Part shown: positions 1 to 64,000 of the stretch, piece by piece
How positions within the stretch are numbered: the first letter of the stretch is position 1
Layout: every line of letters starts with the position of its first letter
Virus record (IMG/VR): IMGVR_UViG_3300046698_000540
Coordinates: 36,370 to 100,369 of that record
Direction: 5' to 3' (one strand)
Length of the DNA: 64,000 nucleotides
Origin: a virus
Translations under genes and position numbers: made by a program
Notes under the pieces: generated by a model
What the model saw: the letters and a program-made list of their open reading frames with translations, nothing else
The model's database searches: none
What the model was told of the DNA's origin: nothing

Positions 1-2
1 AC

Positions 3-2015
3 CGGCGTAGCTGTATCCAGCATTTGCCAGTCTCCGTCTGCCCCCATCGTGGTTCCGTTCAAGTCCGGAGAGCCTGCTGTTTTGGTGACTACCGAGCCGC
101 CACTCACCGAAACCGTGACTGCAAAATTCCAGGCGGGGGCCCGGGATTTGATCGTCAACGTGGTGCTCGTGTTGAAAGCGTTGTCGCACCACACCGTACC
201 AAACGCCGCATTCAGATTTGCGCGCATGGCGCTGCATACTGACTGTGGCGTTTCTCCGTACCCCACGGCATGCTGAACAAGAGTCGCCCCCACGTGAATC
301 GTGATGATGTCCCCTGGCACTACGGACGTGAACGCTATGGCGCAACTTGGATACGTGGCGTTCACCCGGCGCCTTTTGTTGTTCCAGAATACCCCCATAT
401 AGACGTCGGCCCGGCCCAGAAAGCCGAGCTTTTGCAGAACCCATGCCACCCAAAAGGGCGGTTTTTTGATGCCATGGTCGGTATCGAAGTCCAAGGCCAG
501 TCCTACATTGAAAAGCGTCCAGGGTGCATCTGGAATATCTTGCTGTACCAAAGGCCACAGGTAGTCATAGTAAAAGTAGTAACCACTCGACGCGGAATTT
601 TTCGCGAAAAGAGCTTTCAGGGTGACTACGTGTTTGCCGCCCGTCAAGCCTGTGCGCACCAGGAGCATTCCGTTCGATTCGTTGCCGGGATTCGTGTTCA
701 GGAACAGATCGTGAACCGTGGGGGTATCGCCGTCCACCGAAACCTGAAGGTGGCCGCAATTTTCCCCAAACTGAGTTCCTACCACCAGATCGTGCGTTCC
801 ATTCTTTGTATAGGTGACTACGACCTGGCGCACGTCTCCTGAGCTGGCCGGCGCGGTTCTTTTTGCGTATCCACCGCTCCACCACCCGACCGGCGCCGTT
901 TCCCAATAACCGGTGTAGATCGCATTTTTGCTCTCCTCCAGGCGGTCGTTTTCTCCAGGTCCTCCCACTTTCAAAGCCGGGGAAGATCCCGTGAGCGTGA
1001 TGTTGGAAACTGTGACTTTCCACTCCGTATCTGGTGTGAGGGGGACCGCCCCGCTACCTTCCAGGTTGGCCTCTTCATTTTCAAATCGTGGCGTGAACGC
1101 CATGGTGATCTTGCGCACGTCCGTCATGCCGGCGCTGGTGGTTACGCCATGCAGTACCACGCCTGTGTCTAAAGGGGACTGTCGGCCGATCATTGTGTTG
1201 AAGGGAAGCACAACCCGGTACACACTCGTATCGTCGCCACCCGTGAAGCGTACACCTGCGCCCTCCGTGCCATTGGTCCATGCCCATCCAGCCCAGTCAC
1301 TCGACGTGAACAGTCTATCTCTGCTGCCGTCCTTTCCAAACCCCACAAAAGTGACTACCAGAGACCCTGCCCCCGCAGATGCGGAAATCCAATTGAGCCC
1401 GGCGCCTCCGTAATCTGTTCCGTTACCCATGTAGATGGATCCGTGCGCCGCCACTCCGGTATTGATCTGCGCTGCAAACTCTTGTGCGACCTGAAGAGTT
1501 GTTGGACCTCCTACCCATGTGCTGGTGTCCACCACGTAGCGATTTTCTCTGAAGTACAAATACAGCAGGCCACTTGCTCCACTACCTGCAAACGTCATAG
1601 TGGCCGTTGCGTCCGTCTCAGCCCCAGACAATACTGTGGCATAATCGAGCAACCTGACCATCCAAGGATCCAACGTGGGGCCAAAATAAAAAATCATGGA
1701 ATCCCACGCGATCGTAGGATACAACATGCACCCCAACCTGGTGTTGCCGTCCAAAGTGTGGTCAACTTCGATGTCAAATTGAAGAGTGATACCCGACAGA
1801 TCTGTTCTCGGCAGAGGTTTGAATCTCAGGTGGTTGTAAAAGTCGTAAGCGTTGTGCCACTCCAGCACGGCGAAATCTTCCGCCCCCTGAAAAATTCCGG
1901 AAATGACGAAGCCTGTCTCTGTAGCGCTGGTAAGCGTGGTGGTCGCCGCGCGCTCGCTAAATCCCCCGAGCTGCATCGTTTTGCGCGGATCGAACAGGTG
2001 AATCGCTTCGCTCAT
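3..2015 (-). CDS. Large tail-associated/baseplate-like protein, partial (runs off window start)
   Basis: Not in the ORF track because it is open to the window edge. Hand translation from ATG at 2015 (ATGA overlap with upstream stop): MSEAIHLFDPRKTMQLGGFSERAATTTLTS...; position downstream of tail-tip genes. Confidence 0.7.
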   Translation of the reverse strand, partial: MSEAIHLFDPRKTMQLGGFSERAATTTLTSATETGFVISGIFQGAEDFAVLEWHNAYDFYNHLRFKPLPRTDLSGITLQFDIEVDHTLDGNTRLGCMLYPTIAWDSMIFYFGPTLDPWMVRLLDYATVLSGAETDATATMTFAGSGASGLLYLYFRENRYVVDTSTWVGGPTTLQVAQEFAAQINTGVAAHGSIYMGNGTDYGGAGLNWISASAGAGSLVVTFVGFGKDGSRDRLFTSSDWAGWAWTNGTEGAGVRFTGGDDTSVYRVVLPFNTMIGRQSPLDTGVVLHGVTTSAGMTDVRKITMAFTPRFENEEANLEGSGAVPLTPDTEWKVTVSNITLTGSSPALKVGGPGENDRLEESKNAIYTGYWETAPVGWWSGGYAKRTAPASSGDVRQVVVTYTKNGTHDLVVGTQFGENCGHLQVSVDGDTPTVHDLFLNTNPGNESNGMLLVRTGLTGGKHVVTLKALFAKNSASSGYYFYYDYLWPLVQQDIPDAPWTLFNVGLALDFDTDHGIKKPPFWVAWVLQKLGFLGRADVYMGVFWNNKRRRVNATYPSCAIAFTSVVPGDIITIHVGATLVQHAVGYGETPQSVCSAMRANLNAAFGTVWCDNAFNTSTTLTIKSRAPAWNFAVTVSVSGGSVVTKTAGSPDLNGTTMGADGDWQMLDTATP

Positions 2016-3259
2016 ACCACAATGGTAATAACCAGCGTGTCACCAGGAGACGTGGAGCCCACCTGGGTAACGTCCACCCCTACCAAAGTGCCGGCGGGCA
2101 TTCTCGGGAAAGGAAATTCCATGCCGTAGGGAGAATTCGTCACAGACGGATCCGTGCTCTCGGCCGCGTAGCTGTTCAAATTGCTGTCTGTGATCTCCAG
2201 CGTGTGAGGAGTGGGTGTGCCTGCCAGAACTGTCCAAGTTGTTCCATTGTCCAATGAAATGCGCACATCAATCAGAATCGGGGATCCTGTGGGGGCACTT
2301 AAAACCTCTGCGTACAGTACTCTCGGTGTGGCATCGAAATTCAACCGATATTGCGTGTCTGCATCCGTGGCTACAGCCAAAGTGCCGGGAACCCTGAACC
2401 GGATCTCTCCACCTGAGCAAGTTCGGATTCCCAAACGAGTCTGAGTGACCAGGCCGTAGTAGGGAAAATCAGAGTACCCCAACCTGTTGGCCAGGCCTGC
2501 CAGCACAAAGGCGACCATGGCATTGGGTTGAATGCAGTCGTAAATGGGGGCAATCTGATTGGTTAGATCGAAAGCGCCCGGCTGCGTCTTGAAAATGTGG
2601 TGCCCCAGCGTCAACTTGAAAAAGTTCTTGCCTATTGCGTGGGCATTCAAATAGGAACCGAACGTCGCCCGATCGGGGAGCCCTTCCCCTGGATACACCC
2701 TCTGAATATTCACCACCCCGCCTGTGATGGGGTCACCTGCACTTCCTGGACCTGTGATCTGAACCGCTTCGTATCGGCGCCAACCCGCCGGGTTGACTCC
2801 ATATGGCTGCCCGTAGCTGGGAACCAAGTCCTCATCGTTAAACACCAAAAAATCGCCGACGTGAAACTGCCAACCATCCGCGATTGCCTGTGCAGAGTAC
2901 GAAAATCCGAGATCGCTGATCGAAGCCGCTCCTACAGCATAGGGACTTTCCATACCTATCACGGCCGTTAAGGTGCCGAAATATTCCGTGGCCAGTTCAT
3001 CCACGAACACCAGCACCCCGTGGAATTCAGTGATGCCGGCCATATTGAGGTTGTCGAACACCGAGACGTCGGAAAACTCCAACTGGCCGTAGGTCACCAA
3101 CGCAGGCGTGAAGATGGGATAGCCGGGCGCATCTGTGTCCAACGTGTTATCTGGTCCCACCACCTGGATGGATTGACTGGCCGATTTTTGCCCTGGAATC
3201 CCCGTCAGGTTCACAGGAACCAACCAGTACCACCAAGTCTCCTTTGTATGGACTGCCAT
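2012..3259 (-). CDS. Minor tail protein
   Basis: Track ORF 2012..3319; likely start MAVHTKETW at 3259 after AGGA; beta-rich, C-terminal DVTQVGSTSPGDTLVITI typical of phage tail proteins. Confidence 0.65.
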   Translation of the reverse strand: MAVHTKETWWYWLVPVNLTGIPGQKSASQSIQVVGPDNTLDTDAPGYPIFTPALVTYGQLEFSDVSVFDNLNMAGITEFHGVLVFVDELATEYFGTLTAVIGMESPYAVGAASISDLGFSYSAQAIADGWQFHVGDFLVFNDEDLVPSYGQPYGVNPAGWRRYEAVQITGPGSAGDPITGGVVNIQRVYPGEGLPDRATFGSYLNAHAIGKNFFKLTLGHHIFKTQPGAFDLTNQIAPIYDCIQPNAMVAFVLAGLANRLGYSDFPYYGLVTQTRLGIRTCSGGEIRFRVPGTLAVATDADTQYRLNFDATPRVLYAEVLSAPTGSPILIDVRISLDNGTTWTVLAGTPTPHTLEITDSNLNSYAAESTDPSVTNSPYGMEFPFPRMPAGTLVGVDVTQVGSTSPGDTLVITIVV

Positions 3260-3267
3260 CTGATTTC

Positions 3268-6192
3268 CTACGTTGTGGTGCTCGAAGTCGTCGTGCTGGT
3301 CGTTGTCGTTTCCTCCCACGGATCCATGTATTGCGTGGCTGAAACCAGAGCTTGAAGCTGGCTAGGGTGCGGAAGCTGGTCCAACAACGAAATACTGGCG
3401 ATCTGATCGTACTTCAAATGAGGTTCGGCATTCGTGCTGTTGTACCCGCGTGTCACCGTGAGCGTTGCGGTACCATCGCCATGCCACACACAATTAGTGG
3501 CCAACACCTGTTCCGAGCCTACCTGATAAACACTTCGCGTTCCTATTCCTGTGACGTCGAAATCGTCCCAGGTGTTGTCCACCGTCCAAGCCGTCGCTGA
3601 AGCATCCACATCCGCGAGTAAAAATCCGCCGGCCGCCAGGTTGTTATCTGGAGTTCTGAAAATCTGAACCGCTTGCAGGAGTTTTTGCTTGCTCAGATCA
3701 CTATATGCCTGCCAGGAAAGGCGCACGCCCACACTGGGAAGCGAAACACAGGGATTTTGTGCCGCCCAAAGCAGAGCGGGCAATGGGGGATACACGAAAC
3801 CCTTTGATCCGCGGATGTACACATTGCGCGGAAATCTCGCCAGCTCAACGAAAGGATCCCCTGAAAGAATATCGTCGTACTCACTCGATCGCCAGGAGCG
3901 AACCTTGAAAGTCATGCCCCAATCGTCATTGAGCGCTTTTTCTTCGATCCTGATCCAATCTCCACCGTTAGGCATGAGCGTGTGGGCCAGGTACGTGATG
4001 TCGCCCACTTCCAGCTCATCCATGAGGAGAGTGCTGTCCAGCTCAACATTGCGAACTTGCGCCCATAATTGGGGACTGGTGCCACCCAATTCATGGCGCA
4101 GCATCCTGAGGCCGAGGCGCGCCGCCTGTTCCGTGAAGCAAGTTCCCACCAGGTTGTAGCTCTGCGCCATTTTGAACGGATAGCCATTCAATCCGATCAA
4201 CTTCTGGTAGTCGATCGAATAAACCGTCGCCATGTTCTGCTGGAAATCGAAGTCGTGATCGGCGAAGTTCAAATCCAGTTCATTATAGGAGGGCGTGGGA
4301 ATGTCCGGCTTCAAGCTGTTGTGCTTGACGTTGACGAACTCTTGAAAGGCCGGCCTTACTGTGGCATCCTGACATGCGCTGAATTGCCGGACCGCCAGTT
4401 TTCCATTGCGGAAAAATCGGAATCCGTGGCAATCCCTGAGCGCCGAATCGATCTGATCCATTGCCGGCGCCAGTTCACTGAACTGCCCAGCAAACTGGTA
4501 GCGCTGCACCGTGCTTCCGTCCAGGCCCGTGATATTGTCCGCGGCATAAGTCGCAAAATCTATGAAACTTTGAAGGTCTATGAACGTGGCGTGCGTTGCG
4601 ATCGACGTGTACTTGATGTTGAACGCTTCCAACACCATGTCCAGGATGATCCACACGGGATTGCCGCTTCCGCCGTAGATCCCGCCAACGCCATAAACTC
4701 TGCTGGTTGTGCTGCCGTACTGCCATACCCGGCGGCCTGCCGCCAGGTTGGCATAAACCGAAGGAGCCGAGCTGGCGCCTGTGCTTTTGCTGGCATCTGG
4801 GCTATTCACACCCGAGCTTGTGTCCTTCACCCGAGCAAAAAATCCGGCCCTGGAGGAAATATAAACCTGTGGGTCTCCTGGGGAATCTGTCTGAAGCATG
4901 TCCCCTTCGATCTGCGTCCACACATGAGGCTCGCCAATACGACCGGGGGATCTGCCTACTCCCTTATCGCAACCCGGCGCCGGCCAAGCCGGGGCGGGAA
5001 ATTCCCCGTTGGTAGGAAGCAGGCTGTTGACCTGGACATCTTGAATGGCCCCAATGTTCACATCTCCGCTGGCGGCCGGGGCATTTCCCAACACCCCTTC
5101 CCCAACGATGCACTCTACGGACACATAATCCGATTCTGGCCGCCATTCCAGAATCAAGGGCGTGCACGTGAATCCTGTAGCGGCGCCGGCATACACCAAG
5201 GGCACGGCCTGATCGAAGATCGTGGAAGTCTGAGAACTATAGGACGTGTAGGGGTCGCCGCCGCCAAGAAACCTGGTCAAAAAATTTCCGCCCAAATAGC
5301 CTGTGGCCCAAGAACAAACATACCTCTGACCACCATAGAACCGGGCCATTCCGCGGCCAAGGCAACCCGTAGCCGGCCCCACATAGCTCCAATATGTGGG
5401 CGAAGAATCCGGCTGGTGCTCGTTATTGGTCACCGAAGCTTGCCAAATTCCGCCATTCTGGTAAACTTGGCTTCCTGCCTGATACACCACGGAATGAAAC
5501 CATGAGGAAGGTCCGAACGTCTTGTCGCACGTCGTTAGATAGGGCCGGCCTTTATACCCCTCTGTGGAACTTATGTCGGGTCCGAAGTCGTCAGGTACGC
5601 TTGCCTCTCCGAGAACTCCCAATATTTCAGGGATGGCCACACGCGGCCCTGCGCCTGCGCCTGTGTACCCGAAGCCGGAATAGGGGCAGTACAGCCCGTC
5701 GTCGAACTGAAGATCGCAGTTCCTGCTGAATCGCCGCCGCGGAAGTGGCAAGGTCAAATCGAATAGACCGTCCTTACAGGAGAGCGAAAATGTCTGCTGA
5801 TCGTAGGGCGTTTTGTCTATGAAGCCGATCCACTCGATGCGCGTGGCGTCCGCGAGGGAACCTCCACCGGTCACCACGTCGGGCATGTAGACTTTGAACA
5901 CAACCACGCCGCGTTGGAACATGTGATCGCGCGCCGCCAATTCTAGAGTGCGATCGACGTTGGACAAAGTGAACGTGGCCGTGGAACTGGATCCTGTGAT
6001 ATTGGAACTGATGGGCCCCCACTTCACCAGGCGCGGCAAATAAAGATGCCCGCCAATACCCGTCAGATCGACCCGGCGATCGCTCATGTACCCTGTGGCG
6101 CCGTCCACCAGGGTTACCTCCAGCAGAGGTACAGGCTCCACCGTGCGCCCGCGGACGGCATTCCAATACGCGGTGCTGGGAAACGGGTTCAT
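3268..6192 (-). CDS. Tail tip/hub (host-specificity-type) protein with Thr/Ser C-terminal tail
   Basis: 974 aa, downstream of tape measure; Cys motifs (CDLQFDDGLYCPY, CDKT) like minor tail L/hub proteins; ends TTTTSTTTSSTTT. Confidence 0.75.
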   Translation of the reverse strand: MNPFPSTAYWNAVRGRTVEPVPLLEVTLVDGATGYMSDRRVDLTGIGGHLYLPRLVKWGPISSNITGSSSTATFTLSNVDRTLELAARDHMFQRGVVVFKVYMPDVVTGGGSLADATRIEWIGFIDKTPYDQQTFSLSCKDGLFDLTLPLPRRRFSRNCDLQFDDGLYCPYSGFGYTGAGAGPRVAIPEILGVLGEASVPDDFGPDISSTEGYKGRPYLTTCDKTFGPSSWFHSVVYQAGSQVYQNGGIWQASVTNNEHQPDSSPTYWSYVGPATGCLGRGMARFYGGQRYVCSWATGYLGGNFLTRFLGGGDPYTSYSSQTSTIFDQAVPLVYAGAATGFTCTPLILEWRPESDYVSVECIVGEGVLGNAPAASGDVNIGAIQDVQVNSLLPTNGEFPAPAWPAPGCDKGVGRSPGRIGEPHVWTQIEGDMLQTDSPGDPQVYISSRAGFFARVKDTSSGVNSPDASKSTGASSAPSVYANLAAGRRVWQYGSTTSRVYGVGGIYGGSGNPVWIILDMVLEAFNIKYTSIATHATFIDLQSFIDFATYAADNITGLDGSTVQRYQFAGQFSELAPAMDQIDSALRDCHGFRFFRNGKLAVRQFSACQDATVRPAFQEFVNVKHNSLKPDIPTPSYNELDLNFADHDFDFQQNMATVYSIDYQKLIGLNGYPFKMAQSYNLVGTCFTEQAARLGLRMLRHELGGTSPQLWAQVRNVELDSTLLMDELEVGDITYLAHTLMPNGGDWIRIEEKALNDDWGMTFKVRSWRSSEYDDILSGDPFVELARFPRNVYIRGSKGFVYPPLPALLWAAQNPCVSLPSVGVRLSWQAYSDLSKQKLLQAVQIFRTPDNNLAAGGFLLADVDASATAWTVDNTWDDFDVTGIGTRSVYQVGSEQVLATNCVWHGDGTATLTVTRGYNSTNAEPHLKYDQIASISLLDQLPHPSQLQALVSATQYMDPWEETTTTSTTTSSTTT

Positions 6193-6380
6193 TGCACGGA
6201 AACCTTCAGGTCGCAGAAATGAGGCGCACAGGACTTACAAAAATAATATCTGTGAAGCTCTTCACAGCATGGTAACTTTAGCATGTAGCATACCTCTGCA
6301 ACATTGTTGCAAGGTTGCATGTTCTCTCGGGTGTCCCCACAAGTTGCCTCGCATATTTGACCAGCAGGAACTTCCATCAT
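6189..6380 (-). CDS. Small Cys-rich hypothetical protein
   Basis: 63 aa, overlaps both neighbours by 4 bp, fills the gap in the tail operon. Confidence 0.45.
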   Translation of the reverse strand: MMEVPAGQICEATCGDTRENMQPCNNVAEVCYMLKLPCCEELHRYYFCKSCAPHFCDLKVSVQ

Positions 6381-6853
6381 CCGGGAAAACCTCCAATTTT
6401 CAACTGAGCTTTTCGCAACTTGTACTCGAATAGCTCCACGCTCATCTCATCCTCGTCGAACAACGCGACGTAGCGCCCGAGCGTGGCGTGTGAGGGGTGC
6501 GTCAACCTGGTGGTGGGATCGTCGCGGTAGGGGTTCGGATACGTGGACCAAGGAACCGGATCGTAGTACCAGAAGGAAACCGCCCGGCCCTGGTGGTCGT
6601 TGAAAAATTTCCAGAGAATGCCCGACCGGCTGGCGATGATATCCGTCAACTCCCCCTTCAGGACGTCGAAGCCTATCTCGAACGTGATGAGCGGCGATCC
6701 TCCAATCACGAAGCGCTGCTCGAGAATCGGAGAGAACTGGTGAACCTTGTTTTCCCATTTCCGGCCACGCTTGAAATTGTAGTCGGGATCGAACGGAAAA
6801 ACCCCGACAGGAGTGTATGCTGGAACGGGCTCGCCGAACAAAAAATCGCTCAT
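6377..6853 (-). CDS. Distal-tail-like protein (DUF2460-like)
   Basis: Likely start MSDFLFGE at 6853 (ATGA overlap); motif FFNDHQGRAVSFWYYDP resembles lambda gpM/DUF2460-type proteins. Confidence 0.65.
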   Translation of the reverse strand: MSDFLFGEPVPAYTPVGVFPFDPDYNFKRGRKWENKVHQFSPILEQRFVIGGSPLITFEIGFDVLKGELTDIIASRSGILWKFFNDHQGRAVSFWYYDPVPWSTYPNPYRDDPTTRLTHPSHATLGRYVALFDEDEMSVELFEYKLRKAQLKIGGFPG

Positions 6854-7338
6854 GTCGTTGTCGTGGTCGTGCTGCTCGTGGTGATGTTCTCCACATACAC
6901 AGGATACGCCGCATCGTTGTCGATCGAGTTGTCGATGTCCCCGATCGTAACCAACACCAGCTCCCCGGTGCGCAGCGTGGCGGCCGGGACGGAGTACCCT
7001 TGTGGATCCTCCTTGAACCGGACGTTGTACATCGTGTCGTCGTCCGGCGCGAAAAACTGGAAAGGGTAAGCGGACCCCTTCAGGGTGTCTATGAAGGTTT
7101 CCAAGGTGGCAATGTCGTTTGTCGTCCATCGGTCCATCTTGATCGTGAACTCGTACATCGCCACGATCTGGTTGGGCATCAGCTCAAACGCCTGGTCCTT
7201 GTATCTCTGCACCACGGTAACCCACTTCACCTTGCGGCTGAAGCTGTAGTCCATCTTGGTGAAGACCAGCTCAGGGCCCGGCGTTTGCGGGAGGAGCTGG
7301 TAGTTCGCAACCGAAGCAGTGGGAGCCGGACACATCAA
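6850..7338 (-). CDS. Minor tail protein with poly-Thr C-terminus
   Basis: Directly after tape measure; FIDTLKGSAYPFQF..YNVRF similar to the neighbouring distal-tail-like gene; ends ITTSSTTTTTT. Confidence 0.65.
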   Translation of the reverse strand: MMCPAPTASVANYQLLPQTPGPELVFTKMDYSFSRKVKWVTVVQRYKDQAFELMPNQIVAMYEFTIKMDRWTTNDIATLETFIDTLKGSAYPFQFFAPDDDTMYNVRFKEDPQGYSVPAATLRTGELVLVTIGDIDNSIDNDAAYPVYVENITTSSTTTTTT

Positions 7339-10300
7339 ATGCCTCCGTTCCCGAGTGCGCGCCCCATTGCCTGCCGATTCACGTTTTGCTGCGTGGCCGT
7401 GGTGACGGCGCCGGCGACGGCCCTGTTGTACGTGGCCGTGTTTTTCAAGAACCCGCTGGTGGTCAAAGTGTTCAAAGCGCCCGCGTCCAAAACTGTGGAA
7501 GCATCCACGGACACCACCATATTCTTTTCGTTGGCTTTCTGCAACTCCGTCAACTGCTGCCGAGCCAAGCCGATCATGACCTGGCCACTCTCGTTCTGGA
7601 CTTTTTGAGCGCCCCTCAAATTTTCCGCCAGGCGATCCGCAAGAAGAGTTGGCATGGAGCGCGCCTGGCTGTTCTGCTGCTGTGAGGACTCCAGCAAATT
7701 GGTATTGATCGAAGTAAGAATGCCCGCATACTGGACAGAATGCTGCCCTTCTGCGACCAGGTAGGTACTCAGGTTGTTGAACAACTGATTCATCTGCCCG
7801 GGTTGAAAACCCGCCTGTGTGCGCCGCGCCAATTGATCCGCCAACTGGTCGGCAAAATTCCGGTCGCCTTCGCTACGGGATGCCGCCAGCATGTTGATGT
7901 CCTTCACCATCTGGAACATCTGCGCGCCGGTTTTGTCGTAGGCCTGACCGGCGTACTGCATCACGCGGTTGTTCACCACCAGGTTGTCGTTGAGCTTGAT
8001 GATGTTGTCCTCCATGGCGGTCTTGGTAGACACGGGCGCTGGCGTTCCTACGGCCGTGCCTCTGGAGCCCGAAGCAGCTCCGCCACCTCCGCCCCCTGCT
8101 GCTCCCGATAGAACTCCTCCAGCAAAGCCGGCTGCCGCTGCCGCAGCGGTCCACAAAGCAGCTGCTCTATACTCCCCAGCAGCTGCTGCCGCGGTAAGAG
8201 GACTGGAAGCGTCGGCAAGCCCTGCCATGAGATGTATTCCCGCCTGCTTCAAGCAGTATTTAGAGAGCGCCTGTAACACCTCCGCGCCCATGTTCTCCAC
8301 GAACTGCGCCATGGCCTTCCCAACATTTCCGCCCGAGCCAACAGCCTTGCCTAAAGCATTGGTCGCCTGTACCGCGAGATCCATACCGGCCTTGTAGGCG
8401 CCCATCGTGGTAAGAGTGCCCTCAAACAGGTGGTTCAAGGCCTCCGCCGTCGTTTCCAATGGCTGCGTGAGATCCCGGACGGCGCCGGCATACTTTTGCC
8501 ACGTGATCGTGCCTTCCTCAAGCTTCTTGTTCAGCTCCTCAATCTGGCTCTGAACGGGAGCCAACCGAGCCGTCAGATCCTCCATGATTCCCGAAACTGC
8601 TTTCGTCGAAGCGCCATACTCCTGCGCTGTTTTTGCGGCATCCAACTGCGCTTGCCCTTTTACATCTCCGCCGACCAACCGCTGAGCTTGTGCCTGCTGC
8701 TTCGTGATCTCGGCGAGTTCTTTCTGATAGTCTAGCCACTTCTTGACCTGATCCGCGGTGAGCGTGGTATTTTTCAAGAGGTCCAGGGCTTGCACGCTCG
8801 AATCCCGTCCGGCCTTGTTCCGGGCGGCTTCTTCCGCGGTTAATTTCCCCTGAGCCACCGAAGTTTGTTCCAGAATGTCCAACTCCCGATTCCGCATCGT
8901 GAGGAGAGCGGTTTCGGTGGTGAATTGCAAATCGGCAATCTGCCGCTGCGCCGCGAGCCTCAGTTCATCCTGGCGTGCTTGAATTTCCTTATCGGCCGCC
9001 TCAACGGAGCCTGTCTGCTTGATGAGCGCGAGTCTGAGAGCCGCATCCTTTCCCAGGGCTTGCGCTTGTGCTTCCGCCAGGGAGGTAATGGCCCTCTTTT
9101 GCTGATCTACGTTTTCGAGCTGCTTCGAAGCGTTCGTATTTTGAACCTCAATCAGGTGCAGCTCCCGATTGAAACGGGCTTCATCCAAGGATGCTAGTTC
9201 TGTTGCGCGTTGCACTCGGGCCTGGAAGACGGCTGTGTCGGCCTCTTCCATTTTTTGCGCGACCTGCGCTTCCATCAGAACTTTATCGGCCGTGGTGTTG
9301 CGAATCAAGTCGATTTCGTTCTGATACCTCCTCCGGATCGCCTCTTCTTCCTGATCGTACGTTTGCCCGGTGCGCTCCGCGATCGAAGTCTGCGTAGCGA
9401 GTAAAATTTCCTGAACCTGCAAAACTGAGTCGAGGAGGGCTCGTGCATGTTCTATTGCTGCCACTTGCGCCTGCGAAGCTGCCGTGGTCAAGACCGTTTT
9501 GGCGGCCCAGGCATCCTGCATAATCACGATGGCAGTTTGCAGATCCGCGATCTTCCCCTCGTTTTTGTAGATCGTCTCTATGTCCGCGGCCGTCTTGCTG
9601 CGAGCGCCCAGCAGAGCGTTTTCCGCTTGCAACCCTTGGATGTCGTTGTTGATCTCGCGTACCTGGTTTTCGACGATCTTCTGATGCGTCGAAAGTCTCA
9701 TCTCCTGCAAAGACTGAAGGGCTTGCTGTACCCCCTCGACGACATTCTGATAGATCAAAGCGTTTTCGCCGGCCTTGGCCAAACTCGTGGCAATTTTTTC
9801 GACCTGCTGGGCCAGCAGAGCGGAAGTTTCCTGTGCAGATTGTGTTTTGGCCCCTAAAGCGGCAGTGAACTCAACAGCTTGCTGTGCAAAATCTTTCTGA
9901 TCCTGGTGGGCGCGAGCGACCATAGTCTCTGTCAGATTGAGTTCTTTCCGTCTCTGGATAACATTGGTAAGGTTTCGGTCCAAATCGGCATAAACCGTCG
10001 TGACTGCCTGTGCCGCCTGCAATGCGGCCGTCTTATCCACGTCCGTGACTTTTATGTGCGCGCGCATCAGCGCTTCGTTGGTGGAGATCGCCGACGACAG
10101 GCGCCCCAAAGCTCCTATGGTCACATTCAAATCGACGGGAACTAGCTGCACGCCACTGGCCGAGTGCTTCAAGCCTTCGATCTCCTTCTCCAAAGAAGCC
10201 ACGCCGGCCTTCAAGTTCTCTATCTGTTTGGTGGACTTTTCCGCCTCATCCCCGTAGCTGCTAAAAAGTCCTCTGCTAACCGTAGGATGCGCAAGAGGAG

Positions 10301-11900
10301 AAGCTCCGCCCGCCGCCAATTTTTGCAGCTTCTCATTACGAGCTTGTTCCGTCTCCAGAGCTTGTTTTCGCAAATCTAGGTCATGCTCAAGACCCGGTAT
10401 GGCTGCGGCTGCTTTTGCTTGCCTGTCGGCTTCTACGCTTTTTAGCCGCTCCTGGAGAGCCAGAATGTTTGTGACATGATTGCCCTCTTTGTCCAAGAGA
10501 TCGTTGATGTCTATCTTTGCTTGTTTAGCCTCCAATATACTTCGTGCTTCCGCTCCCTGGGCATTTGCAATCATGCGCTCCAAAGCGAGCTGGTTCTTTT
10601 CCTCCGTGGAAATAAAGTGGTACACGCCCAACTCGGCTTCTGTAAACTGGGACTTCCCGCTGCGAATATCTTGCAGGCGCGTCTGCAAGTCGATCATGTT
10701 CTGAACTTCTTTTTCCAGATCCTGGGTCAATGCCACGCTGCCCTGCAACTGCTGCGCCAAGGTAATCAGCGCTTTCGTTTCTCCCGCGGTGTGAATTTCC
10801 CACGCGGTAAATGCGGAAACGACCGTGAGCACCGCCATCGCCGCCAGAACATAAGGGTTCGTCGCCATGAAAACGCCTAGAGCTCTGAGCTTCAGCAATG
10901 TGGTGGCGCCTTCAAACCCGAGGACGGTCAGGCCAACGGATAGAGCTTTGACGGCCCCTAGAAAGGCCATCGTGCCTGTGATCGTGGCTACGAAAGATCC
11001 TCCCACAACATAGACCCAGGGGGGAATGCTTTTCAGAATCGCCGCCAAACCTTCAAGAGCTTTGATTCCTTGCAGCATCACCGGAACAAAACCCTGCCCG
11101 ATCTGTTCCTGGACATCCTCTACCAGTCTTGGAAGGGACGTTATGCGCTTGCCCGCGTCCTCCATGGCGGTGGTGTATGCACCCGAAACCTTCCCGGCCT
11201 CCACCAGAATCACATTGAGAATGGCTTGGCTTCTCTCCAACTGCGTAAGTGAATCCGCCGTCCGGTTTATGGACGAAGCGTATTCCTCAAAAATCGAAGG
11301 AAGGTTCTTGACGATTCCGTACTGCCGCAACTGCATCACGTAGTTCGTTTGAATCGCATCGGTCAAGGTTCCCAGGGCCTGGGAAGTATCCTCTCCGGAA
11401 ACCACGGCAAGATCCCGCGCTGCCGTCGCCAACTTGGTAGCATCCGTAAGCTGCAATTGCGACCTGATAAATTGCAGGGTGATATCGATCGATTCTTTGT
11501 GTGTGATGTTCAAAGCCCGCAAACCTGAGATTTGCGCCTGCGCCGCGCCTGTGGAATAGTTCATGGTCTGCGCCGTCAGACCCATGACCGTATTCAGCAC
11601 TTCGATTCGAGCCGCGAGAGCCGTGGACTCGACTATGGTGCTGTGGATCATCTCCTTTACACCGTGAAGAGCCTCCCCAAGCAGTTGAGTTTGGGCATAC
11701 AACTTCAACCAGCCCCCCGCGGATTTTTCCGCTTCCTGGCCGGAATCAAGAGCAGATTGACCCAGCCCCTTCAAGTCCTTGGACACATTCTGGATTGTGA
11801 CCTGGCCGGTCTTGGCGTCCACCGCAATGGTGAGCTGGATCGTGCTGCCGGGCCCGCCACTACCAGGCGGAGGGGTTGGGGTCGTTGGCGCCACCGTCAT
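7335..11900 (-). CDS. Tail tape measure protein
   Basis: 1521 aa, Ala/Gln/Glu-rich helical, hydrophobic segments, follows tail chaperone genes. Confidence 0.9.
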   Translation of the reverse strand: MTVAPTTPTPPPGSGGPGSTIQLTIAVDAKTGQVTIQNVSKDLKGLGQSALDSGQEAEKSAGGWLKLYAQTQLLGEALHGVKEMIHSTIVESTALAARIEVLNTVMGLTAQTMNYSTGAAQAQISGLRALNITHKESIDITLQFIRSQLQLTDATKLATAARDLAVVSGEDTSQALGTLTDAIQTNYVMQLRQYGIVKNLPSIFEEYASSINRTADSLTQLERSQAILNVILVEAGKVSGAYTTAMEDAGKRITSLPRLVEDVQEQIGQGFVPVMLQGIKALEGLAAILKSIPPWVYVVGGSFVATITGTMAFLGAVKALSVGLTVLGFEGATTLLKLRALGVFMATNPYVLAAMAVLTVVSAFTAWEIHTAGETKALITLAQQLQGSVALTQDLEKEVQNMIDLQTRLQDIRSGKSQFTEAELGVYHFISTEEKNQLALERMIANAQGAEARSILEAKQAKIDINDLLDKEGNHVTNILALQERLKSVEADRQAKAAAAIPGLEHDLDLRKQALETEQARNEKLQKLAAGGASPLAHPTVSRGLFSSYGDEAEKSTKQIENLKAGVASLEKEIEGLKHSASGVQLVPVDLNVTIGALGRLSSAISTNEALMRAHIKVTDVDKTAALQAAQAVTTVYADLDRNLTNVIQRRKELNLTETMVARAHQDQKDFAQQAVEFTAALGAKTQSAQETSALLAQQVEKIATSLAKAGENALIYQNVVEGVQQALQSLQEMRLSTHQKIVENQVREINNDIQGLQAENALLGARSKTAADIETIYKNEGKIADLQTAIVIMQDAWAAKTVLTTAASQAQVAAIEHARALLDSVLQVQEILLATQTSIAERTGQTYDQEEEAIRRRYQNEIDLIRNTTADKVLMEAQVAQKMEEADTAVFQARVQRATELASLDEARFNRELHLIEVQNTNASKQLENVDQQKRAITSLAEAQAQALGKDAALRLALIKQTGSVEAADKEIQARQDELRLAAQRQIADLQFTTETALLTMRNRELDILEQTSVAQGKLTAEEAARNKAGRDSSVQALDLLKNTTLTADQVKKWLDYQKELAEITKQQAQAQRLVGGDVKGQAQLDAAKTAQEYGASTKAVSGIMEDLTARLAPVQSQIEELNKKLEEGTITWQKYAGAVRDLTQPLETTAEALNHLFEGTLTTMGAYKAGMDLAVQATNALGKAVGSGGNVGKAMAQFVENMGAEVLQALSKYCLKQAGIHLMAGLADASSPLTAAAAAGEYRAAALWTAAAAAAGFAGGVLSGAAGGGGGGAASGSRGTAVGTPAPVSTKTAMEDNIIKLNDNLVVNNRVMQYAGQAYDKTGAQMFQMVKDINMLAASRSEGDRNFADQLADQLARRTQAGFQPGQMNQLFNNLSTYLVAEGQHSVQYAGILTSINTNLLESSQQQNSQARSMPTLLADRLAENLRGAQKVQNESGQVMIGLARQQLTELQKANEKNMVVSVDASTVLDAGALNTLTTSGFLKNTATYNRAVAGAVTTATQQNVNRQAMGRALGNGGI

Positions 11901-12279
11901 CCTCCTTCTTGATGGGGAAAGTAATCGAGTGCACCAGGTTCACCTTGTCGAGCACGTCGGTGTGCTGTTCCTTGGGCACATCCATGCTCTCCATTACCTG
12001 GTAAATCGCGCTGATGTTGATGCCAAGGACGGTTCCCAGACCTGCGACGATTACTTGATTCCAGCACCTGGCGTAGACTTCCCATGCCACGATATTTCCG
12101 GGCATCAGTTCCACGGCCGGGCAGTCTGCGCAGCGCTGGAACTTCGCGCTTTCCACCGCTTGGGTTTCGCCCACGGCTATGAGCTGGCTCCTGCACTGCT
12201 CGAAGATCTCCTGGCAGATTGCGCACGTTTTTGCGTATCCGCCCTGCTTCTGCCAGCGGGCGAACGCGGTCAGTTTCCC
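11860..12279 (-). CDS. Tail assembly chaperone, -1 frameshift extension (gpT-like)
   Basis: Open -1 frame (GKLTAFARW...NIVAWEVYARCWNQV...) entered at the slippery heptamer; no good start of its own. Confidence 0.75.
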   Translation of the reverse strand, partial: GKLTAFARWQKQGGYAKTCAICQEIFEQCRSQLIAVGETQAVESAKFQRCADCPAVELMPGNIVAWEVYARCWNQVIVAGLGTVLGINISAIYQVMESMDVPKEQHTDVLDKVNLVHSITFPIKKEDDGGANDPNPSAW

Positions 12280-12731
12280 AGTTCGGCGGCCTTTTTCTGC
12301 TCGTTGAAGGTATCGACCTTCTGCGTCACCGAGGCGAGCCACTGGTCGAATTCCAGGCTGTGCTCGATGAGCATTTCCTTGTTCTCGTCCGTGCAGGGAA
12401 CTTCCAAATCGCCGGCCAGGGAAGAATCCAACTTCAGAATCACCATGCTGCGCAGGACATCGATGGTGAGCCCCTTCCACTCCTGAATGACCTTGCGGGC
12501 ATAGAGCTTCCGGAACTTCAACTTGTCCATCTCCTCCTCTTCCCGGAGGGTCCGCATGTTCAGCTTCGTGGTCTTGGCGGCCTCGAACATTTTCTGCATC
12601 TGCTGCTTGCCGTAGTAGGTGACTCGCAACCAGAACGGCGTATTTTGATACTGAACCCACACGCCTTCGTTTTCGGGGCGCGCGGTGTCAATGAGATCGG
12701 CTAATCGTACAGCTTGCTGTTGATCGTTCAC
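12270..12731 (-). CDS. Tail assembly chaperone (gpG-like)
   Basis: 153 aa between tail tube and tape measure; ends at G GGA AAC TGA. Confidence 0.8.
   Translation of the reverse strand: MNDQQQAVRLADLIDTARPENEGVWVQYQNTPFWLRVTYYGKQQMQKMFEAAKTTKLNMRTLREEEEMDKLKFRKLYARKVIQEWKGLTIDVLRSMVILKLDSSLAGDLEVPCTDENKEMLIEHSLEFDQWLASVTQKVDTFNEQKKAAELGN
12273..12279 (-). other. Programmed -1 frameshift slippery site GGGAAAC
   Basis: X XXY YYZ heptamer in correct phase immediately before the chaperone stop codon. Confidence 0.8.
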
Positions 12732-12864
12732 GTGAAAAAGCCTCCTGATTCATTCTACATGGGAGGGGCGCCTATCCTGACGCCCCTCTCCCCAGGGTTC
12801 ACGCCCTGGCACGTTGCCTGGCACCGGGAAAGGATCGGCCCAGGCGCGCGGACGCGGGGTATAC

Positions 12865-14181
12865 CTACGAATGCGATACGGTCGTTGTCGAAGAAGTGAC
12901 CGTGCTCGAAGCCGCCGGCGCGAACATGAGCGCCGCCTCATCGTCGTACGACGGGCTGGCCGTGCTCTTGAACGAAATGGTGGCTGTCTTTTCGTCTTCG
13001 CCCGCCACGTTGGGGGATCCCCACTCGACCCGCGGACAGTGAATCTCGGCCAGGCGCCCGGTAGTTGCCGAACGATCCTGCATCGGGATAATCACGTAGT
13101 CCTGGTAAAGCGGATCGCGCAAAGCCTTGTACATGAAGACAGGCAAATCGCGGTAGGCAAACACCGTGATCTCGCCTTCACAGGTCCTGGCCGCCGGCCG
13201 AACCACTTCCGTGGGATAGGGCTGGTTGTCTTTCAGATCGGCGTGGTACTTGTAGTTGTTGGTGATCGTCACCCTGGCCGACTGGATGATGTACGGCGTC
13301 GTAGGCAGGCTGGCGATCGCCTTCGTGGAGATCGTGCCGCCGATGCGCATGATGCCGTACTTGCCGTACATCGGGATGCCCACTTCCGTGCCAGCGGGGA
13401 GGTACGGCGCCACGATGTCACCGCTTCCACGTGTGGCTGTGCTCGCCAGGGTGAGGATATTGTTCACGTAGTCTACCGCCGTCACTGTAGCCGTCGCTCC
13501 AAGCGCGCCTGTGGCGTATGTGATGAACTGGATCATGAACTGGTCACCAGTCTGGCTGAGGAAGAACTTGCTGGCGTTCTCCACTTTGAGAGATGTGCCT
13601 GAGCCGGAATCCGCGGCGGTTACGGCATCCGTGCCGCAGAAACCATGCCGCATGAACTCGCCGGAAAAATTCGCCTTTGCCAGGTCGTTGCCCGCGCAGT
13701 TGAACTCTCCGACATTGGTGGTGGCTCCGCAGGCGTAGTACATCATGTGGCCCACTTTGAACCACAGCGTGAAGGTGAGGGGGACGGTGCCAGCCGGTGA
13801 AACCGACTGCAACAGGTATGCCCGGCTGTTGGCGCCGAACCAGGCGGTTTGCGTGGTGTCCGCAATTTTTCCAAACAGGCTGGCCAGAATGGGGTCCAAT
13901 TCCGGAGCCGCCGGCGTTCCTGATGCGGCTACGGTTTTGATAACCGCGGGGAAACTCCACTTGCCGACGTCGAACGATCCTGGGGTTGGGTCCAACTTCG
14001 ACAAGGTGTTTCGGTATTGCGGGTCGTCAACCATCCGCATCAACTGCTGTACCGATCCGGCGCCCGCCGCGAGAATGAGATTCATGCCTGACGCATTGGG
14101 AAGCACCTGTGTGCCGGGCGTCGTTTCCAGACCGGCAAAAAGCTTGGTCTCCCGTGCTACTGCTACTACTAAGTTGTTCAA
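12865..14181 (-). CDS. Major tail tube protein
   Basis: 438 aa, position before chaperones, ETTPGT N-terminal motif; ends AASSTVTSSTTTVSHS. Confidence 0.75.
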   Translation of the reverse strand: MNNLVVAVARETKLFAGLETTPGTQVLPNASGMNLILAAGAGSVQQLMRMVDDPQYRNTLSKLDPTPGSFDVGKWSFPAVIKTVAASGTPAAPELDPILASLFGKIADTTQTAWFGANSRAYLLQSVSPAGTVPLTFTLWFKVGHMMYYACGATTNVGEFNCAGNDLAKANFSGEFMRHGFCGTDAVTAADSGSGTSLKVENASKFFLSQTGDQFMIQFITYATGALGATATVTAVDYVNNILTLASTATRGSGDIVAPYLPAGTEVGIPMYGKYGIMRIGGTISTKAIASLPTTPYIIQSARVTITNNYKYHADLKDNQPYPTEVVRPAARTCEGEITVFAYRDLPVFMYKALRDPLYQDYVIIPMQDRSATTGRLAEIHCPRVEWGSPNVAGEDEKTATISFKSTASPSYDDEAALMFAPAASSTVTSSTTTVSHS

Positions 14182-14196
14182 TGTTTTCTCCTTTCT

Positions 14197-15192
14197 TTAA
14201 CCGATCAAGAAACTTTGGATGTACATAATCTGCAAGTCCAATTCTACGTCCACCACGGGGTACTCGCAACGATCCGTGCGAATCGCCAGGATGTCCACAG
14301 TTGCCACGCGGCCCCCCAAATCGGCATTGGTGCCCAAGCAGCTCTTGAGAGCCGCCACCCAAGTATCCACCGAAGCTGTGAATGTGGCCAGGTTCGTGTC
14401 CACTGCCAGAAGCCTTGTCGTGATGAACAGGGTCTTCTTGGTGTCCATCGAACCCTGGTACTGATACGGCTCGTTCGTGTCCTTGAACCAGATGCCGGGC
14501 GTGTAACGCGCGGAAATCTGCTCTGGGGAAATGGGCCAGTTCCGCGCTTTTTCCACCCATACCAAGCTGGGAATGGCCCTGAAAGCGTTGCCCAGTGCAT
14601 TGACGATCGTCTCCCTCCAAGGCTGCGTAAAAGGACCTGAAGGAAGCGCGCTTGTTGAGTCGGTGGAAAACGCGGCCGGAAGGGTCACTGTTGTGCCGGC
14701 GCCGGAGTCCACCACCTCGATATAGTCCGCCTCGTAGAGCACGGCAAACGCCGGGCTCTCATCGTCGGTGGATGTGTCTGCTTCGAGCCGGGTAATTCTT
14801 CCGCGGCGGGAAAGGCCGCCCCAGGTGGGATCGGAGACCAGGACGGCGCGGGTATCGTCTATCAGGTCATCAAGCTGCACCACGGCGGATTTTCCCGTGC
14901 GGCCCGTGTCTTGCCGCGTGGGGACTTTAACCTCGCCGGCGACGGTCATCTGGACCGTCTGCTGCAAGATGTCGGCCAGCATATGCCGGCCGCTTTCGAC
15001 CGGATCCACCAGAAAAAGGCCGGGAAACTTGTCGTCGGAGATGCCGAACATCGAACGGTTCACGCTGCGCACAGTCGAGAGAAAGATGTGGGCGCTCCCG
15101 GAGGCGAGATTCGGGACGGGATTGCCGGCCTTGATCTTGCCCAAGGCCGTCTCCACCGCCTCAATAATCAGCGTGCGCGTTGACTTCGGCAT
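14197..15192 (-). CDS. Tail terminator/completion protein, two tandem domains
   Basis: Likely start MPKSTRTLIIEAV at 15192; two similar halves (RTLIIEAVETAL..SDPTWGGL / RETIVNALGNAF..TNADLGGR). Confidence 0.6.
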   Translation of the reverse strand: MPKSTRTLIIEAVETALGKIKAGNPVPNLASGSAHIFLSTVRSVNRSMFGISDDKFPGLFLVDPVESGRHMLADILQQTVQMTVAGEVKVPTRQDTGRTGKSAVVQLDDLIDDTRAVLVSDPTWGGLSRRGRITRLEADTSTDDESPAFAVLYEADYIEVVDSGAGTTVTLPAAFSTDSTSALPSGPFTQPWRETIVNALGNAFRAIPSLVWVEKARNWPISPEQISARYTPGIWFKDTNEPYQYQGSMDTKKTLFITTRLLAVDTNLATFTASVDTWVAALKSCLGTNADLGGRVATVDILAIRTDRCEYPVVDVELDLQIMYIQSFLIG

Positions 15193-15359
15193 TTCAACAA
15201 TTCTCTGCGCAATTCCTCTGTGGTCATTGCCCGGTCCAGGTCCACGTAATAGTGGTGACCCAAAACGGCGTCTTCCACAGCGATCGCCAAAGGGCCTCCG
15301 TTGCTCAGAGCCTTGCGGACTTCTCCGACAAGAACATATTCCGAGGAGCTGGGTTCCAC
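15168..15359 (-). CDS. Hypothetical protein
   Basis: 63 aa, GTG preceded by AGGAG. Confidence 0.5.
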   Translation of the reverse strand: MEPSSSEYVLVGEVRKALSNGGPLAIAVEDAVLGHHYYVDLDRAMTTEELRRELLKCRSQRAR

Positions 15360-15368
15360 GTGCTTCTC

Positions 15369-15731
15369 CTACATCGAACGACCGTAGCCGGCATGGCCGC
15401 CAGGAAGCGCCGCGTGACCAAGGATGTTGAAATCCTGGCCGGACTTTTTTCCTTTTCCTTTTCCATGGTGGGGGGTCCTCCATCCTCTGAATCCACCACC
15501 TTTGGCACCTGAATTGTCTCTTTCCAATTCACTGATGTGCCCCAAGTGATGCAAGGATCCCCCGTATTTGCTTTTCTGGTACACATTACCTGTGGGCTTA
15601 TGCAAAAACTGGCCGCCGGGATGACTTTTACCCTGCTGCTCAAACTCATGAGCGGGTAACATCTCGCCGCCTTTTCCGTGACCGCTACCTTGGACGTGGT
15701 ACTCGTTTAATTTACCTCTTGGAAATCCCAT
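15369..15731 (-). CDS. His/Gly/Lys-rich protein with conserved C-terminal tag (copy 1)
   Basis: Ends KSGQDFNILGHAALPGGHAGYGRSM; GGAGG RBS upstream. Confidence 0.75.
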   Translation of the reverse strand: MGFPRGKLNEYHVQGSGHGKGGEMLPAHEFEQQGKSHPGGQFLHKPTGNVYQKSKYGGSLHHLGHISELERDNSGAKGGGFRGWRTPHHGKGKGKKSGQDFNILGHAALPGGHAGYGRSM

Positions 15732-15760
15732 TTCAAACCTCCAAAACCATTGTGTCGGCC
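15711..15760. repeat. 50-bp exact direct repeat, copy 1
   Basis: tttacctcttggaaatcccatttcaaacctccaaaaccattgtgtcggcc, identical to 17164..17213. Confidence 0.95.
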
Positions 15761-15762
15761 CG

Positions 15763-16275
15763 CTAGGCCGGTCCTACTACCGTCTTCTCCGAAGCCAGAG
15801 CCTCGGCAATTCTCTTCTTCAACCTGGTCAACTCCGTCTGCACTTCCCGGTCCATTGCCACCTTGTCCACGGACTTTTTGGCGCCAGGGTGCCTCACTCG
15901 CGGCCCAAAAAACTGATCTCCGCTGGCGAACTGGAAAGCCAGCACCTTGGCATGAACCGCCTGGATAGCGTGCCTTTTGGTCCCACTCTGCAACAGCGGC
16001 CAAATTTTCGCCGCTCGTGGGTCAATGTTCCGAATCAGGATCTTCAGCTTCGCGTGCGGCTCGTCCGTCTCCACTTCGCCTTTCCACCCGGCGCGCAATT
16101 TTCCCGGCGAAGGCTGGTTGGGATCCTTCGACACCGGCGTATATTTCCGGTAGAGCTTTTCCAGGATGGCTGAGGACTCGACGGCGACACCCTTCAGCCG
16201 GGTGAACTTCAGCATGTTCTCCATCCGTTTCAGAACGGCGTCCATGCTGACCGAGATTTTGATGCCGTCGATCAT
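15763..16275 (-). CDS. HK97 gp10-like neck/tail-completion protein
   Basis: TPV..PGKLRAGW and GTKRHAI..RVRHPG motifs; position. Confidence 0.7.
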   Translation of the reverse strand: MIDGIKISVSMDAVLKRMENMLKFTRLKGVAVESSAILEKLYRKYTPVSKDPNQPSPGKLRAGWKGEVETDEPHAKLKILIRNIDPRAAKIWPLLQSGTKRHAIQAVHAKVLAFQFASGDQFFGPRVRHPGAKKSVDKVAMDREVQTELTRLKKRIAEALASEKTVVGPA

Positions 16276-16276
16276 T

Positions 16277-16801
16277 TCAAACCTGCGCGATCGCGGAAAA
16301 ATCTTTGACTGAGTTCATGGCCGCCATGGCTGCCGGCGTAATGGCGTCCGTGTTGCCGCTCCACCACCAGTCCCAGGCCATGCTGGCGCGCATCGCAGCG
16401 ATAAAAGAAAAAGCCCGCTCCTTCACCGCCGCTTCTTCCAAACCGAAGAACGGGTTGCTGTGAAGAACATCGCCGTCAAGGTTGGCGTATTCCTCCACCG
16501 ATCCGAGCAGCCAGCACCTGAACGTCTTGCATGTGGGCGGTTTTACGCCTTGAATTTCACAGGAGTGCTTGCCTTCCGTTCGGCTCAAAAAAGCGCAGCG
16601 CCCGTGAGACCTGGTGTTAAGAACCGGCAGACTACCCGGCCTGTCTTGGGCTACCTCCACAGCCTCCACTCGGAGCAAAAAATCCGCTGTGGTGTTCAGG
16701 TGATCTGCTACCTCTTCCAAGTTGGGAACAGGAACCCCGTGCGCTACGTAGCAGCAGGCTCCGCACTGCTGGCAGAGTTCTTCGGTCCAGGGGAACTTCA
16801 T
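16277..16801 (-). CDS. YkgJ-family (CxxCxxCC) Cys-cluster protein
   Basis: CQQCGACC ... CAFL ... CEIQGVKPPTCKTF. Confidence 0.75.
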   Translation of the reverse strand: MKFPWTEELCQQCGACCYVAHGVPVPNLEEVADHLNTTADFLLRVEAVEVAQDRPGSLPVLNTRSHGRCAFLSRTEGKHSCEIQGVKPPTCKTFRCWLLGSVEEYANLDGDVLHSNPFFGLEEAAVKERAFSFIAAMRASMAWDWWWSGNTDAITPAAMAAMNSVKDFSAIAQV

Positions 16802-17184
16802 CGGCCGTAACCCGCATGCCCACCGGGAAGCCCCGCATGACCCAGGATGTTGAAGTCCTGACCGGATTTGCGACCAAATGGATTGTGCCCCGGCTTGCTG
16901 TGCGATTTGCCGGGATGTTTTTTGCCAAACTTGCCATGCTTGCCACCGGCGTTATGGTCGCCTGTTACCGGATCGAAGGTGCCTCCGTTCATAACATCAT
17001 TGGTATAGTAGTGACCTAACTCACCGTGAATGGTGTACCTCTCACCCGAGGAGTTTGGCCCAAAGTACTTTTCTGCTTCCTTATGCGAACCGAATGAGGG
17101 AGTCCCCATAGGCCCGTGCTTACTACCGCGTGGGACGTGGTACAAGTACTCGTTTAATTTACCTTTACCTCTTGGAAATCCCAT
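16798..17184 (-). CDS. His/Gly/Lys-rich protein with conserved C-terminal tag (copy 2)
   Basis: Starts MGFPRGK like copy 1; ends KSGQDFNILGHAGLPGGHAGYGR. Confidence 0.75.
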   Translation of the reverse strand: MGFPRGKGKLNEYLYHVPRGSKHGPMGTPSFGSHKEAEKYFGPNSSGERYTIHGELGHYYTNDVMNGGTFDPVTGDHNAGGKHGKFGKKHPGKSHSKPGHNPFGRKSGQDFNILGHAGLPGGHAGYGR

Positions 17185-17213
17185 TTCAAACCTCCAAAAC
17201 CATTGTGTCGGCC
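17164..17213. repeat. 50-bp exact direct repeat, copy 2
   Basis: Identical to 15711..15760; covers end of 17186..18100, RBS and start of tag gene. Confidence 0.95.
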
Positions 17214-18100
17214 AGCAAGTCGATGAAGTTCTCTACCTTCAGAGAAACTGGATCGCTCATCGCGGCCAGCATGTTCCAGTTGACCGCCGCCAGGATGAAG
17301 TACCACGTCCCGGTCGGCAGCAGAGTGTACTCCATCCACAATTCGTTCTTGGCCATCTGCGCTTCCCCTGTCGAAATCCAGGGGCCTGAAACGCGCTCGA
17401 AGGCCAGCGTGTCGGAGTAATAGTCGTAGATCGTGCGGATCACCTGCCAGGTTTCAAGAGGCGCCCGTGGATTCTGCGAAGCGTAGAAGCGAAGGTATGC
17501 GAGATCGCCTGTGTCCATCCGGGCCCAGTCCAAAACCAGGCGCCCGAAAGGAACGGCGATGTTCTGGAATCCTCCTGTGTCGGCCGGCGGATTCACCCTG
17601 GCGTTCGGATAGTAGAGGTAGGAAACCGACAGGAGTTTCGGCTTCGGAGGCGGCGGCGCAATCTGCACGGGAACCTTGGCGTGAATAAGCCTACTGTCCC
17701 GGACCAGGTTGCCAATCACGATGTCCCCGCTCACATTGTCTTGTGCGGCGATGCGATCGCGCTGGTAGTCGTACTCGTCCCGCAGCTCGTTAGCGGCGGT
17801 AATGAGCATCTGTGAATTGCCCGTCTTGTCTGCGGAAAAATTCGCGCCTACGGAAACTCGGGTATCTAGAGCATATTCCAGCGCCTTATCCCGGGCGATG
17901 CGGACCTTCGCCAGCAGCAGGATGAGCTGTTCTTCCTCCACGGGAACTGTTGCCCACGTGTAAGACTTGTTGTGCTGGCGAAGGGCCTCGAACAGGGCCT
18001 CGTTCAGGAGAGCATTGTCGAAACGCCGCTCTCCCGTGAGCCAGGAGATGTCTCCAAGCTGGCCCCGCATCGTTTCCCGTAATGCTGAAATAGTGGCCAC
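17186..18100 (-). CDS. Putative head-tail adaptor
   Basis: 304 aa; N-terminus (LRETMRGQLGD...FDNALLNEAL) typical of connectors; position after capsid genes. Confidence 0.55.
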   Translation of the reverse strand: MATISALRETMRGQLGDISWLTGERRFDNALLNEALFEALRQHNKSYTWATVPVEEEQLILLLAKVRIARDKALEYALDTRVSVGANFSADKTGNSQMLITAANELRDEYDYQRDRIAAQDNVSGDIVIGNLVRDSRLIHAKVPVQIAPPPPKPKLLSVSYLYYPNARVNPPADTGGFQNIAVPFGRLVLDWARMDTGDLAYLRFYASQNPRAPLETWQVIRTIYDYYSDTLAFERVSGPWISTGEAQMAKNELWMEYTLLPTGTWYFILAAVNWNMLAAMSDPVSLKVENFIDLLADTMVLEV

Positions 18101-18112
18101 TGCACCATCCGA

Positions 18113-18709
18113 TTATTCGTAGTACGGGTAAGCCAGTTCCTCCCGTATCAAGCCGTCGCGAACACTCTTCGGCACCTCGCACACCACGTCCTTCGTGAAG
18201 TAGTAGCGGTACGGCCCAATGAACCTGCTGCCGGTGAACCTGGGCCTCACCTTCACTACCTTTTCCTCCGAAACCAGAGCCTCATCGATGGGGCCAATCT
18301 GGATCTTCGTGCGAAGGTCCGCCCTGGAAGCCGGCCCGACCGGGGGAGGAGCTTGTGTGCTTGGATCGGTGAACACCGGCTTGGGCGCCGGCGGAGGGTC
18401 GTTGTAAAGGTTGGACGTTGTCGTAAGGCCCTGCGGAGGAAGCGGGATGTCGTTTGCCCGCGCGCCTTCGGCGAGCTGATCCATAACCGAACTGTTGAAA
18501 GCGGCCGGGGGGACTTCTCCCTTGAACGGCTTGCCTTCCTCGGTCTTTCCCGTGATTTCCCGCCCTCTTACAGAGTGTGACGTATCGGGTTCAGAATTCG
18601 TGTTTCTCGTGCCAGCAGGCAGCGGAACTTCAATCATTCGTTTCGGCTGCGGAAGTTTTGTCCGCTCCGGAACTGCCTCTGGAATATCCAGCGTTGTGTT
18701 CTTTGCCAT
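18113..18709 (-). CDS. Hypothetical head-associated protein
   Basis: Likely start MAKNTT after GAGGAAAGG; Pro-rich linker plus short C-terminal domain. Confidence 0.55.
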   Translation of the reverse strand: MAKNTTLDIPEAVPERTKLPQPKRMIEVPLPAGTRNTNSEPDTSHSVRGREITGKTEEGKPFKGEVPPAAFNSSVMDQLAEGARANDIPLPPQGLTTTSNLYNDPPPAPKPVFTDPSTQAPPPVGPASRADLRTKIQIGPIDEALVSEEKVVKVRPRFTGSRFIGPYRYYFTKDVVCEVPKSVRDGLIREELAYPYYE

Positions 18710-18790
18710 GGTTTTACCTTTCCTCGTTGCAATCACCGCCCCTTTCGGGCGATACCTGATTGTACCGAAGCAGTGTTCAAGTTTGCGCTG

Positions 18791-19249
18791 TTACGCGCGG
18801 ATGCGAATGCGCACGGCCATCTGAGGCGTAGCCACTCCGCCAGCGGAATGCTCGACGGAGAAGGTCAACACATCGTTCAGTTTGGGTGGCGCCTTCGTAG
18901 CGTCCAGTGTGAGAGTGAACGGAACGTACGCAGCCTGTGACACGGAGGCCGTGGTCAGGGAAGCCAGAACATCGGTCCCTGTGCCATCGCCCTTCCGGTT
19001 ATACAGCTTGAACGTAACGTAGTTCGATCCATTTGCGGCGATCGCAGCCTGCGCAATGACCTCAACCGAATCGATCTGAATGGGATCCGCGGCGGCGCCG
19101 CTTCCCTTCAGCATTTTGTCAAGGACCGTTTCCGCATCCGTGCCCGCGGTTCCCCGCGCGGCGATGGAATACTGCTTTTCTATGAAGTTGCGAACGGCCC
19201 CCTTATCGACAGGAACCGTTCCGACATAACCGAGTGCACCTATAGGCAT
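18791..19249 (-). CDS. Putative capsid decoration protein
   Basis: 152 aa beta-rich, directly after major capsid gene, AAGGAG RBS. Confidence 0.55.
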   Translation of the reverse strand: MPIGALGYVGTVPVDKGAVRNFIEKQYSIAARGTAGTDAETVLDKMLKGSGAAADPIQIDSVEVIAQAAIAANGSNYVTFKLYNRKGDGTGTDVLASLTTASVSQAAYVPFTLTLDATKAPPKLNDVLTFSVEHSAGGVATPQMAVRIRIRA

Positions 19250-19294
19250 TTTTCTCCTTTCATTTCGACCAGACTTTGACCAAACGCCCTGGCG

Positions 19295-20236
19295 CTACGC
19301 CGACACGATCGGCAGAATGTTGTCGCCGTTGATGATCTTCGACCCCATGATCGAATACCACCCAAGCGAATGCTTGCGGCCGAAGTCCTCGACGCCGTTG
19401 TCCCGCATCTCGACCGGAAGCCCGACCGCCCATGCGTAACTGTTGTCGCCCATCAGGACCGCTTTGTACAGATTGACGGAGCCTGCGCCGGCCGTAACCA
19501 GGGTGGCATCGTAAGCCGGATCGGTGGAGAGAACCGCGCCATTGTTCATGTGCCCGGTGCCCACAAAACGAACATCGTCGAAGCGGCCGAGTTCGCCGCG
19601 GAAGAGCTGTTCGGTGGCGCCGTAAGTCGAAGCCGACACCCATTCCGGATCGCGCTTCAGGCTGGAAGCCTGATGCGGGTGAACGAAACAGGCGAAAAAG
19701 TCCCCATTGAACTTGGGAACGTTGAGGGTGTACAGACGCTCGACACCGGCGCGCAGGTCGTCGATGCGCAACGGCTGGGAAATGCTGGACAGCGGCCAGG
19801 CGCCGCCCGAGCCGATGGAGTTTGCCGATGCCATCACAGCATTGCGCAACAGCAAGTCGGTGACACGGGCGTAGTCGCGCCCCAACTGGTACGCGGCCTC
19901 GGTCAACACATCGTCGTATGCGGACTGGAGCAACAGTTCCGAAATGGCAATTGCGTTGCCATACTCGGTCACCGTTACAAAGACCTGCGAGGCGGTCATG
20001 GCCTGCGTGGTCATGTTGACGCCTTCGGTGAGGGGTCCGCCGAGCGCCAGGTTCTCGTAGATCGTGAAATAAATGGTCAGGCCGGGCTGCCGGGTCAGTT
20101 CGTCCTTGATGACGGCGAACTGCTCGAACCGCATGGCCGGAAGCGCGCGGTGCTGAATTTCGCGCGAATAGACGTTCAGAATTGCTTGCGGCAAACCGGT
20201 TACCACACCGGCTGTCGCCGTACCCGTAAGTGCCAT
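19295..20236 (-). CDS. Major capsid protein (N4-gp56-like, HK97 fold)
   Basis: EYGNAI, FVHPHQ..LKRDPEW, GELGRFDDVRFV, DFGRKHSLGWY motifs. Confidence 0.9.
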   Translation of the reverse strand: MALTGTATAGVVTGLPQAILNVYSREIQHRALPAMRFEQFAVIKDELTRQPGLTIYFTIYENLALGGPLTEGVNMTTQAMTASQVFVTVTEYGNAIAISELLLQSAYDDVLTEAAYQLGRDYARVTDLLLRNAVMASANSIGSGGAWPLSSISQPLRIDDLRAGVERLYTLNVPKFNGDFFACFVHPHQASSLKRDPEWVSASTYGATEQLFRGELGRFDDVRFVGTGHMNNGAVLSTDPAYDATLVTAGAGSVNLYKAVLMGDNSYAWAVGLPVEMRDNGVEDFGRKHSLGWYSIMGSKIINGDNILPIVSA

Positions 20237-20269
20237 TGACGTAGCTCCTTAAGCAAAGTCCTGCGCCTT

Positions 20270-21013
20270 TCAGCGCGGCTGCTTCATTGGGAGCCCTGCA
20301 TCCTGGAAAATCTTCGCTTTGATATCTTTCTTTTTCTGATCCCACTCTTGAGGGGACATGTCCCGCCAAGCTTCTAACCCGCCTGCTGTTACGGCTGCGT
20401 CACCTGAGGGTGTGCCCGGAAATACCGGTTTTGGCAGAGCTTCACGAAGTGGCGCCCCAAGTTCCTTTCTTACGCGCTCAGCTTCTCTGTCGGCGATTTC
20501 CTTGTACTTCGCCTTCGCGCGCTCGAAACTTGCCTGTAGCTCCTCGGGTGTGTTGCCGGCCACCATTTCCGGGATCAGCTCTTGTGTACTCTGGAGGAGG
20601 CCCGTGCGCTGCGCCTCAAGCCGATCTCTGCGGCGCTGCTCCTCATTTTCCTTGCGCTGATTGTCCAGCGCGTCGTCCATTGCCTTACTGAACTGGTCCG
20701 TCATGCTGGAAACCTGGCCCGTGAGGGCCGCGATTTGTTGTTCCAGCGTCTGAGCTTTCCGGCTTCCATCCTGCGCGGTCTCGAGGGCCGCGCGGGCGTC
20801 CGCCAGTTCCCGCTCCTTTTTCTGCAGGTCGGCTTTGTGACGTTCGATCTCGGGATAAAGCTTGGCCTTCTCATCCCGTCTGGCTTCTGCAAGCCTGCGT
20901 TCTACCTCTTCCGCCGAGATGCCCCCATTACCGGCTGCTGCCTGATGCGGCGGGGCTCCTGCGGGTGATCCTGGTTGTTCTCCGGCTGCTGGTGTGACCT
21001 GTGATGTTGCCAT
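20270..21013 (-). CDS. Capsid scaffolding protein
   Basis: Coiled coil; EKAKLYPEIE, LIPEMVAGNTPEELQASFERAK, DMSPQEW motifs; between portal and capsid. Confidence 0.8.
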   Translation of the reverse strand: MATSQVTPAAGEQPGSPAGAPPHQAAAGNGGISAEEVERRLAEARRDEKAKLYPEIERHKADLQKKERELADARAALETAQDGSRKAQTLEQQIAALTGQVSSMTDQFSKAMDDALDNQRKENEEQRRRDRLEAQRTGLLQSTQELIPEMVAGNTPEELQASFERAKAKYKEIADREAERVRKELGAPLREALPKPVFPGTPSGDAAVTAGGLEAWRDMSPQEWDQKKKDIKAKIFQDAGLPMKQPR

Positions 21014-21053
21014 GGTTTCCTTATCCTTCGTGAAAATTCTTCACCTAGCTGAA

Positions 21054-21239
21054 CTACGCCAGGCGGGGATCCACTGCCACCCGAACCAGGGCGTCCGGAT
21101 CGAGCGAGTTGGTGGTGGCCCGCGGAGTGGCGTCCGGGCGATACCCGGTCTTCCGCTGACTCTTGTTGGCGCCCGCTTCCACCCCGATGCCCCGTTCGTC
21201 ATTCACGCGGCCCGGCTGAGGGTTAATCGCTTTCTGCAT
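21054..21239 (-). CDS. Small hypothetical protein
   Basis: 61 aa with AAGGAGG RBS. Confidence 0.6.
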   Translation of the reverse strand: MQKAINPQPGRVNDERGIGVEAGANKSQRKTGYRPDATPRATTNSLDPDALVRVAVDPRLA

Positions 21240-21297
21240 GTTGCCTCCTTACTGTTCATACACCCTTTCGGGTCCAAAACACAACTTCATGCTACCA

Positions 21298-22872
21298 CTA
21301 CACTCCCGAGGCCTGCGCTCCTGCCTGTTTTTCGGCTTTGGCTGAGGACTCCTCGGCTGCCGCCGCCTCTGTCTTTGGCGGCTTTTTTCCGGGCGGCTTG
21401 GGACCTCCCGCACCGCCTGCTCCACCACTCACACCAGCTTCCTGAAGATTCACGGCGTGGTTCAACTGCAACTCGTTTTCTTGCTCTGTTGCCTTTTGAA
21501 GCTCTTCGTCCACTTCGTCCAAAACCTTTTGTGCGTCGCTCACATCCAACTCGGCTGGCGCGATGTCATCGTGGATCAATTCCCGCAAGATCATGGCCCG
21601 GGAAAGCAGTTTCATCTGCTGCATGACGGTCAGCTCGTTCAACCGAAGCTGCTTGTCGCGCGGCAGGGGGTCCGGCCACTTCACGCCGCTGTAGTAAGGC
21701 AGGGGACGGCCATTGGCCTTGTAGTCTCCCAAAATTTCCCGGACGCGGAGAATTTGGTAGTTCACGTACTGGATGCCCTTCGTATACGTGAGCCGCTTCT
21801 TCTTCATGTGCTCCAGGATCGGAGCGAACTGGATGGCCAGGGCAACGCCAGACGTATTCGAGATCGGAACGTCGCCCCCAAAGGCAACCTTCGGCATGGA
21901 GCCAAGCTGGAACAACGTGTCCTTCAGATTCATCAGGTACTCGCGTGCCGCCGCCAAATCGCCCTGCAGCTCCAGGTTCTCCACCCTGGCGTCCTTCGGC
22001 AGACCACTCCACACCTTACGGGCGCCTTTTTGCAGCGTGGAAGCCTTCGCGCCATAAATCACGGTCACCGGCGCCGCGTGGTAGTTGATGATGTCGCCCA
22101 AGTCGGTGGTCTTCTCGTTGAACTCCCGATTCGAGTCCACCACCTGGCCGATGTCCGACATGCCGAAAAATTCCGTGCCCACCATCAGGTTCGGAATATG
22201 CGTGAACGGAATTTCCCCCAAAAGGTTCGGCTTGGAATTGCTGATGGGCTGGCCGTCCCGCAGTTCCCAAACCTCATCCTTCGTCCAATACTGCCCCGCG
22301 ACGTAGGTCCGAACCCTGACGCGGCCGAAAGCATTGCTCACCACTTCCGATTCGGGCCACTGCACCAGCAAACCGGAAAATCCGCGGTCGGAATTTCTGA
22401 AAAAAATCGGGAAAACAAATTCGCTTGGAAAGACGGTCAACTTTACGCGATCGCCAAAGACCGCATCGTTGTCGATCCCGACGTTTACCCAACAGTCGCC
22501 TGTCACCCCTCCGACTTGGCCCATCTGGAAACCAAGCTGCCCAATGTGGTTTTTTTCCCACTCCTCGTTCAACAGGTCTTCGGCTGCCTGATAGGCGCTG
22601 CCGCGAAAATTCGCGTGGATCGTGAACTGATTGCCGAACAGATATTGCGAGTGCTTGTCCACGAAAAGCTGCACGAAGTTCGCGGTGGTCACAGGCTCGC
22701 CGGCCTCGGGAACATAGTTCCAGTGGTTGCCCTTGTAGAAGTTCCAGAGCCTGCCGTATTGCAGAATGCGGGCGGCGTTCTGATGCCAGATGTCTATTTC
22801 GTGCCCCGACGTGATCGGGTAGTCCCGGTTCACGCGATTCAGCGTGAACCTGGTCATGTCGCCCATGCTCAT
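21298..22872 (-). CDS. Portal protein (SPP1 gp6-like)
   Basis: WNFYKGNHW, GVTGDCWV, NLLGEIPFTHIPN, GMSDI, NTSGVAL motifs. Confidence 0.9.
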   Translation of the reverse strand: MSMGDMTRFTLNRVNRDYPITSGHEIDIWHQNAARILQYGRLWNFYKGNHWNYVPEAGEPVTTANFVQLFVDKHSQYLFGNQFTIHANFRGSAYQAAEDLLNEEWEKNHIGQLGFQMGQVGGVTGDCWVNVGIDNDAVFGDRVKLTVFPSEFVFPIFFRNSDRGFSGLLVQWPESEVVSNAFGRVRVRTYVAGQYWTKDEVWELRDGQPISNSKPNLLGEIPFTHIPNLMVGTEFFGMSDIGQVVDSNREFNEKTTDLGDIINYHAAPVTVIYGAKASTLQKGARKVWSGLPKDARVENLELQGDLAAAREYLMNLKDTLFQLGSMPKVAFGGDVPISNTSGVALAIQFAPILEHMKKKRLTYTKGIQYVNYQILRVREILGDYKANGRPLPYYSGVKWPDPLPRDKQLRLNELTVMQQMKLLSRAMILRELIHDDIAPAELDVSDAQKVLDEVDEELQKATEQENELQLNHAVNLQEAGVSGGAGGAGGPKPPGKKPPKTEAAAAEESSAKAEKQAGAQASGV

Positions 22873-22881
22873 ATTAGAGCC

Positions 22882-23301
22882 TCACTGTCCGTATCCTGCG
22901 TGCCCGCCTGGAAGTCCTGCGTGACCTAAGACGTTGAAATCCTGACCAGACTTGTGCGTTCTGCTCCCTCGCTCGCCTATGACAACTGGCAGTTTTGCCA
23001 TTCCCATCTCGCGTCCTATAGCCAGACGGTGGTGCCCGTCTTCTATATGGTAGTGTCCTTCACCCTCGTGGCGCAGAATGATAGGTGCCATACCGTGCTT
23101 GCGTACGTGCTCCTTGAACTTTTCCAAATAGGGGCGCTCGAATTTCTGAATGGAAGCGACCCTACCTGCATCCTGCAACTTCATCAGGTGTGCCTTGGTG
23201 GCCATAAAGCCCGAGGCACCTTGAGACTCGTGGATTGCTCGAGCAGCTCTGTGCGCTTCGCGCCGCTCGTGATCATCCCGTGCTTCTTCATCAACCGTCA
23301 T
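22882..23301 (-). CDS. ParB/sulfiredoxin-like domain protein with conserved C-terminal tag (copy 3)
   Basis: PIIL..YHIEDGHHRLA..LPVVI; ends KSGQDFNVLGHAGLPGGHAGYGQ; start via ATGA overlap. Confidence 0.75.
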   Translation of the reverse strand: MTVDEEARDDHERREAHRAARAIHESQGASGFMATKAHLMKLQDAGRVASIQKFERPYLEKFKEHVRKHGMAPIILRHEGEGHYHIEDGHHRLAIGREMGMAKLPVVIGERGSRTHKSGQDFNVLGHAGLPGGHAGYGQ

Positions 23302-24536
23302 TTCCGCACTGTCTCCGTGAGGATAGCTTGCTCGATCTGACTCCAGACCGCTTCCCATCGGTAATGCTGGCGGTAGAACGTCTTAGCCCGAAGAACGTGG
23401 TTCGACTCCATCGTGTGCACGATGATCTTCGCCATGTCCCGGAAAAAAGCCGCCTTGTCTGGCATCTCCACCTGCTGCTGGTAGCTGCCGAACGTGAAAT
23501 GCAGAGCGCTCCCTGGGCCGGCGATTTCCTGGAACATGGGCAGATTTTGGTTCAGCACCAAAAGCTGTCCACACAGAGCCGCCTCTGCGGGCGCGTATCC
23601 AAAAGATTCTGACTTCGATGGGCAAATAAAAAGGTTGCCTATCTGCATCAAATCGTGCACCACGGCCTGTGAAACTCCAACCTCAAACTCGGGATCGAAC
23701 CGGCTGGTGAAAATCACTTCCCGGTCAGTGAGCCCCTGGTCGAACGCGTGGTTGATCAGAAACTTCACGTCGGCCCGGCGCTCATCCGTGTTGCACCAAG
23801 CGTTGCAGAAAATCAGGCGCACGCTTTTTCCGTGGCGTTTCAGTTGGCCGAACAACTCGATCACTTCCTTGGCGCCTTTTGGCTCGTAGCGATCGGTGGG
23901 GATCGGGTACACCTGAATGATGTCCGCCGCCAGCACGTCGTACTCGGTCACCAAACGCTCCGCCAGATCGGTGCGGAACATGTACTCGCGGGGATCTTTT
24001 GAATGCGGAATTATCAGCACGTTCTCCTGCCAGGTCCGAAAATGTTCCGCGCATCGAATGCGGTCCTGGTGGTTCGGATAAACGAGCTTCCCGTTGGGTG
24101 GCACCCGCCAGTAATCGCGCATGCCTCCACCCGGAACGGAATGCACCCAGTGAAAATGCGGAAAAGGCCAGAACGTAGCCGCTTCCTGCATTCCCAGGTT
24201 CAGCGGCAAATTCCAGCCCGTGAATAGAATGTCGTGCGAGAACAGGGCGTTCAGATCGCCGAGGCTGCCGGCCATCCACCGGCAAGCTGCTCTGCCCACG
24301 TCGATATGCTCCATGGGCAGTTCCGAAAGGCTTTTGTAATCCTTCTTGGCCCAAACAGGCAGCCCGGCGCGGATCTCAACCCAATCCGGCGCCTCGGGCC
24401 ATTTGAAATCTTCAAGCCCAATCAATACGGGCGTGTGACCAGCGTGGTGAATCATCCGCAACTGCCCGAGCACCACAGCGGTTAAGCTGTAGTGATCCAA
24501 CATTGCGGAGAAGGCCGTCAAAAGTCCAATTTTCAT
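23298..24536 (-). CDS. Glycosyltransferase, GT-B (GT4-like)
   Basis: NLFICPSKSESFGYAPAEAALCG = E-x7-E signature. Confidence 0.8.
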   Translation of the reverse strand: MKIGLLTAFSAMLDHYSLTAVVLGQLRMIHHAGHTPVLIGLEDFKWPEAPDWVEIRAGLPVWAKKDYKSLSELPMEHIDVGRAACRWMAGSLGDLNALFSHDILFTGWNLPLNLGMQEAATFWPFPHFHWVHSVPGGGMRDYWRVPPNGKLVYPNHQDRIRCAEHFRTWQENVLIIPHSKDPREYMFRTDLAERLVTEYDVLAADIIQVYPIPTDRYEPKGAKEVIELFGQLKRHGKSVRLIFCNAWCNTDERRADVKFLINHAFDQGLTDREVIFTSRFDPEFEVGVSQAVVHDLMQIGNLFICPSKSESFGYAPAEAALCGQLLVLNQNLPMFQEIAGPGSALHFTFGSYQQQVEMPDKAAFFRDMAKIIVHTMESNHVLRAKTFYRQHYRWEAVWSQIEQAILTETVRK

Positions 24537-24605
24537 GCCTCTCCAATCGAATGCGGGCGGCGCTTTTTTGGGGCGCCGCCTACACGGAGGTTAGCAGGTT
24601 TTCGG

Positions 24606-25544
24606 TCAGATGACCGGGCCATGGTAGCTTCGCCTGCGAACCGACGACGCTACTTCTTGCTGAGGTTCCTCGACCAGCGGCCCATCTTCAACGTAGGGGC
24701 CCACCAGAGCCATCAGGATCTGGGTATTCACATTGCCCAACCCCAACAGCTCGAACAGCTTGCCGTAGTTGATCTGCCACGGCTCATTCTCCGGAACAGG
24801 ACCGCCAACAACAACGGCTTCCGGATAGCGCTCGTAAACTTCTTGCGCGAGAAGACCCACGTATACTTTCTTTTCGAGGTCGGCCTTGAAATAGAACGCG
24901 TACACGTTCAAGCCGAACACCTGTGCGATCTTGGACAGGATCTCCTTCAACCGGGCATCCGAGGTCGTGGTAGTCGTAGTGGTTGAAGTCGTAGTGGTCG
25001 AAGTCGTAGTGGTCGTGCTGGTCGAAGTGGTGCTGGAACTGGTCGTGCTCGTCAACCCGGTGAACGTGTTGACGAAAACCGCCAGCCAACTGCCGCCGCG
25101 GACATAGTTGTCAACCAGCTTTTTCGCCAGCCATTGGGAAATGTCCGGCGAAGGAATCATCGCGTATGCTCTTTCCACGATGTCCCTTTGGCGCACGATG
25201 CACGTGTAGGTGACACCGCCGATGGTCCCCGTGATCTGCACCCGGTCGTAGCCTGCCACCAGGGAGTAGCACGTCGCCTTGTTGCCAAATGTCACCGCAA
25301 CCTGCGTCGTCGAACGCGGGTGTGTGATGTTGACCGTTCGGCTTGCCACGAGATTGTTGATGAGCTGGTCCATGCGGGCCCAGTCATCCAAGAACGCTTG
25401 CGCCACGCTGGTACCCGTCAGTTCCGTGGGGTTGAAAGGCTTGGTCCATTCCATCAGATGCGAATTGCCGTCAACCGTACCCGACAAGAGCCAGGAGCCT
25501 TCGGCATCGAAAGGAACAGCCGCTGTAATAATCACTGTAGACAT
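24606..25544 (-). CDS. Virion fibre-like protein with poly-Thr tract and C-terminal self-cleaving chaperone (peptidase S74-like)
   Basis: Start MSTVIIT after GAGGAGG; ~30-aa T/S tract then SDARLK...GLLAQEV...PEAV...INYGKL. Confidence 0.75.
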   Translation of the reverse strand: MSTVIITAAVPFDAEGSWLLSGTVDGNSHLMEWTKPFNPTELTGTSVAQAFLDDWARMDQLINNLVASRTVNITHPRSTTQVAVTFGNKATCYSLVAGYDRVQITGTIGGVTYTCIVRQRDIVERAYAMIPSPDISQWLAKKLVDNYVRGGSWLAVFVNTFTGLTSTTSSSTTSTSTTTTTSTTTTSTTTTTTTSDARLKEILSKIAQVFGLNVYAFYFKADLEKKVYVGLLAQEVYERYPEAVVVGGPVPENEPWQINYGKLFELLGLGNVNTQILMALVGPYVEDGPLVEEPQQEVASSVRRRSYHGPVI

Positions 25545-25581
25545 GGTTTTCTGCTTACCTCCTCTTTTCGTCAATGAAGCG

Positions 25582-25785
25582 CTATCGTGTTTCGGTGTCC
25601 ACGCGGGTACGCTCCTGGCTCGCGCGGTTCTGATCGCCATGCCCTCCCGGAGGGGGACCTTTCCGCGGACTTCCTACTCGGGAGCCTGGAGGAACGCGGG
25701 GATTTCCGGGCGGCGTAGAAAAACCGCGGCCGGAGGTATTGTCTTGCGAGAATGCGCCCTCGCCGGGGCGCGCTTTGACTGCCAT
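25582..25785 (-). CDS. Small Pro/Gly-rich hypothetical protein
   Basis: 67 aa, GGAGG RBS, packed in operon. Confidence 0.5.
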   Translation of the reverse strand: MAVKARPGEGAFSQDNTSGRGFSTPPGNPRVPPGSRVGSPRKGPPPGGHGDQNRASQERTRVDTETR

Positions 25786-25788
25786 AGC

Positions 25789-25986
25789 TTATTCCTCCTT
25801 GGCGCCTTCGTGCTCTTCCTTGGCGGCCTGCTTGTGCTTGTGGTGCTGGGCCAGGTGGTGCTTGTGCTTCGCCGAGTGGTGCTTCTCTTCGTCCCACTCT
25901 CCCTGTTTGGCCGCTTCGTCCGCCAGGCCTTTGTGATGCTCCGCGAGCTTGCCGTGCATATCTGCTTCGTCACAATGAGAACACAT
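25789..25986 (-). CDS. Small His-rich protein
   Basis: 65 aa, GAGGAGG RBS, CxxC plus many His. Confidence 0.6.
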   Translation of the reverse strand: MCSHCDEADMHGKLAEHHKGLADEAAKQGEWDEEKHHSAKHKHHLAQHHKHKQAAKEEHEGAKEE

Positions 25987-25995
25987 GGTTCCTCC

Positions 25996-26457
25996 TCAGA
26001 AACTTCCGGTATACCCAGACAGTGGGCCGGTCAGGCTCTGCTTCGCCAGCAGGGCGAGGATCTGTGCCACTCGCTGCGTGAAGAGCGGCGTCGTCATCAG
26101 CGACCAGTCCAGGAAGCTCACCGTGCTCATGGTGATCGTGAAGGACGTGCTGTACACCGTGGCCGTGATCGACACCTGACCGTAGCCCGGATTCGTAACC
26201 GGCGATGCACCAAATGTCACCGTTGGTAAATCCGGCAGATTGGAAACCGTAACCACCTGATTCGCCAACTGCGCGATCGCCGCAAGGTAGGCCGCGATTT
26301 CGGCCAAGACCATGGCGGCCAGTTTGGACGCCGGCATGGAGATTTGATCGAGGGCCACGTTGTCTTTGGCGTACAAATAATTGGTCACCCCGCCGCCCGT
26401 TGCTTTCACGTAGAGCCGGTTCAGATCCGGGTCCACGCTGAGACTCGTTACTGTCAT
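25996..26457 (-). CDS. Putative virion protein, paralog of the 24606..25544 N-terminal region
   Basis: VTFG..GYGQVSITAT aligns with VTFG..GYDRVQITGT; AGGAG RBS. Confidence 0.55.
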   Translation of the reverse strand: MTVTSLSVDPDLNRLYVKATGGGVTNYLYAKDNVALDQISMPASKLAAMVLAEIAAYLAAIAQLANQVVTVSNLPDLPTVTFGASPVTNPGYGQVSITATVYSTSFTITMSTVSFLDWSLMTTPLFTQRVAQILALLAKQSLTGPLSGYTGSF

Positions 26458-26466
26458 AAAACGCTC

Positions 26467-26796
26467 CTATTGACTGATTTTTCCGCGCGCCTCGGCGCGG
26501 CGTTGCTGAAACTCGCTGCCCCGGTACTCTTCCCGGCCGTCGTGCATCTCGTGGGTCGCCGCCGGCGCATGGCCCGGTTCGCCAAGCACGAAGTGATCCT
26601 GGAAGGAAATAGCCGTGCCCACCTTGGCCAGACCTTGAACAGCACCTCTCACAGACCACTTGTGCGGGGTTTTATCCAGATGTCCAGGGGCTTTGTGCTT
26701 GTGCGTTTCGACCAGACCACAATCCGTGCACACCCTTGGTTCGGGGCTGCCCGTCATGAAATTTGCGAACTTTTGACCTTTGCTTCGAATGCTCAC
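26467..26796 (-). CDS. His-rich hypothetical protein
   Basis: 109 aa, CTDC motif, overlaps upstream stop. Confidence 0.55.
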   Translation of the reverse strand: MSIRSKGQKFANFMTGSPEPRVCTDCGLVETHKHKAPGHLDKTPHKWSVRGAVQGLAKVGTAISFQDHFVLGEPGHAPAATHEMHDGREEYRGSEFQQRRAEARGKISQ

Positions 26797-27092
26797 ATGG
26801 ACCTCCCGTAGCCGGCGTGCCCGCCCGGCAACGCGGCATGGCCCAGAATGTTGAAGTCTTGACCGGACCGCTCTAAACTGGATTTGGCGCCTGTTCTGGC
26901 AAACTTCAACTGGGAATGCGTTTGCCTGTGCGGGCCGAACCGCGGTTCTGCGCCGGCCTTTTTCGCCTTAGCACTCCAGTTCTTTCCGTGGTGTGCCTTC
27001 AGCATTTTCTTGTGCTCTGGGGTGGCTCGACCTTGTGCATGAGCCTCTTCCGCTTCCGTTAAAAAATCCGCTGTTCTGGACATGGCCCTCAC
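26793..27092 (-). CDS. Basic protein with conserved C-terminal tag (copy 4)
   Basis: Ends RSGQDFNILGHAALPGGHAGYGRSM. Confidence 0.75.
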   Translation of the reverse strand: MRAMSRTADFLTEAEEAHAQGRATPEHKKMLKAHHGKNWSAKAKKAGAEPRFGPHRQTHSQLKFARTGAKSSLERSGQDFNILGHAALPGGHAGYGRSM

Positions 27093-28909
27093 AATCTATG
27101 AAACGGCATTTCACGATCCGACGCAAGTCCTCGCTGGTGGCGGCCCTTGCCGGGATTCAGGAAGAAGTTGTCGTGCTCCTCGATCTCCCTGTTCTCATCG
27201 GCAACAAAGTCGCACGCCAAACAGCCAAGCATCAAGCTGGAACAGAAGTCCTTATAGGAGGTCTCGTCCCCGGCCTCCACGGCCAAATAAGCGCCACGGT
27301 AGACCTTTTGCAGATTCGTCATCTGCGAGACGAAATTGCGCTGCTTCTGGCCCTTTCGGGCTCGTTCGCTGTTGGGGTATTCGAATCGTTCGTTCTGCAG
27401 GTCCGCTAGAAGGCGTGAGTAACCGTCGTGGTTGGTCGATTGGTCCGCAATGAACCGTATCAGCTCCAGCTCGTTCGCGGCAATTTGCGCCTGGAAATAA
27501 TTCTCCAGCATATCCGCCATTGCCTCGCCGACGCCCGTGGCGTCGATCATGATCCGCTTCAATCCCCGGTAGTTGACCAAGAAGTCCCGGATCTGGCTGA
27601 ACTGCGCGACATAATCGTCGCCAGTGATCTGCAGCCAGTTCAAAACCCGCTTGTGGCACCGGAAGTCTCCTTCGCCTACATAACCACCTTTAGTGTAGTC
27701 CGGTTGCACCACCGTTACAACCGTGGAGCTTTCCGCCTTCCCAACGTCGATTCCCACATAAATCACGTTCACCGGATCGTAGGTCACCGGCGAATAATTT
27801 TTCCCCATCAGGTCGAACAGAGTGGGCTCGACGAACATGCCCCTTTCGAGAATCCAGTGGAGGCGGTACGACAGCCTGAACTCGTCGGAGTCGTACCCCA
27901 ACTCGGCCATCTTTTTCTGGATGTGAATTCGATACCACTGGTTCGCTCTCGCGGCCACTTCAAAGTCGTACTGGAAATGCAGCTTGAGGGTCTGATCTTG
28001 CTGCTTGACGTCCTCCCGAACATTCTGCTGGCACTTGTCGTAGAAGGCGGACCTGGTCATATTGCAGGTCCCGATCTGTACGAAGCTGGCGGCCGTGGAG
28101 GCTGCCATGGGCACGATCGACTTGCGCCACACGTACGCGTTGATGTCCTGCGCCTCTTCTCCAATAATCAGGTGCCAGCTTGCGCCTTCGATCTTGGCCT
28201 GGAGGGCGGAGGAATGGCATTTGGCATACGACCCATTGGGCAATTCCGCTCTGGCGGAATCTTTTTTGTCGTCCATCTCGATCCCTATTTCGTCATCCGC
28301 CAGCACTTCATGGGCGTGCTCCGAATGCAGGTAGTGCAGGATCTTGTCGAACAACAGGCCTGACTGCTCGTGGGATGGGGCGTAAATTCCGACCCAAAAG
28401 CCATTCTTGAATTTCTGAATGCGGGGATCCGCGAACACGGGCGGCGAATTTTCCTTATCCGGATTCGTAGTGATCTGCGCCAGCAGGGGAAGCATTACCA
28501 TCATGCCGTCCACGATGACGGCCACCACAGTGGATTTCCCAGACTGGCGCGAAAACAGACCCGTGACATCTTCCGAATCCGACCGCAGCACCGAAAGAAT
28601 CACGCGCTGCCCAAATTCCCGCTGGTACGCGTGAAGCTGGATGTCAGCCATCATTTCGCTGAACGCCAGAATCGCTTTAGCCAGCTTCCGGAGCTGAACC
28701 TTGGACAGGTGCTTGATCTGCTGCTGGCGCAAGTCCTCGCCGGCAAGCGCATCTCTTACCTGGCCGGAAAGTTTTTCCTCGGAACGAAGGCCCGGCTTTT
28801 CATCGGTAACTACCGTACGGGCCTCCAGGGGTGAGCGTGTAAGCGATACGTCCAGCACACGTGCGGAAAATAGCCGAACACCACGCCGGCGTCCAACAAG
28901 GAAAGCCAC
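27089..28909 (-). CDS. terL: Terminase large subunit (start uncertain)
   Basis: Walker A SRQSGKS, Walker B IIGEEAQD, nuclease VGIDVGK and IDATGVG. Confidence 0.92.
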   Translation of the reverse strand: MAFLVGRRRGVRLFSARVLDVSLTRSPLEARTVVTDEKPGLRSEEKLSGQVRDALAGEDLRQQQIKHLSKVQLRKLAKAILAFSEMMADIQLHAYQREFGQRVILSVLRSDSEDVTGLFSRQSGKSTVVAVIVDGMMVMLPLLAQITTNPDKENSPPVFADPRIQKFKNGFWVGIYAPSHEQSGLLFDKILHYLHSEHAHEVLADDEIGIEMDDKKDSARAELPNGSYAKCHSSALQAKIEGASWHLIIGEEAQDINAYVWRKSIVPMAASTAASFVQIGTCNMTRSAFYDKCQQNVREDVKQQDQTLKLHFQYDFEVAARANQWYRIHIQKKMAELGYDSDEFRLSYRLHWILERGMFVEPTLFDLMGKNYSPVTYDPVNVIYVGIDVGKAESSTVVTVVQPDYTKGGYVGEGDFRCHKRVLNWLQITGDDYVAQFSQIRDFLVNYRGLKRIMIDATGVGEAMADMLENYFQAQIAANELELIRFIADQSTNHDGYSRLLADLQNERFEYPNSERARKGQKQRNFVSQMTNLQKVYRGAYLAVEAGDETSYKDFCSSLMLGCLACDFVADENREIEEHDNFFLNPGKGRHQRGLASDREMPFHRL

Positions 28910-29355
28910 AAGTTCCAGTCTTCGTACGGCGCTGTGATCTTGAAGCCGCCCACCTGATCGAAGATGGCCCTTCGCATCAGAACGGTGACCGGGATATAAT
29001 TGGCGCCGCGGAGCCTATCCGGATCGAACCGGGAAATAGGCGGCCGCCAAGGGGCGCCTGGAGGATACCTGCAAGGAGCATATACCAAATCGGTTTTCTG
29101 CTCCTGCGCCGCCTTTACCATCCACTCGACAAACTGGTCGTCCAGCAGGTCGTCGTCATCCAGGAACACCAGCCACTCCGCGTCGGATCCTTGCACCAGA
29201 TCGTTGCGAATGAATCCGGGCCCGCGGCCTCGCGTATCTACGCCCACCAGGTGGCCTACATCAAGGTAGGTTTGGCGATGGACAGAGGCAACAGCTTCTG
29301 TCAGCAATTCCGCCCGCTCTGGAATCGTTGGCGTGATTACATCGACTTGTGGCAT
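28810..29355 (-). CDS. Glycosyltransferase family 2
   Basis: VITPT, FLDDDD, VGGF, YEDWNLW. Confidence 0.85.
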   Translation of the reverse strand: MPQVDVITPTIPERAELLTEAVASVHRQTYLDVGHLVGVDTRGRGPGFIRNDLVQGSDAEWLVFLDDDDLLDDQFVEWMVKAAQEQKTDLVYAPCRYPPGAPWRPPISRFDPDRLRGANYIPVTVLMRRAIFDQVGGFKITAPYEDWNLWLSLLDAGVVFGYFPHVCWTYRLHAHPWRPVR

Positions 29356-29423
29356 ACTGAACCCAGGAGCGTTTCTTCTTGGTTCGGCGTGGCGGCTTCT
29401 CGGCGGGGGCTGCCGCGCCGTTT

Positions 29424-29627
29424 TTATTCTTCTTCGTCGTCCTCTTCTTCGTCGTCCTCTTCTTCGTGGTGCCCAGTGGCTTTGGAATCCTGACCGGACT
29501 CCTCATCCGTGCACGCTCGACGCTGGGGCTCGAATTCCGTACCAAACTCGCTCATGGGCGCTGCGCTGTTTGCTCCCTGATCGTAGTCCTGAAAGGACGT
29601 TGTTTCCGTACCGCCTTTGCCTGCCAT
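29424..29627 (-). CDS. Small acidic protein
   Basis: MAGKGG... ending EEEDDEEEDDEEE; AAGGAG RBS. Confidence 0.55.
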   Translation of the reverse strand: MAGKGGTETTSFQDYDQGANSAAPMSEFGTEFEPQRRACTDEESGQDSKATGHHEEEDDEEEDDEEE

Positions 29628-29638
29628 AATGCTCCTTT

Positions 29639-30301
29639 TCACTCCTTTGGAAATCCCGCCGCTTTCCTGCGATTGAATAATTCCTGACCCTGCTTCCAGG
29701 ATTCCGGCGTGTTTCCGCTCGCGTAAACCTCGTCCCACTCGCCGCCATCCTGGTGCGGATGACAGTGGTGAAAATGCAAATGCCTCGCGTCTATAACGAT
29801 ACCATCCTGGCGCGCGTGTTCCGTGAACTCGTTGTCCACCCACAAGGCCTGGTATGCTGGATTTGCAATGTAGCCCAACTTCTCATAGCGGCGCCGCGAG
29901 AGAATGTAGAGGACCATCAGCCGGCGGTCATCCGCAAGGAAACCCGACGAAACCTCCACCACAAACTCCGCGTTCAGGTCGGGAATGATCTTCAGCAACT
30001 CCTCGTCCCAATTCTGAGGCGGCCGCATGTCATCGGAGTTGGCAATAAGCACCCGGCCTTGGGAGATCACCGCGGCTTCATTCCAGCCGGCGATGGCTCG
30101 TTTCTCGCCTGTGCACCAGTGAACTTTTGATAGAGCGTTCAAGAAGGGAGGCCTGCTTGGATCGAATCCCCATCGGGAATCCGCGGCCATGAGGTACTCC
30201 ACCCGGTCGGGATTTTTGCAGGAGTCCCACCAGGCCGTGTAGCTATCCTTCCACTTTCGAGGGCGCGCTGTAGCGTGGCAGATCGAAAAAATTGGCGTCA
30301 T
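29639..30301 (-). CDS. Glycosyltransferase, GT-A
   Basis: GWNEAA..GRVLIANSDDM, WVDNEFT, HFHHCHP. Confidence 0.75.
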   Translation of the reverse strand: MTPIFSICHATARPRKWKDSYTAWWDSCKNPDRVEYLMAADSRWGFDPSRPPFLNALSKVHWCTGEKRAIAGWNEAAVISQGRVLIANSDDMRPPQNWDEELLKIIPDLNAEFVVEVSSGFLADDRRLMVLYILSRRRYEKLGYIANPAYQALWVDNEFTEHARQDGIVIDARHLHFHHCHPHQDGGEWDEVYASGNTPESWKQGQELFNRRKAAGFPKE

Positions 30302-30304
30302 GCT

Positions 30305-30994
30305 TCACCTCTCGATCGACAGGATTGTTTCTTCAGTCTTTGGGATACCGTCCACGATCCACGCGGGCGGCCGAGTGAGCTTCATCCCCAGGCGCCAGGC
30401 CAGCACGGACAGTACGGTCTGATCGTGCCTGTGGCCCAGCACACGGGGATCTTGCGATGCTTGGTGCGCTTCATTAGTCCAGGGCCCTTGAAACGCCGTC
30501 TTCTCCTCAGCCAGCAGCAGAAATTCGTTCAGCAAAGCCCGAGCGCGCAAGTCTTTGAGGTTCAACCCGAAGGCCGTTCCTATTACTTGCGGGATTTTGA
30601 ATGCTGTTTCCCGATCGATCTTGAGGGGGGCCAAAGCAGAATCGCACGTCCAAGGCCCGCAAGTCCAGCAGGGAAGATCCTGCCGGCCGAACGGCAAATT
30701 TTCGCTGAACCAATACCCCTGCGACTCGATCCGGTCCCACAGAGGTTCTAATGAACGCACCGGCAGAATCGAAGCGTCTACCCAAAGCAGAGTATCACAG
30801 CCTATCCACAGGGCGTGCTTCAGAGCATGTGCCTTGAAAGCGTAGGGCACATCCTTGTGCGAAGGCGCGCCCGGCGGAAGACACCCCCGCCAGTGGGAAA
30901 TTCTTTTCTCTCCCAACTCCCGTGCGGCTTTTTGCATACGATCCTGCATGGCCAAATATCGGCCGCCCGTCGCCACGTTCACCAAAGCTCTCAC
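30305..30994 (-). CDS. Putative nucleotide-sugar transferase
   Basis: PYAFK, LLWVDAS, HRHDQTVLS motifs; GTG start overlapping upstream stop. Confidence 0.65.
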   Translation of the reverse strand: MRALVNVATGGRYLAMQDRMQKAARELGEKRISHWRGCLPPGAPSHKDVPYAFKAHALKHALWIGCDTLLWVDASILPVRSLEPLWDRIESQGYWFSENLPFGRQDLPCWTCGPWTCDSALAPLKIDRETAFKIPQVIGTAFGLNLKDLRARALLNEFLLLAEEKTAFQGPWTNEAHQASQDPRVLGHRHDQTVLSVLAWRLGMKLTRPPAWIVDGIPKTEETILSIER

Positions 30995-31623
30995 AAGACC
31001 CTCCAATACACGGGGCAATTTTCCAGCTTCATCAAATAAGGCATGACCGCTTCCCTTGCACCATCCAGCGTGAAATCGTCACAGATACACCATCCGCCGC
31101 GGCTGATCTTGGAATAAAGCCCCTCCAAGCATTCCTTGGTGGATTCGTACAAATCCCCATCCAACCTGAGAAGGGCAATTTTTCCCATGAGCGATCCAGG
31201 GATCGTCTCGCAAAACCATCCTTCGTGATACACCAGGACATCGGGGTCAACACCCCACCGCTCCATGTTCAACTCAACATTTCTGCGGGAGCATACGGAA
31301 ATTCCCGAACTGGTGACCTCCGCCTTGCCTGGCTCGCCGTAAGGTCTATGGACGGGATCATCGTTGTGCCATCTGCGATCCTTGGGGCCAGCCATAGGGA
31401 TTCCCTGGAAAGAATCGAACAAATGAACTTTTCGGCCGCGCGCTCCTGTGTCGTAGATGGCTTTGGCCATTGCGGCCGGGTGCGCGCCGGCATAGACCCC
31501 GCACTCCACCAGGTCGCCGGGAATACCTTCCACGATCAGGGCCTTGGCGATCTGGTATGTGGCCCCAACTGCCTCCGGCGCCGTAATCGCCTGCAACGCC
31601 AGTTCATCCAAGGATGCTTGCAT
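30991..31623 (-). CDS. TylF/MycF-family sugar O-methyltransferase
   Basis: GDLVECGVYAG, LFDSFQG, GWFCET, LLRLDGDLYESTK, DDF. Confidence 0.9.
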   Translation of the reverse strand: MQASLDELALQAITAPEAVGATYQIAKALIVEGIPGDLVECGVYAGAHPAAMAKAIYDTGARGRKVHLFDSFQGIPMAGPKDRRWHNDDPVHRPYGEPGKAEVTSSGISVCSRRNVELNMERWGVDPDVLVYHEGWFCETIPGSLMGKIALLRLDGDLYESTKECLEGLYSKISRGGWCICDDFTLDGAREAVMPYLMKLENCPVYWRVL

Positions 31624-31624
31624 G

Positions 31625-32308
31625 TCAACCTCCGTGCAACTTTTTGGCGTACCTCTCGCGGTTTTCCGCAAAAAAGCGATCCCGCTCTGGATGACTCGAA
31701 GCACCACCCCAATGCGACACCCATGTTCCCCGCCATCCCGCGATCCTGTGGCCTTTTTCCTCGAGTCGGCGCCACAAGTCTGTGTCCTCCCAATAGCACA
31801 TCTCAAAATCTTCGTCGTAGCCGTTCACCTGGCGCATCGCCGCCGTGCGCGCCACGTAGAACGCTCCGAACCGCCAATTTGTGCCCATCAGGTCTTGACT
31901 TTTGCCCATGCCGTAGTGCATGCAGTTCTCAAAGTGCTCTGGCATTCCAACGGCCAAGTTGTGAATCTGCATGACCTGGATAAGCATGTAAACGGAGTCT
32001 TCAACCAGCTCCGCGTCGGTGTTCATCTGGCAAAAATATTCGCCACGGGCGAGCTTCAAACCAATGTTGCAGGCTGGACCAAAGCCTATGTTTTCGGGAA
32101 GAAAAACTGTCTTCCAATCCCGTACTGATTCTTTTATAAGGTTTCCCGGTAGGGCTGCACAGGGGGAGTTGTTGTCAATCAAGAGCAGCTCATAAGGGAC
32201 TTGCACATAGTTGGCGATGGAAGCAATCGCCCTGCGGCACAGCAGCCGTGCATTCTCGTCCTTGTTCCAGATGGGCACGACTATGGTGACTTGCGGTGGT
32301 TCTCTCAT
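31625..32308 (-). CDS. Glycosyltransferase family 2
   Basis: IVVPIWN, IDNNS, NIGFGPACNIG, GYDEDF..YWEDTDL. Confidence 0.88.
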   Translation of the reverse strand: MREPPQVTIVVPIWNKDENARLLCRRAIASIANYVQVPYELLLIDNNSPCAALPGNLIKESVRDWKTVFLPENIGFGPACNIGLKLARGEYFCQMNTDAELVEDSVYMLIQVMQIHNLAVGMPEHFENCMHYGMGKSQDLMGTNWRFGAFYVARTAAMRQVNGYDEDFEMCYWEDTDLWRRLEEKGHRIAGWRGTWVSHWGGASSHPERDRFFAENRERYAKKLHGG

Positions 32309-32667
32309 ACTCCCGGGGGATACCTGCGTAGCAGCGCTTCATACTTGGTCTTCAATTCCTGCCAGGCCTTGCGCGAGACAGTGATGTCCTCAACCGGCGT
32401 CATTTCTCCACTGGCTTCGCAGGGAATAACGCCGAATACCTCGTCCCAGTTCACTGCATGGTCCAAAGGGACGGGGTGGCCCGCCTCGTCCTTCACCTGG
32501 TCCGTTTTTGTTTCCAGGTGCAAAATCACGCGGCGGGTGCGCACGTCTGAATGAATTTCCAGCAGCCGCGCTTGCGGCAACGCTTCCGGCGAAGTCCTGA
32601 CCAAGTATTCCGTGAGCATGGCGACCGGAAGGATAACCCGGCGTGCTTGCCTTTTGACGTCTTCCAT
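32305..32667 (-). CDS. Hypothetical protein
   Basis: Likely start MEDVKR after GAGGTG. Confidence 0.55.
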   Translation of the reverse strand: MEDVKRQARRVILPVAMLTEYLVRTSPEALPQARLLEIHSDVRTRRVILHLETKTDQVKDEAGHPVPLDHAVNWDEVFGVIPCEASGEMTPVEDITVSRKAWQELKTKYEALLRRYPPGV

Positions 32668-32679
32668 AAAAATCACCTC

Positions 32680-32709
32680 TTGCCAACGTAGCGCTATTAG
32701 CACTATACT
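32680..32709 (+). promoter_or_regulatory. Sigma70-like promoter for the plus-strand cassette
   Basis: TTGCCA-18 bp-TATACT; palindrome TAGCGCTA in the spacer. Confidence 0.6.
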
Positions 32710-32715
32710 CGAAGC

Positions 32716-32892
32716 GTGCCAGACAAGCAACCCACCAGCTTCCGTCTGACGGAAAACGCCCTGACACTGCTGGCCGCCCTTGCCAAGCGTGAGGGCATAG
32801 ATAAGACAGATGTTCTTGAAATCTTGATCCGTGAGCGTGCCCGCGGTTTGGGCATACCTGAACCCGAGGAGCCTTCCAGTGCAACACCCTGA
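32716..32892 (+). CDS. Ribbon-helix-helix (CopG-like) regulator, 58 aa
   Basis: Below track cutoff; hand translation MPDKQPTSFRLTENALTLLAALAKREGIDKTDVLEILIRERARGLG... Confidence 0.7.
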   Translation: MPDKQPTSFRLTENALTLLAALAKREGIDKTDVLEILIRERARGLGIPEPEEPSSATP

Positions 32893-33949
32893 CGTCCACC
32901 AGCCTTGGTCCGCCTGGAGCGAATCTCAAACGCTCCACGTGGCTGCCGCCTATTCCAATCCGTTCCGCTGGAGAACCCGGCGCGAACTTTCCAACGACTT
33001 CCGCCGACATATGGAACAATCCCCAAACGTCCAACTGCATTTCGGCGAGCTGGCTTATGGCGCCCGGCCCCACGAGGTAACTGACGCTGAAAATCCTCTG
33101 GACGTACAGTTGCGAACACAGGCGGAACTGTTCCACAAGGAAAACATCCTGAACAGGGTCATTTCCCGATTTCCCTCGAACTGGCAATATGGCGCTTACG
33201 TGGATGCCGACTTTCATTTCACCAGGCACGATTGGGCGCTCGAAGCCATTCACCAGCTTCAGCACTACGATTTCGTGCAACTGTTTTCTTCCTACGCCGA
33301 TTTGTCTGGGGATACTTATGGGACCGGACAACTACCAACAAGGGTGAACCCCAGCTTCGCTTTCAACTACATTCAGAACGGTTACAGGCTCCCGGAAGGA
33401 TATGCCAACGGAGGCTGGAGGAAGCAAGGCGTCTCTGTCAATCCCTATTATGGCGCTGCAATTGGTAAAGGCGGCCGGCGCGGTGTGGGCGCCACAGGCG
33501 GTGCCTGGGCCTTCAGACGGTCCGCTTTTGAAACGGTCGGGGGCCTGCTGGACAAATGCATCCTGGGCCATGGGGATTGGTTCATGACTTTTGGACTGGT
33601 CGGGGAAGAAGCCCCGGACATGCATATTGACGGCTATTCAGCCGACTACCGCAACACCATTTTGGCCTGGCAAAAAGAAGCGGCTAAACTCCGCAAAAAC
33701 ATAGGCTACTTGGATTGCTTTGCGCTCCACAATTTCCATGGATCCAAAATGCGCCGCGCTTATGCCAACCGCGACACCATTTTGGTCAAGCATCAATTCG
33801 CCCCAACGACGGATCTGAAACCCGACTGGCAAGGCATCTACCAGTTGAGCGGCGACAAGCCGGCGCTTCGCGATGCCGTCCGGATGTATTTCATTTCCCG
33901 AAACGAAGACGATCCCAACCTCTACGGTAAAGAGCAACCCCTGGTCTGA
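32879..33949 (+). CDS. Putative GT-A glycosyltransferase
   Basis: HKENILN, YVDADFHF (DxD), GGAWAFRR; GAGGAG RBS before GTG at 32879. Confidence 0.6.
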   Translation: MQHPDVHQPWSAWSESQTLHVAAAYSNPFRWRTRRELSNDFRRHMEQSPNVQLHFGELAYGARPHEVTDAENPLDVQLRTQAELFHKENILNRVISRFPSNWQYGAYVDADFHFTRHDWALEAIHQLQHYDFVQLFSSYADLSGDTYGTGQLPTRVNPSFAFNYIQNGYRLPEGYANGGWRKQGVSVNPYYGAAIGKGGRRGVGATGGAWAFRRSAFETVGGLLDKCILGHGDWFMTFGLVGEEAPDMHIDGYSADYRNTILAWQKEAAKLRKNIGYLDCFALHNFHGSKMRRAYANRDTILVKHQFAPTTDLKPDWQGIYQLSGDKPALRDAVRMYFISRNEDDPNLYGKEQPLV

Positions 33950-33960
33950 AAGGAACCATC

Positions 33961-34737
33961 ATGCTCATTCACAAACTTGGAAAGCAACCCCGCAGGGAAG
34001 ACCGGTTCCACCGGACCCTGCAATTCAAAAACTACCGGCTCCTGGAAGCCTTGCCCACGCCTCCCCCTGAGATCAGCTACGTAGTCAAGGTGCCCTCGTG
34101 GCCTATGCTCCTCAACGACCGGCTTGGGGATTGCGTCATCGCCGCCATGGGACATATGGTCCAACAGTGGACCTACTTTGCTTCCGGCGGCACTGCCATG
34201 CAGACCATGACGGACCAGGAAGCGCTGGCCGCCTATGAGGCGATTGGCGGCTATTACCCGCCCGACCCCTCCTCAGATCAAGGATGCAACATGCTGTCCG
34301 CGCTGAACTACTGGCGGAACCAGGGCATCCGAGTGGCTGGAAAGAACCACAAAATTGCGGGCTTCGTCGAACTCACGCCCACCCTTGCCAATCTCCGAGA
34401 AGCGGCCTGGATCTTCGGCAACGTCTTCACCGGAGTTGCGTTGCCTACGGCTGTGCAGGGCGCCGGCGATTGGACCGTTCCTGAAGGGGGCATTTACGGC
34501 GCCGCGGGGCAGCCGGGCGGTTGGGGCGGGCATTGTATTCCCGTCATGGCCGAAAGCCCTGAAACGGCAACCTGCATTACCTGGGCCGAGCGGCTGAAGA
34601 TGTCGCACAACTTCTTCACCGACTACTGCGACGAAGCCTATGCGGTCCTCAGCGAAGATTGGTTAAGCGCACAGGGCGACACGCTCACTGGATTTAACCT
34701 TGCGCAACTGCGCAAAGACATTGCGGCGCTGTCTTAA
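33961..34737 (+). CDS. Putative papain-like cysteine peptidase
   Basis: NDRLGDCVIAA (Cys), GGHCIPV (His), ITW. Confidence 0.55.
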   Translation: MLIHKLGKQPRREDRFHRTLQFKNYRLLEALPTPPPEISYVVKVPSWPMLLNDRLGDCVIAAMGHMVQQWTYFASGGTAMQTMTDQEALAAYEAIGGYYPPDPSSDQGCNMLSALNYWRNQGIRVAGKNHKIAGFVELTPTLANLREAAWIFGNVFTGVALPTAVQGAGDWTVPEGGIYGAAGQPGGWGGHCIPVMAESPETATCITWAERLKMSHNFFTDYCDEAYAVLSEDWLSAQGDTLTGFNLAQLRKDIAALS

Positions 34738-34765
34738 AAAAGCGGCCCGCGGAAAGGAGCACAAC

Positions 34766-34930
34766 ATGGTAACTCTCAGTTGGTGGGAGCAGTTCATCAT
34801 CGGAGCGGCTATCAGCTTCCTAACGATGTTGCTACCCAAGATCAAGAACCCCGTGGAACTGGCCGGCCTGCAAGCGACCATCGCGTTTCTGCAGAAGCTG
34901 CTGAACGGCAACGTGACCCTCGAAGCCTGA
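34766..34930 (+). CDS. Small membrane protein (holin-like?)
   Basis: 54 aa hydrophobic; GAAAGGAG RBS. Confidence 0.5.
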   Translation: MVTLSWWEQFIIGAAISFLTMLLPKIKNPVELAGLQATIAFLQKLLNGNVTLEA

Positions 34931-34949
34931 CCGGGCGCCGGGCGGACAT

Positions 34950-34995
34950 AAAAATAGGCCGGGTCCCAATCCTCCGAGGGCCCGGCCTATTTTTT
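34950..34995. terminator. Bidirectional intrinsic terminator
   Basis: aaaaataggccgggtcc...gggcccggcctatttttt between convergent genes. Confidence 0.85.
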
Positions 34996-35384
34996 CAGTC
35001 TTCCCACTTCACTTTGTTCTCTGCCAGCAATCTCTCTAGATCTTTCCTCGCCTGCGCTTCGGTTATGTGGATCGGCGGCCGGAGGCGCGCCGCTTCTTGA
35101 AAGGTGTGCCTACTGACCTGGAAGCCCCGAAACCCGTGCTGTAAGCCCAAGCCCACAGAAAAGATCCAGTTGCCCAGGTTCAGCAGCGTTCTCATCAGGA
35201 AATCGAACATCCACTGCGATCCCTTGTGGTAGCGGTACAACTCCCGGACCTTCCTGATGGGGCGGGGCTTATCCGGCGTGGCCTCTCCGCTGAAGAGCTT
35301 CAGCAGACCTTTCAGAGTACTCCGCGCCCGACGAAGGTCTCTCGTAACCTCGGAGCCCTGTTGCTCCGCTTCATTGTCCTTCAT
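34995..35384 (-). CDS. Hypothetical protein
   Basis: Start MKDNEA via ATGA overlap. Confidence 0.5.
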   Translation of the reverse strand: MKDNEAEQQGSEVTRDLRRARSTLKGLLKLFSGEATPDKPRPIRKVRELYRYHKGSQWMFDFLMRTLLNLGNWIFSVGLGLQHGFRGFQVSRHTFQEAARLRPPIHITEAQARKDLERLLAENKVKWED

Positions 35385-35635
35385 TTTTTCAAGTACCTCC
35401 TCTCCATCTCCTTGTTCGTGCTCATCATCAGACGGCCGCCACGATTTCGACAGTTGTGGTCCGCACAGGGAACGCACATATAGTAGCTGCGCTTGTCGCG
35501 GTCGTGGTACACTATCGCCACGGCGGGCGCTCCGCACGGAATATACAATCTACGTGACATCGGCGATGCTTCCTGGCAGCGCGCGCCTTTAGGGATTTTC
35601 TTTTCGTCTTCCACCAGCGGAATTTCCATGTTCAC
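35381..35635 (-). CDS. Small Cys-rich hypothetical protein
   Basis: 84 aa, GGAGG RBS, overlaps neighbours. Confidence 0.55.
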   Translation of the reverse strand: MNMEIPLVEDEKKIPKGARCQEASPMSRRLYIPCGAPAVAIVYHDRDKRSYYMCVPCADHNCRNRGGRLMMSTNKEMERRYLKK

Positions 35636-36081
35636 TTGCCTCCTCTACAAACCGACATCAGGTGCAGAACATGCTCCAACGGCATTACCGCGCCGCCGTC
35701 CAGTTCCACCTCCCTGCTGTACCCACACTCGTCGTATGCCCGGTGCAGATCGTCCAGCCAGGCTAGCTGCATGTCTTGCCACGTGCCCTGCCCGCCATGT
35801 TCCAGACGGCGCACACAGCCGAACGCACGGCCCGCTACGAACCAGTCGAACTCTTCTTCCGGCTGGTATGGCGCGTTGTTCAACCAGAAGAAAGTAACGG
35901 CGCCGGCATAGGCGTCGTGAATCTCCATCAACAAATGGCGCGCCAGTTCGTGATAGTCCTCAGACCCGAACAGTACACATGGATCGTTTTTCACTCGGGA
36001 TTGCCCTGGCGCGGGTTTTTTCAAGACGTCGCGGTAATGGTCGTGTGCCACACCGCGAATCCTGATTCTTTCTTTGCTCAT
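35632..36081 (-). CDS. Hypothetical protein
   Basis: Likely start MSKERI. Confidence 0.5.
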   Translation of the reverse strand: MSKERIRIRGVAHDHYRDVLKKPAPGQSRVKNDPCVLFGSEDYHELARHLLMEIHDAYAGAVTFFWLNNAPYQPEEEFDWFVAGRAFGCVRRLEHGGQGTWQDMQLAWLDDLHRAYDECGYSREVELDGGAVMPLEHVLHLMSVCRGGK

Positions 36082-36214
36082 TTTTTTCTCTTTCGCCAGG
36101 GCGGAACTTCGTTGCCCTTCGGGTACTTTTTCGCGTTCGGACATCCCTGCTCGTGACACGGGACGTTGTTGATCGCCAGGATTTCACACTGGCTGCAATA
36201 CAGTTTGCGCGTCA

Positions 36215-36433
36215 TTAGGCCAGCTCCTCTTCGTTGCAGGCTTCATATGCGCCTGGAAGGGGAACGATCGGTTCCAGGCCTTTGGCAATTCTGATTGGGT
36301 TGAATCTGTTTACGCAATTCTCACAGATCGGCTCCCTCACGTCATTGACGCGAACCGAGGGAACCTTCATCGGGTTGAACGTGAACGGTTGGCCGCACCC
36401 GATGCACGGCGCCGTTCCCAAGGCGTACCCCAT
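36215..36433 (-). CDS. Small zinc-finger-like protein
   Basis: CIGC...CENC. Confidence 0.55.
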   Translation of the reverse strand: MGYALGTAPCIGCGQPFTFNPMKVPSVRVNDVREPICENCVNRFNPIRIAKGLEPIVPLPGAYEACNEEELA

Positions 36434-36633
36434 CACGCCACCGTCATGATGAGCAGTTCTTCCGCTCCGTACACCTGTGCAGCCCCGCATACCTCGCAAG
36501 TGTACTTACGCGCGTCTGGCTCTACGCCGAAGGCTTCTGCCCCACAGGAGATACAGAACCCTCTGTTGTCGTCTTCCTGAACGGCCTCTACTATACGGTC
36601 CTGCGTGATGCTCGAATGAATGTCCTCTTGCAT
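36433..36633 (-). CDS. Small zinc-ribbon protein
   Basis: GFCISCG...VEPDARKYTCEVCG. Confidence 0.65.
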   Translation of the reverse strand: MQEDIHSSITQDRIVEAVQEDDNRGFCISCGAEAFGVEPDARKYTCEVCGAAQVYGAEELLIMTVA

Positions 36634-36809
36634 GTTCTTTTCCTTTCCTTCACTTGGGCGATTTTTTCTTTCCTCTGCGGCAGACCCACCACACGTACAG
36701 CAGGCCTCCACCGTAGACCATCAGTTGCGTGATGGCCATGGCCGGCCAGAACCACGGCGGGTCTGGCGGCAGTTTGTCGAACTCCGGCGGCAACGGAAAC
36801 ATGTTCACC

Positions 36810-37895
36810 TCACACTTTGTAATCGGAGCGCACCGACACCGACGCCCCCGCGCGGCTGAACTCGACCGAGCACTGGTTGTACGTGCCCGACTCGTACCAG
36901 CTCGTAATCTTGGGGTACGCCTCGCTGTCTCCGACCTTCAGGTAGCCCTTCGCGCGCCACGGCGGAACATGGGTCGCGGCGAAGCGCAGCGGCACAGTCC
37001 GGTAGTGGATCCGCCGCTCCGCGATGCCCTGCGGAGTCCCCGGCGCCGGCTGTGCGAAATTGAGCTGGATGAAATCCCGCCCCCACTCCGGCTCCGCGCC
37101 GGTTCCCCGGAGCTTGTGCCGCGCGAGAGCGCCGGCCAGATACTCGGCCAGCTTCCAGGTCTGTTCCTTAATGGGCATGCCGGGAAACCACTTGGCGTAC
37201 TGGTGCCGGTAGAAGTCCCTCTGCTCTTGGGGAATCAAGCCCTGCCAACCGATGTCGGTCAGCTCGCTTGGACCTGGCTGGATGCCGTAGAGATCCGTCC
37301 GCTCCAGATACAACTGGAAGACCGGCGCCAACGTGCCCGCTTGGAAGTCGTACTCCTTCGGGTCCATCAACGCGCTCTCCAGCACCGGACGCAGGAAGCG
37401 GAAGTTCAGCACGTCCACCAGGGCGAGGAAATCGCGAACATACGTCTCGCTCGACCGGAGCGCCGCGTCCCCTTCCGACTTGAAGAGGTACTTGCCGCCC
37501 ACGTCCTCGATCCGCATGTTCATCCGCAGGCCCGGCTCGTAATAGCGCCGCACGCGTCCCTGGAGGCACTGGAGAGTCTTCAACCCCATCAGCTCCGCCA
37601 CATCCACGCTCTCGCCATTGATAGGCTTCTTGCTGCCCCACGGCACCAGGAACGGGATCGGAGACCCCTCCTCGATATGCTTCCGCAGGACCGCTCGAAT
37701 CGCCACCAGGCTTTCCGGATTGGGCGCCGGTCCGAACCTCGACTGGTTCGTTCCGATGATCTCGGCTGCCACCAGCTCCAACGTCGTCGCCTTGTCACCG
37801 CGGTTCGACCCTGGAAACTCGCGCGCCAGCGCCCGCTGGATCACCTCTCCATAAGGATTGTCCAGCTCACTTACGTGAATCTTCAAATCATTCAT
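36810..37895 (-). CDS. Possible divergent isonitrile-synthase-like (PvcA/Dit1) protein
   Basis: Start MNDLKI after ribozyme RBS; IPFLVPWGSKK..DVAEL..YEPG..IED and HVPPW loosely match the family pattern. Confidence 0.45.
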   Translation of the reverse strand: MNDLKIHVSELDNPYGEVIQRALAREFPGSNRGDKATTLELVAAEIIGTNQSRFGPAPNPESLVAIRAVLRKHIEEGSPIPFLVPWGSKKPINGESVDVAELMGLKTLQCLQGRVRRYYEPGLRMNMRIEDVGGKYLFKSEGDAALRSSETYVRDFLALVDVLNFRFLRPVLESALMDPKEYDFQAGTLAPVFQLYLERTDLYGIQPGPSELTDIGWQGLIPQEQRDFYRHQYAKWFPGMPIKEQTWKLAEYLAGALARHKLRGTGAEPEWGRDFIQLNFAQPAPGTPQGIAERRIHYRTVPLRFAATHVPPWRAKGYLKVGDSEAYPKITSWYESGTYNQCSVEFSRAGASVSVRSDYKV

Positions 37896-37926
37896 CTGTT
37901 TTGTCCCGGCCTTTCTCCGGGGGCTA

Positions 37927-37980
37927 TCGCCTACACGTCTCGTGTTTCGACTCGGAGCCTCCGAATCCTCTTCAGGGCGA
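37927..37980 (-). ncRNA. Type I hammerhead ribozyme A
   Basis: UCGCC CUGAAGA G GAUUCGG-AGGCU-CCGAGUC GAAA CACG-AGA-CGUG UA^GGCGA. Confidence 0.85.
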
Positions 37981-38016
37981 AAAATTCCTGGCCGGGGCAT
38001 GGCGTCCCCGGCCAGG
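37981..38016 (-). terminator. Terminator-like hairpin upstream of ribozyme A
   Basis: 11-bp stem CCUGGCCGGGG/CCCCGGCCAGG then AAUUUUU. Confidence 0.55.
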
Positions 38017-38042
38017 CGGCGAAAGCTCACGCGTGCAGCCAA

Positions 38043-38930
38043 CTACGCCGCGGACGTGGGAGCGGAGGGAAACAAACTCTGTTGCTGTTTGGCGGGTTTG
38101 GGAGCATTCGGAATCGCCTTCCGGGATACTACCGCCTTGCGGTTCTCCTCAAAATCAGAGAGCTCGCCGGGTGTCGGCTTGCGCACCATCGCCAGCCGGC
38201 ATTTGTAAGTGCTGTCCGTGTATTCTCCGCTGTTGCTCCGGATCAGCTCCACAGTCTCCACGGCATACGCCGGATCCTCGCCCTCCTCCAGGTAGTCGGG
38301 ATTATAGGTCACCACTTTGAAGTGGCCGTCCTTCCCGATCTCCTGGACTTGCGCGAGAACCACACCGGGCGCCCAATCCCCGTCCCCCGTAACTTTGGGG
38401 TACACGAGCGCGGCCACGTCGCCTACCTTGAGGGCGGCTTTGTCCGGCGAACGCTGCGCCGAACTGGACCGGATGCCTTCGAGAGCATCCCGCTGCTCCT
38501 TATTGGGCCGTTTCACTATCACTACGCGCTCATCGTTGGCATCGATGATCTCAGTGCTGACCCCCCGGCCATTTTCGCGCCGCTTGGTCAACCTCTCCGC
38601 CACTTTCAAAGAGCCTGCACGGGGCGGTTTGTTCGGGAACAGGAACTTGATTGACGCATCGGCGCCGTCCTGAGAAACGGTCACCACTTCCGCGCCATAC
38701 ACGCCGGGAATGCGCCCCGGCTCCATCGCGTACGCGACCGTAATCAGATCGCCCGCCCGTAGCCCTTTCAGCGTTGCCAGCGCCGGCAGAGTATCTGGTG
38801 GCGGAGTGGAATCCGTCGCCACGGGAACCACCTTGGGCGGCTCCTTTTTCTTGATTACCTTCTTCCCTTCCAGAGCGCCCACCAGTTTTGTGGCGAACTC
38901 CCCTTCCGGTTTTTTCTTTGCCATGTTCAT
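38043..38930 (-). CDS. Hypothetical protein
   Basis: Start MNMAKKK after GGAAAGGA hairpin. Confidence 0.65.
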   Translation of the reverse strand: MNMAKKKPEGEFATKLVGALEGKKVIKKKEPPKVVPVATDSTPPPDTLPALATLKGLRAGDLITVAYAMEPGRIPGVYGAEVVTVSQDGADASIKFLFPNKPPRAGSLKVAERLTKRRENGRGVSTEIIDANDERVVIVKRPNKEQRDALEGIRSSSAQRSPDKAALKVGDVAALVYPKVTGDGDWAPGVVLAQVQEIGKDGHFKVVTYNPDYLEEGEDPAYAVETVELIRSNSGEYTDSTYKCRLAMVRKPTPGELSDFEENRKAVVSRKAIPNAPKPAKQQQSLFPSAPTSAA

Positions 38931-38966
38931 CAGGGGTCCTTTCCACCCCAGACTGCTGCCTTCGAA

Positions 38967-39054
38967 TCGCAGCCGTCTCTTGGGCGCGCTCGACGTGTTC
39001 CTCGCCGAGAGACTTTCGTCCGGGATGGGTCCCGCGCCCAAGACGCGGCTGCGA
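38967..39054 (-). ncRNA. Unknown multi-stem structured RNA element
   Basis: Long closing stem UCGCAGCCG..UCUUGGGCGCG / CGCGCCCAAGA..CGGCUGCGA enclosing three hairpins, one with a GAAA tetraloop. Confidence 0.55.
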
Positions 39055-39071
39055 ACCGCGCCACTACCTGC

Positions 39072-39341
39072 CTATTCCGGGCGATTCATCAGCGATCGCA
39101 GCTTGTCTGCAATCCGCCCGAACAGGTTCTTTTGTTTCCGTTGCTGCCGCTCGACCTGTTGTTGAAACCAGGGCGGCCTGTGTAGAACCGAAGTCACCTT
39201 CACTTCCTTCGGCCCTTTCTTTGTGGGGACTTCCACCGTCGCCGTGCTACGACCGGCGCCGCGGTGATGAACGGGCGCTGCCGCCCCCGCTCCCAAATTG
39301 TATCTGTTGTCTTTTCCAATCGCGAAAAAATGATGCGCCAT
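39072..39341 (-). CDS. Small basic protein
   Basis: Start MAHHFF after GAGGAGG. Confidence 0.55.
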   Translation of the reverse strand: MAHHFFAIGKDNRYNLGAGAAAPVHHRGAGRSTATVEVPTKKGPKEVKVTSVLHRPPWFQQQVERQQRKQKNLFGRIADKLRSLMNRPE

Positions 39342-40072
39342 TACACCTCCTCGAATAACCCTGCCTGACCTCCCCACGGCGCAACCTGCCGCTGTGTGGG
39401 CCTTCCTTCGTTGTAACCTCCGATTCGAGCCTTGCGCAGCCTCTCGTATTCCTCGGCTTCCTCCCGGACCCCGAGCCGGATCGCTATGCCCGATCTCTCG
39501 TTGTCCGTATCCCACCAGCCGCCAAGGCCGTCCCTTGCCATCAACACGTCTTCCGGCTCCGCCTCTTCATACTCAAAGCGGATCTTCAGCACGTTCTGCT
39601 CCGGAATTTCCAAGACCCGGCCGATATATTCGCCGGCATCATCACCTGGCCAAGGATACATGGCCACAACGATGTCTCCGAACGTGAATGGCCCTTCCTT
39701 CCGGACCGGGAAGCACTCGCGGAGGCACATAGGGCAGTAACCCTTCCCCGCGAAATACTCCAGCACCTTGACGAACCAAGGCTTTCCGCAGATATCGCAC
39801 TCTGCCGATACCTGGTTGACTTGGACAGGCGGCAACTCAATGACGGGAACCTCACCGTTCAGGTGCTGTTCCGTTCTGAGCCACAATCTCTGCCCGTGGC
39901 CGATCCCGACGCCCACGCCGTGCTCCTTAAAATGCCCCAGGCACATATTCCGCCAAGGGCCGGCCTTTGTGATGCCGTCGTACCGCGCCAACAGCCGCTG
40001 GTCGCGGTCCTTCTTGTGCTTGCAAAAATCGCAAGGGGGAAGTTTCTCTACTGTTCTTTCTTCACCGTGCAT
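39341..40072 (-). CDS. Zinc-finger domain protein
   Basis: CDFC...GPWRNMCLGHF...GVGIGHGQ, second CDIC..CPMC. Confidence 0.65.
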   Translation of the reverse strand: MHGEERTVEKLPPCDFCKHKKDRDQRLLARYDGITKAGPWRNMCLGHFKEHGVGVGIGHGQRLWLRTEQHLNGEVPVIELPPVQVNQVSAECDICGKPWFVKVLEYFAGKGYCPMCLRECFPVRKEGPFTFGDIVVAMYPWPGDDAGEYIGRVLEIPEQNVLKIRFEYEEAEPEDVLMARDGLGGWWDTDNERSGIAIRLGVREEAEEYERLRKARIGGYNEGRPTQRQVAPWGGQAGLFEEV

Positions 40073-40230
40073 GGTGGTACCTCCTCCAAGGCGACCCGAC
40101 TACGCCGCCAGATAATGCAGGAATACCCTGTCGAAAGGGCCGTATCTTTGGCGGCTTTTCTGTTTGAATACGGACCATACAACCGATCCGTTCCTTTCAC
40201 TTCCACCTCATACTCAATAGAATTGGCCAT
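40048..40230 (-). CDS. Small hypothetical protein
   Basis: Likely start MANSIEY. Confidence 0.5.
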   Translation of the reverse strand: MANSIEYEVEVKGTDRLYGPYSNRKAAKDTALSTGYSCIIWRRSRVALEEVPPCTVKKEQ

Positions 40231-40237
40231 GCCGCCC

Positions 40238-40420
40238 CTACTTTCTTCTCTTCGCCAGGCGCTGGCACTTCCCACAGGTTACCCGCTTCGGGTCCGACGT
40301 GGAAGGAAGCCTGGACTTATCTGTATCCAACAGCTCAGCCTTTGCGTAGCACGCCGGAAAGCGCATGCCTGCATTGATAAACAACCTTTGGTCCTGCAAA
40401 TGAATTTTTGCCATGTTCAC
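40238..40420 (-). CDS. Small hypothetical protein
   Basis: Follows RBS hairpin of ribozyme C. Confidence 0.6.
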   Translation of the reverse strand: MNMAKIHLQDQRLFINAGMRFPACYAKAELLDTDKSRLPSTSDPKRVTCGKCQRLAKRRK

Positions 40421-40441
40421 CGCGTCCTTTCTCCGCGAGGC

Positions 40442-40506
40442 TTTCGCCTACCTCCCTGTGCGGGAGGTTTCGAGCCGGCGCCCACCGGCCCATCTTCAGG
40501 ACGAAA
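40442..40506 (-). ncRNA. Type I hammerhead ribozyme C
   Basis: UUUCGUC CUGAAGA UG GGCCGG-UGGGCG-CCGGCU C GAAA CCUCCC-GCACA-GGGAGG UA^GGCGAAA. Confidence 0.88.
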
Positions 40507-40834
40507 TTTCCGCTCTTGTGTCTCCCAAGATCGTGATTGAGCTGTGGGTTTCCTTCCATGCAACCGCAGCCACATGAAAGCTCTTCAGCCTATCGATCTG
40601 TTGCGTGACCCAGAACGCTTGCGTTTCCAATCCTACTTGCATATACATGGTCAGCAGGATATGCGTTCCTTTCAACACCATCCCCCGATCCGCGAACCTG
40701 CCTTCTACCGCCATGGGGGGCCGCCCGGTGTGCATGATGCTGTAAACACTCACGACCCCGGCGTACCGCAAATACTCGGTCACCACGGCGCCCGGATCGG
40801 GCACCAGCATGGTGATAGCCACTCTTGTTGCCAT
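40496..40834 (-). CDS. Hypothetical protein
   Basis: Between ribozymes D and C; stop codon lies in the CUGA core of C. Confidence 0.6.
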   Translation of the reverse strand: MATRVAITMLVPDPGAVVTEYLRYAGVVSVYSIMHTGRPPMAVEGRFADRGMVLKGTHILLTMYMQVGLETQAFWVTQQIDRLKSFHVAAVAWKETHSSITILGDTRAEISS

Positions 40835-40862
40835 TTTTCAAAGGCTCCTTTCCAGCCTAGCT

Positions 40863-40929
40863 TTCGCCTATGGCGGGCCTCCCGGCCGGCCATTTCGACC
40901 TGGAGCCACCAGGTTCTCTTCGGGGCGAA
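40863..40929 (-). ncRNA. Type I hammerhead ribozyme D (CCGAAGA core)
   Basis: UUCGCC CCGAAGA GA ACCUGG-UGGCU-CCAGGU CGAAA UGGC..GCCA UA^GGCGAA. Confidence 0.8.
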
Positions 40930-41274
40930 CTACTCCGTTTCTTCCCATGGCTTTTCGCCGGGCTCCTGGTACAGGGCCAGGCCACAAGAATTATGCAAAG
41001 CTTCCCACAACCGGTCGCCGCGGGCCAGCAACTCCTCCTTGGGTTGCAACTTCTTGTGATTCCCAACAAAGCCTTGTTCCTCGGGAGTCGTTTGATCCAT
41101 TGCATCTCCTGCCTGTTCCAGCAGCTCCGCCATGTAGGTTTGCGCGTCATCCCATTCTGCGAGAGACCGGGCCGCCATCATCACCAATGACAGGCGCGCG
41201 ATCGATCTAGCCCAGGTTCTCAGCTTTACAAGCGTGATTTGGGCATTCGTCAATTCTGTTGGTATTGTTGCCAT
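40930..41274 (-). CDS. Hypothetical protein
   Basis: Between ribozymes E and D. Confidence 0.65.
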   Translation of the reverse strand: MATIPTELTNAQITLVKLRTWARSIARLSLVMMAARSLAEWDDAQTYMAELLEQAGDAMDQTTPEEQGFVGNHKKLQPKEELLARGDRLWEALHNSCGLALYQEPGEKPWEETE

Positions 41275-41300
41275 TTCAAAGCTCCTTTCCAGCTTGGCTT

Positions 41301-41359
41301 TCGCCTACCGGCTGTAGAGGCCGGTTTCATCCGGGCGCCGCCCGAACTCTTCAGGACGA
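41301..41359 (-). ncRNA. Type I hammerhead ribozyme E
   Basis: UCGUC CUGAAGA G UUCGGG-CGGCG-CCCGGA U GAAA CCGGC-CUCUACA-GCCGG UA^GGCGA. Confidence 0.88.
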
Positions 41360-41827
41360 TTACAAGGTGTCCGCAGCGTTTCCTTCAGGATCATCTCCAG
41401 CGAAAAACGCTCTCTGGCCCTCCAGTTTCGCCAGAGTCTTCCGCTGTTCCTCCACTTCGATCCCAACACCCTGCTTGCCGTACAGCCAAGCAATCACCAG
41501 TTCCAACGATGCGTCCTCGTAACACATCTCCTGGTGGTTCACCGGCACGGCATAGAACCTGCTGGCCCCCACTTTGTACACCATGCCGATCCCCTGCTCG
41601 CCTGGATGTAGACGCACCTCGTAGCAGGGCGCCAGTAGCAGGTTTATGCCGTGATACCTGGCGGGGATTGCCAACAGGCGATTTTGCATCTGCTTTTCCG
41701 CCCGTGCCAGTTCCTCGGATTCCAACTGCGCTTCGTTTCGTTTTGCCATTGCTTTCTCACTCCTGTCCAAATATGCCAGCAGATCGGTCCGATTCCGTTC
41801 GCAATGATCTTCAAATTCGACCATCAT
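41360..41827 (-). CDS. Hypothetical protein
   Basis: Between ribozymes F and E. Confidence 0.65.
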   Translation of the reverse strand: MMVEFEDHCERNRTDLLAYLDRSEKAMAKRNEAQLESEELARAEKQMQNRLLAIPARYHGINLLLAPCYEVRLHPGEQGIGMVYKVGASRFYAVPVNHQEMCYEDASLELVIAWLYGKQGVGIEVEEQRKTLAKLEGQRAFFAGDDPEGNAADTL

Positions 41828-41858
41828 AATCTTTTAGCCGGTCCTTTCCACCGGAGCT

Positions 41859-41918
41859 TTCGCCGACCGCCTTGTCTGGCGGTTTCGTCCCTGCGCTACA
41901 GGAACTCATCGGGGCGAA
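41859..41918 (-). ncRNA. Type I hammerhead ribozyme F (CCGAUGA core)
   Basis: UUCGCC CCGAUGA G UUCCUG-UAGCG-CAGGGA C GAAA CCGCC-AGACAA-GGCGG UC^GGCGAA. Confidence 0.82.
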
Positions 41919-42109
41919 TTTCTTTCCTCTTCATTTTCCCGGAGAGCCTTGTCGAATTCACTATTGCGTTTAGCTCTCTCGGAGGTAGCTTCTCGCCAAA
42001 CATGCCTGTCAGTTTGCGAGGCATTTGGATGCTCAAGACTATCCAGGATTGCAAACGCAATAACGAAGACAAAAAGCCCAAGCCAGCAGAGTTTCATTTC
42101 ACGTTTCAT
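41906..42109 (-). CDS. Small membrane-anchored protein
   Basis: MKREMKLCWLGLFVFVIAFAIL; stop codon lies in the core of ribozyme F. Confidence 0.6.
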   Translation of the reverse strand: MKREMKLCWLGLFVFVIAFAILDSLEHPNASQTDRHVWREATSERAKRNSEFDKALRENEEERNSPR

Positions 42110-42132
42110 AAGAGCTCCTTTCAAGCCCAGCT

Positions 42133-42194
42133 TTCGCCTATCCCCCTGAGCGGGGGATTTCGGCCGGAAGCCATCCGGCCATCATCGGGGCGAA
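42133..42194 (-). ncRNA. Type I hammerhead ribozyme G (CCGAUGA core)
   Basis: UUCGCC CCGAUGA U GGCCGGA-UGGCU-UCCGGCC GAAA UCCCCC-GCUCA-GGGGGA UA^GGCGAA. Confidence 0.82.
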
Positions 42195-42581
42195 CTACCA
42201 TTCCAGGTTGTTGAGCGCCGCCAGTACCATAACCTCGACCGGGGTCAACGCCACCACAAAGACGTCCACCACGATAGCGCCCTGGAGCGCTTCGTGATGC
42301 TGGCCGCCGATCGCGTGTTCCTTCAGCGGTTCCACCAGATCCTCCAGGCGGATTTTTTCCTGGACGGGAAGACGATTCCTGGTATCCTTCACCAGCGCCT
42401 GACCCGTGCCCAATCCCAATCGGCAGCCCAGGCCGTCGAAATGCACCTGGCACAGGTTTGCCCAGCACATGCCGCCCCATCCGGGGAGCTTCGCGCTGTA
42501 CAACGCCGGCGTCTGTTGATCCTCCGCCCTGCACACATCGCAGTCCGGACGCTCTCTCACCATCACTTTATTGTTTGCCAT
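42195..42581 (-). CDS. Zinc-finger domain protein
   Basis: CDVC...WANLCQVHF...LGLGTGQ, same domain as 39341..40072. Confidence 0.65.
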   Translation of the reverse strand: MANNKVMVRERPDCDVCRAEDQQTPALYSAKLPGWGGMCWANLCQVHFDGLGCRLGLGTGQALVKDTRNRLPVQEKIRLEDLVEPLKEHAIGGQHHEALQGAIVVDVFVVALTPVEVMVLAALNNLEW

Positions 42582-42614
42582 GTTCGTTTGATTCGGCTCC
42601 TTTCCAGCCGGGCT

Positions 42615-42681
42615 TTCGCCTATGCCCCCTACTTCTTGGGGGCATTTCGCTTCCGCGCCACGGAAGCCTCTTCAGGGCGAA
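42615..42681 (-). ncRNA. Type I hammerhead ribozyme H
   Basis: UUCGCC CUGAAGA G GCUUCCG-UGGCG-CGGAAGC GAAA UGCCCCC-8nt-GGGGGCA UA^GGCGAA. Confidence 0.9.
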
Positions 42682-42778
42682 GATTCTCTCTGCGCGCCCA
42701 AAAAAATCCGGCCACGCAGGAGCACTACCTGGGCACCACACCGGCATGTGGCCGATGTCCCGCATACGCAGGGCCGGA

Positions 42779-43009
42779 TCATGCCGCGTTCTCGAAATGG
42801 AACCGCTCGCTGCGGCTGTAGCCCGGCCGCGGATTCCTGACCGTCCACGAGCCGTCCGCCTTCTCGCGCAACATCGTGCGCAGCTTCGAAGGCCCTGACT
42901 GAACCCCAATGCTCAGGGCCCCGGTCGTAGTGGCGAAGGTGTTGAACTCCACTCCCATCGCGCGCAACATGTTCCGCAGAATTCTGTTCTGTCTCTGTAG
43001 TCTTTTCAT
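42779..43009 (-). CDS. Hypothetical protein
   Basis: Between ribozymes I and H. Confidence 0.6.
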   Translation of the reverse strand: MKRLQRQNRILRNMLRAMGVEFNTFATTTGALSIGVQSGPSKLRTMLREKADGSWTVRNPRPGYSRSERFHFENAA

Positions 43010-43043
43010 ATTCGTGTTTGTCTCATCCTTTCCATGAGGGCTT

Positions 43044-43111
43044 TCGCCTAACGGCCCGCCTCCTTTTCGGGCCGTTTTCGGGGAGTTGCCGACTCCCCAT
43101 CTTCAGGGCGA
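43044..43111 (-). ncRNA. Type I hammerhead ribozyme I
   Basis: UCGCC CUGAAGA U GGGGAGU-CGGCA-ACUCCCC GAAA ACGGCCCG-9nt-CGGGCCGU UA^GGCGA. Confidence 0.88.
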
Positions 43112-43891
43112 TTACGCGGCGGCCGACTGCTTCTCCGTGGCCGCTTCCCACTTCGCGTACACTTCCTCCCACGCGGCGTCCGCGCCAATTTCCTTGGCCT
43201 TCACCCGCGCTTCCTCCACCAGCTTCACGTGCGCCGGTTTCATCGACGACTTCCAGGTCGCCTCCGCCTTCTTCCGATCGCCCGCGGCCGCCAGCAACCC
43301 TTCCAGGTCCTTGGCGCCGTAGAACTCGATCGCGCCGTTGCCCAGCGGATCCGTGCACTCGACCGCGATCGGCGTCTTCTTCGCCGTCGTGCGCAGCCCA
43401 ACCACCGTGAACTCGTACGGGTACTGGGGATCCAGGTCGTCGTCCGGGTCGGGCACGTGATACTTACGCCCGAGCCATTCCGGATTCACACCCTCGAAGT
43501 CCTTCGCCCGCTCGATCCACAGCGTCTGCATCGAGGGAACCGGCGCGCCGGCTTCGTTCCGGTACACCAGGTCCACGGCCACATACGGCGCCGTAACCGC
43601 GAAGTCCTCGACCGCCACCTGACGGCTGCCGAGCGCCTGCTCCACGATCTTCTCGAAGTCTCCGTCCGCGATTCCCAGGTCCACCGAGAACCCAAGACTC
43701 ACGTACCCGGAGTCCGTCGCGTCGTCCGATTCCTCGACCTTCACCGAGACTTTCGCCCGCGCTACCAGAGTTTCCAGTTTTGCGAGGATCTCGGATCGAA
43801 TGGCGGCCGTCGTCGCTTCGTCGAACTTCACCGGCACGAATTGCGATTTTTCCGCGACTGCAACTGCTTCTTTTCTGTTCTTGTTTGCCAT
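43112..43891 (-). CDS. Hypothetical acidic protein
   Basis: 259 aa between ribozymes J and I; strongly G/C-ending codons. Confidence 0.7.
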   Translation of the reverse strand: MANKNRKEAVAVAEKSQFVPVKFDEATTAAIRSEILAKLETLVARAKVSVKVEESDDATDSGYVSLGFSVDLGIADGDFEKIVEQALGSRQVAVEDFAVTAPYVAVDLVYRNEAGAPVPSMQTLWIERAKDFEGVNPEWLGRKYHVPDPDDDLDPQYPYEFTVVGLRTTAKKTPIAVECTDPLGNGAIEFYGAKDLEGLLAAAGDRKKAEATWKSSMKPAHVKLVEEARVKAKEIGADAAWEEVYAKWEAATEKQSAAA

Positions 43892-43924
43892 AACGTTTGT
43901 AAACCCGTCCTTTCCACGGGGGCT

Positions 43925-43981
43925 TTCGCCGACGCCTCACGGCGTTTCGACCTGGCGCCACCAGGCCTTCATCGGGGCGAA
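43925..43981 (-). ncRNA. Type I hammerhead ribozyme J (CCGAUGA core)
   Basis: UUCGCC CCGAUGA A GGCCUGG-UGGCG-CCAGGUC GAAA CGCC-GUGA-GGCG UC^GGCGAA. Confidence 0.82.
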
Positions 43982-44383
43982 CTACTCTACGCTTGTGTGA
44001 ATCCGGTTGCACCGGCAGCCTGGGGAATCGCAGAACTCGCTTTCCGCGTCCGCTTCGCTCACCAGGTCCTTGAACTGAAGCGGCTCCGATTCCAGATCCT
44101 CGTCGTACACCGAGGCCACCTGGGCCATGGACGTTCTTGCATCCTCGGCCGCGCCTGGCAGCGAGTCGTACCCTGCGTCGGTCAGTTCGTTGATCCTGGT
44201 TTCGATCAACCCGTTTGGCCCCACCGGATCCATTTCTTCGGAAGTGCATCCCGTTTCCGGATCCGTCTCTTCGCGCAAAAAGTCCGCGGCCAAGACCTCA
44301 TCCTGCATTGCCTCCCGGCAGTCCTCGCAGGGCTCTTCCAAATGCTGGCAATCTTCGCAACGAACTACTATTCCTTTTGCCAT
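43982..44383 (-). CDS. Acidic Cys-motif protein
   Basis: Start MAKGIV; CEDC..CEDC and C-terminal Cys cluster; between ribozymes K and J. Confidence 0.65.
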   Translation of the reverse strand: MAKGIVVRCEDCQHLEEPCEDCREAMQDEVLAADFLREETDPETGCTSEEMDPVGPNGLIETRINELTDAGYDSLPGAAEDARTSMAQVASVYDEDLESEPLQFKDLVSEADAESEFCDSPGCRCNRIHTSVE

Positions 44384-44414
44384 ATCGTTCAACCAGGTCC
44401 TTTCCACCTGAGCT

Positions 44415-44480
44415 TTCGCCTATTCATGCCGTCTGGACATAAATTTCGGCCGGGCGCTGCCCAGCCATCTTCAGGACGAA
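44415..44480 (-). ncRNA. Type I hammerhead ribozyme K
   Basis: UUCGUC CUGAAGA U GGCUGGG-CAGCG-CCCGGCC GAAA UUUAUGUC-CAGAC-GGCAUGAA UA^GGCGAA. Confidence 0.88.
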
Positions 44481-45038
44481 TTGTATTTTCCCACCACACT
44501 TCCCGCGGGGTTATGAGGCCCGCGGGTTCGCTTTGAATTCGACTCTCCAGTTTGCTTCCCAGTCCGAACGTTGCCCAAGTTGGGCGCCCCCGTCAGGGGA
44601 CCGTGTTACACCAGGCCAATTCGCCGCATCGTAAATCCCAGGGGCAAGCTCGTTCTGCCCAAAAATGTCACGACGATCTTCGCCGGGGACGTTTGCGGGG
44701 ACATGGTGATTCGACCGGGTAGCGAATGTCATCTGAGAAAGGAAAGGTATTAAAATGACATCCGTCGCCGGAGCCGTTTTCCGTATTCAATTGTCAAATA
44801 TCGCTTGGGTGCCTTCCCCGATCGGGAGCGGTTGGAGGGATTGTGCTGTGGCGGGAGTGGCCAGGGCTTTTGAGTCGTCGCGGCTTTTCACCAGCACCGA
44901 AATGCTGTGCACCTTGATAGGTAACGCCGAAACTTCCACCTCACCGAAGTGAGGACCGTTTCTGCCACCCGGTAGCACCGCCCCCGAAAGGGTCGGCCCC
45001 GGTTTGGTTCCCCCTTGTGAGGGGAGGGGTATGATTTA

Positions 45039-45067
45039 AGTATAGTATATCGTTGGGTATTTGTAAA
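45039..45067 (-). promoter_or_regulatory. Strong sigma70-like early promoter
   Basis: TTTACA-17 bp-TATACT; near-identical copy at 49759..49787. Confidence 0.85.
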
Positions 45068-45081
45068 GGGGTGTAAGTGTA

Positions 45082-45132
45082 TGAAAACAAAGGAGATGTT
45101 ATTATTGGTTGTAACCTATTGAAAACAAAGGA
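45082..45132. repeat. 13-bp direct repeat TGAAAACAAAGGA x2 upstream of the promoter
   Basis: Copies at 45082..45094 and 45120..45132 in an AT-rich patch. Confidence 0.7.
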
Positions 45133-45966
45133 AATATAGTTGTGGTTGGGGGGTATTGATTAAATTGATGGTGGAAGGGTGTTTTGGGGTCTCTCGCTTA
45201 TCCCTGCCTTTTTTGAATCCATGCTTTCCTTCGTGGCACGCTCACGTGTGAGTGTCTCCTGTCCATACCATTCCCATGCCGGCTCTTAATGCGGGGGGTG
45301 TGATTCCCACCATAGACCCACCTGAGGAAGCCCAAATAAAAGTCCGCGGCCGGGCGCACCCATCCGGCCTGCCGAATCGTAGCGAGCCTAACGCGCGCTG
45401 AGCCTACGCATTGCTTTTCTATACGCGGCGGGGGCTTGATGCATGGCCAGGGCGTAGGGGGTGTGATAGGACGCCTGAGGAGCAAAGACAGAGGGGTAGG
45501 ACAGGGCTTAGCAGGGGAAGAAGGGGCAGCGTGGCATATGGGAAGCGGGCTGACGATAGGGGATATGCGGGGGGGTACTGGGTAGAGGGGGTATAACAAG
45601 CATCTCAAGGGAGAACACAGGAAGGGAAGGAAAGGCTTTCCAGGCGGCATTTTTTCAGGGGATCTGGTATACAGAGGGCCTGTCGGGGGAGGGGGGAACA
45701 AAGGGCTCTTGGGCGCGGATTTTTTCGAGGAGAAAAAGGCCCTTTACGAAACACTTCCCCTCGGGGGTTGTGGTGGGGGTCTTGGTGGGGTCTTGGTACG
45801 GTAGGGGCTATCGGAGCACTTTGGGGAAAGCTGGTAGGTTACCCTTCTCCTTCAGGCGGCCTTTTTTCGGGGGGTCTCCAGGCACTGGAGTGTTCTTCGC
45901 AAAGGAGGCCGATCGGGAGGGCCTAAGTACCATATTGCTGGCGCCGGCCAACCGAAGCTGGCCAAT

Positions 45967-46491
45967 CTAACCGTGCCTGAACAACGCTATAGCAGTACCC
46001 AACAAGCTGCAGAGCACCGCGATGAGGGCCAATGCGAAAGCCCAATTGGCGCTCGACTGAGATGCTTTGCCTGCCAACTCCGAGCGAGATTCCCTTAGAA
46101 AGCGAAGATCGTTTTCCACCAGTTGCTTATAGGCGTCGTGTTCCACGCGTGTATAGCAGTTGGCGGCCGTCCTCACCTGGTCTTCTTTGATGGCTTCCAC
46201 CTCCGAAGACATCAGCTTCTGGAAAGCGGCATGTTCTTGCTTGGTGAAGAACTGTGCTGCCTGGTCCTTGAGCGAGGACCTGAACTCGTTCATGGTCTCC
46301 AGGCGCTTCCCCATCTCGTCCCGGAACTGATCGGTGAATCTCTCCAGTAGCCCCTGTTCGCGAAGGTGCGCCTGCCAGCGCTCGTTCTCCAGTTCCTTAC
46401 AGCCCTGCACCTCTCTCTTGAGCACCACCAAAGCCGCAGAGTTCGCACTGAGTATATCGTCCTGCTCTTGCATTGAGAGAGGCTTAGCCAT
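45967..46491 (-). CDS. Coiled-coil protein with C-terminal membrane helix
   Basis: 174 aa ending WAFALALIAVLCSLLGTAIALF. Confidence 0.65.
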   Translation of the reverse strand: MAKPLSMQEQDDILSANSAALVVLKREVQGCKELENERWQAHLREQGLLERFTDQFRDEMGKRLETMNEFRSSLKDQAAQFFTKQEHAAFQKLMSSEVEAIKEDQVRTAANCYTRVEHDAYKQLVENDLRFLRESRSELAGKASQSSANWAFALALIAVLCSLLGTAIALFRHG

Positions 46492-46495
46492 ACTC

Positions 46496-47092
46496 TTAGT
46501 TTATGCTTGAAAGCAACCCTTCTGGCGGGGGATTTTTTGCCAAATACTTCTGGATCGGGTAAAGACCGTAGGGCTTCATCTCGACGAATACCCGGCCGAG
46601 GCGTTGCTCTAACCGGTACACTTCGTGGAAGAACTCCCCTCGGCTTATGCGCATTTGCTGGCAGCAAAGCTTCCAAGGGGCGCCTTGAAGGAAATGCAAA
46701 CGGAACACATGCGCTGGTATGGAAGTCAACCTATTTACGGCGATTTTTTCAAAGTCGATCGCGAAGTCTATTTCTTCGTGCCTGATATTCGACCACTGGA
46801 AGCTCACAGCATGCTGCCATTGGTAAAAGCACTTCCGGAACACTCCCCGGAAAACACAGTTGCAAAGGATGGGGTGCCCAAATCCGTAGCCCGCAAAGAC
46901 TACACCCAAACCTTCACACTTCATGCACATGCCATCGGCAAGAGACGCCAAAGAACCGCGCTTGAAAGTACCCAGGCGAATCGCCTCATCCCGTGCGGCA
47001 CACACCTGGGTTTTGCGCTGTTCCTGCTCTTTTTGATAGGCCGGAACAGAGCGCGAAAACCGATTCAAAAGTCTGGTTTCAGGAATGCTCAA
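46496..47092 (-). CDS. Putative transcription regulator (Zn-finger + sigma-region-4-like HTH)
   Basis: CMKCEG..CNCVFR and VFRLHFLQGAPWKLCCQQMRISRGEFFHEVYRLEQRLGR; recalled as resembling Acidobacteriota phage-region proteins. Confidence 0.55.
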   Translation of the reverse strand: MSIPETRLLNRFSRSVPAYQKEQEQRKTQVCAARDEAIRLGTFKRGSLASLADGMCMKCEGLGVVFAGYGFGHPILCNCVFRGVFRKCFYQWQHAVSFQWSNIRHEEIDFAIDFEKIAVNRLTSIPAHVFRLHFLQGAPWKLCCQQMRISRGEFFHEVYRLEQRLGRVFVEMKPYGLYPIQKYLAKNPPPEGLLSSIN

Positions 47093-47098
47093 AGCTCA

Positions 47099-47581
47099 TT
47101 ATATGGCAGGCAGGGGTGAATCGTACGCCTTCTCGCACCAGGACGTCACCGGGATGAGAACCAGGCACCGGCGGCGGGCTTCATTGAAGAGCTTGCGGTA
47201 GGGTGGGTAGTTGACCAGGAACTCTTCGGGCGATTTTTTCCGCAGGGCAGCCGCTTCCCGATCGGCGGCATCGTAGGAACGCATTGCGTTCTGCTCGACC
47301 TGAACAATTCGCGCCGCCTGGAGGAGATCGGCATGGCGCTCGACGTACAGGATGGAGTTGAGTAGTTGGGAATCTTTCATGCTCCGAACACGGATTTTTT
47401 TTCCGTCTCGGGATTCCCACACCATGTTGCAGGGGCCTGGCATCCTCTCTTTGCGCGGCCGTTTATTTGCCACTGCTCCACTCATAGGCTCATCCCCATC
47501 ATCGTCCTCGCGCGGCTCTACGTCAAAGAAACCGCCTAGAGCCATTGCGTCTTCGGTCGCCATTTCAGCATATTCGCCCAT
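47099..47581 (-). CDS. Hypothetical phage protein
   Basis: WESRDGKKIRVRSMKDSQLLNSI motif common in phages. Confidence 0.6.
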   Translation of the reverse strand: MGEYAEMATEDAMALGGFFDVEPREDDDGDEPMSGAVANKRPRKERMPGPCNMVWESRDGKKIRVRSMKDSQLLNSILYVERHADLLQAARIVQVEQNAMRSYDAADREAAALRKKSPEEFLVNYPPYRKLFNEARRRCLVLIPVTSWCEKAYDSPLPAI

Positions 47582-47585
47582 AACC

Positions 47586-47852
47586 TCATCTCCTCATGAA
47601 CTCGAAAAGCTGCTGCCCTGTTTGCGCGATCGCGCCCGCCACGATTGCCTTGGCTCTCTTCGCTGGCGTCAGATCATAATGGGGAAGCGAGGGATGCTCT
47701 TGGAACCAGGCTTTCCGTAAGCCGATTTTTTTCGCCATAGCGTGCAGCTCTTCCGGACTGTCGGCGTACATGTGGCAGGAAGGCTTGAGCCTGAAACACC
47801 GCGGTGCGTGGCTGCCACCCCACACCCTTAGAGGATCAACGTAAACGCTCAA
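47586..47852 (-). CDS. DUF4031-like protein
   Basis: VYVD..CHMYADS.EELHAMA..IGL...WFQ...HYDLT. Confidence 0.8.
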   Translation of the reverse strand: MSVYVDPLRVWGGSHAPRCFRLKPSCHMYADSPEELHAMAKKIGLRKAWFQEHPSLPHYDLTPAKRAKAIVAGAIAQTGQQLFEFMRR

Positions 47853-48049
47853 GAGTCGAACCCTCCGTGCTCCTCAAGGATGGCATCGATCAGCTTGGAA
47901 GCATCTCCGATGTTTAGCTCCCTCCAATGAGCGCCTGGAAAACCTGTGATCTCCTCAGCCATGTCGTCCAGGTCCGTTTCCTCGAGATCGTGCTTATCGG
48001 ACAGCTTCTCGATGTAATCCTGCTGCGCCCGCGTCATTGGTTTGGGCAT
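47849..48049 (-). CDS. Small hypothetical protein
   Basis: MTRAQQDYIEKL...DASKLIDAI. Confidence 0.6.
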   Translation of the reverse strand: MPKPMTRAQQDYIEKLSDKHDLEETDLDDMAEEITGFPGAHWRELNIGDASKLIDAILEEHGGFDS

Positions 48050-48297
48050 GCTCTTCTCCCCGATCGGCGAATCTCGATCTTGAGCTTCTCCAATTGGCCT
48101 GAGTAGCGAATCAGTTTCCTCTCCAACAGCCGGATTTTTTCCAGGTGGTTTTCGATGTAGCCCCGAAGAGCGTACACCCGCTTGCTCAGATAAATTCGGC
48201 GGCGCCGGAGAGGATCAGCCCGTTTCGTGTATTCCTTGGCTTGCTGGATCGCCCGCTCCCGAGCAGCTTGGTTGTTCCTGTAGCAGGCTTTGGTCAT
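48034..48297 (-). CDS. Small basic coiled-coil protein
   Basis: Start MTKACY after GGAG. Confidence 0.5.
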   Translation of the reverse strand: MTKACYRNNQAARERAIQQAKEYTKRADPLRRRRIYLSKRVYALRGYIENHLEKIRLLERKLIRYSGQLEKLKIEIRRSGRRACPNQ

Positions 48298-48835
48298 CTT
48301 CTCCGTCCTCAACTTCGCATTCGACTACCATGTGGTCCACCTGGTCGATCATGTGCTCCATTGCTTCCGCACCGGAAATTTCCGGGAGCGGCTTATCCCC
48401 ATCCAGTTCCAAAATCATGGACATGGATTTCATAAGGTCCATAAATGCTTCGACCTTCATGGGAGTTCTGGCCTTACACCCATGGCCGCAATCCAGGGTC
48501 AAAATAGGGTGGCCAAACATCCGGCAGACCAGCGGCCGATCCTCGTAGATGGAACAGCGCCCATCCCTCAGGAACTCGCAAGGCTTGTTCAAGCCCAAAG
48601 TGGGCATCATCACCTGTTCATTGAGCCCATGAATGGCCGGCAGCAGGACAGCATTGTGCTTCTCAATCAGGTAAAGGGCCTCCACGGGCATGACCGGAAC
48701 GTTTGCGCAATCTTTCTGGCAAAGCCCCTTGCAATGGATATGTGGAACCATTCTCCACAGGCGCTTCATGTTGAAGATCTGCTGCCGGGTGAGCTTTCGA
48801 TGGGAGACTATTCGTAGGGCTTTCACTGTGTTCAC
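48215..48835 (-). CDS. YkgJ-family Cys-cluster protein
   Basis: CKGLCQKDC ... CEFL..GRCSIYEDRPLVCRMF. Confidence 0.8.
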   Translation of the reverse strand: MNTVKALRIVSHRKLTRQQIFNMKRLWRMVPHIHCKGLCQKDCANVPVMPVEALYLIEKHNAVLLPAIHGLNEQVMMPTLGLNKPCEFLRDGRCSIYEDRPLVCRMFGHPILTLDCGHGCKARTPMKVEAFMDLMKSMSMILELDGDKPLPEISGAEAMEHMIDQVDHMVVECEVEDGEDDQSLLQEQPSCSGAGDPASQGIHETG

Positions 48836-48933
48836 CTGAAAAATCCCCGCGGCCAGGTCGCGGGACTCTGTGCCCTGCCTTTCGCTAAAGCTCTGTGCCC
48901 TGCGATTGACTTTGACCCGGCCGCCGAGAACTT

Positions 48934-49209
48934 TTATGCGCTCTTCCGGAGCGCGGACAACTCCTCCACGCGGCGCCTGAAGTCGGCTGACGCCTCCTTG
49001 AAGCTCGCCGTTTGCAGGCTGTGTTTCGTAGGATCGCCCGTGAGAAGTCGCGCCTGACGGACATCGTACACGAAATACGTCCTCTTCCGGCTGCCGTCCT
49101 CAAGGATATCCATTTGCAGAAACATCCAAACGCCTTTCGCCGACTGCTTCACGAGGCTGCTGGCCGAATCTTTCACCGCTACGCTGCGGAGCCGCCTGAT
49201 TTTACTCAT
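48934..49209 (-). CDS. Hypothetical protein
   Basis: 91 aa, overlaps upstream gene. Confidence 0.55.
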   Translation of the reverse strand: MSKIRRLRSVAVKDSASSLVKQSAKGVWMFLQMDILEDGSRKRTYFVYDVRQARLLTGDPTKHSLQTASFKEASADFRRRVEELSALRKSA

Positions 49210-49645
49210 ACTCCGTTTCGGTGTCCTCCGTCTCTTCCGCTTCCTCCAGCTCCTCTTCCGATCTGGACGAAGCCGCGGCCAATCCCGCCGCCCGCCATTT
49301 TTTCAGAACGGCGAGGGGGATGGGGCATGTTTTCACCTCGGACACGGCGACGTTGTAGGTGACGTCGATTCCAGTTTCCAGGTTAACTTCTTCCTCCTCG
49401 GGGGCTTCGCCGTTGGCGTAGACGAACTGCATAATCAACCGGGGGCCCTCCAGAGTGTCCACGAACCCATGATAAGGGCCGAAGTTGAACTCTTCGTGTT
49501 CCAACGCAAGTTCCTTGGTCCGTTCCTCGCTGTAAACCAGCGTGAGGGAATCCCCCTTCTTGAGGTTCGCCGGCAGCTTCAGAAACCACTTCTTCTCTGG
49601 TGGGTCTTTTTTCGGCTCTTCTTTTTTGGCGGCTTTTCTTGGCAT
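49202..49645 (-). CDS. Hypothetical protein
   Basis: AAGGAG RBS; first gene after promoter at 49787. Confidence 0.65.
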   Translation of the reverse strand: MPRKAAKKEEPKKDPPEKKWFLKLPANLKKGDSLTLVYSEERTKELALEHEEFNFGPYHGFVDTLEGPRLIMQFVYANGEAPEEEEVNLETGIDVTYNVAVSEVKTCPIPLAVLKKWRAAGLAAASSRSEEELEEAEETEDTETEYE

Positions 49646-49758
49646 TTCTTCTCCTTTTCAGATTCGAAGGGCCAGGACACTCGCCCCGGCCCTTTGCATC
49701 GGACATTCTCAAGTCATCAATTGTGCCCACCTCAGTTTGAGATGGGAAGGTATGATTA

Positions 49759-49787
49759 AGTATAGTATATCTAGAGCTTTTTGTAAA
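49759..49787 (-). promoter_or_regulatory. Sigma70-like promoter, twin of 45039..45067
   Basis: TTTACA-17 bp-TATACT with shared GATATACTATACTTAA..TCATACC. Confidence 0.85.
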
Positions 49788-49793
49788 GGGAGA

Positions 49794-50378
49794 CTATTCA
49801 GACGTAACCGGCTGAACGTCCACAGTGAGAGATTGCTTGGGAGTCCTCTTCCGCGGCCCTAGCGCAGCCAGAATCGCAGAGACAGCACCACCCTTAGCCT
49901 TGATCTCCAGTTCCTCCGTCTTGGGCGCCATGAACTCGTTGAATTCGTAGACCATGGCAGTCAACCTTTCCATTTCGAAAGAAAGGTTGCGGTCCAAAAC
50001 GCCGCCGTCCAACTGCTCCTGATAGAGCGCCTGTGTGACACGATTCGTTTGCGCAATCAGCACGACGCGCACCGCGGACACCAGATCGGCCGTGCTCGAG
50101 AACGTATTGGTCAGAACGAAATAGCAGGACTTGCCTTCCTGAAAGAAACCGCAACGATCCTGCACATAGCAGTTGTCGCACTGCATGGGCCGCCCGATCA
50201 TGGCCTCCCTGCTGATGGACTCTTGAACCCTGGCGGGATTTGCAGTTACAGGCGCAATTTGCACCAGGGCGGCTTTTTCCTCTGGAGTCTTGAGGGTGAG
50301 ATTCTGCACCGAACTCTGCCGACGTTGCTGGCGCGCTTCCTCCTTCGCCTCGGCTTGAGCTGCGACGATCTTCTTCAT
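49794..50378 (-). CDS. Cys-cluster protein coupled to the DpdA-like gene
   Basis: Start MKKIVA via ATGA overlap; CDNCYVQDRCGFFQEGKSC. Confidence 0.6.
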   Translation of the reverse strand: MKKIVAAQAEAKEEARQQRRQSSVQNLTLKTPEEKAALVQIAPVTANPARVQESISREAMIGRPMQCDNCYVQDRCGFFQEGKSCYFVLTNTFSSTADLVSAVRVVLIAQTNRVTQALYQEQLDGGVLDRNLSFEMERLTAMVYEFNEFMAPKTEELEIKAKGGAVSAILAALGPRKRTPKQSLTVDVQPVTSE

Positions 50379-51448
50379 GCCCTTCCCTGTTTCAGAATAT
50401 CCGCTCCTGGAGATCGCTGCAAGAGATCCGCGGTATCCCAGTCCGTGGGCGGCCCCAAAGACCCCAAAGGCGCCCCATTCAATTCCTTGGTCCAGTAGTC
50501 CTTGTTGGGCACTGTTCCCAGGAAATGAGCGTACTGGATCCAAGCCAAAAGGTTCATGGCATCGACCTCAGCGGGGTCTTCCTTTTCAATCTTCGCCCAA
50601 TCCAGCCCGAACTTCTCGTACATGGACTTGTACCGCTTCCGGACCTCTTTTCGTTCGTGTTGAAAAAACCGCAAGCGGCCGTTCTGAAAAATCATGGTGT
50701 TGCCGTACTTGGACCCCATCAACCATGACGTGGAATCAACCGAGTAGAGCGGGAACCTGCGCAACCAGTCGGGCTTCGTGCCAGCGAACCCGTGGATGTA
50801 TGTCCCTGTTTTTCGCGCCTCGTTGACGTAGGGGAACCACTGATGCTCCTTAACGTCCTCACCACCTGGTAGCGCGAGATAGCGGTACGTTTGGCACTGA
50901 TCCTTCCAGCCTTTCCACTCGCGCACGGAATGCCAGGACACCAGAACGGTTACGCCAGCGCTCATGATGCGCTCTCGCCAATACGCGATCGGCGGCGCCG
51001 TGTAGCCTTTGGAGCCATCCAGGCGGGCGCCCCTGCGGGAATCCCACCACTCTTCCAAGGCACCCCTCCAACTGCCTGCACCGCGCCAGATTTCCTCGAA
51101 CGCTAGAACGTAGTCCACGTCCATTTCCGCACAGGAAAAAAGGCGGCTCCGGTGTTTGTTCAGGAACAGCACGTAGCTCTCCACGTATCGTTCCATTAAA
51201 TCCCACCACTTCGCCGGCTCCTGACGCGCCAGCTTCAGGTGCGTTTCCATGAAGGTGAACGCTCCCGAGTCCACCATGTAGCAGACGTCCCGCGGCGTGG
51301 TGTCGTAGAGAAGCTGGTCTTGCTTCGCGGGCGACTTGGTGCGCAGGTAGTAGAACGACATCAGGCGGTAGCGCACCTTCAACCGGTTCATAACCGGATA
51401 GGCTTTGTTGCCTTCTTCGGCACCCGCGAAAAAGATTTTGACCGGCAT
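50375..51448 (-). CDS. TGT/DpdA-like 7-deazaguanine DNA transglycosylase
   Basis: MVDSGAFTF, EMDVD, VSWH, IHGFAG, YSVDSTSW; adjacent to queC. Confidence 0.75.
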   Translation of the reverse strand: MPVKIFFAGAEEGNKAYPVMNRLKVRYRLMSFYYLRTKSPAKQDQLLYDTTPRDVCYMVDSGAFTFMETHLKLARQEPAKWWDLMERYVESYVLFLNKHRSRLFSCAEMDVDYVLAFEEIWRGAGSWRGALEEWWDSRRGARLDGSKGYTAPPIAYWRERIMSAGVTVLVSWHSVREWKGWKDQCQTYRYLALPGGEDVKEHQWFPYVNEARKTGTYIHGFAGTKPDWLRRFPLYSVDSTSWLMGSKYGNTMIFQNGRLRFFQHERKEVRKRYKSMYEKFGLDWAKIEKEDPAEVDAMNLLAWIQYAHFLGTVPNKDYWTKELNGAPLGSLGPPTDWDTADLLQRSPGADILKQGRA

Positions 51449-52188
51449 TACAGAGCAGGGTCTTTGATGCCCACTTCCGCGAATCCTTTGATCCTGATGA
51501 GGCAGGAATCACATCGGCCGCAAGGAATGTACATCCGCTTGTTGCCCGGCTGAGCTTCATCCTGGACATCTTGAGGATCGTAGCAACTCCAGGTCAACTC
51601 CAAAGGCGCCCGCCGGCGAATTGCCTCTTGAATGATCTGAACCTTGGTCAGGTGCACCAGGGGCGCATGAATTTCAATGGTGCCCGTCTTTTCAACCCCA
51701 ACCTTGGTCCCCAGGTCAAAAACCTTTTGCATGGCCGCGAAATATTCCGGCCTGCAGTCAGGGTAGCCTGAATAGTCCAGGGCATTCCAGCCGCCGAAGA
51801 CCGCCTCGGCCCCTACAGCCTCCGCCAGGCTCATAGCGAAGGCCAGGAACACGGTGTTGCGCGCCGGCACATAGGTAACCGGGATACCCTCGCTCATCGT
51901 CTCCACGGGCCTGTCTTTGGGCACAGCGATGCCACTGGTGAGAGCAGAACCGCCCCAAAGCCTCAAGTCTATGGTCTGGATGTAGTGGCAGAACCTTCCC
52001 AGGGGGCTTTTTTCGCCATAATGCCTCACAATGGCCTTGGCCCTCTCCAGCTCGATGGCGTGGCGCTGCCCATATTGAAAGGACAGGACATCCACGTGCT
52101 CCGCCGCCTCGGCCGCGATCGCCAGGGCCGTTGTGGAATCCAGCCCGCCGCTCAAAAGCGCTACTGCCTTGTGATATTCGTAGTTCAT
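51448..52188 (-). CDS. queC: 7-cyano-7-deazaguanine (preQ0) synthase
   Basis: SGGLDS, YGQRH, TYVPARN, SGYPDCR, TWSCY, CGRCDSC. Confidence 0.97.
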   Translation of the reverse strand: MNYEYHKAVALLSGGLDSTTALAIAAEAAEHVDVLSFQYGQRHAIELERAKAIVRHYGEKSPLGRFCHYIQTIDLRLWGGSALTSGIAVPKDRPVETMSEGIPVTYVPARNTVFLAFAMSLAEAVGAEAVFGGWNALDYSGYPDCRPEYFAAMQKVFDLGTKVGVEKTGTIEIHAPLVHLTKVQIIQEAIRRRAPLELTWSCYDPQDVQDEAQPGNKRMYIPCGRCDSCLIRIKGFAEVGIKDPAL

Positions 52189-52221
52189 CTTCGTTGTTCT
52201 CCTTCGGTGTACGATATTCTT

Positions 52222-52683
52222 ATGAGTCGTGCAACAGCTTCACCAGCAGCAAAGACCCCCAAAGGGGGCCTTTCCTTGCTCCAATGTATCAGAAACGACG
52301 CCCATGTTTCCTTGAAGATCCGCCTCCGAGCCTTCGAGTTCACCTGGAATTGCCCTTCCGTCCAGCAACCAGACTTCGGCGTGGTCGAGATCGAATACAC
52401 ACCTGGCAAGCGCATAGTCGAGACCAAGAGCCTGAAGTTCTACCTTCAGAAGTATCGCTACCTGAACGCCTTCAACGAAGAACTGTCTGTTCGGATTCTG
52501 AACGATTTTGTCTATTACGTCCGACCTTTGGATGTTCGCGTGACAATGCGACAGAACTCCCGCGGCGGCATTGAAACGACCTGCGAAGCGTCCTGGAGGG
52601 ACGGGGATCCGTTCAGCTACACCCCGAAGCGGACTTTTCAGGGAGGCTGGGCAATGCTTCCTCCGGGGCCGCCGGAAGCTTGA
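52222..52683 (+). CDS. queF: preQ0 nitrile reductase (preQ1 synthase)
   Basis: EFTWNCP..QPDFG (catalytic Cys/Asp), QueF motif ETKSLKFYL, RGGI. Confidence 0.85.
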   Translation: MSRATASPAAKTPKGGLSLLQCIRNDAHVSLKIRLRAFEFTWNCPSVQQPDFGVVEIEYTPGKRIVETKSLKFYLQKYRYLNAFNEELSVRILNDFVYYVRPLDVRVTMRQNSRGGIETTCEASWRDGDPFSYTPKRTFQGGWAMLPPGPPEA

Positions 52684-53647
52684 GCGCGGCCGGCAATTCC
52701 TCTTCATGAAGGGTGAACACCTTTCCGGCCGCGATGAACGGCGGAAGTGGTATTGAGTCCAACCCCTTCGTGGAATCGTAGCCTGGCACCTCGGGGTACA
52801 CGGCCATTTGATACGTAGTGGACAATGTGGGATCGGGCTCATACAGCCGCTTGTAGTGGTTGTTTCCCATCATCATGCTGAACAACCGAACAGATGGGTC
52901 TTCCACCGCGTCCTTGACGGCGTGCGTCAACAGCAGAGATCCCACACCGGGCGCCCGCTCGTGATCGAGCAGTGTGATCATGAAAAACCGGCGCGCGTGA
53001 AGGGTGACTGTGAGTAAAGCTGCTACGTCCCAACCTTCTGGAGAGACTACCACAGTGAACAACGGATGCAATTCTTCCGTTTGGGCTACAGCCGTCATGA
53101 TCGCGGGCCACCTGCGAATAAGGCACGGGCAAGAGTACTCACCGCCATAGTCCTTCCAAATGGACTCGGACAGATGCTGAACTTGAGCGAGCATTAGCGT
53201 GCGAAAGGGTTGTGACAAAGCATAGTCTGGACCTTCGTAGCGACTCTGGTACCCCCATTTTTCCAACTCCACCAGGTTCTGCTTGATACGTTTGCGGTGC
53301 TTTCCCGAACGCAAAGTCAGCCACTTTTCCCAATCGTTCTCGCCCACCTGCAGATTGTTGGCGCCCTCGCACAAGGCGACCCGGCTCAAATTTGGATCTG
53401 ATGCTAGACCGTCGATGCCATTGAGAATGTACGTCTTGCCCGATCGAATCAAGTAATCCAGAAACGCGGGGCCGTTCGTTACTCTCCAGTCGAACACCAC
53501 ATCCCCAAACAACTCGAAGGCGCCCTCTTCGTAGCTGGAAGGCACCAAATGCAAAGTGTCATCCGTTGTTCGAACGACTTGAGGAATTTCCCCGCACAAG
53601 GCGGCCGCGCGCTCCAACATCTTGAGGCTATCGGAAGGAACCATCAT
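52613..53647 (-). CDS. GNAT-fold acyl/aminoacyl transferase
   Basis: WLTLRSGKHRKRIK, PGVGSLLL..AV, MMGNNHYKR. Confidence 0.65.
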   Translation of the reverse strand: MMVPSDSLKMLERAAALCGEIPQVVRTTDDTLHLVPSSYEEGAFELFGDVVFDWRVTNGPAFLDYLIRSGKTYILNGIDGLASDPNLSRVALCEGANNLQVGENDWEKWLTLRSGKHRKRIKQNLVELEKWGYQSRYEGPDYALSQPFRTLMLAQVQHLSESIWKDYGGEYSCPCLIRRWPAIMTAVAQTEELHPLFTVVVSPEGWDVAALLTVTLHARRFFMITLLDHERAPGVGSLLLTHAVKDAVEDPSVRLFSMMMGNNHYKRLYEPDPTLSTTYQMAVYPEVPGYDSTKGLDSIPLPPFIAAGKVFTLHEEELPAALKLPAAPEEALPSLPEKSASGCS

Positions 53648-55098
53648 AGGGGCTGCATCTCCGGAGTCAATGAACTTGCAGGAAATAACCCTTTCTCCAC
53701 CCCCTGCCTATAAAGTTCCGGTAAGTGATCGCCTACGTCGTTCCTCCATGTGTTACCCAAAAGCCAGTAGTTCTCCAAGGGCTGATATGCGTAAGCCTGC
53801 GCCTCACGTGGAGTGGCGCCAAATCCCACCACCACAAACTGCCGTTCATTATATTGTGTGAGAAACACGTTGGCCTTAGGATCCCAGCCGGCCAGGACCT
53901 GGCGAACTTTTGCCTGGCTAGGAATTGCCTGTGGAAACTGAAACTCAATCTCGTGTGTGAGACCGCGAGAACAAATCTCGTAGGCGTTCTCCTTGCCGCC
54001 CACCAGCTCGTCCAAGAGTGGGTAGCCGTAGCTGAACACCGCCACACCCACACCATGGCAGAAACGAAAAGCGTCCTGAAATATCGTTGTATCCTCAGGG
54101 GGCCCGGCCAGCTTAAACAGAGCCTCACCGAAGTTGAAACTGTCCTTCATCATGGCGTGCATGACTTCACCTGTGGGGATACCAAACCGAGTGGTGAACT
54201 CCAGGAACGTGATGCTCCCGTCTTCGTAGTTCACCACGGTGTTGATGTCTATTAGGCCACAACACTTGCCGCGAAACAAGGGCTCCATCTGGCGGAAAAT
54301 TTTCCAGATGCGGCTGTTCTCTTCCGTCAAGCCATAGTGAAAAAACAAAGGCGTGCCCACTTCTCCCGTGAGCACCGATCCGCGGTCACCGTCCTGCGCC
54401 CCTTTGTGTTCAATGCACGAATACAGAGGCTCAACGAACTTGTGGCCGTTGAAAAATGCCCCCCAACAGACTTCCTGGCCAGGCGCGAATTCTTCGATCA
54501 GGGCGCCTCCCAATCCCGTCTCGATGTCCCACCAGGCGTTGGGCTTTTCGAGCATGGATGCCGCTTGTCCGCAATCGTGCACTACGATAGTGCGATTCCT
54601 CGCCGTAGCGGGGCTCGTACTGATCTGCTTGATGACGCAAGGCTTGGTGCGCTTCCTCAGATGCCTTTGCAACTCCTTGGCTTCTTGAAAAATGCGCGTC
54701 TCCGGGATCCGAATCTCGCTGACCTTCTGAAGTTCTGTCTTACCGAAGTGCCTGAAATCCTCCAAAGCATAAACACTGGAGGAATAACCGATCGTCCGCC
54801 GGCCTTCGGCTGTCAGAGCCTCGTAGCCGAACTGAAACCCTGGCGTGATGATGTACAGGTCGCAATCTGCAGCCATGAGCGATTCGAAACCGGGATGAGG
54901 ATGAAAGCGGGCATGCAGTGTTTCGACATCTCGAACTTTGGGATATAACAACCGCTCCTGGTGAGCTTCCACAGGATCCTTCGTAACGTGGTCATTGAAG
55001 GCAACACCGGGAACCCACAGGTGTACGTCATGCCCTTCGTCCATCAGCCGACCCTGAAGAGAAAGCATTCCGTCGTCGTCAACAATTCCGATCTTCAT
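53644..55098 (-). CDS. ATP-grasp amine ligase, divergent PurD-like
   Basis: LEDFRHFGK, LIEEFAPGQEV, EHK...GSVLTGEVGT, DIN, FLEFTTRFGIP, WRNDVG. Confidence 0.75.
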   Translation of the reverse strand: MKIGIVDDDGMLSLQGRLMDEGHDVHLWVPGVAFNDHVTKDPVEAHQERLLYPKVRDVETLHARFHPHPGFESLMAADCDLYIITPGFQFGYEALTAEGRRTIGYSSSVYALEDFRHFGKTELQKVSEIRIPETRIFQEAKELQRHLRKRTKPCVIKQISTSPATARNRTIVVHDCGQAASMLEKPNAWWDIETGLGGALIEEFAPGQEVCWGAFFNGHKFVEPLYSCIEHKGAQDGDRGSVLTGEVGTPLFFHYGLTEENSRIWKIFRQMEPLFRGKCCGLIDINTVVNYEDGSITFLEFTTRFGIPTGEVMHAMMKDSFNFGEALFKLAGPPEDTTIFQDAFRFCHGVGVAVFSYGYPLLDELVGGKENAYEICSRGLTHEIEFQFPQAIPSQAKVRQVLAGWDPKANVFLTQYNERQFVVVGFGATPREAQAYAYQPLENYWLLGNTWRNDVGDHLPELYRQGVEKGLFPASSLTPEMQPL

Positions 55099-55121
55099 AG
55101 CTTTGTGACCTGCTCTTTCTT

Positions 55122-55694
55122 TTACGACTTTTCTTGAATGACCGAGGAAAAGGACAGGGAATCCAGAGCTTTTCTGACCGCATCTTTGCAGTCTTCCAGC
55201 TCGCCAACTTCAGAACGCGTGTAGGCTTCCAAAAAGCCGCGCACATAACTGATATTGGTGGGCACCAGCTTTTCAGCCCTTCTCTTGACTTCCTGAGGCG
55301 AAATACAACTGGCTAAAACATTGCTCCGCGGATTTCTGTCGCCCGCCACCCATCGCTCCACATCCTGATAGAGACCGCACGTCCACTCGCGGCAAAATTC
55401 CGGTCGGGCGCCGTACACTCGACAGGAAACTATGCCGTCCACAGCTTCCAACGCTGGACAGTGCCCGGACTGCAAATCGAAATAGTACTCGGAGTCCTCG
55501 GGCCTCTCCACAAGATCTTCAAACCTGTACAACACCCCGATCTGCACCAAATCCGTCTTGCATGCCTTCTCCAGACGAGTGACGTCGGCCTTGGACAGGA
55601 TGGAAACTGGAAGAAAACAGCAGGCGCCGCATTGTTGGCACAATCCCCCATCGTGCAACCAGGTCAACAGTGCTTGTTTCATGTCTTGGCTCAT
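55122..55694 (-). CDS. YkgJ-family Cys-cluster protein
   Basis: Start MSQDMK via ATGA overlap; CQQCGACC..CPAL..CRVYGARPEFCREW. Confidence 0.8.
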   Translation of the reverse strand: MSQDMKQALLTWLHDGGLCQQCGACCFLPVSILSKADVTRLEKACKTDLVQIGVLYRFEDLVERPEDSEYYFDLQSGHCPALEAVDGIVSCRVYGARPEFCREWTCGLYQDVERWVAGDRNPRSNVLASCISPQEVKRRAEKLVPTNISYVRGFLEAYTRSEVGELEDCKDAVRKALDSLSFSSVIQEKS

Positions 55695-56329
55695 AAAAGT
55701 GTCACCGAAAATAATTCGTCTTCCAGGCAATTTTGAAGCTTCTGAATCAGATCCTGCAAATCTAAAACCAAGGAACTCTTGCTCCAATATATGGCCGGGC
55801 CCAACGCAGTTTCCTGGTCCGTGTTGAAGTTCAGCACGATCGCCGTGCCCCCAATCCTCCGGCATTGCCAGGCCAGCCACAATGGGTCCACAAACGTTAT
55901 CGCCTGTGGATCCACTTCCGCCTGTAGGCCAGAATGCGGAGTCGAAAGGTACGCCCGCTCTGAGAACGCTCTCCAAATGTACTGCAATTGGAGCAGCAGT
56001 TCCGGAAGCGTGAAATACATGAGCGTAGCCGACGTAAACAAAAAGGGCTTCGGCGGAAGTGGAAACGGAGGATCACGCAAATCCAACTGAAAGCACCGCG
56101 GATTGTTTTTCTGAGGATACAGGTCGTATCCGTATCCTACATACCCGTGCTTCTCCAGGTACTCAAGATACAGGGAGTGCCTGCTGCAACCCCATTCCAA
56201 AAATTCCTTTCCGAGCCGCTTCGGAAAAAGGATTGGCAAGCACTTGGCAATGTGCTTGTCCCACATGGGGGAAAGATCAGGATCAGCAGTCACATCTGAA
56301 ATAATACGTCGGCCTTTTTTATCTTCCAT
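55691..56329 (-). CDS. Putative class I SAM-dependent methyltransferase
   Basis: FLEWGCS (motif I-like), YGYDL, TSATLMYF. Confidence 0.55.
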   Translation of the reverse strand: MEDKKGRRIISDVTADPDLSPMWDKHIAKCLPILFPKRLGKEFLEWGCSRHSLYLEYLEKHGYVGYGYDLYPQKNNPRCFQLDLRDPPFPLPPKPFLFTSATLMYFTLPELLLQLQYIWRAFSERAYLSTPHSGLQAEVDPQAITFVDPLWLAWQCRRIGGTAIVLNFNTDQETALGPAIYWSKSSLVLDLQDLIQKLQNCLEDELFSVTLL

Positions 56330-56429
56330 GTCATCCGCGCATCCCCATCAAAGCATCTGATGAGTATCTTCGTAAAATCTCGATACACCAGGCAACCAAG
56401 TCTTTCACCTTTTGACCGGGAGGATTAGT

Positions 56430-56951
56430 CTAGCCCCTTAGGCCCATCAAAGCAAGCATCTCATCTTTGTCTAGAGACTGGTTGCGTGCCTCCAGGATCT
56501 TCGACGTGATTGTGCTCGTCCGGACCGCTCGAACACCCCGACAGCTCATGCAAGAGTGGCGAGCCTTGGCCACCACCATGACGCCGTGTGGCTCCAGCTC
56601 CTGGAAGAGGTACTCCGCAACCTGCGTGACCAGATGCTCCTGAAGCTGCGGCCGGCCGGCAAAGTAATGAACCACTCGGGGGATCTTGGATAGGCCCGCC
56701 AGCCATTCCTTCGGATGGTAGCCCACATGCATCACACCTTCAAACGGAAGATGATGATGTTCGCATAAACTGGCGAACTCGATATCTGTCTCCACCACGT
56801 ACTGATCGTATTCCTTGCGGCGAAATTTCGCGACGGGCGGAGGCCCGCCGTTGAAAGAACAGAACTCGTTGGCAAACATCTTGGACACGCGCATAGGCGT
56901 GTCTTTCGTCTCCTCATTGATTGGAAGACCCAACGCCTTCATGAACGCCAA
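56430..56951 (-). CDS. folE: GTP cyclohydrolase I (start uncertain)
   Basis: DTPMRV, SLCEHHHLPF, GLSKIPR, QLQEHL, HSCMSCRGV. Confidence 0.95.
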   Translation of the reverse strand: MAFMKALGLPINEETKDTPMRVSKMFANEFCSFNGGPPPVAKFRRKEYDQYVVETDIEFASLCEHHHLPFEGVMHVGYHPKEWLAGLSKIPRVVHYFAGRPQLQEHLVTQVAEYLFQELEPHGVMVVAKARHSCMSCRGVRAVRTSTITSKILEARNQSLDKDEMLALMGLRG

Positions 56952-57087
56952 GTAGTGTTTAGCCGCGACCTGAATCGAGTCTAAAATTTCAACCTCTCGC
57001 CTTTTATTTTACATCGTCATTGCGCCAACCCGGACATGACAGCTTTCATTCGCCTGCACATCTGGAGTCCCGCGCTCTCGCCATCGC

Positions 57088-60000
57088 TCATTGAATCACC
57101 GATATCAGAGCCTTCCCCTTAGCGCAGAATGGCACAGCCCCAATCGTTTCGCCATCGTGCCCGGCACACCAAAGAGCCGGATTCGTCGGCGTATACCCCA
57201 CGAACACCCAGTTGTGCAGCGCGTCGATGATGCTGCACGCGACGCAGCCAATGGCGCCATCGGCGATTGTGGTCTGCGCCGCGACTCCCTGGCGTAGCTG
57301 GTAGAGAGATGTGGGCTCCCAGTACGTGCGCCAGTTCTCGCCTCGGGTACTACTCGGAACCCATCCACCTAGATGAAAATAGAACCTTGCCGACCCTGGC
57401 TCGGTCGTGGTGTCCGACGACGAATGTGCCAGGATGCAGCGGTAGTTCACGTACAAGCCACCGTAGAACCAGGAGATCGGGTTGACTACCGTATCCCCGA
57501 CATTGTACGTCCCGTGGCTCGAACTCCACGCCGGGTAAGAGCGATGTCCCAGGTAGTAGTAATCGAAGAGCATGAGGTTCCGGTTGGAGTCTACGAAGCG
57601 TGCATTCTGGCTGAGATCGTGCGCCCCAACAGTCGTCCCCCCCGTATCCGGCCCGGTGCTGAATTTGGCACAATACTGATTCGCCTGATTCTGGTACGCA
57701 TAATTGCAGCTTGTCACCAAGTTCCAGCCGTCGTTATAGTCCAAGTTCGCTGGCGATCCCACATCAGTCACCGCTCCGGCCCCCATGGAATCTAGAAACT
57801 TGACGCCGAGCGACGATCCCCCCATGTCACCGCCCGGATTGTACCCTGCCGGAACCGATGCTAGACCCCAGATAAGATTCGAGCGAAAAGACGCTAGTTG
57901 ACCCGCACTCGCCTCGTTTGTCTCAGTGTCAACGGCTCCGTCTGTGCTTCCAGAAGTGCCAATGCTATTGTGATCCACGGTCCAAGTTCCATCATTGGTT
58001 CCTCCATACAGAAAGGTCACTATCGGAGCCGATGCAAACCCACTGGCACTCACTACCGTAATTGAATGAGTAAGGGAGCGGCTGGTCTGAACTCCGTTAG
58101 CCATGATCCAGTTTGCATCTCCGTAACCAGTGTCGCCGCCCACGTCCAAGGCCATCCCGTCATAGGTGGTGCTGGGAAATGCACCAAACCCGTGCATATT
58201 GTTGCAATCTCCGTCCACGTAGTAGTAGAGATTGCTGATGCTCCCCATGGTGCCGGGTTCCTGCGCATCACAACTTGGGAAGCGATAAAAGTTCCGCGTG
58301 AAACTGGCCCATGGGTCCGCGTATCCGCCATTGATGTGATAGCCGCTCCCCATGTAGTTCCCCGTGATGGCGATGCCGGAGGCTCCCTGGTTGTTCTGAA
58401 AGGACGATGCGAACACATTTCCCACAGCCTCTCGCACTCCGGTAGTCACGGCGCTGGTCCCGTTGATGGAGATGTCCGCGGATCCGGTCGGCGCGCTGTG
58501 GACGTTGTAATCGTGCCGCACCGTGCTCGTGGGAGATGGATTGACGTAAATCTCAGAGGTGTTCGTGAAGGTCGAATGCTGAACGTCGTAACTCCCAAGC
58601 GCGCCGGATGTGCCCACCGTGATAGAGCCAAACAGCGCGTCCCCCAGATTGGAGAAATCGGTATACGTCGCGATGACGCTGCAACAGTAATAGTTTGCCG
58701 AGATCGCGTTGAAAAAGCCGTTTCCTCCGCCCGCCTGGGACGTAACGGTAAAGTGTTGGCTCGGCGTCCCCTCCGCGTGGAACGCCCGAAATCCGTTGTA
58801 CCCCTTCGCGCTGAAAGAATAGCGGGTGTCTGTTGGATCGGCAGCCCCCGAGGAATCGAACTTGAGCGTCCCGCCGGGATCGCCGATGATGCTGTCCAAC
58901 ACATAGGACGGGTCGTTGCTGTACTGGATGCTTCCGCGCGCGGTCACCGTCGATGAAATATGGAGCAAGCCGGTGATCTTAAGGTCCAGGGCAGGGGTGC
59001 CTCCCCCGCCAACGAACTGCACCGTCCCCGATCCGCTTCCACCGCCCGACCCGGTGAATGAAACAGTGGGAAGGGCGGCATCCACGTAAGCGCCCGTGCT
59101 GGTCAGCGTGAAAGTGGCCACGTTCCCTCCCGAGATTGTGCAATCCCCATGCGGCCCGTATCCTCCATACTGATTGCCTCCGGCGAACGTGGCCGTGCAG
59201 TTTCCACTGAATCCGCCAGCCGGCAGCCCGGTGACGCCGTAGACATAGCCGAACGTGGGCAGCCCGTAGTTCCCGACGATCCAAGGTTGATCGGCAGTCA
59301 GAGTGAACCCGTCTGGGATGGCGATGTAATCGGAGGACGGCACGTAGCCGTTAGCCGTGCATCCGCTGCCGGACCAGTTGGAGTGGGTGGTATCGGCGGC
59401 AATCGCGGAGAGGGAGCAGGTGCCGCTGTGGCACGCCGCCCCCACGCCTCCGTCCACGAGCGTGCAGGTCGGTGTGGAAGGGGGTGGCGCACTGACGGTG
59501 ATCATCATTGGCGCAGGGTCATTTGCGCCGAAATTGTTTGTCAGCGAGATGCTTTTCGCCCCCGTAGAACCACCCGTGAACGTGTATGTGAAACTCGTAC
59601 CCGCCGCGGGCGTCACCGTCAGAGGATTGCCCGACGTGCCGCTGGTGAAAGTGTCCCCCGCCCCACCATCCGATAGCGTGACCGTGTTTGTTGAGCCGTC
59701 GAACGCTACCGAGTTGTCCACTTCACAACTCGCAGATGGAGTCGCCGTATAAGAACTGCTTGGGCAACTCGCGTTCCAGCTCAGTGTGCTCAATGCTGGC
59801 ACTTGGAGCGAGATCGCTGACATCGCCACGAAAGTGTACCCCGTCGTGTACGTGTCCACAATGGAGCTTGCAGGCGTGGTGCTGTACGAGTCCCCAATCC
59901 ACAGATTGCCCGCCCCGTTACAGCTAATCAGCGTCTGGGAATCGGTGCAGGGATTGTGCGGCATGTAGATGCATGCGAATGTCCTGTCACTTGCCGTACT

Positions 60001-60456
60001 TGGAATCGTCAGGCTGGGGTTTGTGGCTGCCCCTGTGATCGGTGTGGGCCAATCCGAACGATAGGGGGAGATCTGATTCACGCCGCTGAAACTTGTGATC
60101 TGCCCGTATATTTCGTGGTTTGAGCTGTTTGTCACGACCAAATTCTGTGGACCCGTGGGAGGATTTGGCAAAAGATAAATCCCGGAAAACGATCCCTCGC
60201 CACCGTCAAGTGCCCCACCAGCGGCAAGAACCATCGGCTGTCCACCGTATGTCGCCGTGATGCCGCTTGCTCCTACAGTTGTTAAAGCCCCAACACATGC
60301 GACCGCGACCACGTTGGAGTGGCCCGTCGAAATGGTCTGCGAGAGAGTCAAAGTGCCGCTCTGGACATTGCCGAACGAGTTGGACACGTCAAGTGGCGTG
60401 ACCTGCCCCCACGCCGAAGCGCAGGACAGCAGAAGGAAAGGAATCAAACGCGTCAT
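57088..60456 (-). CDS. Large secreted beta-rich surface protein
   Basis: Signal peptide MTRLIPFLLLSCASAWG; Gly/Ser/Thr/Asn-rich; small carbohydrate-binding-like module (W....YNVGDTV...YRCILAHSS) near the end. Confidence 0.65.
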   Translation of the reverse strand: MTRLIPFLLLSCASAWGQVTPLDVSNSFGNVQSGTLTLSQTISTGHSNVVAVACVGALTTVGASGITATYGGQPMVLAAGGALDGGEGSFSGIYLLPNPPTGPQNLVVTNSSNHEIYGQITSFSGVNQISPYRSDWPTPITGAATNPSLTIPSTASDRTFACIYMPHNPCTDSQTLISCNGAGNLWIGDSYSTTPASSIVDTYTTGYTFVAMSAISLQVPALSTLSWNASCPSSSYTATPSASCEVDNSVAFDGSTNTVTLSDGGAGDTFTSGTSGNPLTVTPAAGTSFTYTFTGGSTGAKSISLTNNFGANDPAPMMITVSAPPPSTPTCTLVDGGVGAACHSGTCSLSAIAADTTHSNWSGSGCTANGYVPSSDYIAIPDGFTLTADQPWIVGNYGLPTFGYVYGVTGLPAGGFSGNCTATFAGGNQYGGYGPHGDCTISGGNVATFTLTSTGAYVDAALPTVSFTGSGGGSGSGTVQFVGGGGTPALDLKITGLLHISSTVTARGSIQYSNDPSYVLDSIIGDPGGTLKFDSSGAADPTDTRYSFSAKGYNGFRAFHAEGTPSQHFTVTSQAGGGNGFFNAISANYYCCSVIATYTDFSNLGDALFGSITVGTSGALGSYDVQHSTFTNTSEIYVNPSPTSTVRHDYNVHSAPTGSADISINGTSAVTTGVREAVGNVFASSFQNNQGASGIAITGNYMGSGYHINGGYADPWASFTRNFYRFPSCDAQEPGTMGSISNLYYYVDGDCNNMHGFGAFPSTTYDGMALDVGGDTGYGDANWIMANGVQTSRSLTHSITVVSASGFASAPIVTFLYGGTNDGTWTVDHNSIGTSGSTDGAVDTETNEASAGQLASFRSNLIWGLASVPAGYNPGGDMGGSSLGVKFLDSMGAGAVTDVGSPANLDYNDGWNLVTSCNYAYQNQANQYCAKFSTGPDTGGTTVGAHDLSQNARFVDSNRNLMLFDYYYLGHRSYPAWSSSHGTYNVGDTVVNPISWFYGGLYVNYRCILAHSSSDTTTEPGSARFYFHLGGWVPSSTRGENWRTYWEPTSLYQLRQGVAAQTTIADGAIGCVACSIIDALHNWVFVGYTPTNPALWCAGHDGETIGAVPFCAKGKALISVIQ

Positions 60457-63400
60457 ATCTGCCCCTGTACGTAGAAGCTTACTGCCGACAACTGAAAATC
60501 ATCCCCAGGCGTCATCCCCGTCGTGTCCACACGGAGCTTGATCGTCGCGCGATTGGCGGCCGCACAGGCTGGCAGAGTCTGCGTCCCAGCGCCCGGCGTG
60601 ATGGTTCCGCTGGTCACGGTCTGGTACCCGGAGGCATTGTTGGTGATCGCTAAAGGGGCCGTCAATTCCGTGTATGAGGGCGAGTCGGGCCGCGCCGTGG
60701 TTCCGCTGCACGCAAGGCTAATGTAGACATTCGCTGCGTGCGTCGAGTCACAGTTTGCGGGATCGCACATCGAGAAGATCGTGTATGATATTACACCGTT
60801 CGCGGGATATGCGGGCGGCATTCGCCACGAACCATACCAGTAGTAGGTTGACTGAGCCGCCGGGAAGTCGAGGACGGCCAAATCACCGCTGGCATTGAGC
60901 TTCGCGGCCGGCGCACTGGTGGCAGGGATATTGCCCGCAAACACCGGAACGCCGCCGTAATCGACGCCTTGGAACACGTAGTTCCAGGTGCGTAGAGTTG
61001 GCATGGCGCTGCGCACCGCTTTTTCACTTGGGATGCTGGTGTCGGCCCCTTGAGAGCCTATAGTGGTCACAAGAGTAAGAGGAGTTCCGAAACCACCCGA
61101 TCCATTGCTCGTGAGAGGCTGGCCGTTGGTGCCGTTGGTGCTACTCGTGCCATTCCCAGTCGCCAGACTCGCCGGGACATACTGAGACCCGGACGCATTC
61201 CAAACCAGAGCTTGGCCGTCGGCCGGAGCGGTGGAAGCCACGGCGCGCCCCTGGATTCCAGCCACCGTGGTTGCGCCGCTTCCGGCGGCCTTGGTGACGT
61301 CTCCCGTTAAGGCCGGGGTATTTGCGGCTGGGACATGCGCCGAGGAGTCGAGCGGCGCATACCCGTTCGCCTGCCCCTTGTTTGCGACGTTCTCGGCCGT
61401 ATACCCCAGCGAGCCGGAGCCCGCCGGCAGCCAGCCGGAGGCGAGCTTGCCGTCGGCTCCGGCTTTCGGGATGGCGTTCGCCGCCGGCGTGGCGGTCGCG
61501 ATCTCGTCGCTGCCGCCGTTCTGGTGAGACGCGGCGTGCGGAGACGGGGTGAACGCGGAAGGTTTGCCGGTCAGCGCGGCCCAAGTGACAGCGGCTAGCG
61601 CCCGTGCGTTTGTATAGTAAAGGTTCCCGCCTTCGGTAACCTGATCGGTGGTGTAGTCCCCGACCCGTGGCACAACCGCTCCCTGCCGTCCAAAAACGGA
61701 CAGCACCGATCCCGAAGCCGTACTAGGCAATGGCGTCATGAGGCGAAACTGCGTCCCGTCGTACCAGGTGTCGTAAAGCTCCCCCCCCACGATATCCGTC
61801 GCAGCGGGGTCGCTGACTCCATCGCGTAACCTGAGGGGCACAGCTCCCAGTGTGTCTATATTCAGGGTCGTCGGGCCCCCTGTCCCGTTCACGTCGGGTT
61901 TCCAATGCAGCGTCATACCGGCTAAGTACGCCCCTAGCGTAGGAGTGAGGGAACATTGGTAAGTAACGGGAGATCCGGTGGCTGAAGCGCACAACAACGC
62001 ACGGCCGGTTTGTTCTCCCGGCTGGGTCTCGACGACTGATGTGTCCAGGGCCCAGAGGATATCGATCTCCGAGCCCGTATCCGACATCAACGACAGCAGT
62101 CCAGGCCCCGTCGTGAAGTTCGCCTTTGACCTCGATCCGACCACCGTGCCGTCGCTTGCGACGGTGAGGTTGGCGCCCTGCGCGGACCAGGTATTTGCCG
62201 CCGTGCAGCCGTAGACGTTGTTCCCAGCCGGCGCGTCGGTCGCGAAGTACGCTTCTCCCACCTGGCAGGTAGCCGGCAGGGCGGCGGTCAGTCCCGATTT
62301 CATGGGCAATGTATGCGCCGCCCCGCTCATGTCCTCGGTGCCGGCGGTCACGGTGTTGTTCCCATCGGTCCGCATGGCCGTCGCCGGAAGCTGCGATGGC
62401 GCCAGCGTCCCGGAAATCTGGGAGAAGGCGTAGTCCCCGTTTTGCGCCGCGACCGCGCCACTTCGCCCGTAGATCGAAGTCACCGGAGACGCGGGCAGAG
62501 TCTTCGGCTCCCACTGCCTCGCAACATTGTTCCACCCCAGGTACTGCTGGTCGGCCGGCTGCGCTGTCGATACCTGCCGGCCCTGGAGTTTCACCACGCT
62601 CAAATGCGGGAAAGTCCCGTAGAGGTCTGTATCCGCCTGCGTCGAGGTGGTCACACAAGTCGGGCAGTCCAGTGCGCCCGCAAGAAAGGTCACCACGCCA
62701 GGGAAACTGAAGGCCCCCTGCGCCCGGGTGTTCGTGAAGTACAGGTTGCCGCTCTCGATTACCTGAGCGGTCGTATAATCTCCGGCATGGGCCGCGACCA
62801 AGCCCGTCCGGCCGAACACGCTCGCGACGGATCCGCTGGGAGGGTTCCCGCTCTGGCTTTGCATCTGCATCGCGAGTCCTCCGTACGTCACCATCACCCA
62901 CTGGCCGACCTTGATATCGCCTGGGTCCAACTGCTGGCTGCCTTGTTTTAAGACCTGTTTCGCGCCCAGTCCGTTGAAGTTGATGGTCACCGAGCCGGTA
63001 TTGGCGGTGTTGGCCTGGAACCAGTAAGTGGTTCCCTGCGTATAAGCGCTAATTGGCGGTGCCAGGTTGCAGGCATAGGCGTTGATCGCTCCCGTGTCCT
63101 GACATGAGAAAACGGCGCTCAATTGGTCGGCGTTGGCCGGCGACGCCGTTCCCATTCCGCTGCGATAAGGAACGCCGTTGGCCCCGGAATCGGCTAATGC
63201 CCCCACGGCGGCCGCTGTCGGCTGCGAAGTATGGGCGACGCCCGCGGGGGAGATATAATCCACCCATTGATTGAGCGTCGGTCCGGAGGAAGTCTTCACT
63301 GCCGCAAAGACGTCGCCGTTCGCGTCGCTGCACTTGAGCGTGCCGGCGGTGGAATCGTACGAGCAGTTCTGGCTGGAAATGCCCCCCTGCAGGGACCATG

Positions 63401-63623
63401 TATTGGCCGCCGTGCAGGCATACAGGTTAGCCCCCGCCGGAGCGTCAGTCTTGAAAAACATCTCTCCCACCGTGCACGAACCCGGCAGCGCCGTGCCGGT
63501 CTTGACGGGCTTCGTGGCGGTAGCCGCCGTGAAATCCACGCTTTTCGCCTGCGTCCGAAGATCCACCTGGGTTTGCGCCGCGGCAGTGAGCACCACAAAA
63601 GCCGCCAACAACATTCTGAACAT
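60453..63623 (-). CDS. Secreted repeat protein with tail-fibre-like modules
   Basis: Start MFRMLLAAFVVLTAAAQ after GGAGG; repeats LP..C.VGE.FF.TDAPAG.N.Y.CTAANTWS x2 and V.SVFGR.G.V....GDY x3. Confidence 0.7.
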   Translation of the reverse strand: MFRMLLAAFVVLTAAAQTQVDLRTQAKSVDFTAATATKPVKTGTALPGSCTVGEMFFKTDAPAGANLYACTAANTWSLQGGISSQNCSYDSTAGTLKCSDANGDVFAAVKTSSGPTLNQWVDYISPAGVAHTSQPTAAAVGALADSGANGVPYRSGMGTASPANADQLSAVFSCQDTGAINAYACNLAPPISAYTQGTTYWFQANTANTGSVTINFNGLGAKQVLKQGSQQLDPGDIKVGQWVMVTYGGLAMQMQSQSGNPPSGSVASVFGRTGLVAAHAGDYTTAQVIESGNLYFTNTRAQGAFSFPGVVTFLAGALDCPTCVTTSTQADTDLYGTFPHLSVVKLQGRQVSTAQPADQQYLGWNNVARQWEPKTLPASPVTSIYGRSGAVAAQNGDYAFSQISGTLAPSQLPATAMRTDGNNTVTAGTEDMSGAAHTLPMKSGLTAALPATCQVGEAYFATDAPAGNNVYGCTAANTWSAQGANLTVASDGTVVGSRSKANFTTGPGLLSLMSDTGSEIDILWALDTSVVETQPGEQTGRALLCASATGSPVTYQCSLTPTLGAYLAGMTLHWKPDVNGTGGPTTLNIDTLGAVPLRLRDGVSDPAATDIVGGELYDTWYDGTQFRLMTPLPSTASGSVLSVFGRQGAVVPRVGDYTTDQVTEGGNLYYTNARALAAVTWAALTGKPSAFTPSPHAASHQNGGSDEIATATPAANAIPKAGADGKLASGWLPAGSGSLGYTAENVANKGQANGYAPLDSSAHVPAANTPALTGDVTKAAGSGATTVAGIQGRAVASTAPADGQALVWNASGSQYVPASLATGNGTSSTNGTNGQPLTSNGSGGFGTPLTLVTTIGSQGADTSIPSEKAVRSAMPTLRTWNYVFQGVDYGGVPVFAGNIPATSAPAAKLNASGDLAVLDFPAAQSTYYWYGSWRMPPAYPANGVISYTIFSMCDPANCDSTHAANVYISLACSGTTARPDSPSYTELTAPLAITNNASGYQTVTSGTITPGAGTQTLPACAAANRATIKLRVDTTGMTPGDDFQLSAVSFYVQGQI

Positions 63624-64000
63624 TCGATCGCCTCCACCTTCAACTTGAGGATGGCATAGAGGGGGGCTTGAGTCCGAAATTGGCGGAGGCAAGTGGTGGG
63701 AAGGAAAGGGGTTGTTTTTGAAAAAAGGTGTGACTGATAAAGGTTTCATCAGATTCGCGGCCGAAAAAGCTGGACGGAGGAGGAGGTGCTGGAGACCGCG
63801 AATGTGATGAAACCGGGCAGTGAACTAAACCTTGAACTTTACGACTTGAGAGTCTGCATGGTCCTCGATTCGGTCTAGCGGGAGTTTACTGCGAAGGGCC
63901 GGAACAAAAGTATAAGTAGTTGTTTTCGGAATGGGTTGCGAGCCGGCGGTGGTATTACCCACGCGGGGTAATACGGAGGTGTTCCAGCCCCAGCGTTTTG

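What the first reader, a model, noticed from the sequence alone, without database searches (positions are those of the whole stretch)
3268..33949. Thr/Ser-rich C-termini on tail proteins plus about six glycosyltransferases: candidate virion glycan coat
Seen: tail tip (TTTTSTTTSSTTT), minor tail 6850..7338 (TTSSTTTTTT) and tail tube (SSTVTSSTTTVSHS) end in hydroxy-amino-acid runs; the late region holds a GT4, three GT2/GT-A, two further GT-like genes and a TylF-type sugar O-methyltransferase. Established: some mycobacteriophages glycosylate capsid or tail-tube proteins with their own glycosyltransferases. Inference: mucin-like acceptor tails for an O-linked, methylated glycan. DNA or host-surface glycosylation are alternatives.
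Basis: partly seen in the sequence, partly recalled or inferred. Interest (0 to 1): 0.8.

Follow-up and report, generated by a model that had tools for sequence, protein, structure and literature searches.

The report
Probable sugar coat on phage tail
An uncultured peat-soil phage ends four of its tail and fibre proteins in threonine/serine-rich tags and encodes, among its particle genes, soluble sugar-adding and sugar-methylating enzymes that travel with such tags in many other phages; it therefore very probably sugar-coats its own tail, which has been shown by experiment only for mycobacteriophages.

Summary
Of 929 ORFs in the 100-kb genome, the three most Ser/Thr-rich C-termini belong to the tail tube, a Dit-like protein and the tail-tip protein (about 1e-4 such termini expected by chance). 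The runs use mixed codons. A fourth run sits just before the self-cleaving chaperone domain of a fibre-like protein beside the GT4 gene.

Enzymes: one GT4, two GT2, one PHROG-level GT and a TylF methyltransferase are supported. Two further "GT-like" genes are only leads. All look soluble and lie in the late operon.

The reading is supported but not proven.
- The TylF and one GT2 fall in the same PHROG families as the proven Che8/Corndog genes.
- A close relative swaps TylF for an FkbM methyltransferase.
- The GT4 family occurs in 30 viral-contig lineages, and 27 of 37 loci carry Thr-rich tracts against 5 of 80 control loci.
- A second phage group has a similar enzyme mix (GT4, GT2s, methyltransferases) after Thr-tailed tail genes.

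Caveats: in relatives the same tracts are internal linkers. No counterpart of the essential Che8 GT25 or of a mucin-type GT was found. No sugar has been measured.

The scan has already noted this tag-plus-GT pairing on other phage DNA. Verdict: new variant of a known kind.

The parts
12865..14181 (-). Major tail tube protein (T5 pb6 type, 438 aa) with a disordered 15-17-residue Ser/Thr C-terminal tail (residues 424-438)
   Evidence: Model pTM 0.81, with the tail at pLDDT below 50. Foldseek matches the T5, DT57C and P74-26 tubes, E down to 4.5e-16. The tail is conserved in composition in P0001-P0007, L003 and L004.
6850..7335 (-). Dit-like minor tail protein (161 aa) ending in TTSSTTTTTT
   Evidence: It lies directly after the tape measure. 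Weak DUF2460 and phrog_2913 hits. The L004 homolog keeps the tail; the L003 homolog uses the run as a linker to an extra domain of about 220 aa.
6377..6853 (-). Second DUF2460-like paralog (158 aa). It has no Ser/Thr run here, but its L004 homolog has an N-terminal one.
3268..6192 (-). Tail tip / hub-type protein (974 aa) ending in TTTTSTTTSSTTT
   Evidence: phrog_2048 tail protein at the N-terminus. Family members hit Phage-tail_3 and the hub N-terminal domain. The homolog C-termini are a tail, a vestige or a linker. The fold model failed.
24606..25487 (-). Fibre-like protein (293 aa). It has a 33-residue Ser/Thr run (143-176) followed by SDARLKE and a Peptidase_S74 self-cleaving chaperone domain, so the mature C-terminus would be the run.
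   Evidence: PF13884, E = 3e-6. Tail-fibre PHROGs. Sequence. The run is conserved and longer in L007 and L008.
23298..24536 (-). GT4-family (GT-B, retaining-type) glycosyltransferase, adjacent to the fibre-like gene and the portal
   Evidence: PF00534 above cut-off. E310 and E318 are invariant, eight residues apart. The profile hits BshA and GlgM. The family is linked to Thr/Ser tracts in other viral contigs.
28810..29355 (-). GT2 glycosyltransferase (181 aa) of the Che8 gp108 GT-domain type
   Evidence: PF00535. phrog_14775, E = 5e-18, and phrog_8858, the same families as the Che8 gp108 N-domain.
29639..30301 (-). Probable glycosyltransferase (220 aa)
   Evidence: phrog_14945 glycosyltransferase, E = 6.7e-13. 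No Pfam, NCBIfam or PDB match. Conserved at 41% identity in L007.
30305..30994 (-). Unassigned 229-aa protein in the GT cluster; GT-like only as a lead
   Evidence: No Pfam, PHROG, NCBIfam or PDB hit. The atlas's nearest cluster carries DUF1647 on 19% of its members. It is lost together with TylF in L007.
30991..31623 (-). TylF-type sugar O-methyltransferase (the ORF may start as far up as 31806)
   Evidence: PF05711, E = 2.5e-38, and PF13578. phrog_6608, the same family as the Che8 gp108 C-domain and Corndog gp35.
31625..32278 (-). GT2 glycosyltransferase (217-227 aa), first gene of the cluster
   Evidence: PF00535, E = 3.7e-11, with weak Glyco_transf_7C. 67% identical in L007. Only generic GT2 relatives.
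32879..33949 (+). Divergently transcribed 356-aa protein; possibly a further GT-A, as a lead only
   Evidence: No Pfam or PHROG hit. The atlas's nearest clusters are viral 'glycosyltransferase family protein', with Glyco_transf_7C leads. No match to the GT27-like profile A4.
27089..28858 (-). Large terminase (context: the GT cluster lies directly upstream of it in the late operon)
   Evidence: phrog_2, E = 8.9e-15.
21298..22872 (-). Portal protein (context)
   Evidence: PF05133, E = 1.8e-21.
19295..20236 (-). Major capsid protein (context). It ends ...NILPIVSA, with no Ser/Thr tag.
   Evidence: phrog_1357, E = 2e-50, and PF25209.

Best explanation
This is a phage-encoded system that O-glycosylates the virion, and here it is aimed at the tail.

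Late in infection the phage makes its structural proteins together with a set of soluble cytoplasmic enzymes. These are one GT4, two GT2, one further GT, perhaps two more, and a TylF-type sugar O-methyltransferase. Using the host's nucleotide-sugars, the enzymes attach short, partly O-methylated glycans to the hydroxyl groups of disordered Thr/Ser tracts. The tracts hang off the outer face of the tail tube, the Dit-like protein and the tail-tip protein, and off the fibre-like protein once its chaperone domain has cut itself away. The outcome would be a mucin-like glycan brush along the tail.

Shown here: the tracts, their disorder in the tube model, their clade-specific conservation, the enzyme families, their place in the late operon, and their comparative link to Thr/Ser tracts.

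Inferred: that sugars are attached at all, which enzyme starts the chain (I favour the GT4 family, without proof), what the sugars are, and what the coat does (shielding, protease resistance, or reduced sticking in peat or host slime).
For: 1. The tags are real and far above chance, they use mixed codons, and all four lie in virion-module proteins.
2. The tube tail is a disordered addition after the pb6-type fold. It is kept at 65-80% S/T in seven homologs of 64-78% identity and is absent in homologs of 52% identity or less.
3. The enzymes lack membrane segments and sit between or beside terminase, portal and the fibre gene in the late operon. The genome has no other GT2 or GT4 match and no nucleotide-sugar synthesis genes.
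4. Che8 gp108 is a GT2 plus TylF/Methyltransf_24 fusion, and Corndog gp35 is a TylF-type enzyme next to its GTs between portal and protease. This phage's TylF hits phrog_6608 and its GT2 at 28810..29355 hits phrog_14775 and phrog_8858, the same families as those proven genes.
5. The close relative L007 keeps GT4 (78%), both GT2s and the phrog_14945 GT, but replaces TylF plus the 229-aa gene with an FkbM methyltransferase (PF05050, E = 2.6e-18). The methylation step is therefore conserved by replacement.
6. The GT4 family was found in 39 viral-contig loci (30 clusters at 70% identity), and 37 of them share only this gene with the phage by BLAST.
   - Thr-dominated runs occur in 27 of 37 GT4 loci against 5 of 80 arbitrary viral loci (Fisher p = 1.6e-13).
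   - In 8 clusters the tagged ORF ends within about 120 nt of the GT4.
   - Two of three re-examined negative records have such tracts elsewhere on the contig.
7. In the large second group the GT4 follows Thr-tailed tail genes. It is followed in turn by GT2, a GT-B, two methyltransferases and a GT2 family whose best solved relatives are polypeptide GalNAc-transferases.
8. Contig-length fingerprints place a GT4 homolog on the 39,985-bp contig that also encodes a tagged tube. Another lies on the 115,669-bp contig that encodes a tip protein with a 48-aa Thr/Ser linker.
Against: - No glycan has been observed; every line of evidence is genomic.
- The same tracts act as interdomain linkers (L003 Dit-like; P0021 and P0022 tip) or N-terminal runs (L004) in relatives. 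They could therefore be plain flexible spacers.
- Three tip homologs keep only '...DTSS'.
- No counterpart of the GT25 enzyme that is essential in Che8 and Corndog (phrog_854) was found, and no GT27-like enzyme.
- The GT4 profile matches only generic retaining GT4 enzymes that act on small molecules or glucans.
- About 27 of the GT4 loci belong to one broader phage group, so the association rests on fewer independent lineages than the 30 clusters suggest.
- The control loci were not matched for GC content or for tail-gene content.
- One 80%-complete GT4-bearing record (G005) has no tract.
Confidence: 0.7

Rival explanations
1. The Thr/Ser tracts are unglycosylated flexible spacers or hydrophilic brushes, left over from or serving as interdomain linkers. 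The GT/methyltransferase cluster acts on something else, such as the host envelope or exopolysaccharide.
For: In relatives the tracts are linkers to extra domains or sit at N-termini. The GT4 and GT2 profile matches are to polysaccharide or small-molecule enzymes.
Against: - It does not explain why the GT4 family sits right after Thr-tailed ORFs in many contigs.
- There are no membrane segments, and the profile scans of these proteins returned no polyprenyl-phosphate initiating transferase, flippase or polymerase family.
- Late-operon expression comes too late to remodel the host surface usefully.
- Linkers and acceptors are not exclusive: from general knowledge, Ser/Thr linkers of secreted glycoside hydrolases are themselves O-glycosylated.
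Confidence: 0.15
2. The GTs modify phage DNA, for example by adding sugars to a hypermodified base alongside the 7-deazaguanine cluster at 50-57 kb. The tails are unrelated to them.
For: Phage GTs are classically DNA-modifying enzymes (cited in PMC12619734).
Against: - The GTs lie in the structural operon, about 20 kb from the base-modification genes.
- A TylF/FkbM-type sugar O-methyltransferase and a GT2 of the Che8 gp108 type fit the proven protein-glycosylation cassettes.
- The link between the GT4 family and Thr tracts has no explanation under this reading.
Confidence: 0.05
3. The tracts are glycosylated, but by host enzymes. The phage GTs only extend or cap that glycan, or serve another target.
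For: No recognisable initiating peptide GT of a known type (GT25 of Che8, or GT27-like) was found in this phage.
Against: - Phage particles assemble in the cytoplasm, whereas general bacterial O-glycosylation systems act at or beyond the membrane (established knowledge).
- The GT4 family travels with the tracts across contigs of very different GC content (mean 45% in the other loci against about 57% here), so presumably across different hosts.
Confidence: 0.07

Closest known systems
Mycobacteriophage virion glycosylation (Che8 gp108-110, Corndog gp35-38, Myrna; Freeman et al. 2023, Cell Host Microbe 31:1216, known here only through citing papers PMC12363180 and PMC12619734)
   Same: - Phage-encoded soluble GTs and a TylF/Methyltransf_24-type methyltransferase.
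- The GT2 and the methyltransferase fall in the same PHROG families (phrog_14775, phrog_8858, phrog_6608).
- The genes are embedded in the structural operon, as in Corndog.
- The tail tube C-terminus is a target.
   Different: - No counterpart of the essential GT25 (phrog_854); a GT4 is present instead.
- The acceptors are 10-33-residue mucin-like Thr/Ser tracts rather than the short ...GS or ...DS ends of Che8 and Corndog.
- The capsid is untagged, and the targets are tube, Dit-like, tip and fibre proteins.
- The phage is an uncultured peat phage with a pb6-type tube, with no similarity to mycobacteriophages beyond the shared enzyme families.
Poly-threonine-tag plus glycosyltransferase islands in other uncultured phages
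   Same: - The same GT4 family (25-38% identity).
- GT2s and sugar methyltransferases.
- Thr/Ser tails on tail proteins, with a GTA-like tail-tip module nearby.
   Different: - Those islands sit after the tail genes and include a GT27-like (ppGalNAc-T-like) GT2 family that this phage lacks.
- Here the genes are split: a cluster upstream of terminase, and the GT4 beside the portal.
- The tags here are shorter and richer in Ser.
Serine-rich-repeat adhesin glycosylation in Gram-positive bacteria (GtfA/GtfB GT4 initiator plus GT-A extenders); from my own knowledge
   Same: Cytoplasmic O-glycosylation of long Ser/Thr-rich tracts, started by a GT4 enzyme and extended by several GT-A enzymes.
   Different: The GT4 profile did not retrieve GtfA among solved structures at E <= 0.01. 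There is no GtfB-like partner and no accessory Sec system. This is an analogy only.
Chlorovirus PBCV-1 capsid glycosylation (multidomain A064R: two GT domains plus a methyltransferase); from my own knowledge
   Same: Virus-encoded cytoplasmic GTs and a sugar O-methyltransferase that decorate virion proteins independently of host machinery.
   Different: It is a eukaryotic virus with N-linked glycans on the capsid protein, has no Thr/Ser tracts, and I tested no homology.

Membership tests
Che8/Corndog-type virion glycosylation cassette | Phage-encoded GT2 of the gp108 N-domain type | tested here: met
   28810..29355 hits phrog_14775 (E = 5e-18) and phrog_8858, as does Che8 gp108.
Che8/Corndog-type virion glycosylation cassette | TylF/Methyltransf_24-type O-methyltransferase in the cassette | tested here: met
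   PF05711, E = 2.5e-38. phrog_6608, shared with the Che8 gp108 C-domain and Corndog gp35.
Che8/Corndog-type virion glycosylation cassette | GT25-type enzyme (Che8 gp110 / Corndog gp38, phrog_854), reported as essential (PMC12363180) | tested here: not met
   BLASTP of gp110 against all called proteins gave nothing below E = 0.5. No protein of the cluster hits phrog_854 or PF01755.
Che8/Corndog-type virion glycosylation cassette | Acceptor at the C-terminus of the capsid and tail tube subunits | tested here: inconclusive
   The tube has a C-terminal tail ending ...VSHS. The capsid protein ends ...IVSA without a tag. Che8 and Corndog acceptors end ...TGS...DGS...VGS and ...GDS.
Che8/Corndog-type virion glycosylation cassette | Glycans demonstrated on virion proteins | not testable with these tools
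   This needs mass spectrometry or glycostaining.
CAZy GT4-like retaining GT-B glycosyltransferase | Glycos_transf_1 domain above the Pfam cut-off, with the two conserved glutamates eight residues apart (E-x7-E) | tested here: met
   PF00534 scores 34.6-34.8 bits against a cut-off of 26.4. E310 and E318 are invariant in 37 homologs. The profile hits BshA and GlgM.
T5 pb6-type tail tube protein | Duplicated tube fold matching solved pb6-type tubes, in the slot upstream of the chaperone and tape measure | tested here: met
   Foldseek gives 7qg9_A E = 4.5e-16 (TM 0.58), plus 9iny, 8hqz and 8ed0. The chaperone is phrog_313. Some homologs carry PF18906.
Peptidase_S74 intramolecular chaperone (self-cleaving fibre C-domain) | S74 domain above cut-off, starting at a Ser-Asp junction | tested here: met
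   PF13884 scores 27.9 bits against a cut-off of 22. The sequence reads ...TTTTTTT-SDARLKE. The cleavage itself is not testable here.
Mucin-type (GT27-like, ppGalNAc-T-like) phage glycosyltransferase | Homology to the GT2 family of the second phage group, whose best solved relatives are polypeptide GalNAc-transferases | tested here: not met
   A4 against the PDB gives 2d7i at E = 7e-9. This phage's candidates against A4 give only generic GT-A similarity (probability 55-59%) or none (below 2%).
SRRP GtfA-type initiating GT4 | Specific sequence relationship to GtfA | tested here: not met
   The GT4 family profile retrieved no GtfA chain at E <= 0.01. NCBIfam gave no equivalog.

The most novel reading that the evidence does not exclude
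This phage GT4 family would be a dedicated cytoplasmic enzyme that puts the first sugar on poly-Thr/Ser tracts of virion proteins. That would make it a new, GT4-based way of starting mucin-like protein O-glycosylation, separate from the Che8 GT25 route and from the GT27-like route. It would be spread across many environmental phages and able to turn any exposed Thr/Ser tail or linker into a glycan brush.
Probability: 0.35. Interest if true: 0.8.

Novelty: new variant of a known kind. Interest (0 to 1): 0.62.

Why it matters
Virion glycosylation has been shown by experiment only in mycobacteriophages, where it shields particles from antibodies. If this system works as inferred:
- Self-glycosylation extends to an unrelated peat-soil phage.
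- It uses mucin-like multi-site tags rather than a short terminal motif.
- It can be aimed at the tail alone.
- It involves a GT4 family that is widespread in viral metagenomes.

It would also supply simple sequence markers (a Thr/Ser tract plus this GT4) for predicting glycosylated virions. Small tag-and-enzyme pairs of this kind could be tested in E. coli as a tool for protein glycosylation.

Tried and rejected
- Megablast of the structural region and tblastn of the tube against the phage collection found nothing.
- The tube query, as a single protein and as an alignment, found nothing in viral contigs or genome contigs.
The 39,985-bp and 115,669-bp contigs could not be fetched, so I used contig-length fingerprints instead.
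- The single metagenome scan gave only four short loci.
- The nearest cultured phages by portal similarity (the GiJojo/BRock group) are myoviruses with no annotated GTs in the region fetched, so they tell us little as an outgroup.
- phmmer of the GT4, the 220-aa protein and the 229-aa protein against PDB sequences gave nothing meaningful. NCBIfam gave no equivalog.
- The six-frame TylF family search did not ring in any control genome, so I disregarded it. I checked for absence of TylF in L007 by BLAST and ORF reading instead.
- The tip-protein fold failed (mean pLDDT 31), and its profile against the PDB gave nothing significant.
- The idea that the GT4 is GtfA-like was not supported.
- The idea that one GT-A here is ppGalNAc-T-like was rejected.
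- Iterative HMM searches of the cluster proteins against all fetched loci found only the close relatives.
- The alignment A2 was too diverse for locus finding, so I used A3.
- The primary paper of Freeman et al. 2023 is not held.
- A literature search for phage, poly-threonine and glycosyltransferase together returned no papers.

Full report
**Setting**

The window is the right-hand 64 kb of a single 100,369-bp viral contig. CheckV estimates the contig as 80% complete, and earlier notes describe it as an uncultured peat phage.

I called genes with a codon-usage score trained on the long ORFs. On the minus strand the late operon runs in this order:
- A GT cluster: GT2 31625..32278, TylF 30991..31623, a 229-aa gene 30305..30994, a 220-aa gene 29639..30301 and GT2 28810..29355.
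- Large terminase 27089..28858.
- A fibre-like gene 24606..25487.
- GT4 23298..24536.
- Portal 21298..22872 and capsid 19295..20236.
- Tail tube 12865..14181 and chaperone 12270..12731.
- Tape measure 7335..11900.
- Two DUF2460-like genes, 6850..7335 and 6377..6853.
- The 974-aa tail-tip protein 3268..6192.

**The observation**

- Among 929 stop-to-stop ORFs of at least 60 aa in the genome, they hold the three highest Ser/Thr counts in the last 12 residues: 12, 10 and 9.
- From the proteome's Ser+Thr content of 12.1%, about 1e-4 such termini are expected among 116 proteins.
- The runs are written with mixed codons, so they reflect selection on the protein and not DNA slippage.
- A scan of all 116 called proteins for Ser/Thr runs at any position finds only one more. 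It covers residues 143-178 of the fibre-like protein next to the GT4 gene.
- That run ends directly at SDARLKE, the start of a Peptidase_S74 self-cleaving chaperone domain. After cleavage the mature protein would also end in a Thr/Ser tail.

So there are four tagged proteins, and all four belong to the virion module.

**What the tagged proteins are**

- *Tube.* The 438-aa protein folds confidently (pTM 0.81). Its best structural matches are the pb6-type tail tubes of T5, DT57C and P74-26 (E = 4.5e-16). Residues 424-438, which are exactly the tail, have pLDDT below 50.
- *Dit-like protein.* The 161-aa protein and its 158-aa neighbour both have weak DUF2460 matches and follow the tape measure.
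- *Tip protein.* The 974-aa protein has a tail-protein PHROG match at its N-terminus. Family members hit Phage-tail_3 and the baseplate-hub N-terminal domain. Its own fold model failed.

**How the tracts behave in relatives**

Fifteen tube homologs show that the fold ends at ...DDExAxxF.
- Homologs of 64-78% identity add a 12-20-residue tail that is 65-80% Ser/Thr.
- Two homologs have a Pro/Ala/Ser-rich tail.
- Homologs of 52% identity or less stop at the end of the fold.

The Dit-like tail is conserved in L004. In L003 the same run (22 residues) links to an extra domain of about 220 aa. In L004 both Dit-like paralogs also begin with Thr/Ser runs.

In tip homologs the run after the conserved ...YxDP varies:
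- It is a terminal tail in this phage and in P0020.
- It is reduced to ...DTSS in P0017-P0019.
- It is a 45-48-residue linker to a small extra domain in P0021 and P0022.

The tracts are therefore a recurring feature of exposed positions in these tail proteins. They are not strictly C-terminal tags.

**The enzymes**

- Pfam supports one GT4, two GT2 and a strong TylF match (E = 2.5e-38).
- PHROGs adds a glycosyltransferase family for the 220-aa protein.
- The 229-aa protein and the divergently transcribed 356-aa protein have only language-model leads.
- Six-frame searches find no other GT2 or GT4 match in the genome, and no nucleotidyl-transferase or epimerase. The enzymes would therefore use host nucleotide-sugars.
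- None has a hydrophobic segment strong enough for a membrane span.

**Comparison with the proven system**

I could read the primary paper only through papers that cite it. They report glycans at the C-termini of capsid and tail tube subunits, phage-encoded GTs, and Che8 gp110 and Corndog gp38 as essential.

From the records themselves:
- Che8 gp108 is a GT2 plus TylF/Methyltransf_24 fusion, gp109 is a GT2 and gp110 is a GT25.
- Corndog has a TylF-type gene, an unassigned GT, a GT2-like gene and a GT25 between portal and protease.
- This phage's TylF and its GT2 at 28810..29355 fall in the same PHROG families as those genes. Nothing here matches the GT25 family.
- The Che8 and Corndog acceptors end in ...TGS...DGS...VGS and ...GDS, not in long runs.

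**Comparative support**

- *Close relative.* L007/L012 (portal 84% identical, capsid 94%) keeps GT4, both GT2s, the 220-aa GT and the tagged fibre gene. It replaces TylF plus the 229-aa gene with an FkbM-family methyltransferase.
- *GT4 homologs.* The GT4 has 56 homologs, nearly all from metagenomes. Contig-length fingerprints place a GT4 on the 39,985-bp contig that encodes a tagged tube. Another lies on the 115,669-bp contig that encodes an untagged tube and a tip protein with a 48-aa tract.
- *Viral-contig loci.* A profile of the family retrieved 39 viral-contig loci, of which 37 share only this gene with the phage by BLAST.
- *Association with tracts.* Thr-dominated runs occur in 27 of those 37 loci and in 5 of 80 loci drawn with an arbitrary 14-mer (Fisher p = 1.6e-13).
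- *After collapsing to lineages.* At 70% identity there are 30 clusters. Of these, 22 have a same-strand tagged ORF, and in 8 that ORF ends within about 120 nt of the GT4.
- *Negatives re-read.* Of three negative records read in full, two have such tracts elsewhere on the contig and one does not.
- *Identity of tagged ORFs.* Where PHROGs can name them, they are tail proteins.
- *Second phage group.* About 27 loci form one broader group. There the GT4 follows GTA-like tail-tip genes and Thr-tailed ORFs. It is followed by GT2, a GT-B, two methyltransferases and a GT2 family whose best solved relatives are polypeptide GalNAc-transferases.
- *What this phage lacks.* It has no recognisable member of that last family.

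**Limits**

- All the evidence is genomic.
- The association rests on fewer independent lineages than there are clusters.
- The control was not matched for GC content or for tail-gene content.
- The initiating enzyme is unknown. The GT4 profile resembles only generic retaining GT4 enzymes.

**Verdict**

The reading as a virion glycosylation system is the best supported one, at about 0.7. It is a new variant of the mycobacteriophage system:
- It uses mucin-like multi-site tracts.
- It targets the tail only.
- It has a GT4 family in place of the GT25.

This scan has already described similar tag-plus-GT islands on other phage DNA. The case is therefore not unique within the scan, although I found no paper that describes it.

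Noticed in passing
window 15369-15731, 16798-17184, 22882-23301, 26793-27092 (all -); also genome 3190-3435 (36,935-37,180 bases before the window start): At least five small proteins of the head and tail modules end in a shared C-terminal tag, SGQDFNILGHAxLPGGHAGYG. The tag is also present in relatives L005 and L007. It could be a targeting or packaging signal. It is the subject of another finding (e1-6029284).
   Followed up: partly
L007:886-1560 (+), in place of window 30305-31623: In a close relative, the TylF methyltransferase and the adjacent 229-aa gene are replaced by a single FkbM-family methyltransferase (PF05050, E = 2.6e-18). This suggests that the 229-aa protein works together with TylF.
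   Followed up: yes
L003:11160-12422; P0021, P0022: In relatives, the Thr/Ser runs that are terminal here act as linkers to extra C-terminal domains: about 220 aa on the Dit-like protein and 70-80 aa on the tip protein. None of those domains has a Pfam match. They may be exchangeable binding modules.
   Followed up: partly
window 6377-7335 (-): Two tandem paralogs, each matching only the N-terminal part of DUF2460 (the GTA g12 / Dit-like family), follow the tape measure. This may be a split or duplicated distal tail protein.
   Followed up: no
window 29424-29627 (-): A 67-aa protein inside the GT cluster ends in a long Glu/Asp run (...EEEDDEEEDDEEE). It is conserved in L007. Its function is unknown.
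   Followed up: no
L011:13556-14119 (+): The close relative carries an extra ORF just upstream of its first GT2, with a twin-arginine-like N-terminus (..TRRSILKAS..). This phage has no counterpart.
   Followed up: no
window 3268-6192 (protein P0016): An identical copy of the tip protein is recorded on six contigs, the longest of 186,879 bp. This record is 100 kb and 80% complete. The true genome may be larger, or that contig may be a concatemer.
   Followed up: no
window 11860-12660 (-): A 266-aa ORF overlaps the tail assembly chaperone gene and the start of the tape measure in another frame. It may be the frameshifted chaperone product that is usual in siphophages.
   Followed up: no

Follow-up and report, generated by a model that had tools for sequence, protein, structure and literature searches.

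A conserved C-terminal peptide on interchangeable small proteins of a soil myovirus clade: a candidate virion-loading signal

The 64-kb window considered here (the whole stretch of DNA that was analysed) is part of the genome of an uncultured soil and peat myovirus, 100 kb long and estimated to be 80% complete, whose nearest cultured relative is Bacillus phage BCD7. Four small genes of the window, designated a to d, encode proteins that end in the same peptide, SGQDFN[IV]LGHA[AG]LPGGHAGYG (21 residues), with R, Q or RSM between it and the stop codon (Table 1). All four ORFs are present on the minus strand as originally predicted and carry the only full copies of the tag in the window, but four is not the total, as the 100-kb genome holds two further copies; BCD7 is devoid of the tag. 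The anatomy of the tag is two-part, with a [KR]SGQDxx[IV]LG half and a near-terminal core, [PKR]GGHAGYG[RQK].

Table 1. Tagged genes and neighbouring genes discussed in the text (window positions unless stated otherwise)
Feature	Position	Strand	Description
Tagged gene a	15369..15731	-	120 aa, His/Lys/Gly-rich; tag encoded 15372-15443
Small CxxCxxCC (YkgJ-type) cysteine-cluster protein	16277..16801	-	Pfam PF03692, E 2e-7; coupled to gene b
Tagged gene b	16798..17184	-	128 aa, basic, disordered; tag encoded 16801-16866
Major capsid protein (HK97-type)	19295..20236	-	PHROG 1357, E 2e-50; Pfam Phage_capsid_4
Scaffolding-like protein	20270..21013	-	Between portal and capsid genes; from position, coiled-coil-like composition and alignment
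Portal protein (SPP1 Gp6-like)	21298..22872	-	Pfam PF05133, E 2e-21; PHROG 64
Tagged gene c	22882..23301	-	139 aa, ParB N-terminal-like domain and tag (22885-22950)
GT4 glycosyltransferase	23298..24536	-	Pfam Glycos_transf_1; directly upstream of variable tagged-gene slot
ORF with decayed internal tag	26467..26796	-	Tag-like stretch SFQDHFVLGEPGHAP... and C-terminal extension ..EYRGSEF..
Tagged gene d	26793..27092	-	99 aa, basic; tag encoded 26796-26867
Terminase large subunit	27089..28909	-	PHROG 2, E 9e-15; begins late structural block
Core-only tag gene	genome 3189-3479, outside window		Carries just GGHAGYGR

A chance origin of this likeness is excluded. The last 25 residues of ORFs a to d give pairwise BLOSUM62 local scores of 115–133, against about 60 or less for the best unrelated ORF pair in the genome and a maximum of 42 among BCD7 ORFs, and a hidden Markov model of the tag scores 57–60 bits with genes a to d, 43 with a fifth copy and no more than 11 with any other ORF. 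The variation in DNA lies mainly at third codon positions, as had been noticed from the letters alone: of the 22 nucleotide sites at which the four copies vary, 18 are of this kind, and any two copies differ by 10–13 synonymous and 0–2 non-synonymous codons out of 21. The peptide itself is the target of purifying selection, and an element acting at the DNA or RNA level is ruled out because the peptide stays constant although its synonymous sites are close to saturation.

The tagged genes are scattered among the head and packaging genes, as originally proposed, with five of the six genome copies inside a 12-kb block that extends from the terminase to the neck genes. Within it, they are translationally coupled to structural genes, which their starts and stops overlap or abut. 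Gene b begins 1 nt after a gene for a 304-aa protein, and at its other end the stop codon overlaps with the beginning of the CxxCxxCC gene; the start of gene c overlaps the GT4 stop, and its own stop precedes the portal start by 9 nt in the same frame; gene d overlaps the terminase stop and the start of the next gene by 4 nt each. The block has no excess of promoters or terminators. One tagged gene outside it adjoins QueE and a fibre-like gene.

The proteins to which the tag is attached are largely unrelated, in line with the original prediction except for genes a and b, which agree over their first ~25 residues, are identical in the 30 nt upstream and are therefore products of duplication. 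Gene a, of which an identical copy is present in a metagenome locus (L019), matches nothing in Pfam, PHROG or NCBIfam; gene b has an ESM Atlas model with a mean pLDDT of 0.39, and its likeness to its relatives P0003–P0007 is confined to the tag. The ParB-like domain claimed for gene c passes the cut-off of the Pfam ParB_N model (PF02195, residues 65–129) by a slim margin, 27.2 bits versus 26.3, and a search for homologues outside its own cluster returned none. In the related locus L022, gene d has a different N-terminal body and retains the last ~58 residues, and two genes that are separate in this locus look like the sources of ORF 26467–26796, a putative fusion at the tag; related forms with an internal tag are found in L039 and P0041.

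The recovered contigs all come from one phage clade, with capsid proteins that are 93–97% identical, and in this clade the tagged genes behave as presence/absence cassettes that occupy variable slots between the terminase, portal, capsid, neck and sheath genes. The slot of gene c is occupied by a HAD-like tagged gene in L003 and L020, L012 has an extra tagged gene between those for the 207-aa and 304-aa proteins, and the tagged gene of L013 has a different body; the GT4 gene is kept at 75–98% identity beside a tagged gene in L003, L020 and L022. Since tagged genes are gained, lost and swapped between conserved structural genes, they encode accessory cargo rather than core parts. Among relatives, the tag is ~95–100% identical and the scaffold, which can be aligned with its positional counterpart in BCD7, 56–62%, so that the conservation of the tag parallels that of the capsid protein rather than that of the scaffold. 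More diverged tags are carried by contigs that match in length those with portals just 62–88% identical.

A motif HMM search, suggested with the original prediction, was run with the tag profile against 1.84 billion protein cluster representatives and yielded 40 protein clusters that carry the tag on unrelated bodies, all of 56–196 aa. The distance from the core to the stop is 0–8 residues in 38 of the 40, and in the other two the tag lies 45–48 residues from the end. The bodies have a pI above 9 in 37 of the 40 clusters (K 12%, G 11%, H 6%) and are disordered or of the DUF6496, ParB_N or HAD-like type, the latter two weakly supported. The HAD-like cargos are acidic, and the nearest solved structure, the phosphatase domain of T4 Pnkp, is a weak match (Foldseek E 4e-3). 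DUF6496 (PF20106) is the body of five tagged proteins, four of the 36 scanned and one in L039; its Pfam model covers the N-terminal body alone, not the tag, and genes a to d do not belong to it. In four members (P0016, P0018, P0020 and P0040), the motif is present twice. AlphaFold2 pLDDT is 25–35 in the tag and in the stretch preceding it. A terminal tag on many unrelated small proteins is the pattern to be expected of a localisation signal and not of a domain.

Pfam, PHROGs and NCBIfam models run on the tagged proteins leave it unmatched, the tag profile has no significant match among PDB sequences (chains of at least 20 residues), tblastn of gene b against 50,697 phage records finds nothing for the tag, and neither does the ESM Atlas, by features or by structure; a full-text literature search with the core motif and DUF6496 returned nothing on the tag. 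A pattern scan of 185,579 species genomes, run as a check for prophages, gave chance matches only, all without the core, and in IMG/VR a single lineage has the tag (L003 and L005, whose tagged genes translate identically). By eye, the tag fits none of the lasso, double-glycine, clamp-binding, ubiquitin-like and RTX patterns.

The original prediction offered two functions, a capsid-loading or virion-docking tag and, alternatively, a recognition or core peptide for modifying enzymes of the element. The position of the genes, their cassette behaviour, the cargo and the conservation all fit the former, and a modular signal that loads accessory, probably ejected, proteins into the virion or the capsid interior is the candidate function that we tentatively prefer, while holding it somewhat short of probable. 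Against it stand the one tagged gene that lies outside the structural block and the two family members whose tag is 45–48 residues from the end. The accessory proteins, which are exchangeable and are produced along with those of the head and neck, carry the tag in most cases by way of a basic, disordered body; as the virion assembles, the tag would dock them on a component of high conservation, with the inner face of the HK97-type capsid as the most likely site and the portal or the core as a less likely one. Docked in this manner, the tagged proteins would be packaged and probably ejected into the host along with the DNA, the charge of which the basic bodies would additionally neutralise.

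As to the receptor, the major capsid protein would be the candidate. Gene c and the portal gene share a reading frame and are separated by a single TGA, which allowed a read-through product to be folded as a monomer with 21 aligned sequences; the portal core reached a pLDDT of 75–90 and the tag ~25, and no docking was seen with this monomer and shallow alignment, which is weak evidence against docking on the portal only. The conserved C-terminus of the scaffold (I[LF]xxAGLP) slightly resembles the tag by eye, but mimicry of the scaffold was dropped because the tag HMM gives the scaffold no score. A more specific proposal, which we consider rather doubtful, is that the clade has a portable C-terminal cargo peptide with an encapsulin-like affinity for the inner surface of the HK97-type capsid, with small packaged and injected effectors (nuclease-like, phosphatase-like and DNA-coating) swapped by recombination.

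Several known systems resemble this arrangement in part. In T7 and P22, small, basic, late proteins (T7 gp6.7 and gp7.3, and the P22 ejection proteins) are carried in the virion and ejected. The tagged proteins are likewise small, basic and encoded among structural genes; however, the T7 and P22 proteins are fixed components with no common tag, whereas the tagged proteins are interchangeable cassettes with one tag. The capsid targeting sequence of T4 IPIII is a short peptide that sends proteins into the myovirus head, and the likeness to it and to P1 DarB, which has an N-terminal packaging signal, lies in a single short peptide on unrelated cargo destined for the host, including basic proteins and anti-host enzymes (PMC9024508 and reference 48 therein). 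The T4 and P1 signals are N-terminal, and that of T4 is cut by the prohead protease, whereas the phage tag is longer, two-part, C-terminal, common to at least six genes per genome and without sequence similarity to them. The Peptidase_S78, ClpP and S49 models are unmatched in the genome at its estimated 80% completeness, and the search for S77 was one without a working control; since these searches brought no prohead protease family to light, the tag may plausibly stay on the proteins for good, uncleaved. Encapsulin targeting peptides are C-terminal, have hydrophobic-Gly-hydrophobic anchors, a terminal K/R and flexible linkers, and bind the lumen of an HK97-fold shell (PMC7925596). Like those of Family 1 encapsulins, the tag is C-terminal behind a flexible linker (the bodies and linkers have low pLDDT), Gly-rich, with few hydrophobic anchors, a terminal basic residue and an HK97-type shell at hand; compared with GSL/LGI-type motifs, it contains I-L-G and ends in R, K or Q, and GSL is missing. 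The likeness is further qualified by a length about twice that of the encapsulin peptides and by the nature of the shell, a DNA-filled virus capsid. Known shell-targeting peptides do not need the degree of invariance that GGHAGYG shows, and this strictness could instead reflect a chemical function of His/Tyr or the active site of an enzyme.

It is from such strictness, a frequent trait of enzyme substrates, that the other function originally offered draws part of its appeal, namely that the tag is the recognition site of a phage modifying enzyme (the GT4 or the small CxxCxxCC protein) and that modification of the His/Tyr/Gly core, by glycosylation, methylation or other means, and not docking, is what matters. 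In the window and in L003, L020 and L022, the GT4 gene immediately precedes a tagged gene, and the CxxCxxCC gene overlaps the stop of gene b. One member of the CxxCxxCC family is the flagellin lysine methylase FliB, and Lys is abundant in the tagged bodies. Nevertheless, conserved synteny accounts for the adjacency, other tagged genes occupy other slots, and for the GT4 the neighbouring S74-chaperone protein, with its Thr/Ser tract, is the more obvious substrate. Three further genes, those of the ATP-grasp, GNAT-like and second CxxCxxCC proteins, were rejected as tag enzymes: they lie among FolE, QueC-like and DpdA-like genes in a 7-deazaguanine cluster, the first two at a distance of 25 kb, and DNA modification is therefore their likelier role. 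The RiPP-like form of the idea has lost ground, for there is neither a conserved leader nor a RiPP-type enzyme beside the tagged genes, and the N-terminal parts, some of them folded enzymes, are unrelated. Recognition by a modifying enzyme thus appears unlikely. Rather unlikely, too, is that the tag acts as a self-association or condensate sticker, by which tagged proteins and DNA co-assemble into an inner body or DNA-coating layer without a structural receptor: basic disordered bodies, a core of the G-Y-G type and the multivalency afforded by a double motif would suit it, but the near-terminal position and the ordered, conserved half-motifs resemble a specific docking peptide more than a low-complexity sticker, and the HAD-like cargos are acidic.

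Peptides that bind host hubs are usually short C-terminal motifs on unrelated proteins, and with nucleic-acid enzymes among the cargo the tag might be a linear motif for a conserved host factor (replisome, ribosome, protease or envelope), for recruitment or as a turnover mark. We consider this quite unlikely, as the genes are late structural-block cassettes rather than early ones, no copy of the tag turned up among the 185,579 species genomes, clamp-binding, ssrA-like and sorting-signal patterns do not fit by eye and there is no transmembrane segment. For sorting signals of the sortase, exosortase or rhombosortase type in particular, the window copies have 0–3 residues after the core and no hydrophobic segment, and no NCBIfam model matches. 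An outer anchor on the capsid or neck, decorating it by strand addition and giving the virion a basic, sticky coat, would leave genetic evidence identical to that for a loading tag, and the head module has several small proteins (152, 207 and 304 aa) without an assignment; it is nonetheless improbable in our estimate, given that cargos of the nuclease-like and phosphatase-like kind, and basic bodies resembling DNA-binding ones, would be better placed within the capsid and that no decoration protein is known to bear such a tag. Nascent-chain arrest peptides are close to ~22 residues in length, near that of the conserved end, which together with peptide-level conservation and stops that overlap or abut the next start could point to a cis-acting ribosome arrest or slow-termination peptide in the exit tunnel that tunes the coupled downstream structural gene. 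Such a role is very improbable, as the tag is found on real enzymes, is doubled in some proteins and internal in others, lies 0–8 residues from the stop and precedes unrelated genes.

Whatever its function, the tag defines an unannotated and very strongly constrained peptide family, so far of 40 clusters and from metagenomes only, and it marks out phage 'dark matter' proteins that belong together. Should it prove to load proteins into the virion, it would be the first C-terminal signal of a tailed phage to serve several cargos, and it would show how phages trade injected accessory proteins as cassettes. It would also provide a 22-residue handle by which foreign proteins could be packaged in capsids, and it would connect phage head assembly with the cargo loading of encapsulins. 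Binding to the inside of the capsid in the manner of an encapsulin peptide would, in addition, make it a functional link, still at work, from phage capsids to encapsulins and a ready-made tag for protein delivery.

Four open reading frames of the window, genes a to d in the table, end in a common C-terminal peptide, SGQDFN[IV]LGHA[AG]LPGGHAGYG, as the original prediction had stated; after it come only R, Q or RSM before the stop codon. A six-frame motif scan found no further full copy of this tag in the window. Local alignment of the C-terminal 25 residues of these ORFs gave scores of 115–133, compared to about 60 or less for the best unrelated pair of ORFs in the genome, and a hidden Markov model of the tag assigned 43–60 bits to the copies and 11 bits or less to every other ORF. 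The prediction that the copies differ mostly at third codon positions while the peptide is conserved also holds: 22 of the 63 nucleotides vary among the four tag-coding stretches, 18 of these at third positions, and pairwise comparisons show synonymous differences at 10–13 of the 21 codons against non-synonymous ones at just 0–2. Since most differences between copies are synonymous, selection acts on the peptide; the same synonymous divergence, with the peptide kept, rules out the tag being a DNA or RNA element. That the bodies of these proteins are largely unrelated is true of gene d, which has no relation to gene b outside the tag, but not of the N-termini of genes a and b, which share their first ~25 residues, are preceded by an identical 30 nt and have unrelated middles.

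Tagged genes and genes related to 7-deazaguanine modification (window positions unless the genome is named)
Feature	Coordinates	Strand	Assignment
Tagged gene a	15369–15731	minus	ORF, tag motif at C-terminus
Tagged gene b	16798–17184	minus	ORF, tag motif at C-terminus
Tagged gene c	22882–23301 (23358 if upstream start used)	minus	ORF, tag motif
Tagged gene d	26793–27092	minus	ORF, tag motif at C-terminus
Fifth tagged gene	genome 3189–3479, outside window		adjoins QueE; core only at end, ..PGGHAGYGR
DpdA/TGT-like	50375–51448		7-deazaguanine cluster
QueC-like	51448–52188		7-deazaguanine cluster
GNAT/Fem-like protein	52613–53647		unusual addition to cluster
ATP-grasp	53644–55098		unusual addition to cluster
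284-aa CxxCxxCC protein	55122–55976		unusual addition to cluster
GTP cyclohydrolase-like	56430–56951		7-deazaguanine cluster
QueE-like radical-SAM ORF	genome 3569–4360, outside window		far from cluster; Cys motif by eye

Proteins recovered with gene b in a word-based search resemble it in the tag only. The profile search suggested with the original prediction was run with a profile built from 14 tag ends against 1.84 billion cluster representatives; it yielded 41 matches with E-values no higher than 1e-3, and 40 of these, all 56–196 aa long, are real tagged clusters. The observation is solid and wider than first described. The tag is made up of two modules. Four proteins repeat the first, [KR]SGQDxx[IV]LG. 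The second is a core, [PKR]GGHAGYG[RQK], with no variation in the columns GGH.G.G across an alignment of 36 members; 38 clusters carry this core within 0–8 residues of the C-terminus, and two carry it 45–48 residues away. No sequence match in Pfam, PHROG, NCBIfam or PDB covers the tag, a full-text search of the published literature found no mention of it, and no true copy was detected in 185,579 species genomes.

The bodies carried by the tag are mostly basic (37 of 40 have a pI above 9, with a median of 10.1), and the abundance of His, Lys and Gly noted for the four window proteins extends to the family as a whole. An Atlas model of gene b has a mean pLDDT of 0.39. Five tagged proteins have DUF6496 bodies, one body matches HicA below threshold, and the ParB-like domain proposed for gene c was recovered as ParB_N with marginal support. 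(A second, large ParB protein of 609 aa with ParB_N and HTH domains is encoded outside the window, at genome positions 24068–25897, in a replication module alongside a UDG-family gene, primase, DnaB-like helicase and family A DNA polymerase.) An acidic tagged protein of ~120 aa has a DxD-type start, and all matches of its AF2 model (pLDDT 59) are to HAD phosphatases, the best but weak one being the 3'-phosphatase domain of T4 polynucleotide kinase, Pnkp (Foldseek E 4e-3). Small, acidic HAD-fold proteins of this kind occupy the slot before the portal in two related contigs, at L003:6239–6628 (cluster P0023) and L020:5695–6072 (P0021); like the fifth gene, the HAD-like proteins have module 2 only.

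The phage is a myovirus-like element. Its capsid protein shares 45% identity with the one from Bacillus phage BCD7, and its genes follow the BCD7 order (terminase, portal, scaffold, capsid, neck, sheath-like, tape measure), but no C-terminal peptide is common to BCD7 proteins. The 12-kb terminase-to-neck block holds five of the six tag copies of the genome, in agreement with their reported scattering through the head and packaging genes; their starts and stops adjoin or overlap the ends of terminase, the glycosyltransferase GT4, portal, a 304-aa gene and the small CxxCxxCC gene, and promoter-like or terminator-like sites are not enriched in this block. Among these head genes, a fibre-like protein (24606–25640) adjoins GT4 (23298–24536); it combines a ~30-residue Thr/Ser tract with an intramolecular-chaperone domain of the S74 type, and O-glycosylation of the virion is plausible. 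A 127-bp exact repeat links the contig start (genome 1–127) with window positions 60294–60420, the junction region of two ~1100-aa ORFs (57088–60456 and 60453–63749); one possibility is that the contig's first ORF, of 727 aa, is paralogous to these fibre-like ORFs, another that the repeat results from the assembly or from a terminal repeat.

All recovered tag contigs (L003/L005/G001, L012, L013, L017, L020, L022) belong to the same clade, with identities to the window of 93–97% for capsid, 76–96% for portal, about 83% for terminase, 75–98% for GT4 and 56–62% for scaffold. Against this conserved background the tagged genes differ between contigs: an additional one lies between the 207-aa and 304-aa genes in L012, gene a has a counterpart with another body in L013, a HAD-like gene takes the place of the ParB-like one in L003 and L020, with a further tagged gene beside it in L020, and G001 has a tagged DUF6496 gene after terminase. 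This variation shows the tagged genes to be accessory cassettes, swapped by recombination often ending in the tag. Window ORF 26467–26796 contains an internal, decayed tag-like stretch followed by an extension with EYRGSEF; the same place in L022 (L022:708–1275), a relative 96–99% identical, holds two separate genes, one of 70 aa ending in an intact tag and one of 117 aa with both the decayed stretch and the extension. In the window ORF these two genes are therefore fused at the tag, and the joint, which falls exactly within the tag-coding stretch, is a direct footprint of recombination there. The more diverged tags P0025 and P0036 come from contigs that are putatively those with portals 88% and 62% identical to that of the window; the tag would therefore span a wider clade and drift with it, the core remaining fixed. 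Between gene a and a 308-aa gene, a 63-aa ORF (15168–15359), 98% conserved in L013, is probably a real small gene.

The tag is a portable, near-terminal and strongly constrained peptide on interchangeable late proteins, mostly basic and disordered, whose genes sit among head and neck genes. The strictness of its core speaks for a rival, less probable reading of the tag as a recognition site for an enzyme; the candidates are the CxxCxxCC protein whose gene is coupled to gene b, and GT4, which lies beside a tagged gene in each of four contigs. The other enzymes of the genome, namely the ATP-grasp, the GNAT-like protein and the second CxxCxxCC protein, fall in a 7-deazaguanine DNA-modification cluster (50375–56951) with FolE, QueC-like and DpdA-like proteins. 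The cluster itself may encode a further-derivatised deazaguanine base. Also less likely are a sticker through which tagged proteins self-associate, a motif binding a host factor, an anchor on the virion exterior and a ribosome arrest peptide.

We tentatively propose, at somewhat below even confidence, that the tag is a virion or shell targeting peptide. The capsid targeting signals of T4 and P1 (PMC9024508) and the C-terminal targeting peptides of encapsulins (PMC7925596) are precedents, although the former are N-terminal, whereas the tag is at or near the C-terminus, and the latter are alike in style only, in position, flexible linker, hydrophobic-Gly anchors and terminal basic residue. In a folded model of the natural in-frame read-through from gene c into the portal, the tag is unstructured (pLDDT about 25). 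No prohead protease family was detected in the source record of the window (100,369 bp, estimated 80% complete), so the tag probably stays on the proteins. In the simplest account, such a targeting peptide would dock accessory proteins onto a conserved virion component during assembly, the best candidate receptor being the capsid protein, on the sole ground that its conservation matches that of the tag; the docked proteins would then be packaged and probably ejected along with the DNA.

Follow-up and report, generated by a model that had tools for sequence, protein, structure and literature searches.

Ten hammerhead-like ribozymes follow one another on the minus strand of the window (the whole 64-kb stretch of DNA analysed here), and the RNA 3' of each predicted cut begins in much the same way. 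What does this shared leader consist of, and what does it do? The original prediction described it as GGCGAAAGC plus a hairpin carrying the Shine-Dalgarno (SD) sequence in its loop, together a portable ribozyme and ribosome-binding module.

The ribozyme array and its junctions

We located 10 type-I hammerhead-like modules within 37893-44482 (Table 1), a density of 10 ribozymes per 6.6 kb in an early operon of this 100-kb peat phage. Each module ends in U(A/C), followed by the cut and by GGCGAAAGC, which is exact in nine of the ten and reads GGCGAUAGC in module A. The Rfam search called none of the array ribozymes and touched module F alone, weakly (RAGATH-1-hammerhead, 23.6 bits), and four of the ten modules have a C at the fourth core position; for both reasons, cleavage is an assumption in what follows. 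The candidate operon promoter is a consensus match only, of a kind found three times against 2.6 expected. A cut by hammerhead K, the first ribozyme, would strip the long promoter-proximal 5' UTR. Several of the array-encoded proteins are small, either Cys-rich or basic, and without family assignment.

Table 1. Features of the array from high to low coordinate; the higher junction coordinate is the first G of the cleavage site.
Feature	Position	Strand	Junction	Hairpin	ATG	Remarks
Candidate operon promoter	45039..45067	-				TTTACA-17-TATACT, 10/12; ~560 nt upstream of ribozyme K
Hammerhead K body	44421..44480	-				stem I 5' strand UUCGUC, core CUGAAGA, stems II and III, UA before cut
Leader K	44381..44420	-	GGCGAAAGC 44412-44420	44394-44410, CAGGU/ACCUG, loop GGAAAGG	44381-44383	motif end 14 nt from ATG
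Hammerhead J body	43931..43981	-				core CCGAUGA, C at position 4
Leader J	43889..43930	-	GGCGAAAGC 43922-43930	43904-43920, CCCGU/ACGGG	43889-43891	motif end 16 nt from ATG
Hammerhead I body	43049..43112	-				core CUGAAGA
Leader I	43007..43048	-	GGCGAAAGC 43040-43048	43022-43038, CUCAU/AUGAG	43007-43009	
Hammerhead H body	42621..42681	-				core CUGAAGA
Leader H	42579..42620	-	GGCGAAAGC 42612-42620	42594-42610, CGGCU/AGCCG	42579-42581	
Hammerhead G body	42139..42194	-				core CCGAUGA
Leader G	42107..42138	-	GGCGAAAGC 42130-42138	42112-42128, GGGCU/AGCUC (one G-U), loop UGAAAGG	42107-42109	SD GAAAGGAG end 5 nt from ATG
Hammerhead F body	41865..41918	-				core CCGAUGA, in which the stop codon of gene G lies
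Leader F	41825..41864	-	GGCGAAAGC 41856-41864	41838-41854, CCGGU/ACCGG	41825-41827	
Hammerhead E body	41306..41360	-				core CUGAAGA
Leader E	41272..41305	-	GGCGAAAGC 41297-41305	41279-41295, AAGCU/AGCUU	41272-41274	SD end 7 nt from ATG
Hammerhead D body	40869..40929	-				core CCGAAGA
Leader D	40832..40868	-	GGCGAAAGC 40860-40868	40842-40858, AGGCU/AGCCU	40832-40834	SD end 10 nt from ATG
Hammerhead C body	40449..40505	-				core CUGAAGA, in which the stop codon of gene D lies
Leader C	40412..40448	-	GGCGAAAGC 40440-40448	40420-40438, UCGCG/CGCGG (one U-G), 9-nt loop GAGAAAGGA	40412-40414	
Leader X	38922..38952	-		38933-38949, GGGGU/ACCCC, loop GGAAAGG	38928-38930, 38922-38924	both ATGs in frame
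Intrinsic-terminator-like hairpin	37987..38016	-				11 bp, 10 G-C; U-run overlaps stem I 5' strand of ribozyme A
Hammerhead A body	37932..37981	-				core CUGAAGA; immediately 3' of terminator-like hairpin
Leader A	37893..37931	-	GGCGAUAGC 37923-37931	37905-37921, CCCGG/CCGGG, loop AGAAAGG	37893-37895	

The junction sequence is present after the cut in all modules, as predicted, but it is not a separate leader. Within it, GGCGAA forms the 3' side of stem I, with (U/A)UCG(C/U)C immediately 5' of the core as its pairing partner, and the GC(C/U) that follows pairs with (G/A)GC of loop II to form a pseudoknot of 3-4 bp; tertiary contacts between stems I and II are known to speed up hammerheads. When 20 distinct modules were aligned over their full length, 92.9% of the cells were paired, with changes on both sides at 6/7 pairs of stem II, 5/6 of stem III and 5/5 of the leader hairpin, while the stem I 3' strand was without variation. 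The pseudoknot cells of these modules were 98.3% paired (G-C 12, G-U 5, A-U 2). Among 35 modules, AGC in loop II met GCU in the leader in all four cases, GGC occurred with either GCC or GCU, and no A-C mismatch was found between loop II and leader. Around this fixed junction stems II and III covary freely, as do the arms of the hairpin, and the 'standard leader' is probably, at somewhat better than even odds, a fusion of two elements: a hammerhead part, GGCGAA-A-GC(C/U), and a separately selected 5-bp hairpin.

The leader hairpin and its loop

Paired-arm hairpins had been predicted 3' of each cut site, and their coordinates and arms were confirmed on the minus strand. The hairpin spans positions 11-27 of the leader, with 5 bp and a loop built on an invariant GAAAGG, which in K, J, I, H, F, E and D is GGAAAGG closed by a U-A pair. 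Leaders A, C and G, previously called weaker variants, do vary in arms or loop, but all three still form 5-bp hairpins. A start codon does lie close behind, 2-12 nt after the stem, giving leaders of 29-39 nt. The hairpin of gene X, said to stand without a ribozyme, is real, and neither a structure scan nor Rfam (E<=10) found a hammerhead upstream of it; in the relative L269 it lies within a 36-nt intercistronic gap.

The pattern GCN6GGAAAGG occurred nine times in the window against 1.18 expected, seven of them inside the array. The contig as a whole (100 kb) has 11 hairpins with 4 bp or more around a GGAAAGG-like loop, 10 of them at 38944-44405, in a scan whose loop pattern or register missed A and C. 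When 16 distinct hairpins from the phage and its peat-metagenome relatives were compared, 98.8% of the hairpin cells were paired, all five pairs had changed on both sides and 27 cells were compensatory; none of 500 shuffles reached the observed pairing, and slid controls gave 26-51%. Folding predictions kept the hairpin intact and its loop open in all 11 leaders (-3.2 to -7.6 kcal/mol). Taken together, these comparisons of sequence support the leader hairpin as a selected RNA structure. The reading that it has no function of its own, the leader having been copied along with the ribozyme by module duplication or acting as a DNA-level recombination site, would suit the clear paralogy of the modules and the cassette borders at junctions but is highly improbable given some 15 distinct arm pairs that are complementary throughout and show compensation at all five positions around a fixed loop, and given G-U pairs on the transcribed strand only, which would be C-A mismatches on the opposite strand.

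The claim of an SD in the loop was supported: the loop is the only SD-like element in these leaders and matches the usual extended SD of the phage (GAAAGGAG). The same GAAAGGA(G) precedes many starts outside the array, where it ends mostly 4-9 nt (up to 12) from the ATG, and no second SD core was seen in the spacers of the 11 leaders. With a 16S tail of the CCUCCUUUCU type, which is assumed and may not be that of the host, pairing of just the loop is predicted at -7.2 kcal/mol, and the strongest duplex at -11.9 kcal/mol; the full helix with the anti-SD (GGAAAGGAG) must involve partial melting of the stem. In five of the 11 leaders the motif is spaced classically from the ATG. The remaining six (K, J, I, H, F and A) have 14-16 nt between motif end and ATG, beyond the range in use elsewhere in the phage (4-12 nt) and beyond efficient SD spacing, so that the SD reading appears strained there. 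In K an in-frame UUG is better spaced, but coding from it is not conserved in the L030 ortholog, whose spacer has a 2-nt indel relative to that of K; leader J is kept in the L030/L294 ortholog.

Hammerheads with the GGCGAAAGC junction also occur without the hairpin, and these carry a plain SD in its place (L155, L164, L173, L278, L280, L292 and L269:3262-3351). Hairpin and plain SD thus appear interchangeable behind the same junction, and the hairpin would also serve gene X without a ribozyme. L277 and L269, two phages of about 97% identity to the present one, differ from it by whole cassettes bordered at cleavage junctions: L277 is without the cassette of gene G and carries an additional one between ribozyme H and leader H, while L269 is missing gene A, and the hybrid modules at the cassette borders still pair. 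These differences uphold the idea of a portable unit of ribozyme, leader and gene.

Function of the leader

We consider the best reading to be a standard ribozyme junction followed by a hairpin that presents the SD and structures the 5' end (probability roughly 0.55). Self-cleavage in vivo would split the early operon into single-gene messages, and each cistron, the first included, would start with the same structured 5'-OH leader of ~27 nt, in which the SD would be kept unpaired and shielded from neighbouring sequence. The 30S subunit would dock at the loop through its complementarity to the 16S 3' tail; in the six leaders with 14-16-nt spacing the loop may be a docking or standby site, or the genes may be of low output. 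At the very 5' end, GGC-GAAA-GC(C/U) may fold into a small tetraloop hairpin right next to the SD hairpin and so leave little or no single-stranded 5' end. This tetraloop hairpin has 3 bp (predicted -3.4 or -1.7 kcal/mol); minimum-energy predictions show it beside the SD hairpin in 8/10 processed leaders, all except K and G, and by covariation it is indistinguishable from the pseudoknot constraint. The junction is constant from module to module, whereas in stems II and III drift is compensated, so any ribozyme body would fit any leader, and a cassette of leader, gene and next ribozyme body could be gained, lost or swapped at junctions without damage to a ribozyme.

The hairpin might instead be a shared operator at which one trans-acting RNA-binding regulator, either a host protein of the CsrA/RsmA type or a phage-encoded early-gene repressor with a logic like that of T4 RegA, binds U-GGAAAGG-A and switches the array genes together. 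Loop and closing pair are constant while the arms vary, as in protein-binding hairpins, and are more constant than SDs elsewhere in the phage, which would equally fit a specific binding partner. The loop also contains A-N-GGA, the core of CsrA sites, which often lie in hairpin loops overlapping the SD; an operator would tolerate long and variable distances to the ATG more readily than an SD would, and the small, Cys-rich or basic array proteins without family would fit as well. We nevertheless regard this as unlikely: the phage record (~80% complete) contains no CsrA gene, no candidate for a regulator emerged, the loop is identical to the common SD of the phage in leaders that have no other, and the hairpin-less equivalents carry a plain SD. 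The operator and SD readings are compatible, as ribosome and repressor could be competitors for the loop.

It is similarly doubtful that the hairpin mainly serves the ribozyme, by stacking on the short 3-bp pseudoknot helix that ends 1 nt before it and by keeping the purine-rich SD from mispairing with pyrimidine-rich ribozyme strands during transcription. In every module it does start directly 3' of the pseudoknot nucleotides, a ribozyme precedes 10 of the 11 hairpins, and hairpin-less modules have longer pseudoknots (4-5 bp, e.g. AGCCA/UGGCU, vs 3-4 bp, sequences compared by eye). However, the hairpin of gene X stands without a ribozyme both here and in L269, the same junction occurs in ribozymes that lack the hairpin, and an invariant SD-like loop would be left unexplained.

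That SD-like loop is equally unaccounted for if the leader chiefly protects the 5' end, with the GGC-GAAA-GC(C/U) mini-hairpin and the SD hairpin together leaving no single-stranded 5' end and so blocking RNase E (5'-end-dependent) and RNase J (5'-exonucleolytic) on the 5'-OH product. The predicted fold with abutting hairpins would suit such a role, but the 3-bp mini-hairpin is weak, and without it the SD hairpin begins 10 nt from the end, a distance at which a 5' stem-loop is too far away to protect by itself; gene X, moreover, has the hairpin without a processed 5' end. The original prediction held that 5'-OH ends resist decay, which is true for the 5'-monophosphate-dependent RNase E. A passage in PMC3328962 (citing Collins 2007), however, describes the 5'-OH product of the glmS ribozyme as degraded by RNase J1, so that a 5'-OH is not protective in every host and some hosts would need the shielding. 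The account of the RiboJ insulator in PMC6206723 likewise has its retained hairpin thought to raise mRNA stability. On balance, we find protection as the main role improbable and retain the SD-presenting hairpin as the preferred reading.

Comparison with known systems

In the T7 early transcript, host RNase III cuts at long duplexes between genes and leaves hairpins at the new ends. The present array is similar in that a polycistronic phage early transcript would be split at structured intergenic sites, but here the RNA would cut itself, leaving a 5'-OH and a 2',3'-cyclic phosphate. CsrA/RsmA sites place GGA in hairpin loops overlapping the SD, and the coincidence of a GGA-containing loop with the SD recurs here; the likeness is one of sequence, with no second spaced GGA outside the loop and, as noted, no CsrA gene in the phage record. 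Rfam RF03152 (RAGATH-1 hammerhead), the only family touching the array (module F, 23.6 bits against a gathering score of 56.3), is also a type-I hammerhead with an extra hairpin, whose consensus loop and 3' arm hold AAGGAG, but that hairpin lies 5' of stem I, whereas the array hairpin lies 3' of the cleavage site.

Hammerhead clusters that flank genes of phages and prophages were described by Perreault et al. 2011 (PMC3088659), who found them between single genes or short blocks and proposed that they cut a long transcript into gene-length mRNAs. As here, the stem I/II pseudoknot was a common tertiary contact, and the intervening genes were variable and of function not known. The terms 'Shine-Dalgarno' and 'ribosome binding' do not occur in that paper, so no conserved post-cleavage leader is described there. 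The present array differs in its density, in its invariant junction and in its covarying hairpin with the SD in the loop, and the four modules with C at core position 4 are of a kind rejected by the filter of that study.

RiboJ, from Lou et al. 2012 as described in PMC6206723, is an engineered insulator made of the sTRSV hammerhead and a 23-nt hairpin; according to that description, the hairpin is retained ahead of the RBS, is thought to expose it and may stabilise the mRNA. In both cases the hammerhead would remove upstream RNA to give uniform mRNA 5' ends and keep a hairpin just ahead of the RBS, or in the phage around it: RiboJ, as presented there, is synthetic and has its hairpin upstream of a separate RBS, whereas the phage system is natural, is repeated for each cistron and has the SD within the loop, with a function that we infer. 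The phage array would be a natural counterpart of the engineered RiboJ, adding a shared structured leader to an arrangement known since 2011.

The hammerhead array and its junction

The virus record comprises 100,369 bases, is linear and about 80% complete, and includes the window as a part; the window sequence was found again in many peat metagenomes. On the minus strand, between window positions 37893 and 44482, we identified ten modules of one design, each consisting, in order, of a 5-6 nt strand (U/A)UCG(C/U)C, the core C(U/C)GA(A/U)GA, a G+C-rich stem II, GAAA, stem III, U(A/C) and the near-invariant stretch GGCGAAAGC, which is made up of GGCGAA, an A and the start of GC(C/U). Judged by its motifs and pairing, the design is that of a type-I hammerhead, the form in which stem I is open, and cleavage is predicted directly 5' of the first G of GGCGAAAGC.

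Predicted cut sites, cores with C at position 4, and transcription signals of the array (window positions)
Feature	Position	Core with C at position 4	Strand	Remark
Module K	44420		minus	predicted cut-site G
Module J	43930	around 43969-43975	minus	predicted cut-site G
Module I	43048		minus	predicted cut-site G
Module H	42620		minus	predicted cut-site G
Module G	42138	around 42182-42188	minus	predicted cut-site G
Module F	41864	around 41906-41912	minus	predicted cut-site G
Module E	41305		minus	predicted cut-site G
Module D	40868	around 40917-40923	minus	predicted cut-site G
Module C	40448		minus	predicted cut-site G
Module A	37931		minus	predicted cut-site G
Promoter-like site	about 560 nt upstream of ribozyme K			consensus match only
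Terminator-like hairpin	37987-38016		minus	strong, 11 bp (10 G-C), directly before ribozyme A

All ten modules read C(U/C)GA(A/U)GA ... GAAA ... U(A/C) and then, across the cut, G, with G5 A6 N7 G8 A9, G12 A13 A14 and H17 all present. Core position 4 was C, not U, in four of them (CCGAAGA or CCGAUGA) and U in the other six, and C at this position was also present in many relatives; in five modules (K, J, I, G and C) an additional nucleotide separates A9 from 10.1, the pair with which stem II begins. In a full-module alignment of 20 distinct modules, 92.9% of cells were paired, a value that none of 500 shuffles reached, and the A15.1-U16.1 pair was A-U in every row (20/20). Pairs had changed on both sides in stem II (6 of 7) and in stem III (5 of 6), while stem I was 92.5% paired and invariant, its GGCGAA strand being without any change. 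The modules were recovered with a structure finder that counted A15.1 in stem III and demanded at least 4 bp in stems II and III. At gathering thresholds, Rfam gave no family in the window and detected none of the ten modules, the best match at E<=10 being RF03152 (RAGATH-1-hammerhead) for one module, with 23.6 bits against a gathering score of 56.3; because no match exceeded the gathering score, the putative ribozymes were assigned by structure and covariation. Five peat metatranscriptome runs contained parts of the window, and the contigs of four of these, when aligned to it, were short, sparse and intragenic; none spans a predicted cleavage site of this phage, and one contig of a relative (X18) crosses a junction. 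Such contigs cannot reveal RNA ends, and their libraries may contain DNA.

The original prediction had taken GGCGAAAGC for a leader added after the ribozyme. The alignment led us to give up this reading, since GGCGAA is the invariant strand of stem I and GC(C/U) pairs with loop II, and by these pairings GGCGAAAGC belongs to the ribozyme itself. Loop II (G/A)GC and leader GC(C/U) were 98.3% paired in the 20-module alignment, with variation confined to one of three positions (G-C in 12 rows, G-U in five and A-U in two). Among 35 modules, an AGC loop always occurred with GCU (4/4), a GGC loop occurred with GCC or GCU, and no A-C mismatch was present. Pseudoknots between stem I and stem II are an established and functionally important feature of hammerheads, present in about 40% of representatives (PMC3088659). 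At the related loci, a leader-blind hammerhead finder recovered no junction other than this one; the patterns used to search for relatives required GGCGAAAGC, so that the frequency of the junction among hammerheads at large is not inferable from those matches.

After each junction follow 1 nt, a 5-bp hairpin, a 2-12 nt A-rich spacer and then ATG, which opens an ORF of 58-361 codons. Searches of the ten array proteins against Pfam and PHROGs yielded no function, the sole assignment being to a PHROG that itself lacks a known function. Stop codons of preceding genes adjoin or overlap stem I of the next ribozyme, suggesting that a terminating ribosome would cover or unfold stem I. For genes K, J, H, F and E the stop directly borders stem I or runs into it (UAG-UUCGCC, UAA-UCGCC), and the stops of genes G and D (window 41906-41908 and 40496-40498) are UGA triplets within the catalytic core of the next ribozyme (CCGAUGA and CUGAAGA, respectively). 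As a separate observation, the loop of stem III of ribozyme I (window 43065-43090) contains GAAAAGGAGG, a second SD (Shine-Dalgarno)-like sequence in a hairpin loop.

Relatives were collected in three sets by pattern scans of metagenome and viral contigs. The first viral-contig scan gave one true relative, the contig L030, and of 120 matches to GGCGAAAGCN6GGAAAGG in genome contigs nearly all were the Walker A motif of sigma-54-type activators. Three phages were near-identical to this one (L277, L269 and L298, about 97% identity), and two more distant lineages, L030/L294 and L289, had the same design. Hammerheads ending in GGCGAAAGC without the hairpin were present on unrelated viral and metagenome contigs (L155, L164, L173, L278, L280 and L292) and also at L269:3262-3351.

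The leader hairpin and its distance to the start codon

The paired arms that had been described after the cut sites were all present and complementary. Three hairpins (A, G and C) had been called weaker; they are indeed variants, with the loop AGAAAGG in A, one G-U pair and the loop UGAAAGG in G, and a 9-nt loop in C, yet each retains 5 bp. An eleventh hairpin described at 38933-38949 without a ribozyme was likewise borne out and precedes a gene that we call X; upstream of it, a structure scan gave no hammerhead and Rfam no match at E<=10. Within the window, GCN6GGAAAGG occurred nine times against 1.18 expected, seven of the nine within the array. Across the whole contig, ten of 11 hairpins with at least 4 bp and a GGAAAGG-like loop fell at 38944-44405, in a scan that missed A and C because of loop pattern or register.

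Among 16 distinct hairpins with 7-nt loops, 98.8% of cells held a standard pair, 27 cells were compensatory, and all five pairs had changed on both sides. No shuffle of 500 scored as high, and sliding the partner by 1-3 columns lowered pairing to 26-51%. Three further hairpins (C, and L030b and L294e from relatives) had 5-bp arms with 8-9-nt loops, and overall the invariant GAAAGG was enclosed by about 15 different arm pairs. By this covariation the hairpin is a selected structure, and since its G-U pairs are confined to the transcribed strand, the structure is RNA and not DNA. CCUUUCC, a possible antisense partner of the loop, showed no excess on the transcribed strand.

The GGAAAGG loop with its closing A (and a further G in D, E, G and H) is the SD motif most used by the other genes of the phage, many of which carry GAAAGGA(G) ending mostly 4-9 nt, and up to 12 nt, 5' of their starts. 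An SD is complementary to the 3' end of the host 16S rRNA and lies roughly 4-10 nt from the start codon. With a 16S 3' tail of the ...CCUCCUUUCU type, which may not be that of the host, the loops were predicted to form duplexes of -7.2 to -11.9 kcal/mol. No other SD core was seen in the array leader spacers, modules that lack the hairpin have an ordinary SD about equally far from the cut, and gene X, which is not processed, has the hairpin; together these favour, from sequence, a ribosome-binding role of the loop that does not depend on the ribozyme. In L269 the X hairpin lies within a 36-nt gap directly behind the upstream stop codon. In the window, a structured element of about 106 nt (38962-39067, minus strand) separates the two; it forms a long outer stem and a three-way junction (-76.1 kcal/mol, z -3.5, for the fold of 38921-39080), is missing from the 97%-identical L269, has GCAG on both flanks and matches no Rfam family. 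A small mobile insertion is one possible identity for this element, and a processing site of the RNase III type is another.

From motif end to ATG, the distance was short in five leaders (G 5, X 6, E 7, D 10 and C 10 nt) and long in six (K, F and A 14, H 15, J and I 16 nt). The long spacing of J was kept in the L030/L294 ortholog. K has an in-frame UUG, but the L030 ortholog of K has a spacer that differs by 2 nt, so that the UUG is not kept as coding. At 14-16 nt from ATG, the loop cannot be a classical SD in half the units. In these leaders it may instead serve for ribosome docking or standby in front of an A/C-rich spacer without structure, or the output of the genes behind it may be set low. 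Seven of 11 genes (K, J, H, E, D, C and, at its second ATG, X) start with ATGGCAA, encoding Met-Ala and then Lys, Asn or Thr, and several long leaders have in common an ACG 3-4 nt 5' of the ATG, which may reflect shared leader ancestry or a favoured initiation context.

The constant loop of the long-spacer leaders may also be read by something other than the ribosome. A shared regulator that binds it is, in our estimate, unlikely. GGA is present in the loop, as in a CsrA/RsmA site; such sites normally have a second GGA 10-63 nt away, which most leaders lack outside the loop. A CsrA gene was not found in the phage record, where absence is not proven at about 80% completeness. We consider it equally unlikely that the hairpin is mainly an aid to ribozyme folding. 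By reading of the sequences, the pseudoknot has 4-5 bp in hairpin-less modules and 3-4 bp in hairpin modules, and because the hairpin starts directly after the pseudoknot nucleotides it may stack on this short helix; however, its occurrence at gene X and the existence of hairpin-less modules contradict such a role in part. The ribosome-binding role is the favoured reading of the hairpin, with moderate confidence.

Cassette differences and the predicted 5' end after cleavage

Among the phages of about 97% identity, the differences comprise whole cassettes that end at cleavage junctions (L277:1446-2122; L269:3116-3424). L277 lacks leader G, gene G and ribozyme F (window 41865-42138), which brings the F leader directly behind a G-type ribozyme body, and in the same phage one additional leader-gene-ribozyme unit separates the ribozyme of H from its leader. 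In L269, gene A is missing and its position is taken by a ribozyme followed by a plain SD. Stem I and the pseudoknot are retained in the hybrid ribozymes, whose pairing is preserved by the universal interface. Compensated drift has occurred in stems II and III and in the hairpin arms, while the nucleotides of stem I and of the pseudoknot do not differ between modules. Cassette exchange at the junctions, together with a possible refolding of the released GGC-GAAA-GC(C/U), suggests a reason for this invariance.

Once released from stem I, GGC-GAAA-GC(C/U) is predicted to form a 3-bp tetraloop hairpin (-3.4 or -1.7 kcal/mol) adjoining the SD hairpin, and this two-hairpin 5' end was the predicted minimum-energy fold in eight of ten processed leaders, all except K and G. 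We infer from these folds that the 5' end may refold after cleavage, a constraint that covariation cannot separate from that of the pseudoknot. In stabilisers of the ompA type, no more than a few nucleotides separate a stem-loop from the 5' end; here the SD hairpin begins at +11, and a stem-loop near the end requires that GGC-GAAA-GC(C/U) folds. The original prediction had also called 5'-OH ends poor substrates for 5'-monophosphate-dependent decay; such an end does not protect in every host, since RNase J1 degrades the 5'-OH product of glmS (PMC3328962). This lack of protection in some hosts is a possible reason for a structured 5' end. Protection of that end as the main role of the leader is unlikely, slightly less probable than either a regulator or a folding aid. 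Neutral co-duplication of the leader with the ribozyme has next to no likelihood, being excluded by the hairpin covariation.

In the mechanism that we propose, the array transcript would cut itself at each junction, and each product would carry a uniform, structured 5'-OH leader with the SD in an open loop and would end at its 3' side in the two G+C-rich hairpins of the next ribozyme body. We tentatively propose, with a probability of roughly 0.3, that GGCGAAAGC(C/U) and the hairpin constitute a bistable standardised junction, which would complete the hammerhead through stem I and the pseudoknot and, after the cut, refold into a GAAA-tetraloop mini-hairpin stacked on the SD hairpin; any cassette could then be inserted at any junction, and hybrids would work. 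If so, the cut would become irreversible through refolding, which would also protect the 5'-OH end against 5'-dependent nucleases and display the SD, and the universal interface would give phages natural 'standard parts' with which to shuffle their early genes. The U-run of the terminator-like hairpin before ribozyme A is also the start of its stem I, and ribozyme A would therefore act on read-through transcripts only.

Since stem I and pseudoknot nucleotides do not vary between modules, any processed unit (window 40448-44420) could restore a complete hammerhead by pairing its 5' leader with the ribozyme body at the 3' end of the same unit, an arrangement that ligation into a circle would require; no permuted combination of leader and loop II gives an A-C mismatch. 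An RtcB gene was not found in the phage record, whose completeness of about 80% leaves absence unproven. Circles were sought in other hammerhead arrays by Perreault et al. 2011, and none were found (PMC3088659).

Comparison with known systems

The purpose of bacterial and phage hammerheads has been a question since their discovery in 2011, and both the report of clustered hammerheads on either side of phage genes and the idea that they divide long transcripts into mRNAs of gene length date from that time, in a paper that makes no mention of ribosome binding sites (PMC3088659). A non-exhaustive literature search, by which novelty is not proven, gave no account of natural hammerheads followed by a leader with the SD in a hairpin loop. 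The array ties each ribozyme to a defined and conserved translation leader, and predicts that cleavage sets a uniform 5' end, that the hairpin displays the SD and that the invariant junction permits cassette exchange. The six leaders with the SD 14-16 nt from the start would offer a case from nature in which to test whether ribosomes dock at long range or on standby. As far as can be judged from sequence, the array would work like RiboJ, the engineered hammerhead and hairpin insulator, without being a member of that type: all ten modules, including the one ahead of the first gene, have the layout of a ribozyme that would remove the upstream RNA and a hairpin that would stay on the product before the coding sequence. 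RiboJ is described in PMC6206723 as a hammerhead whose product keeps a hairpin in front of the RBS; this hairpin is believed to make the RBS accessible and the mRNA more stable. If the predictions hold, the natural leaders, with their varied SD-to-start distances, would be ready-made insulated expression parts, and phages would have arrived by evolution at what synthetic biologists constructed as RiboJ.
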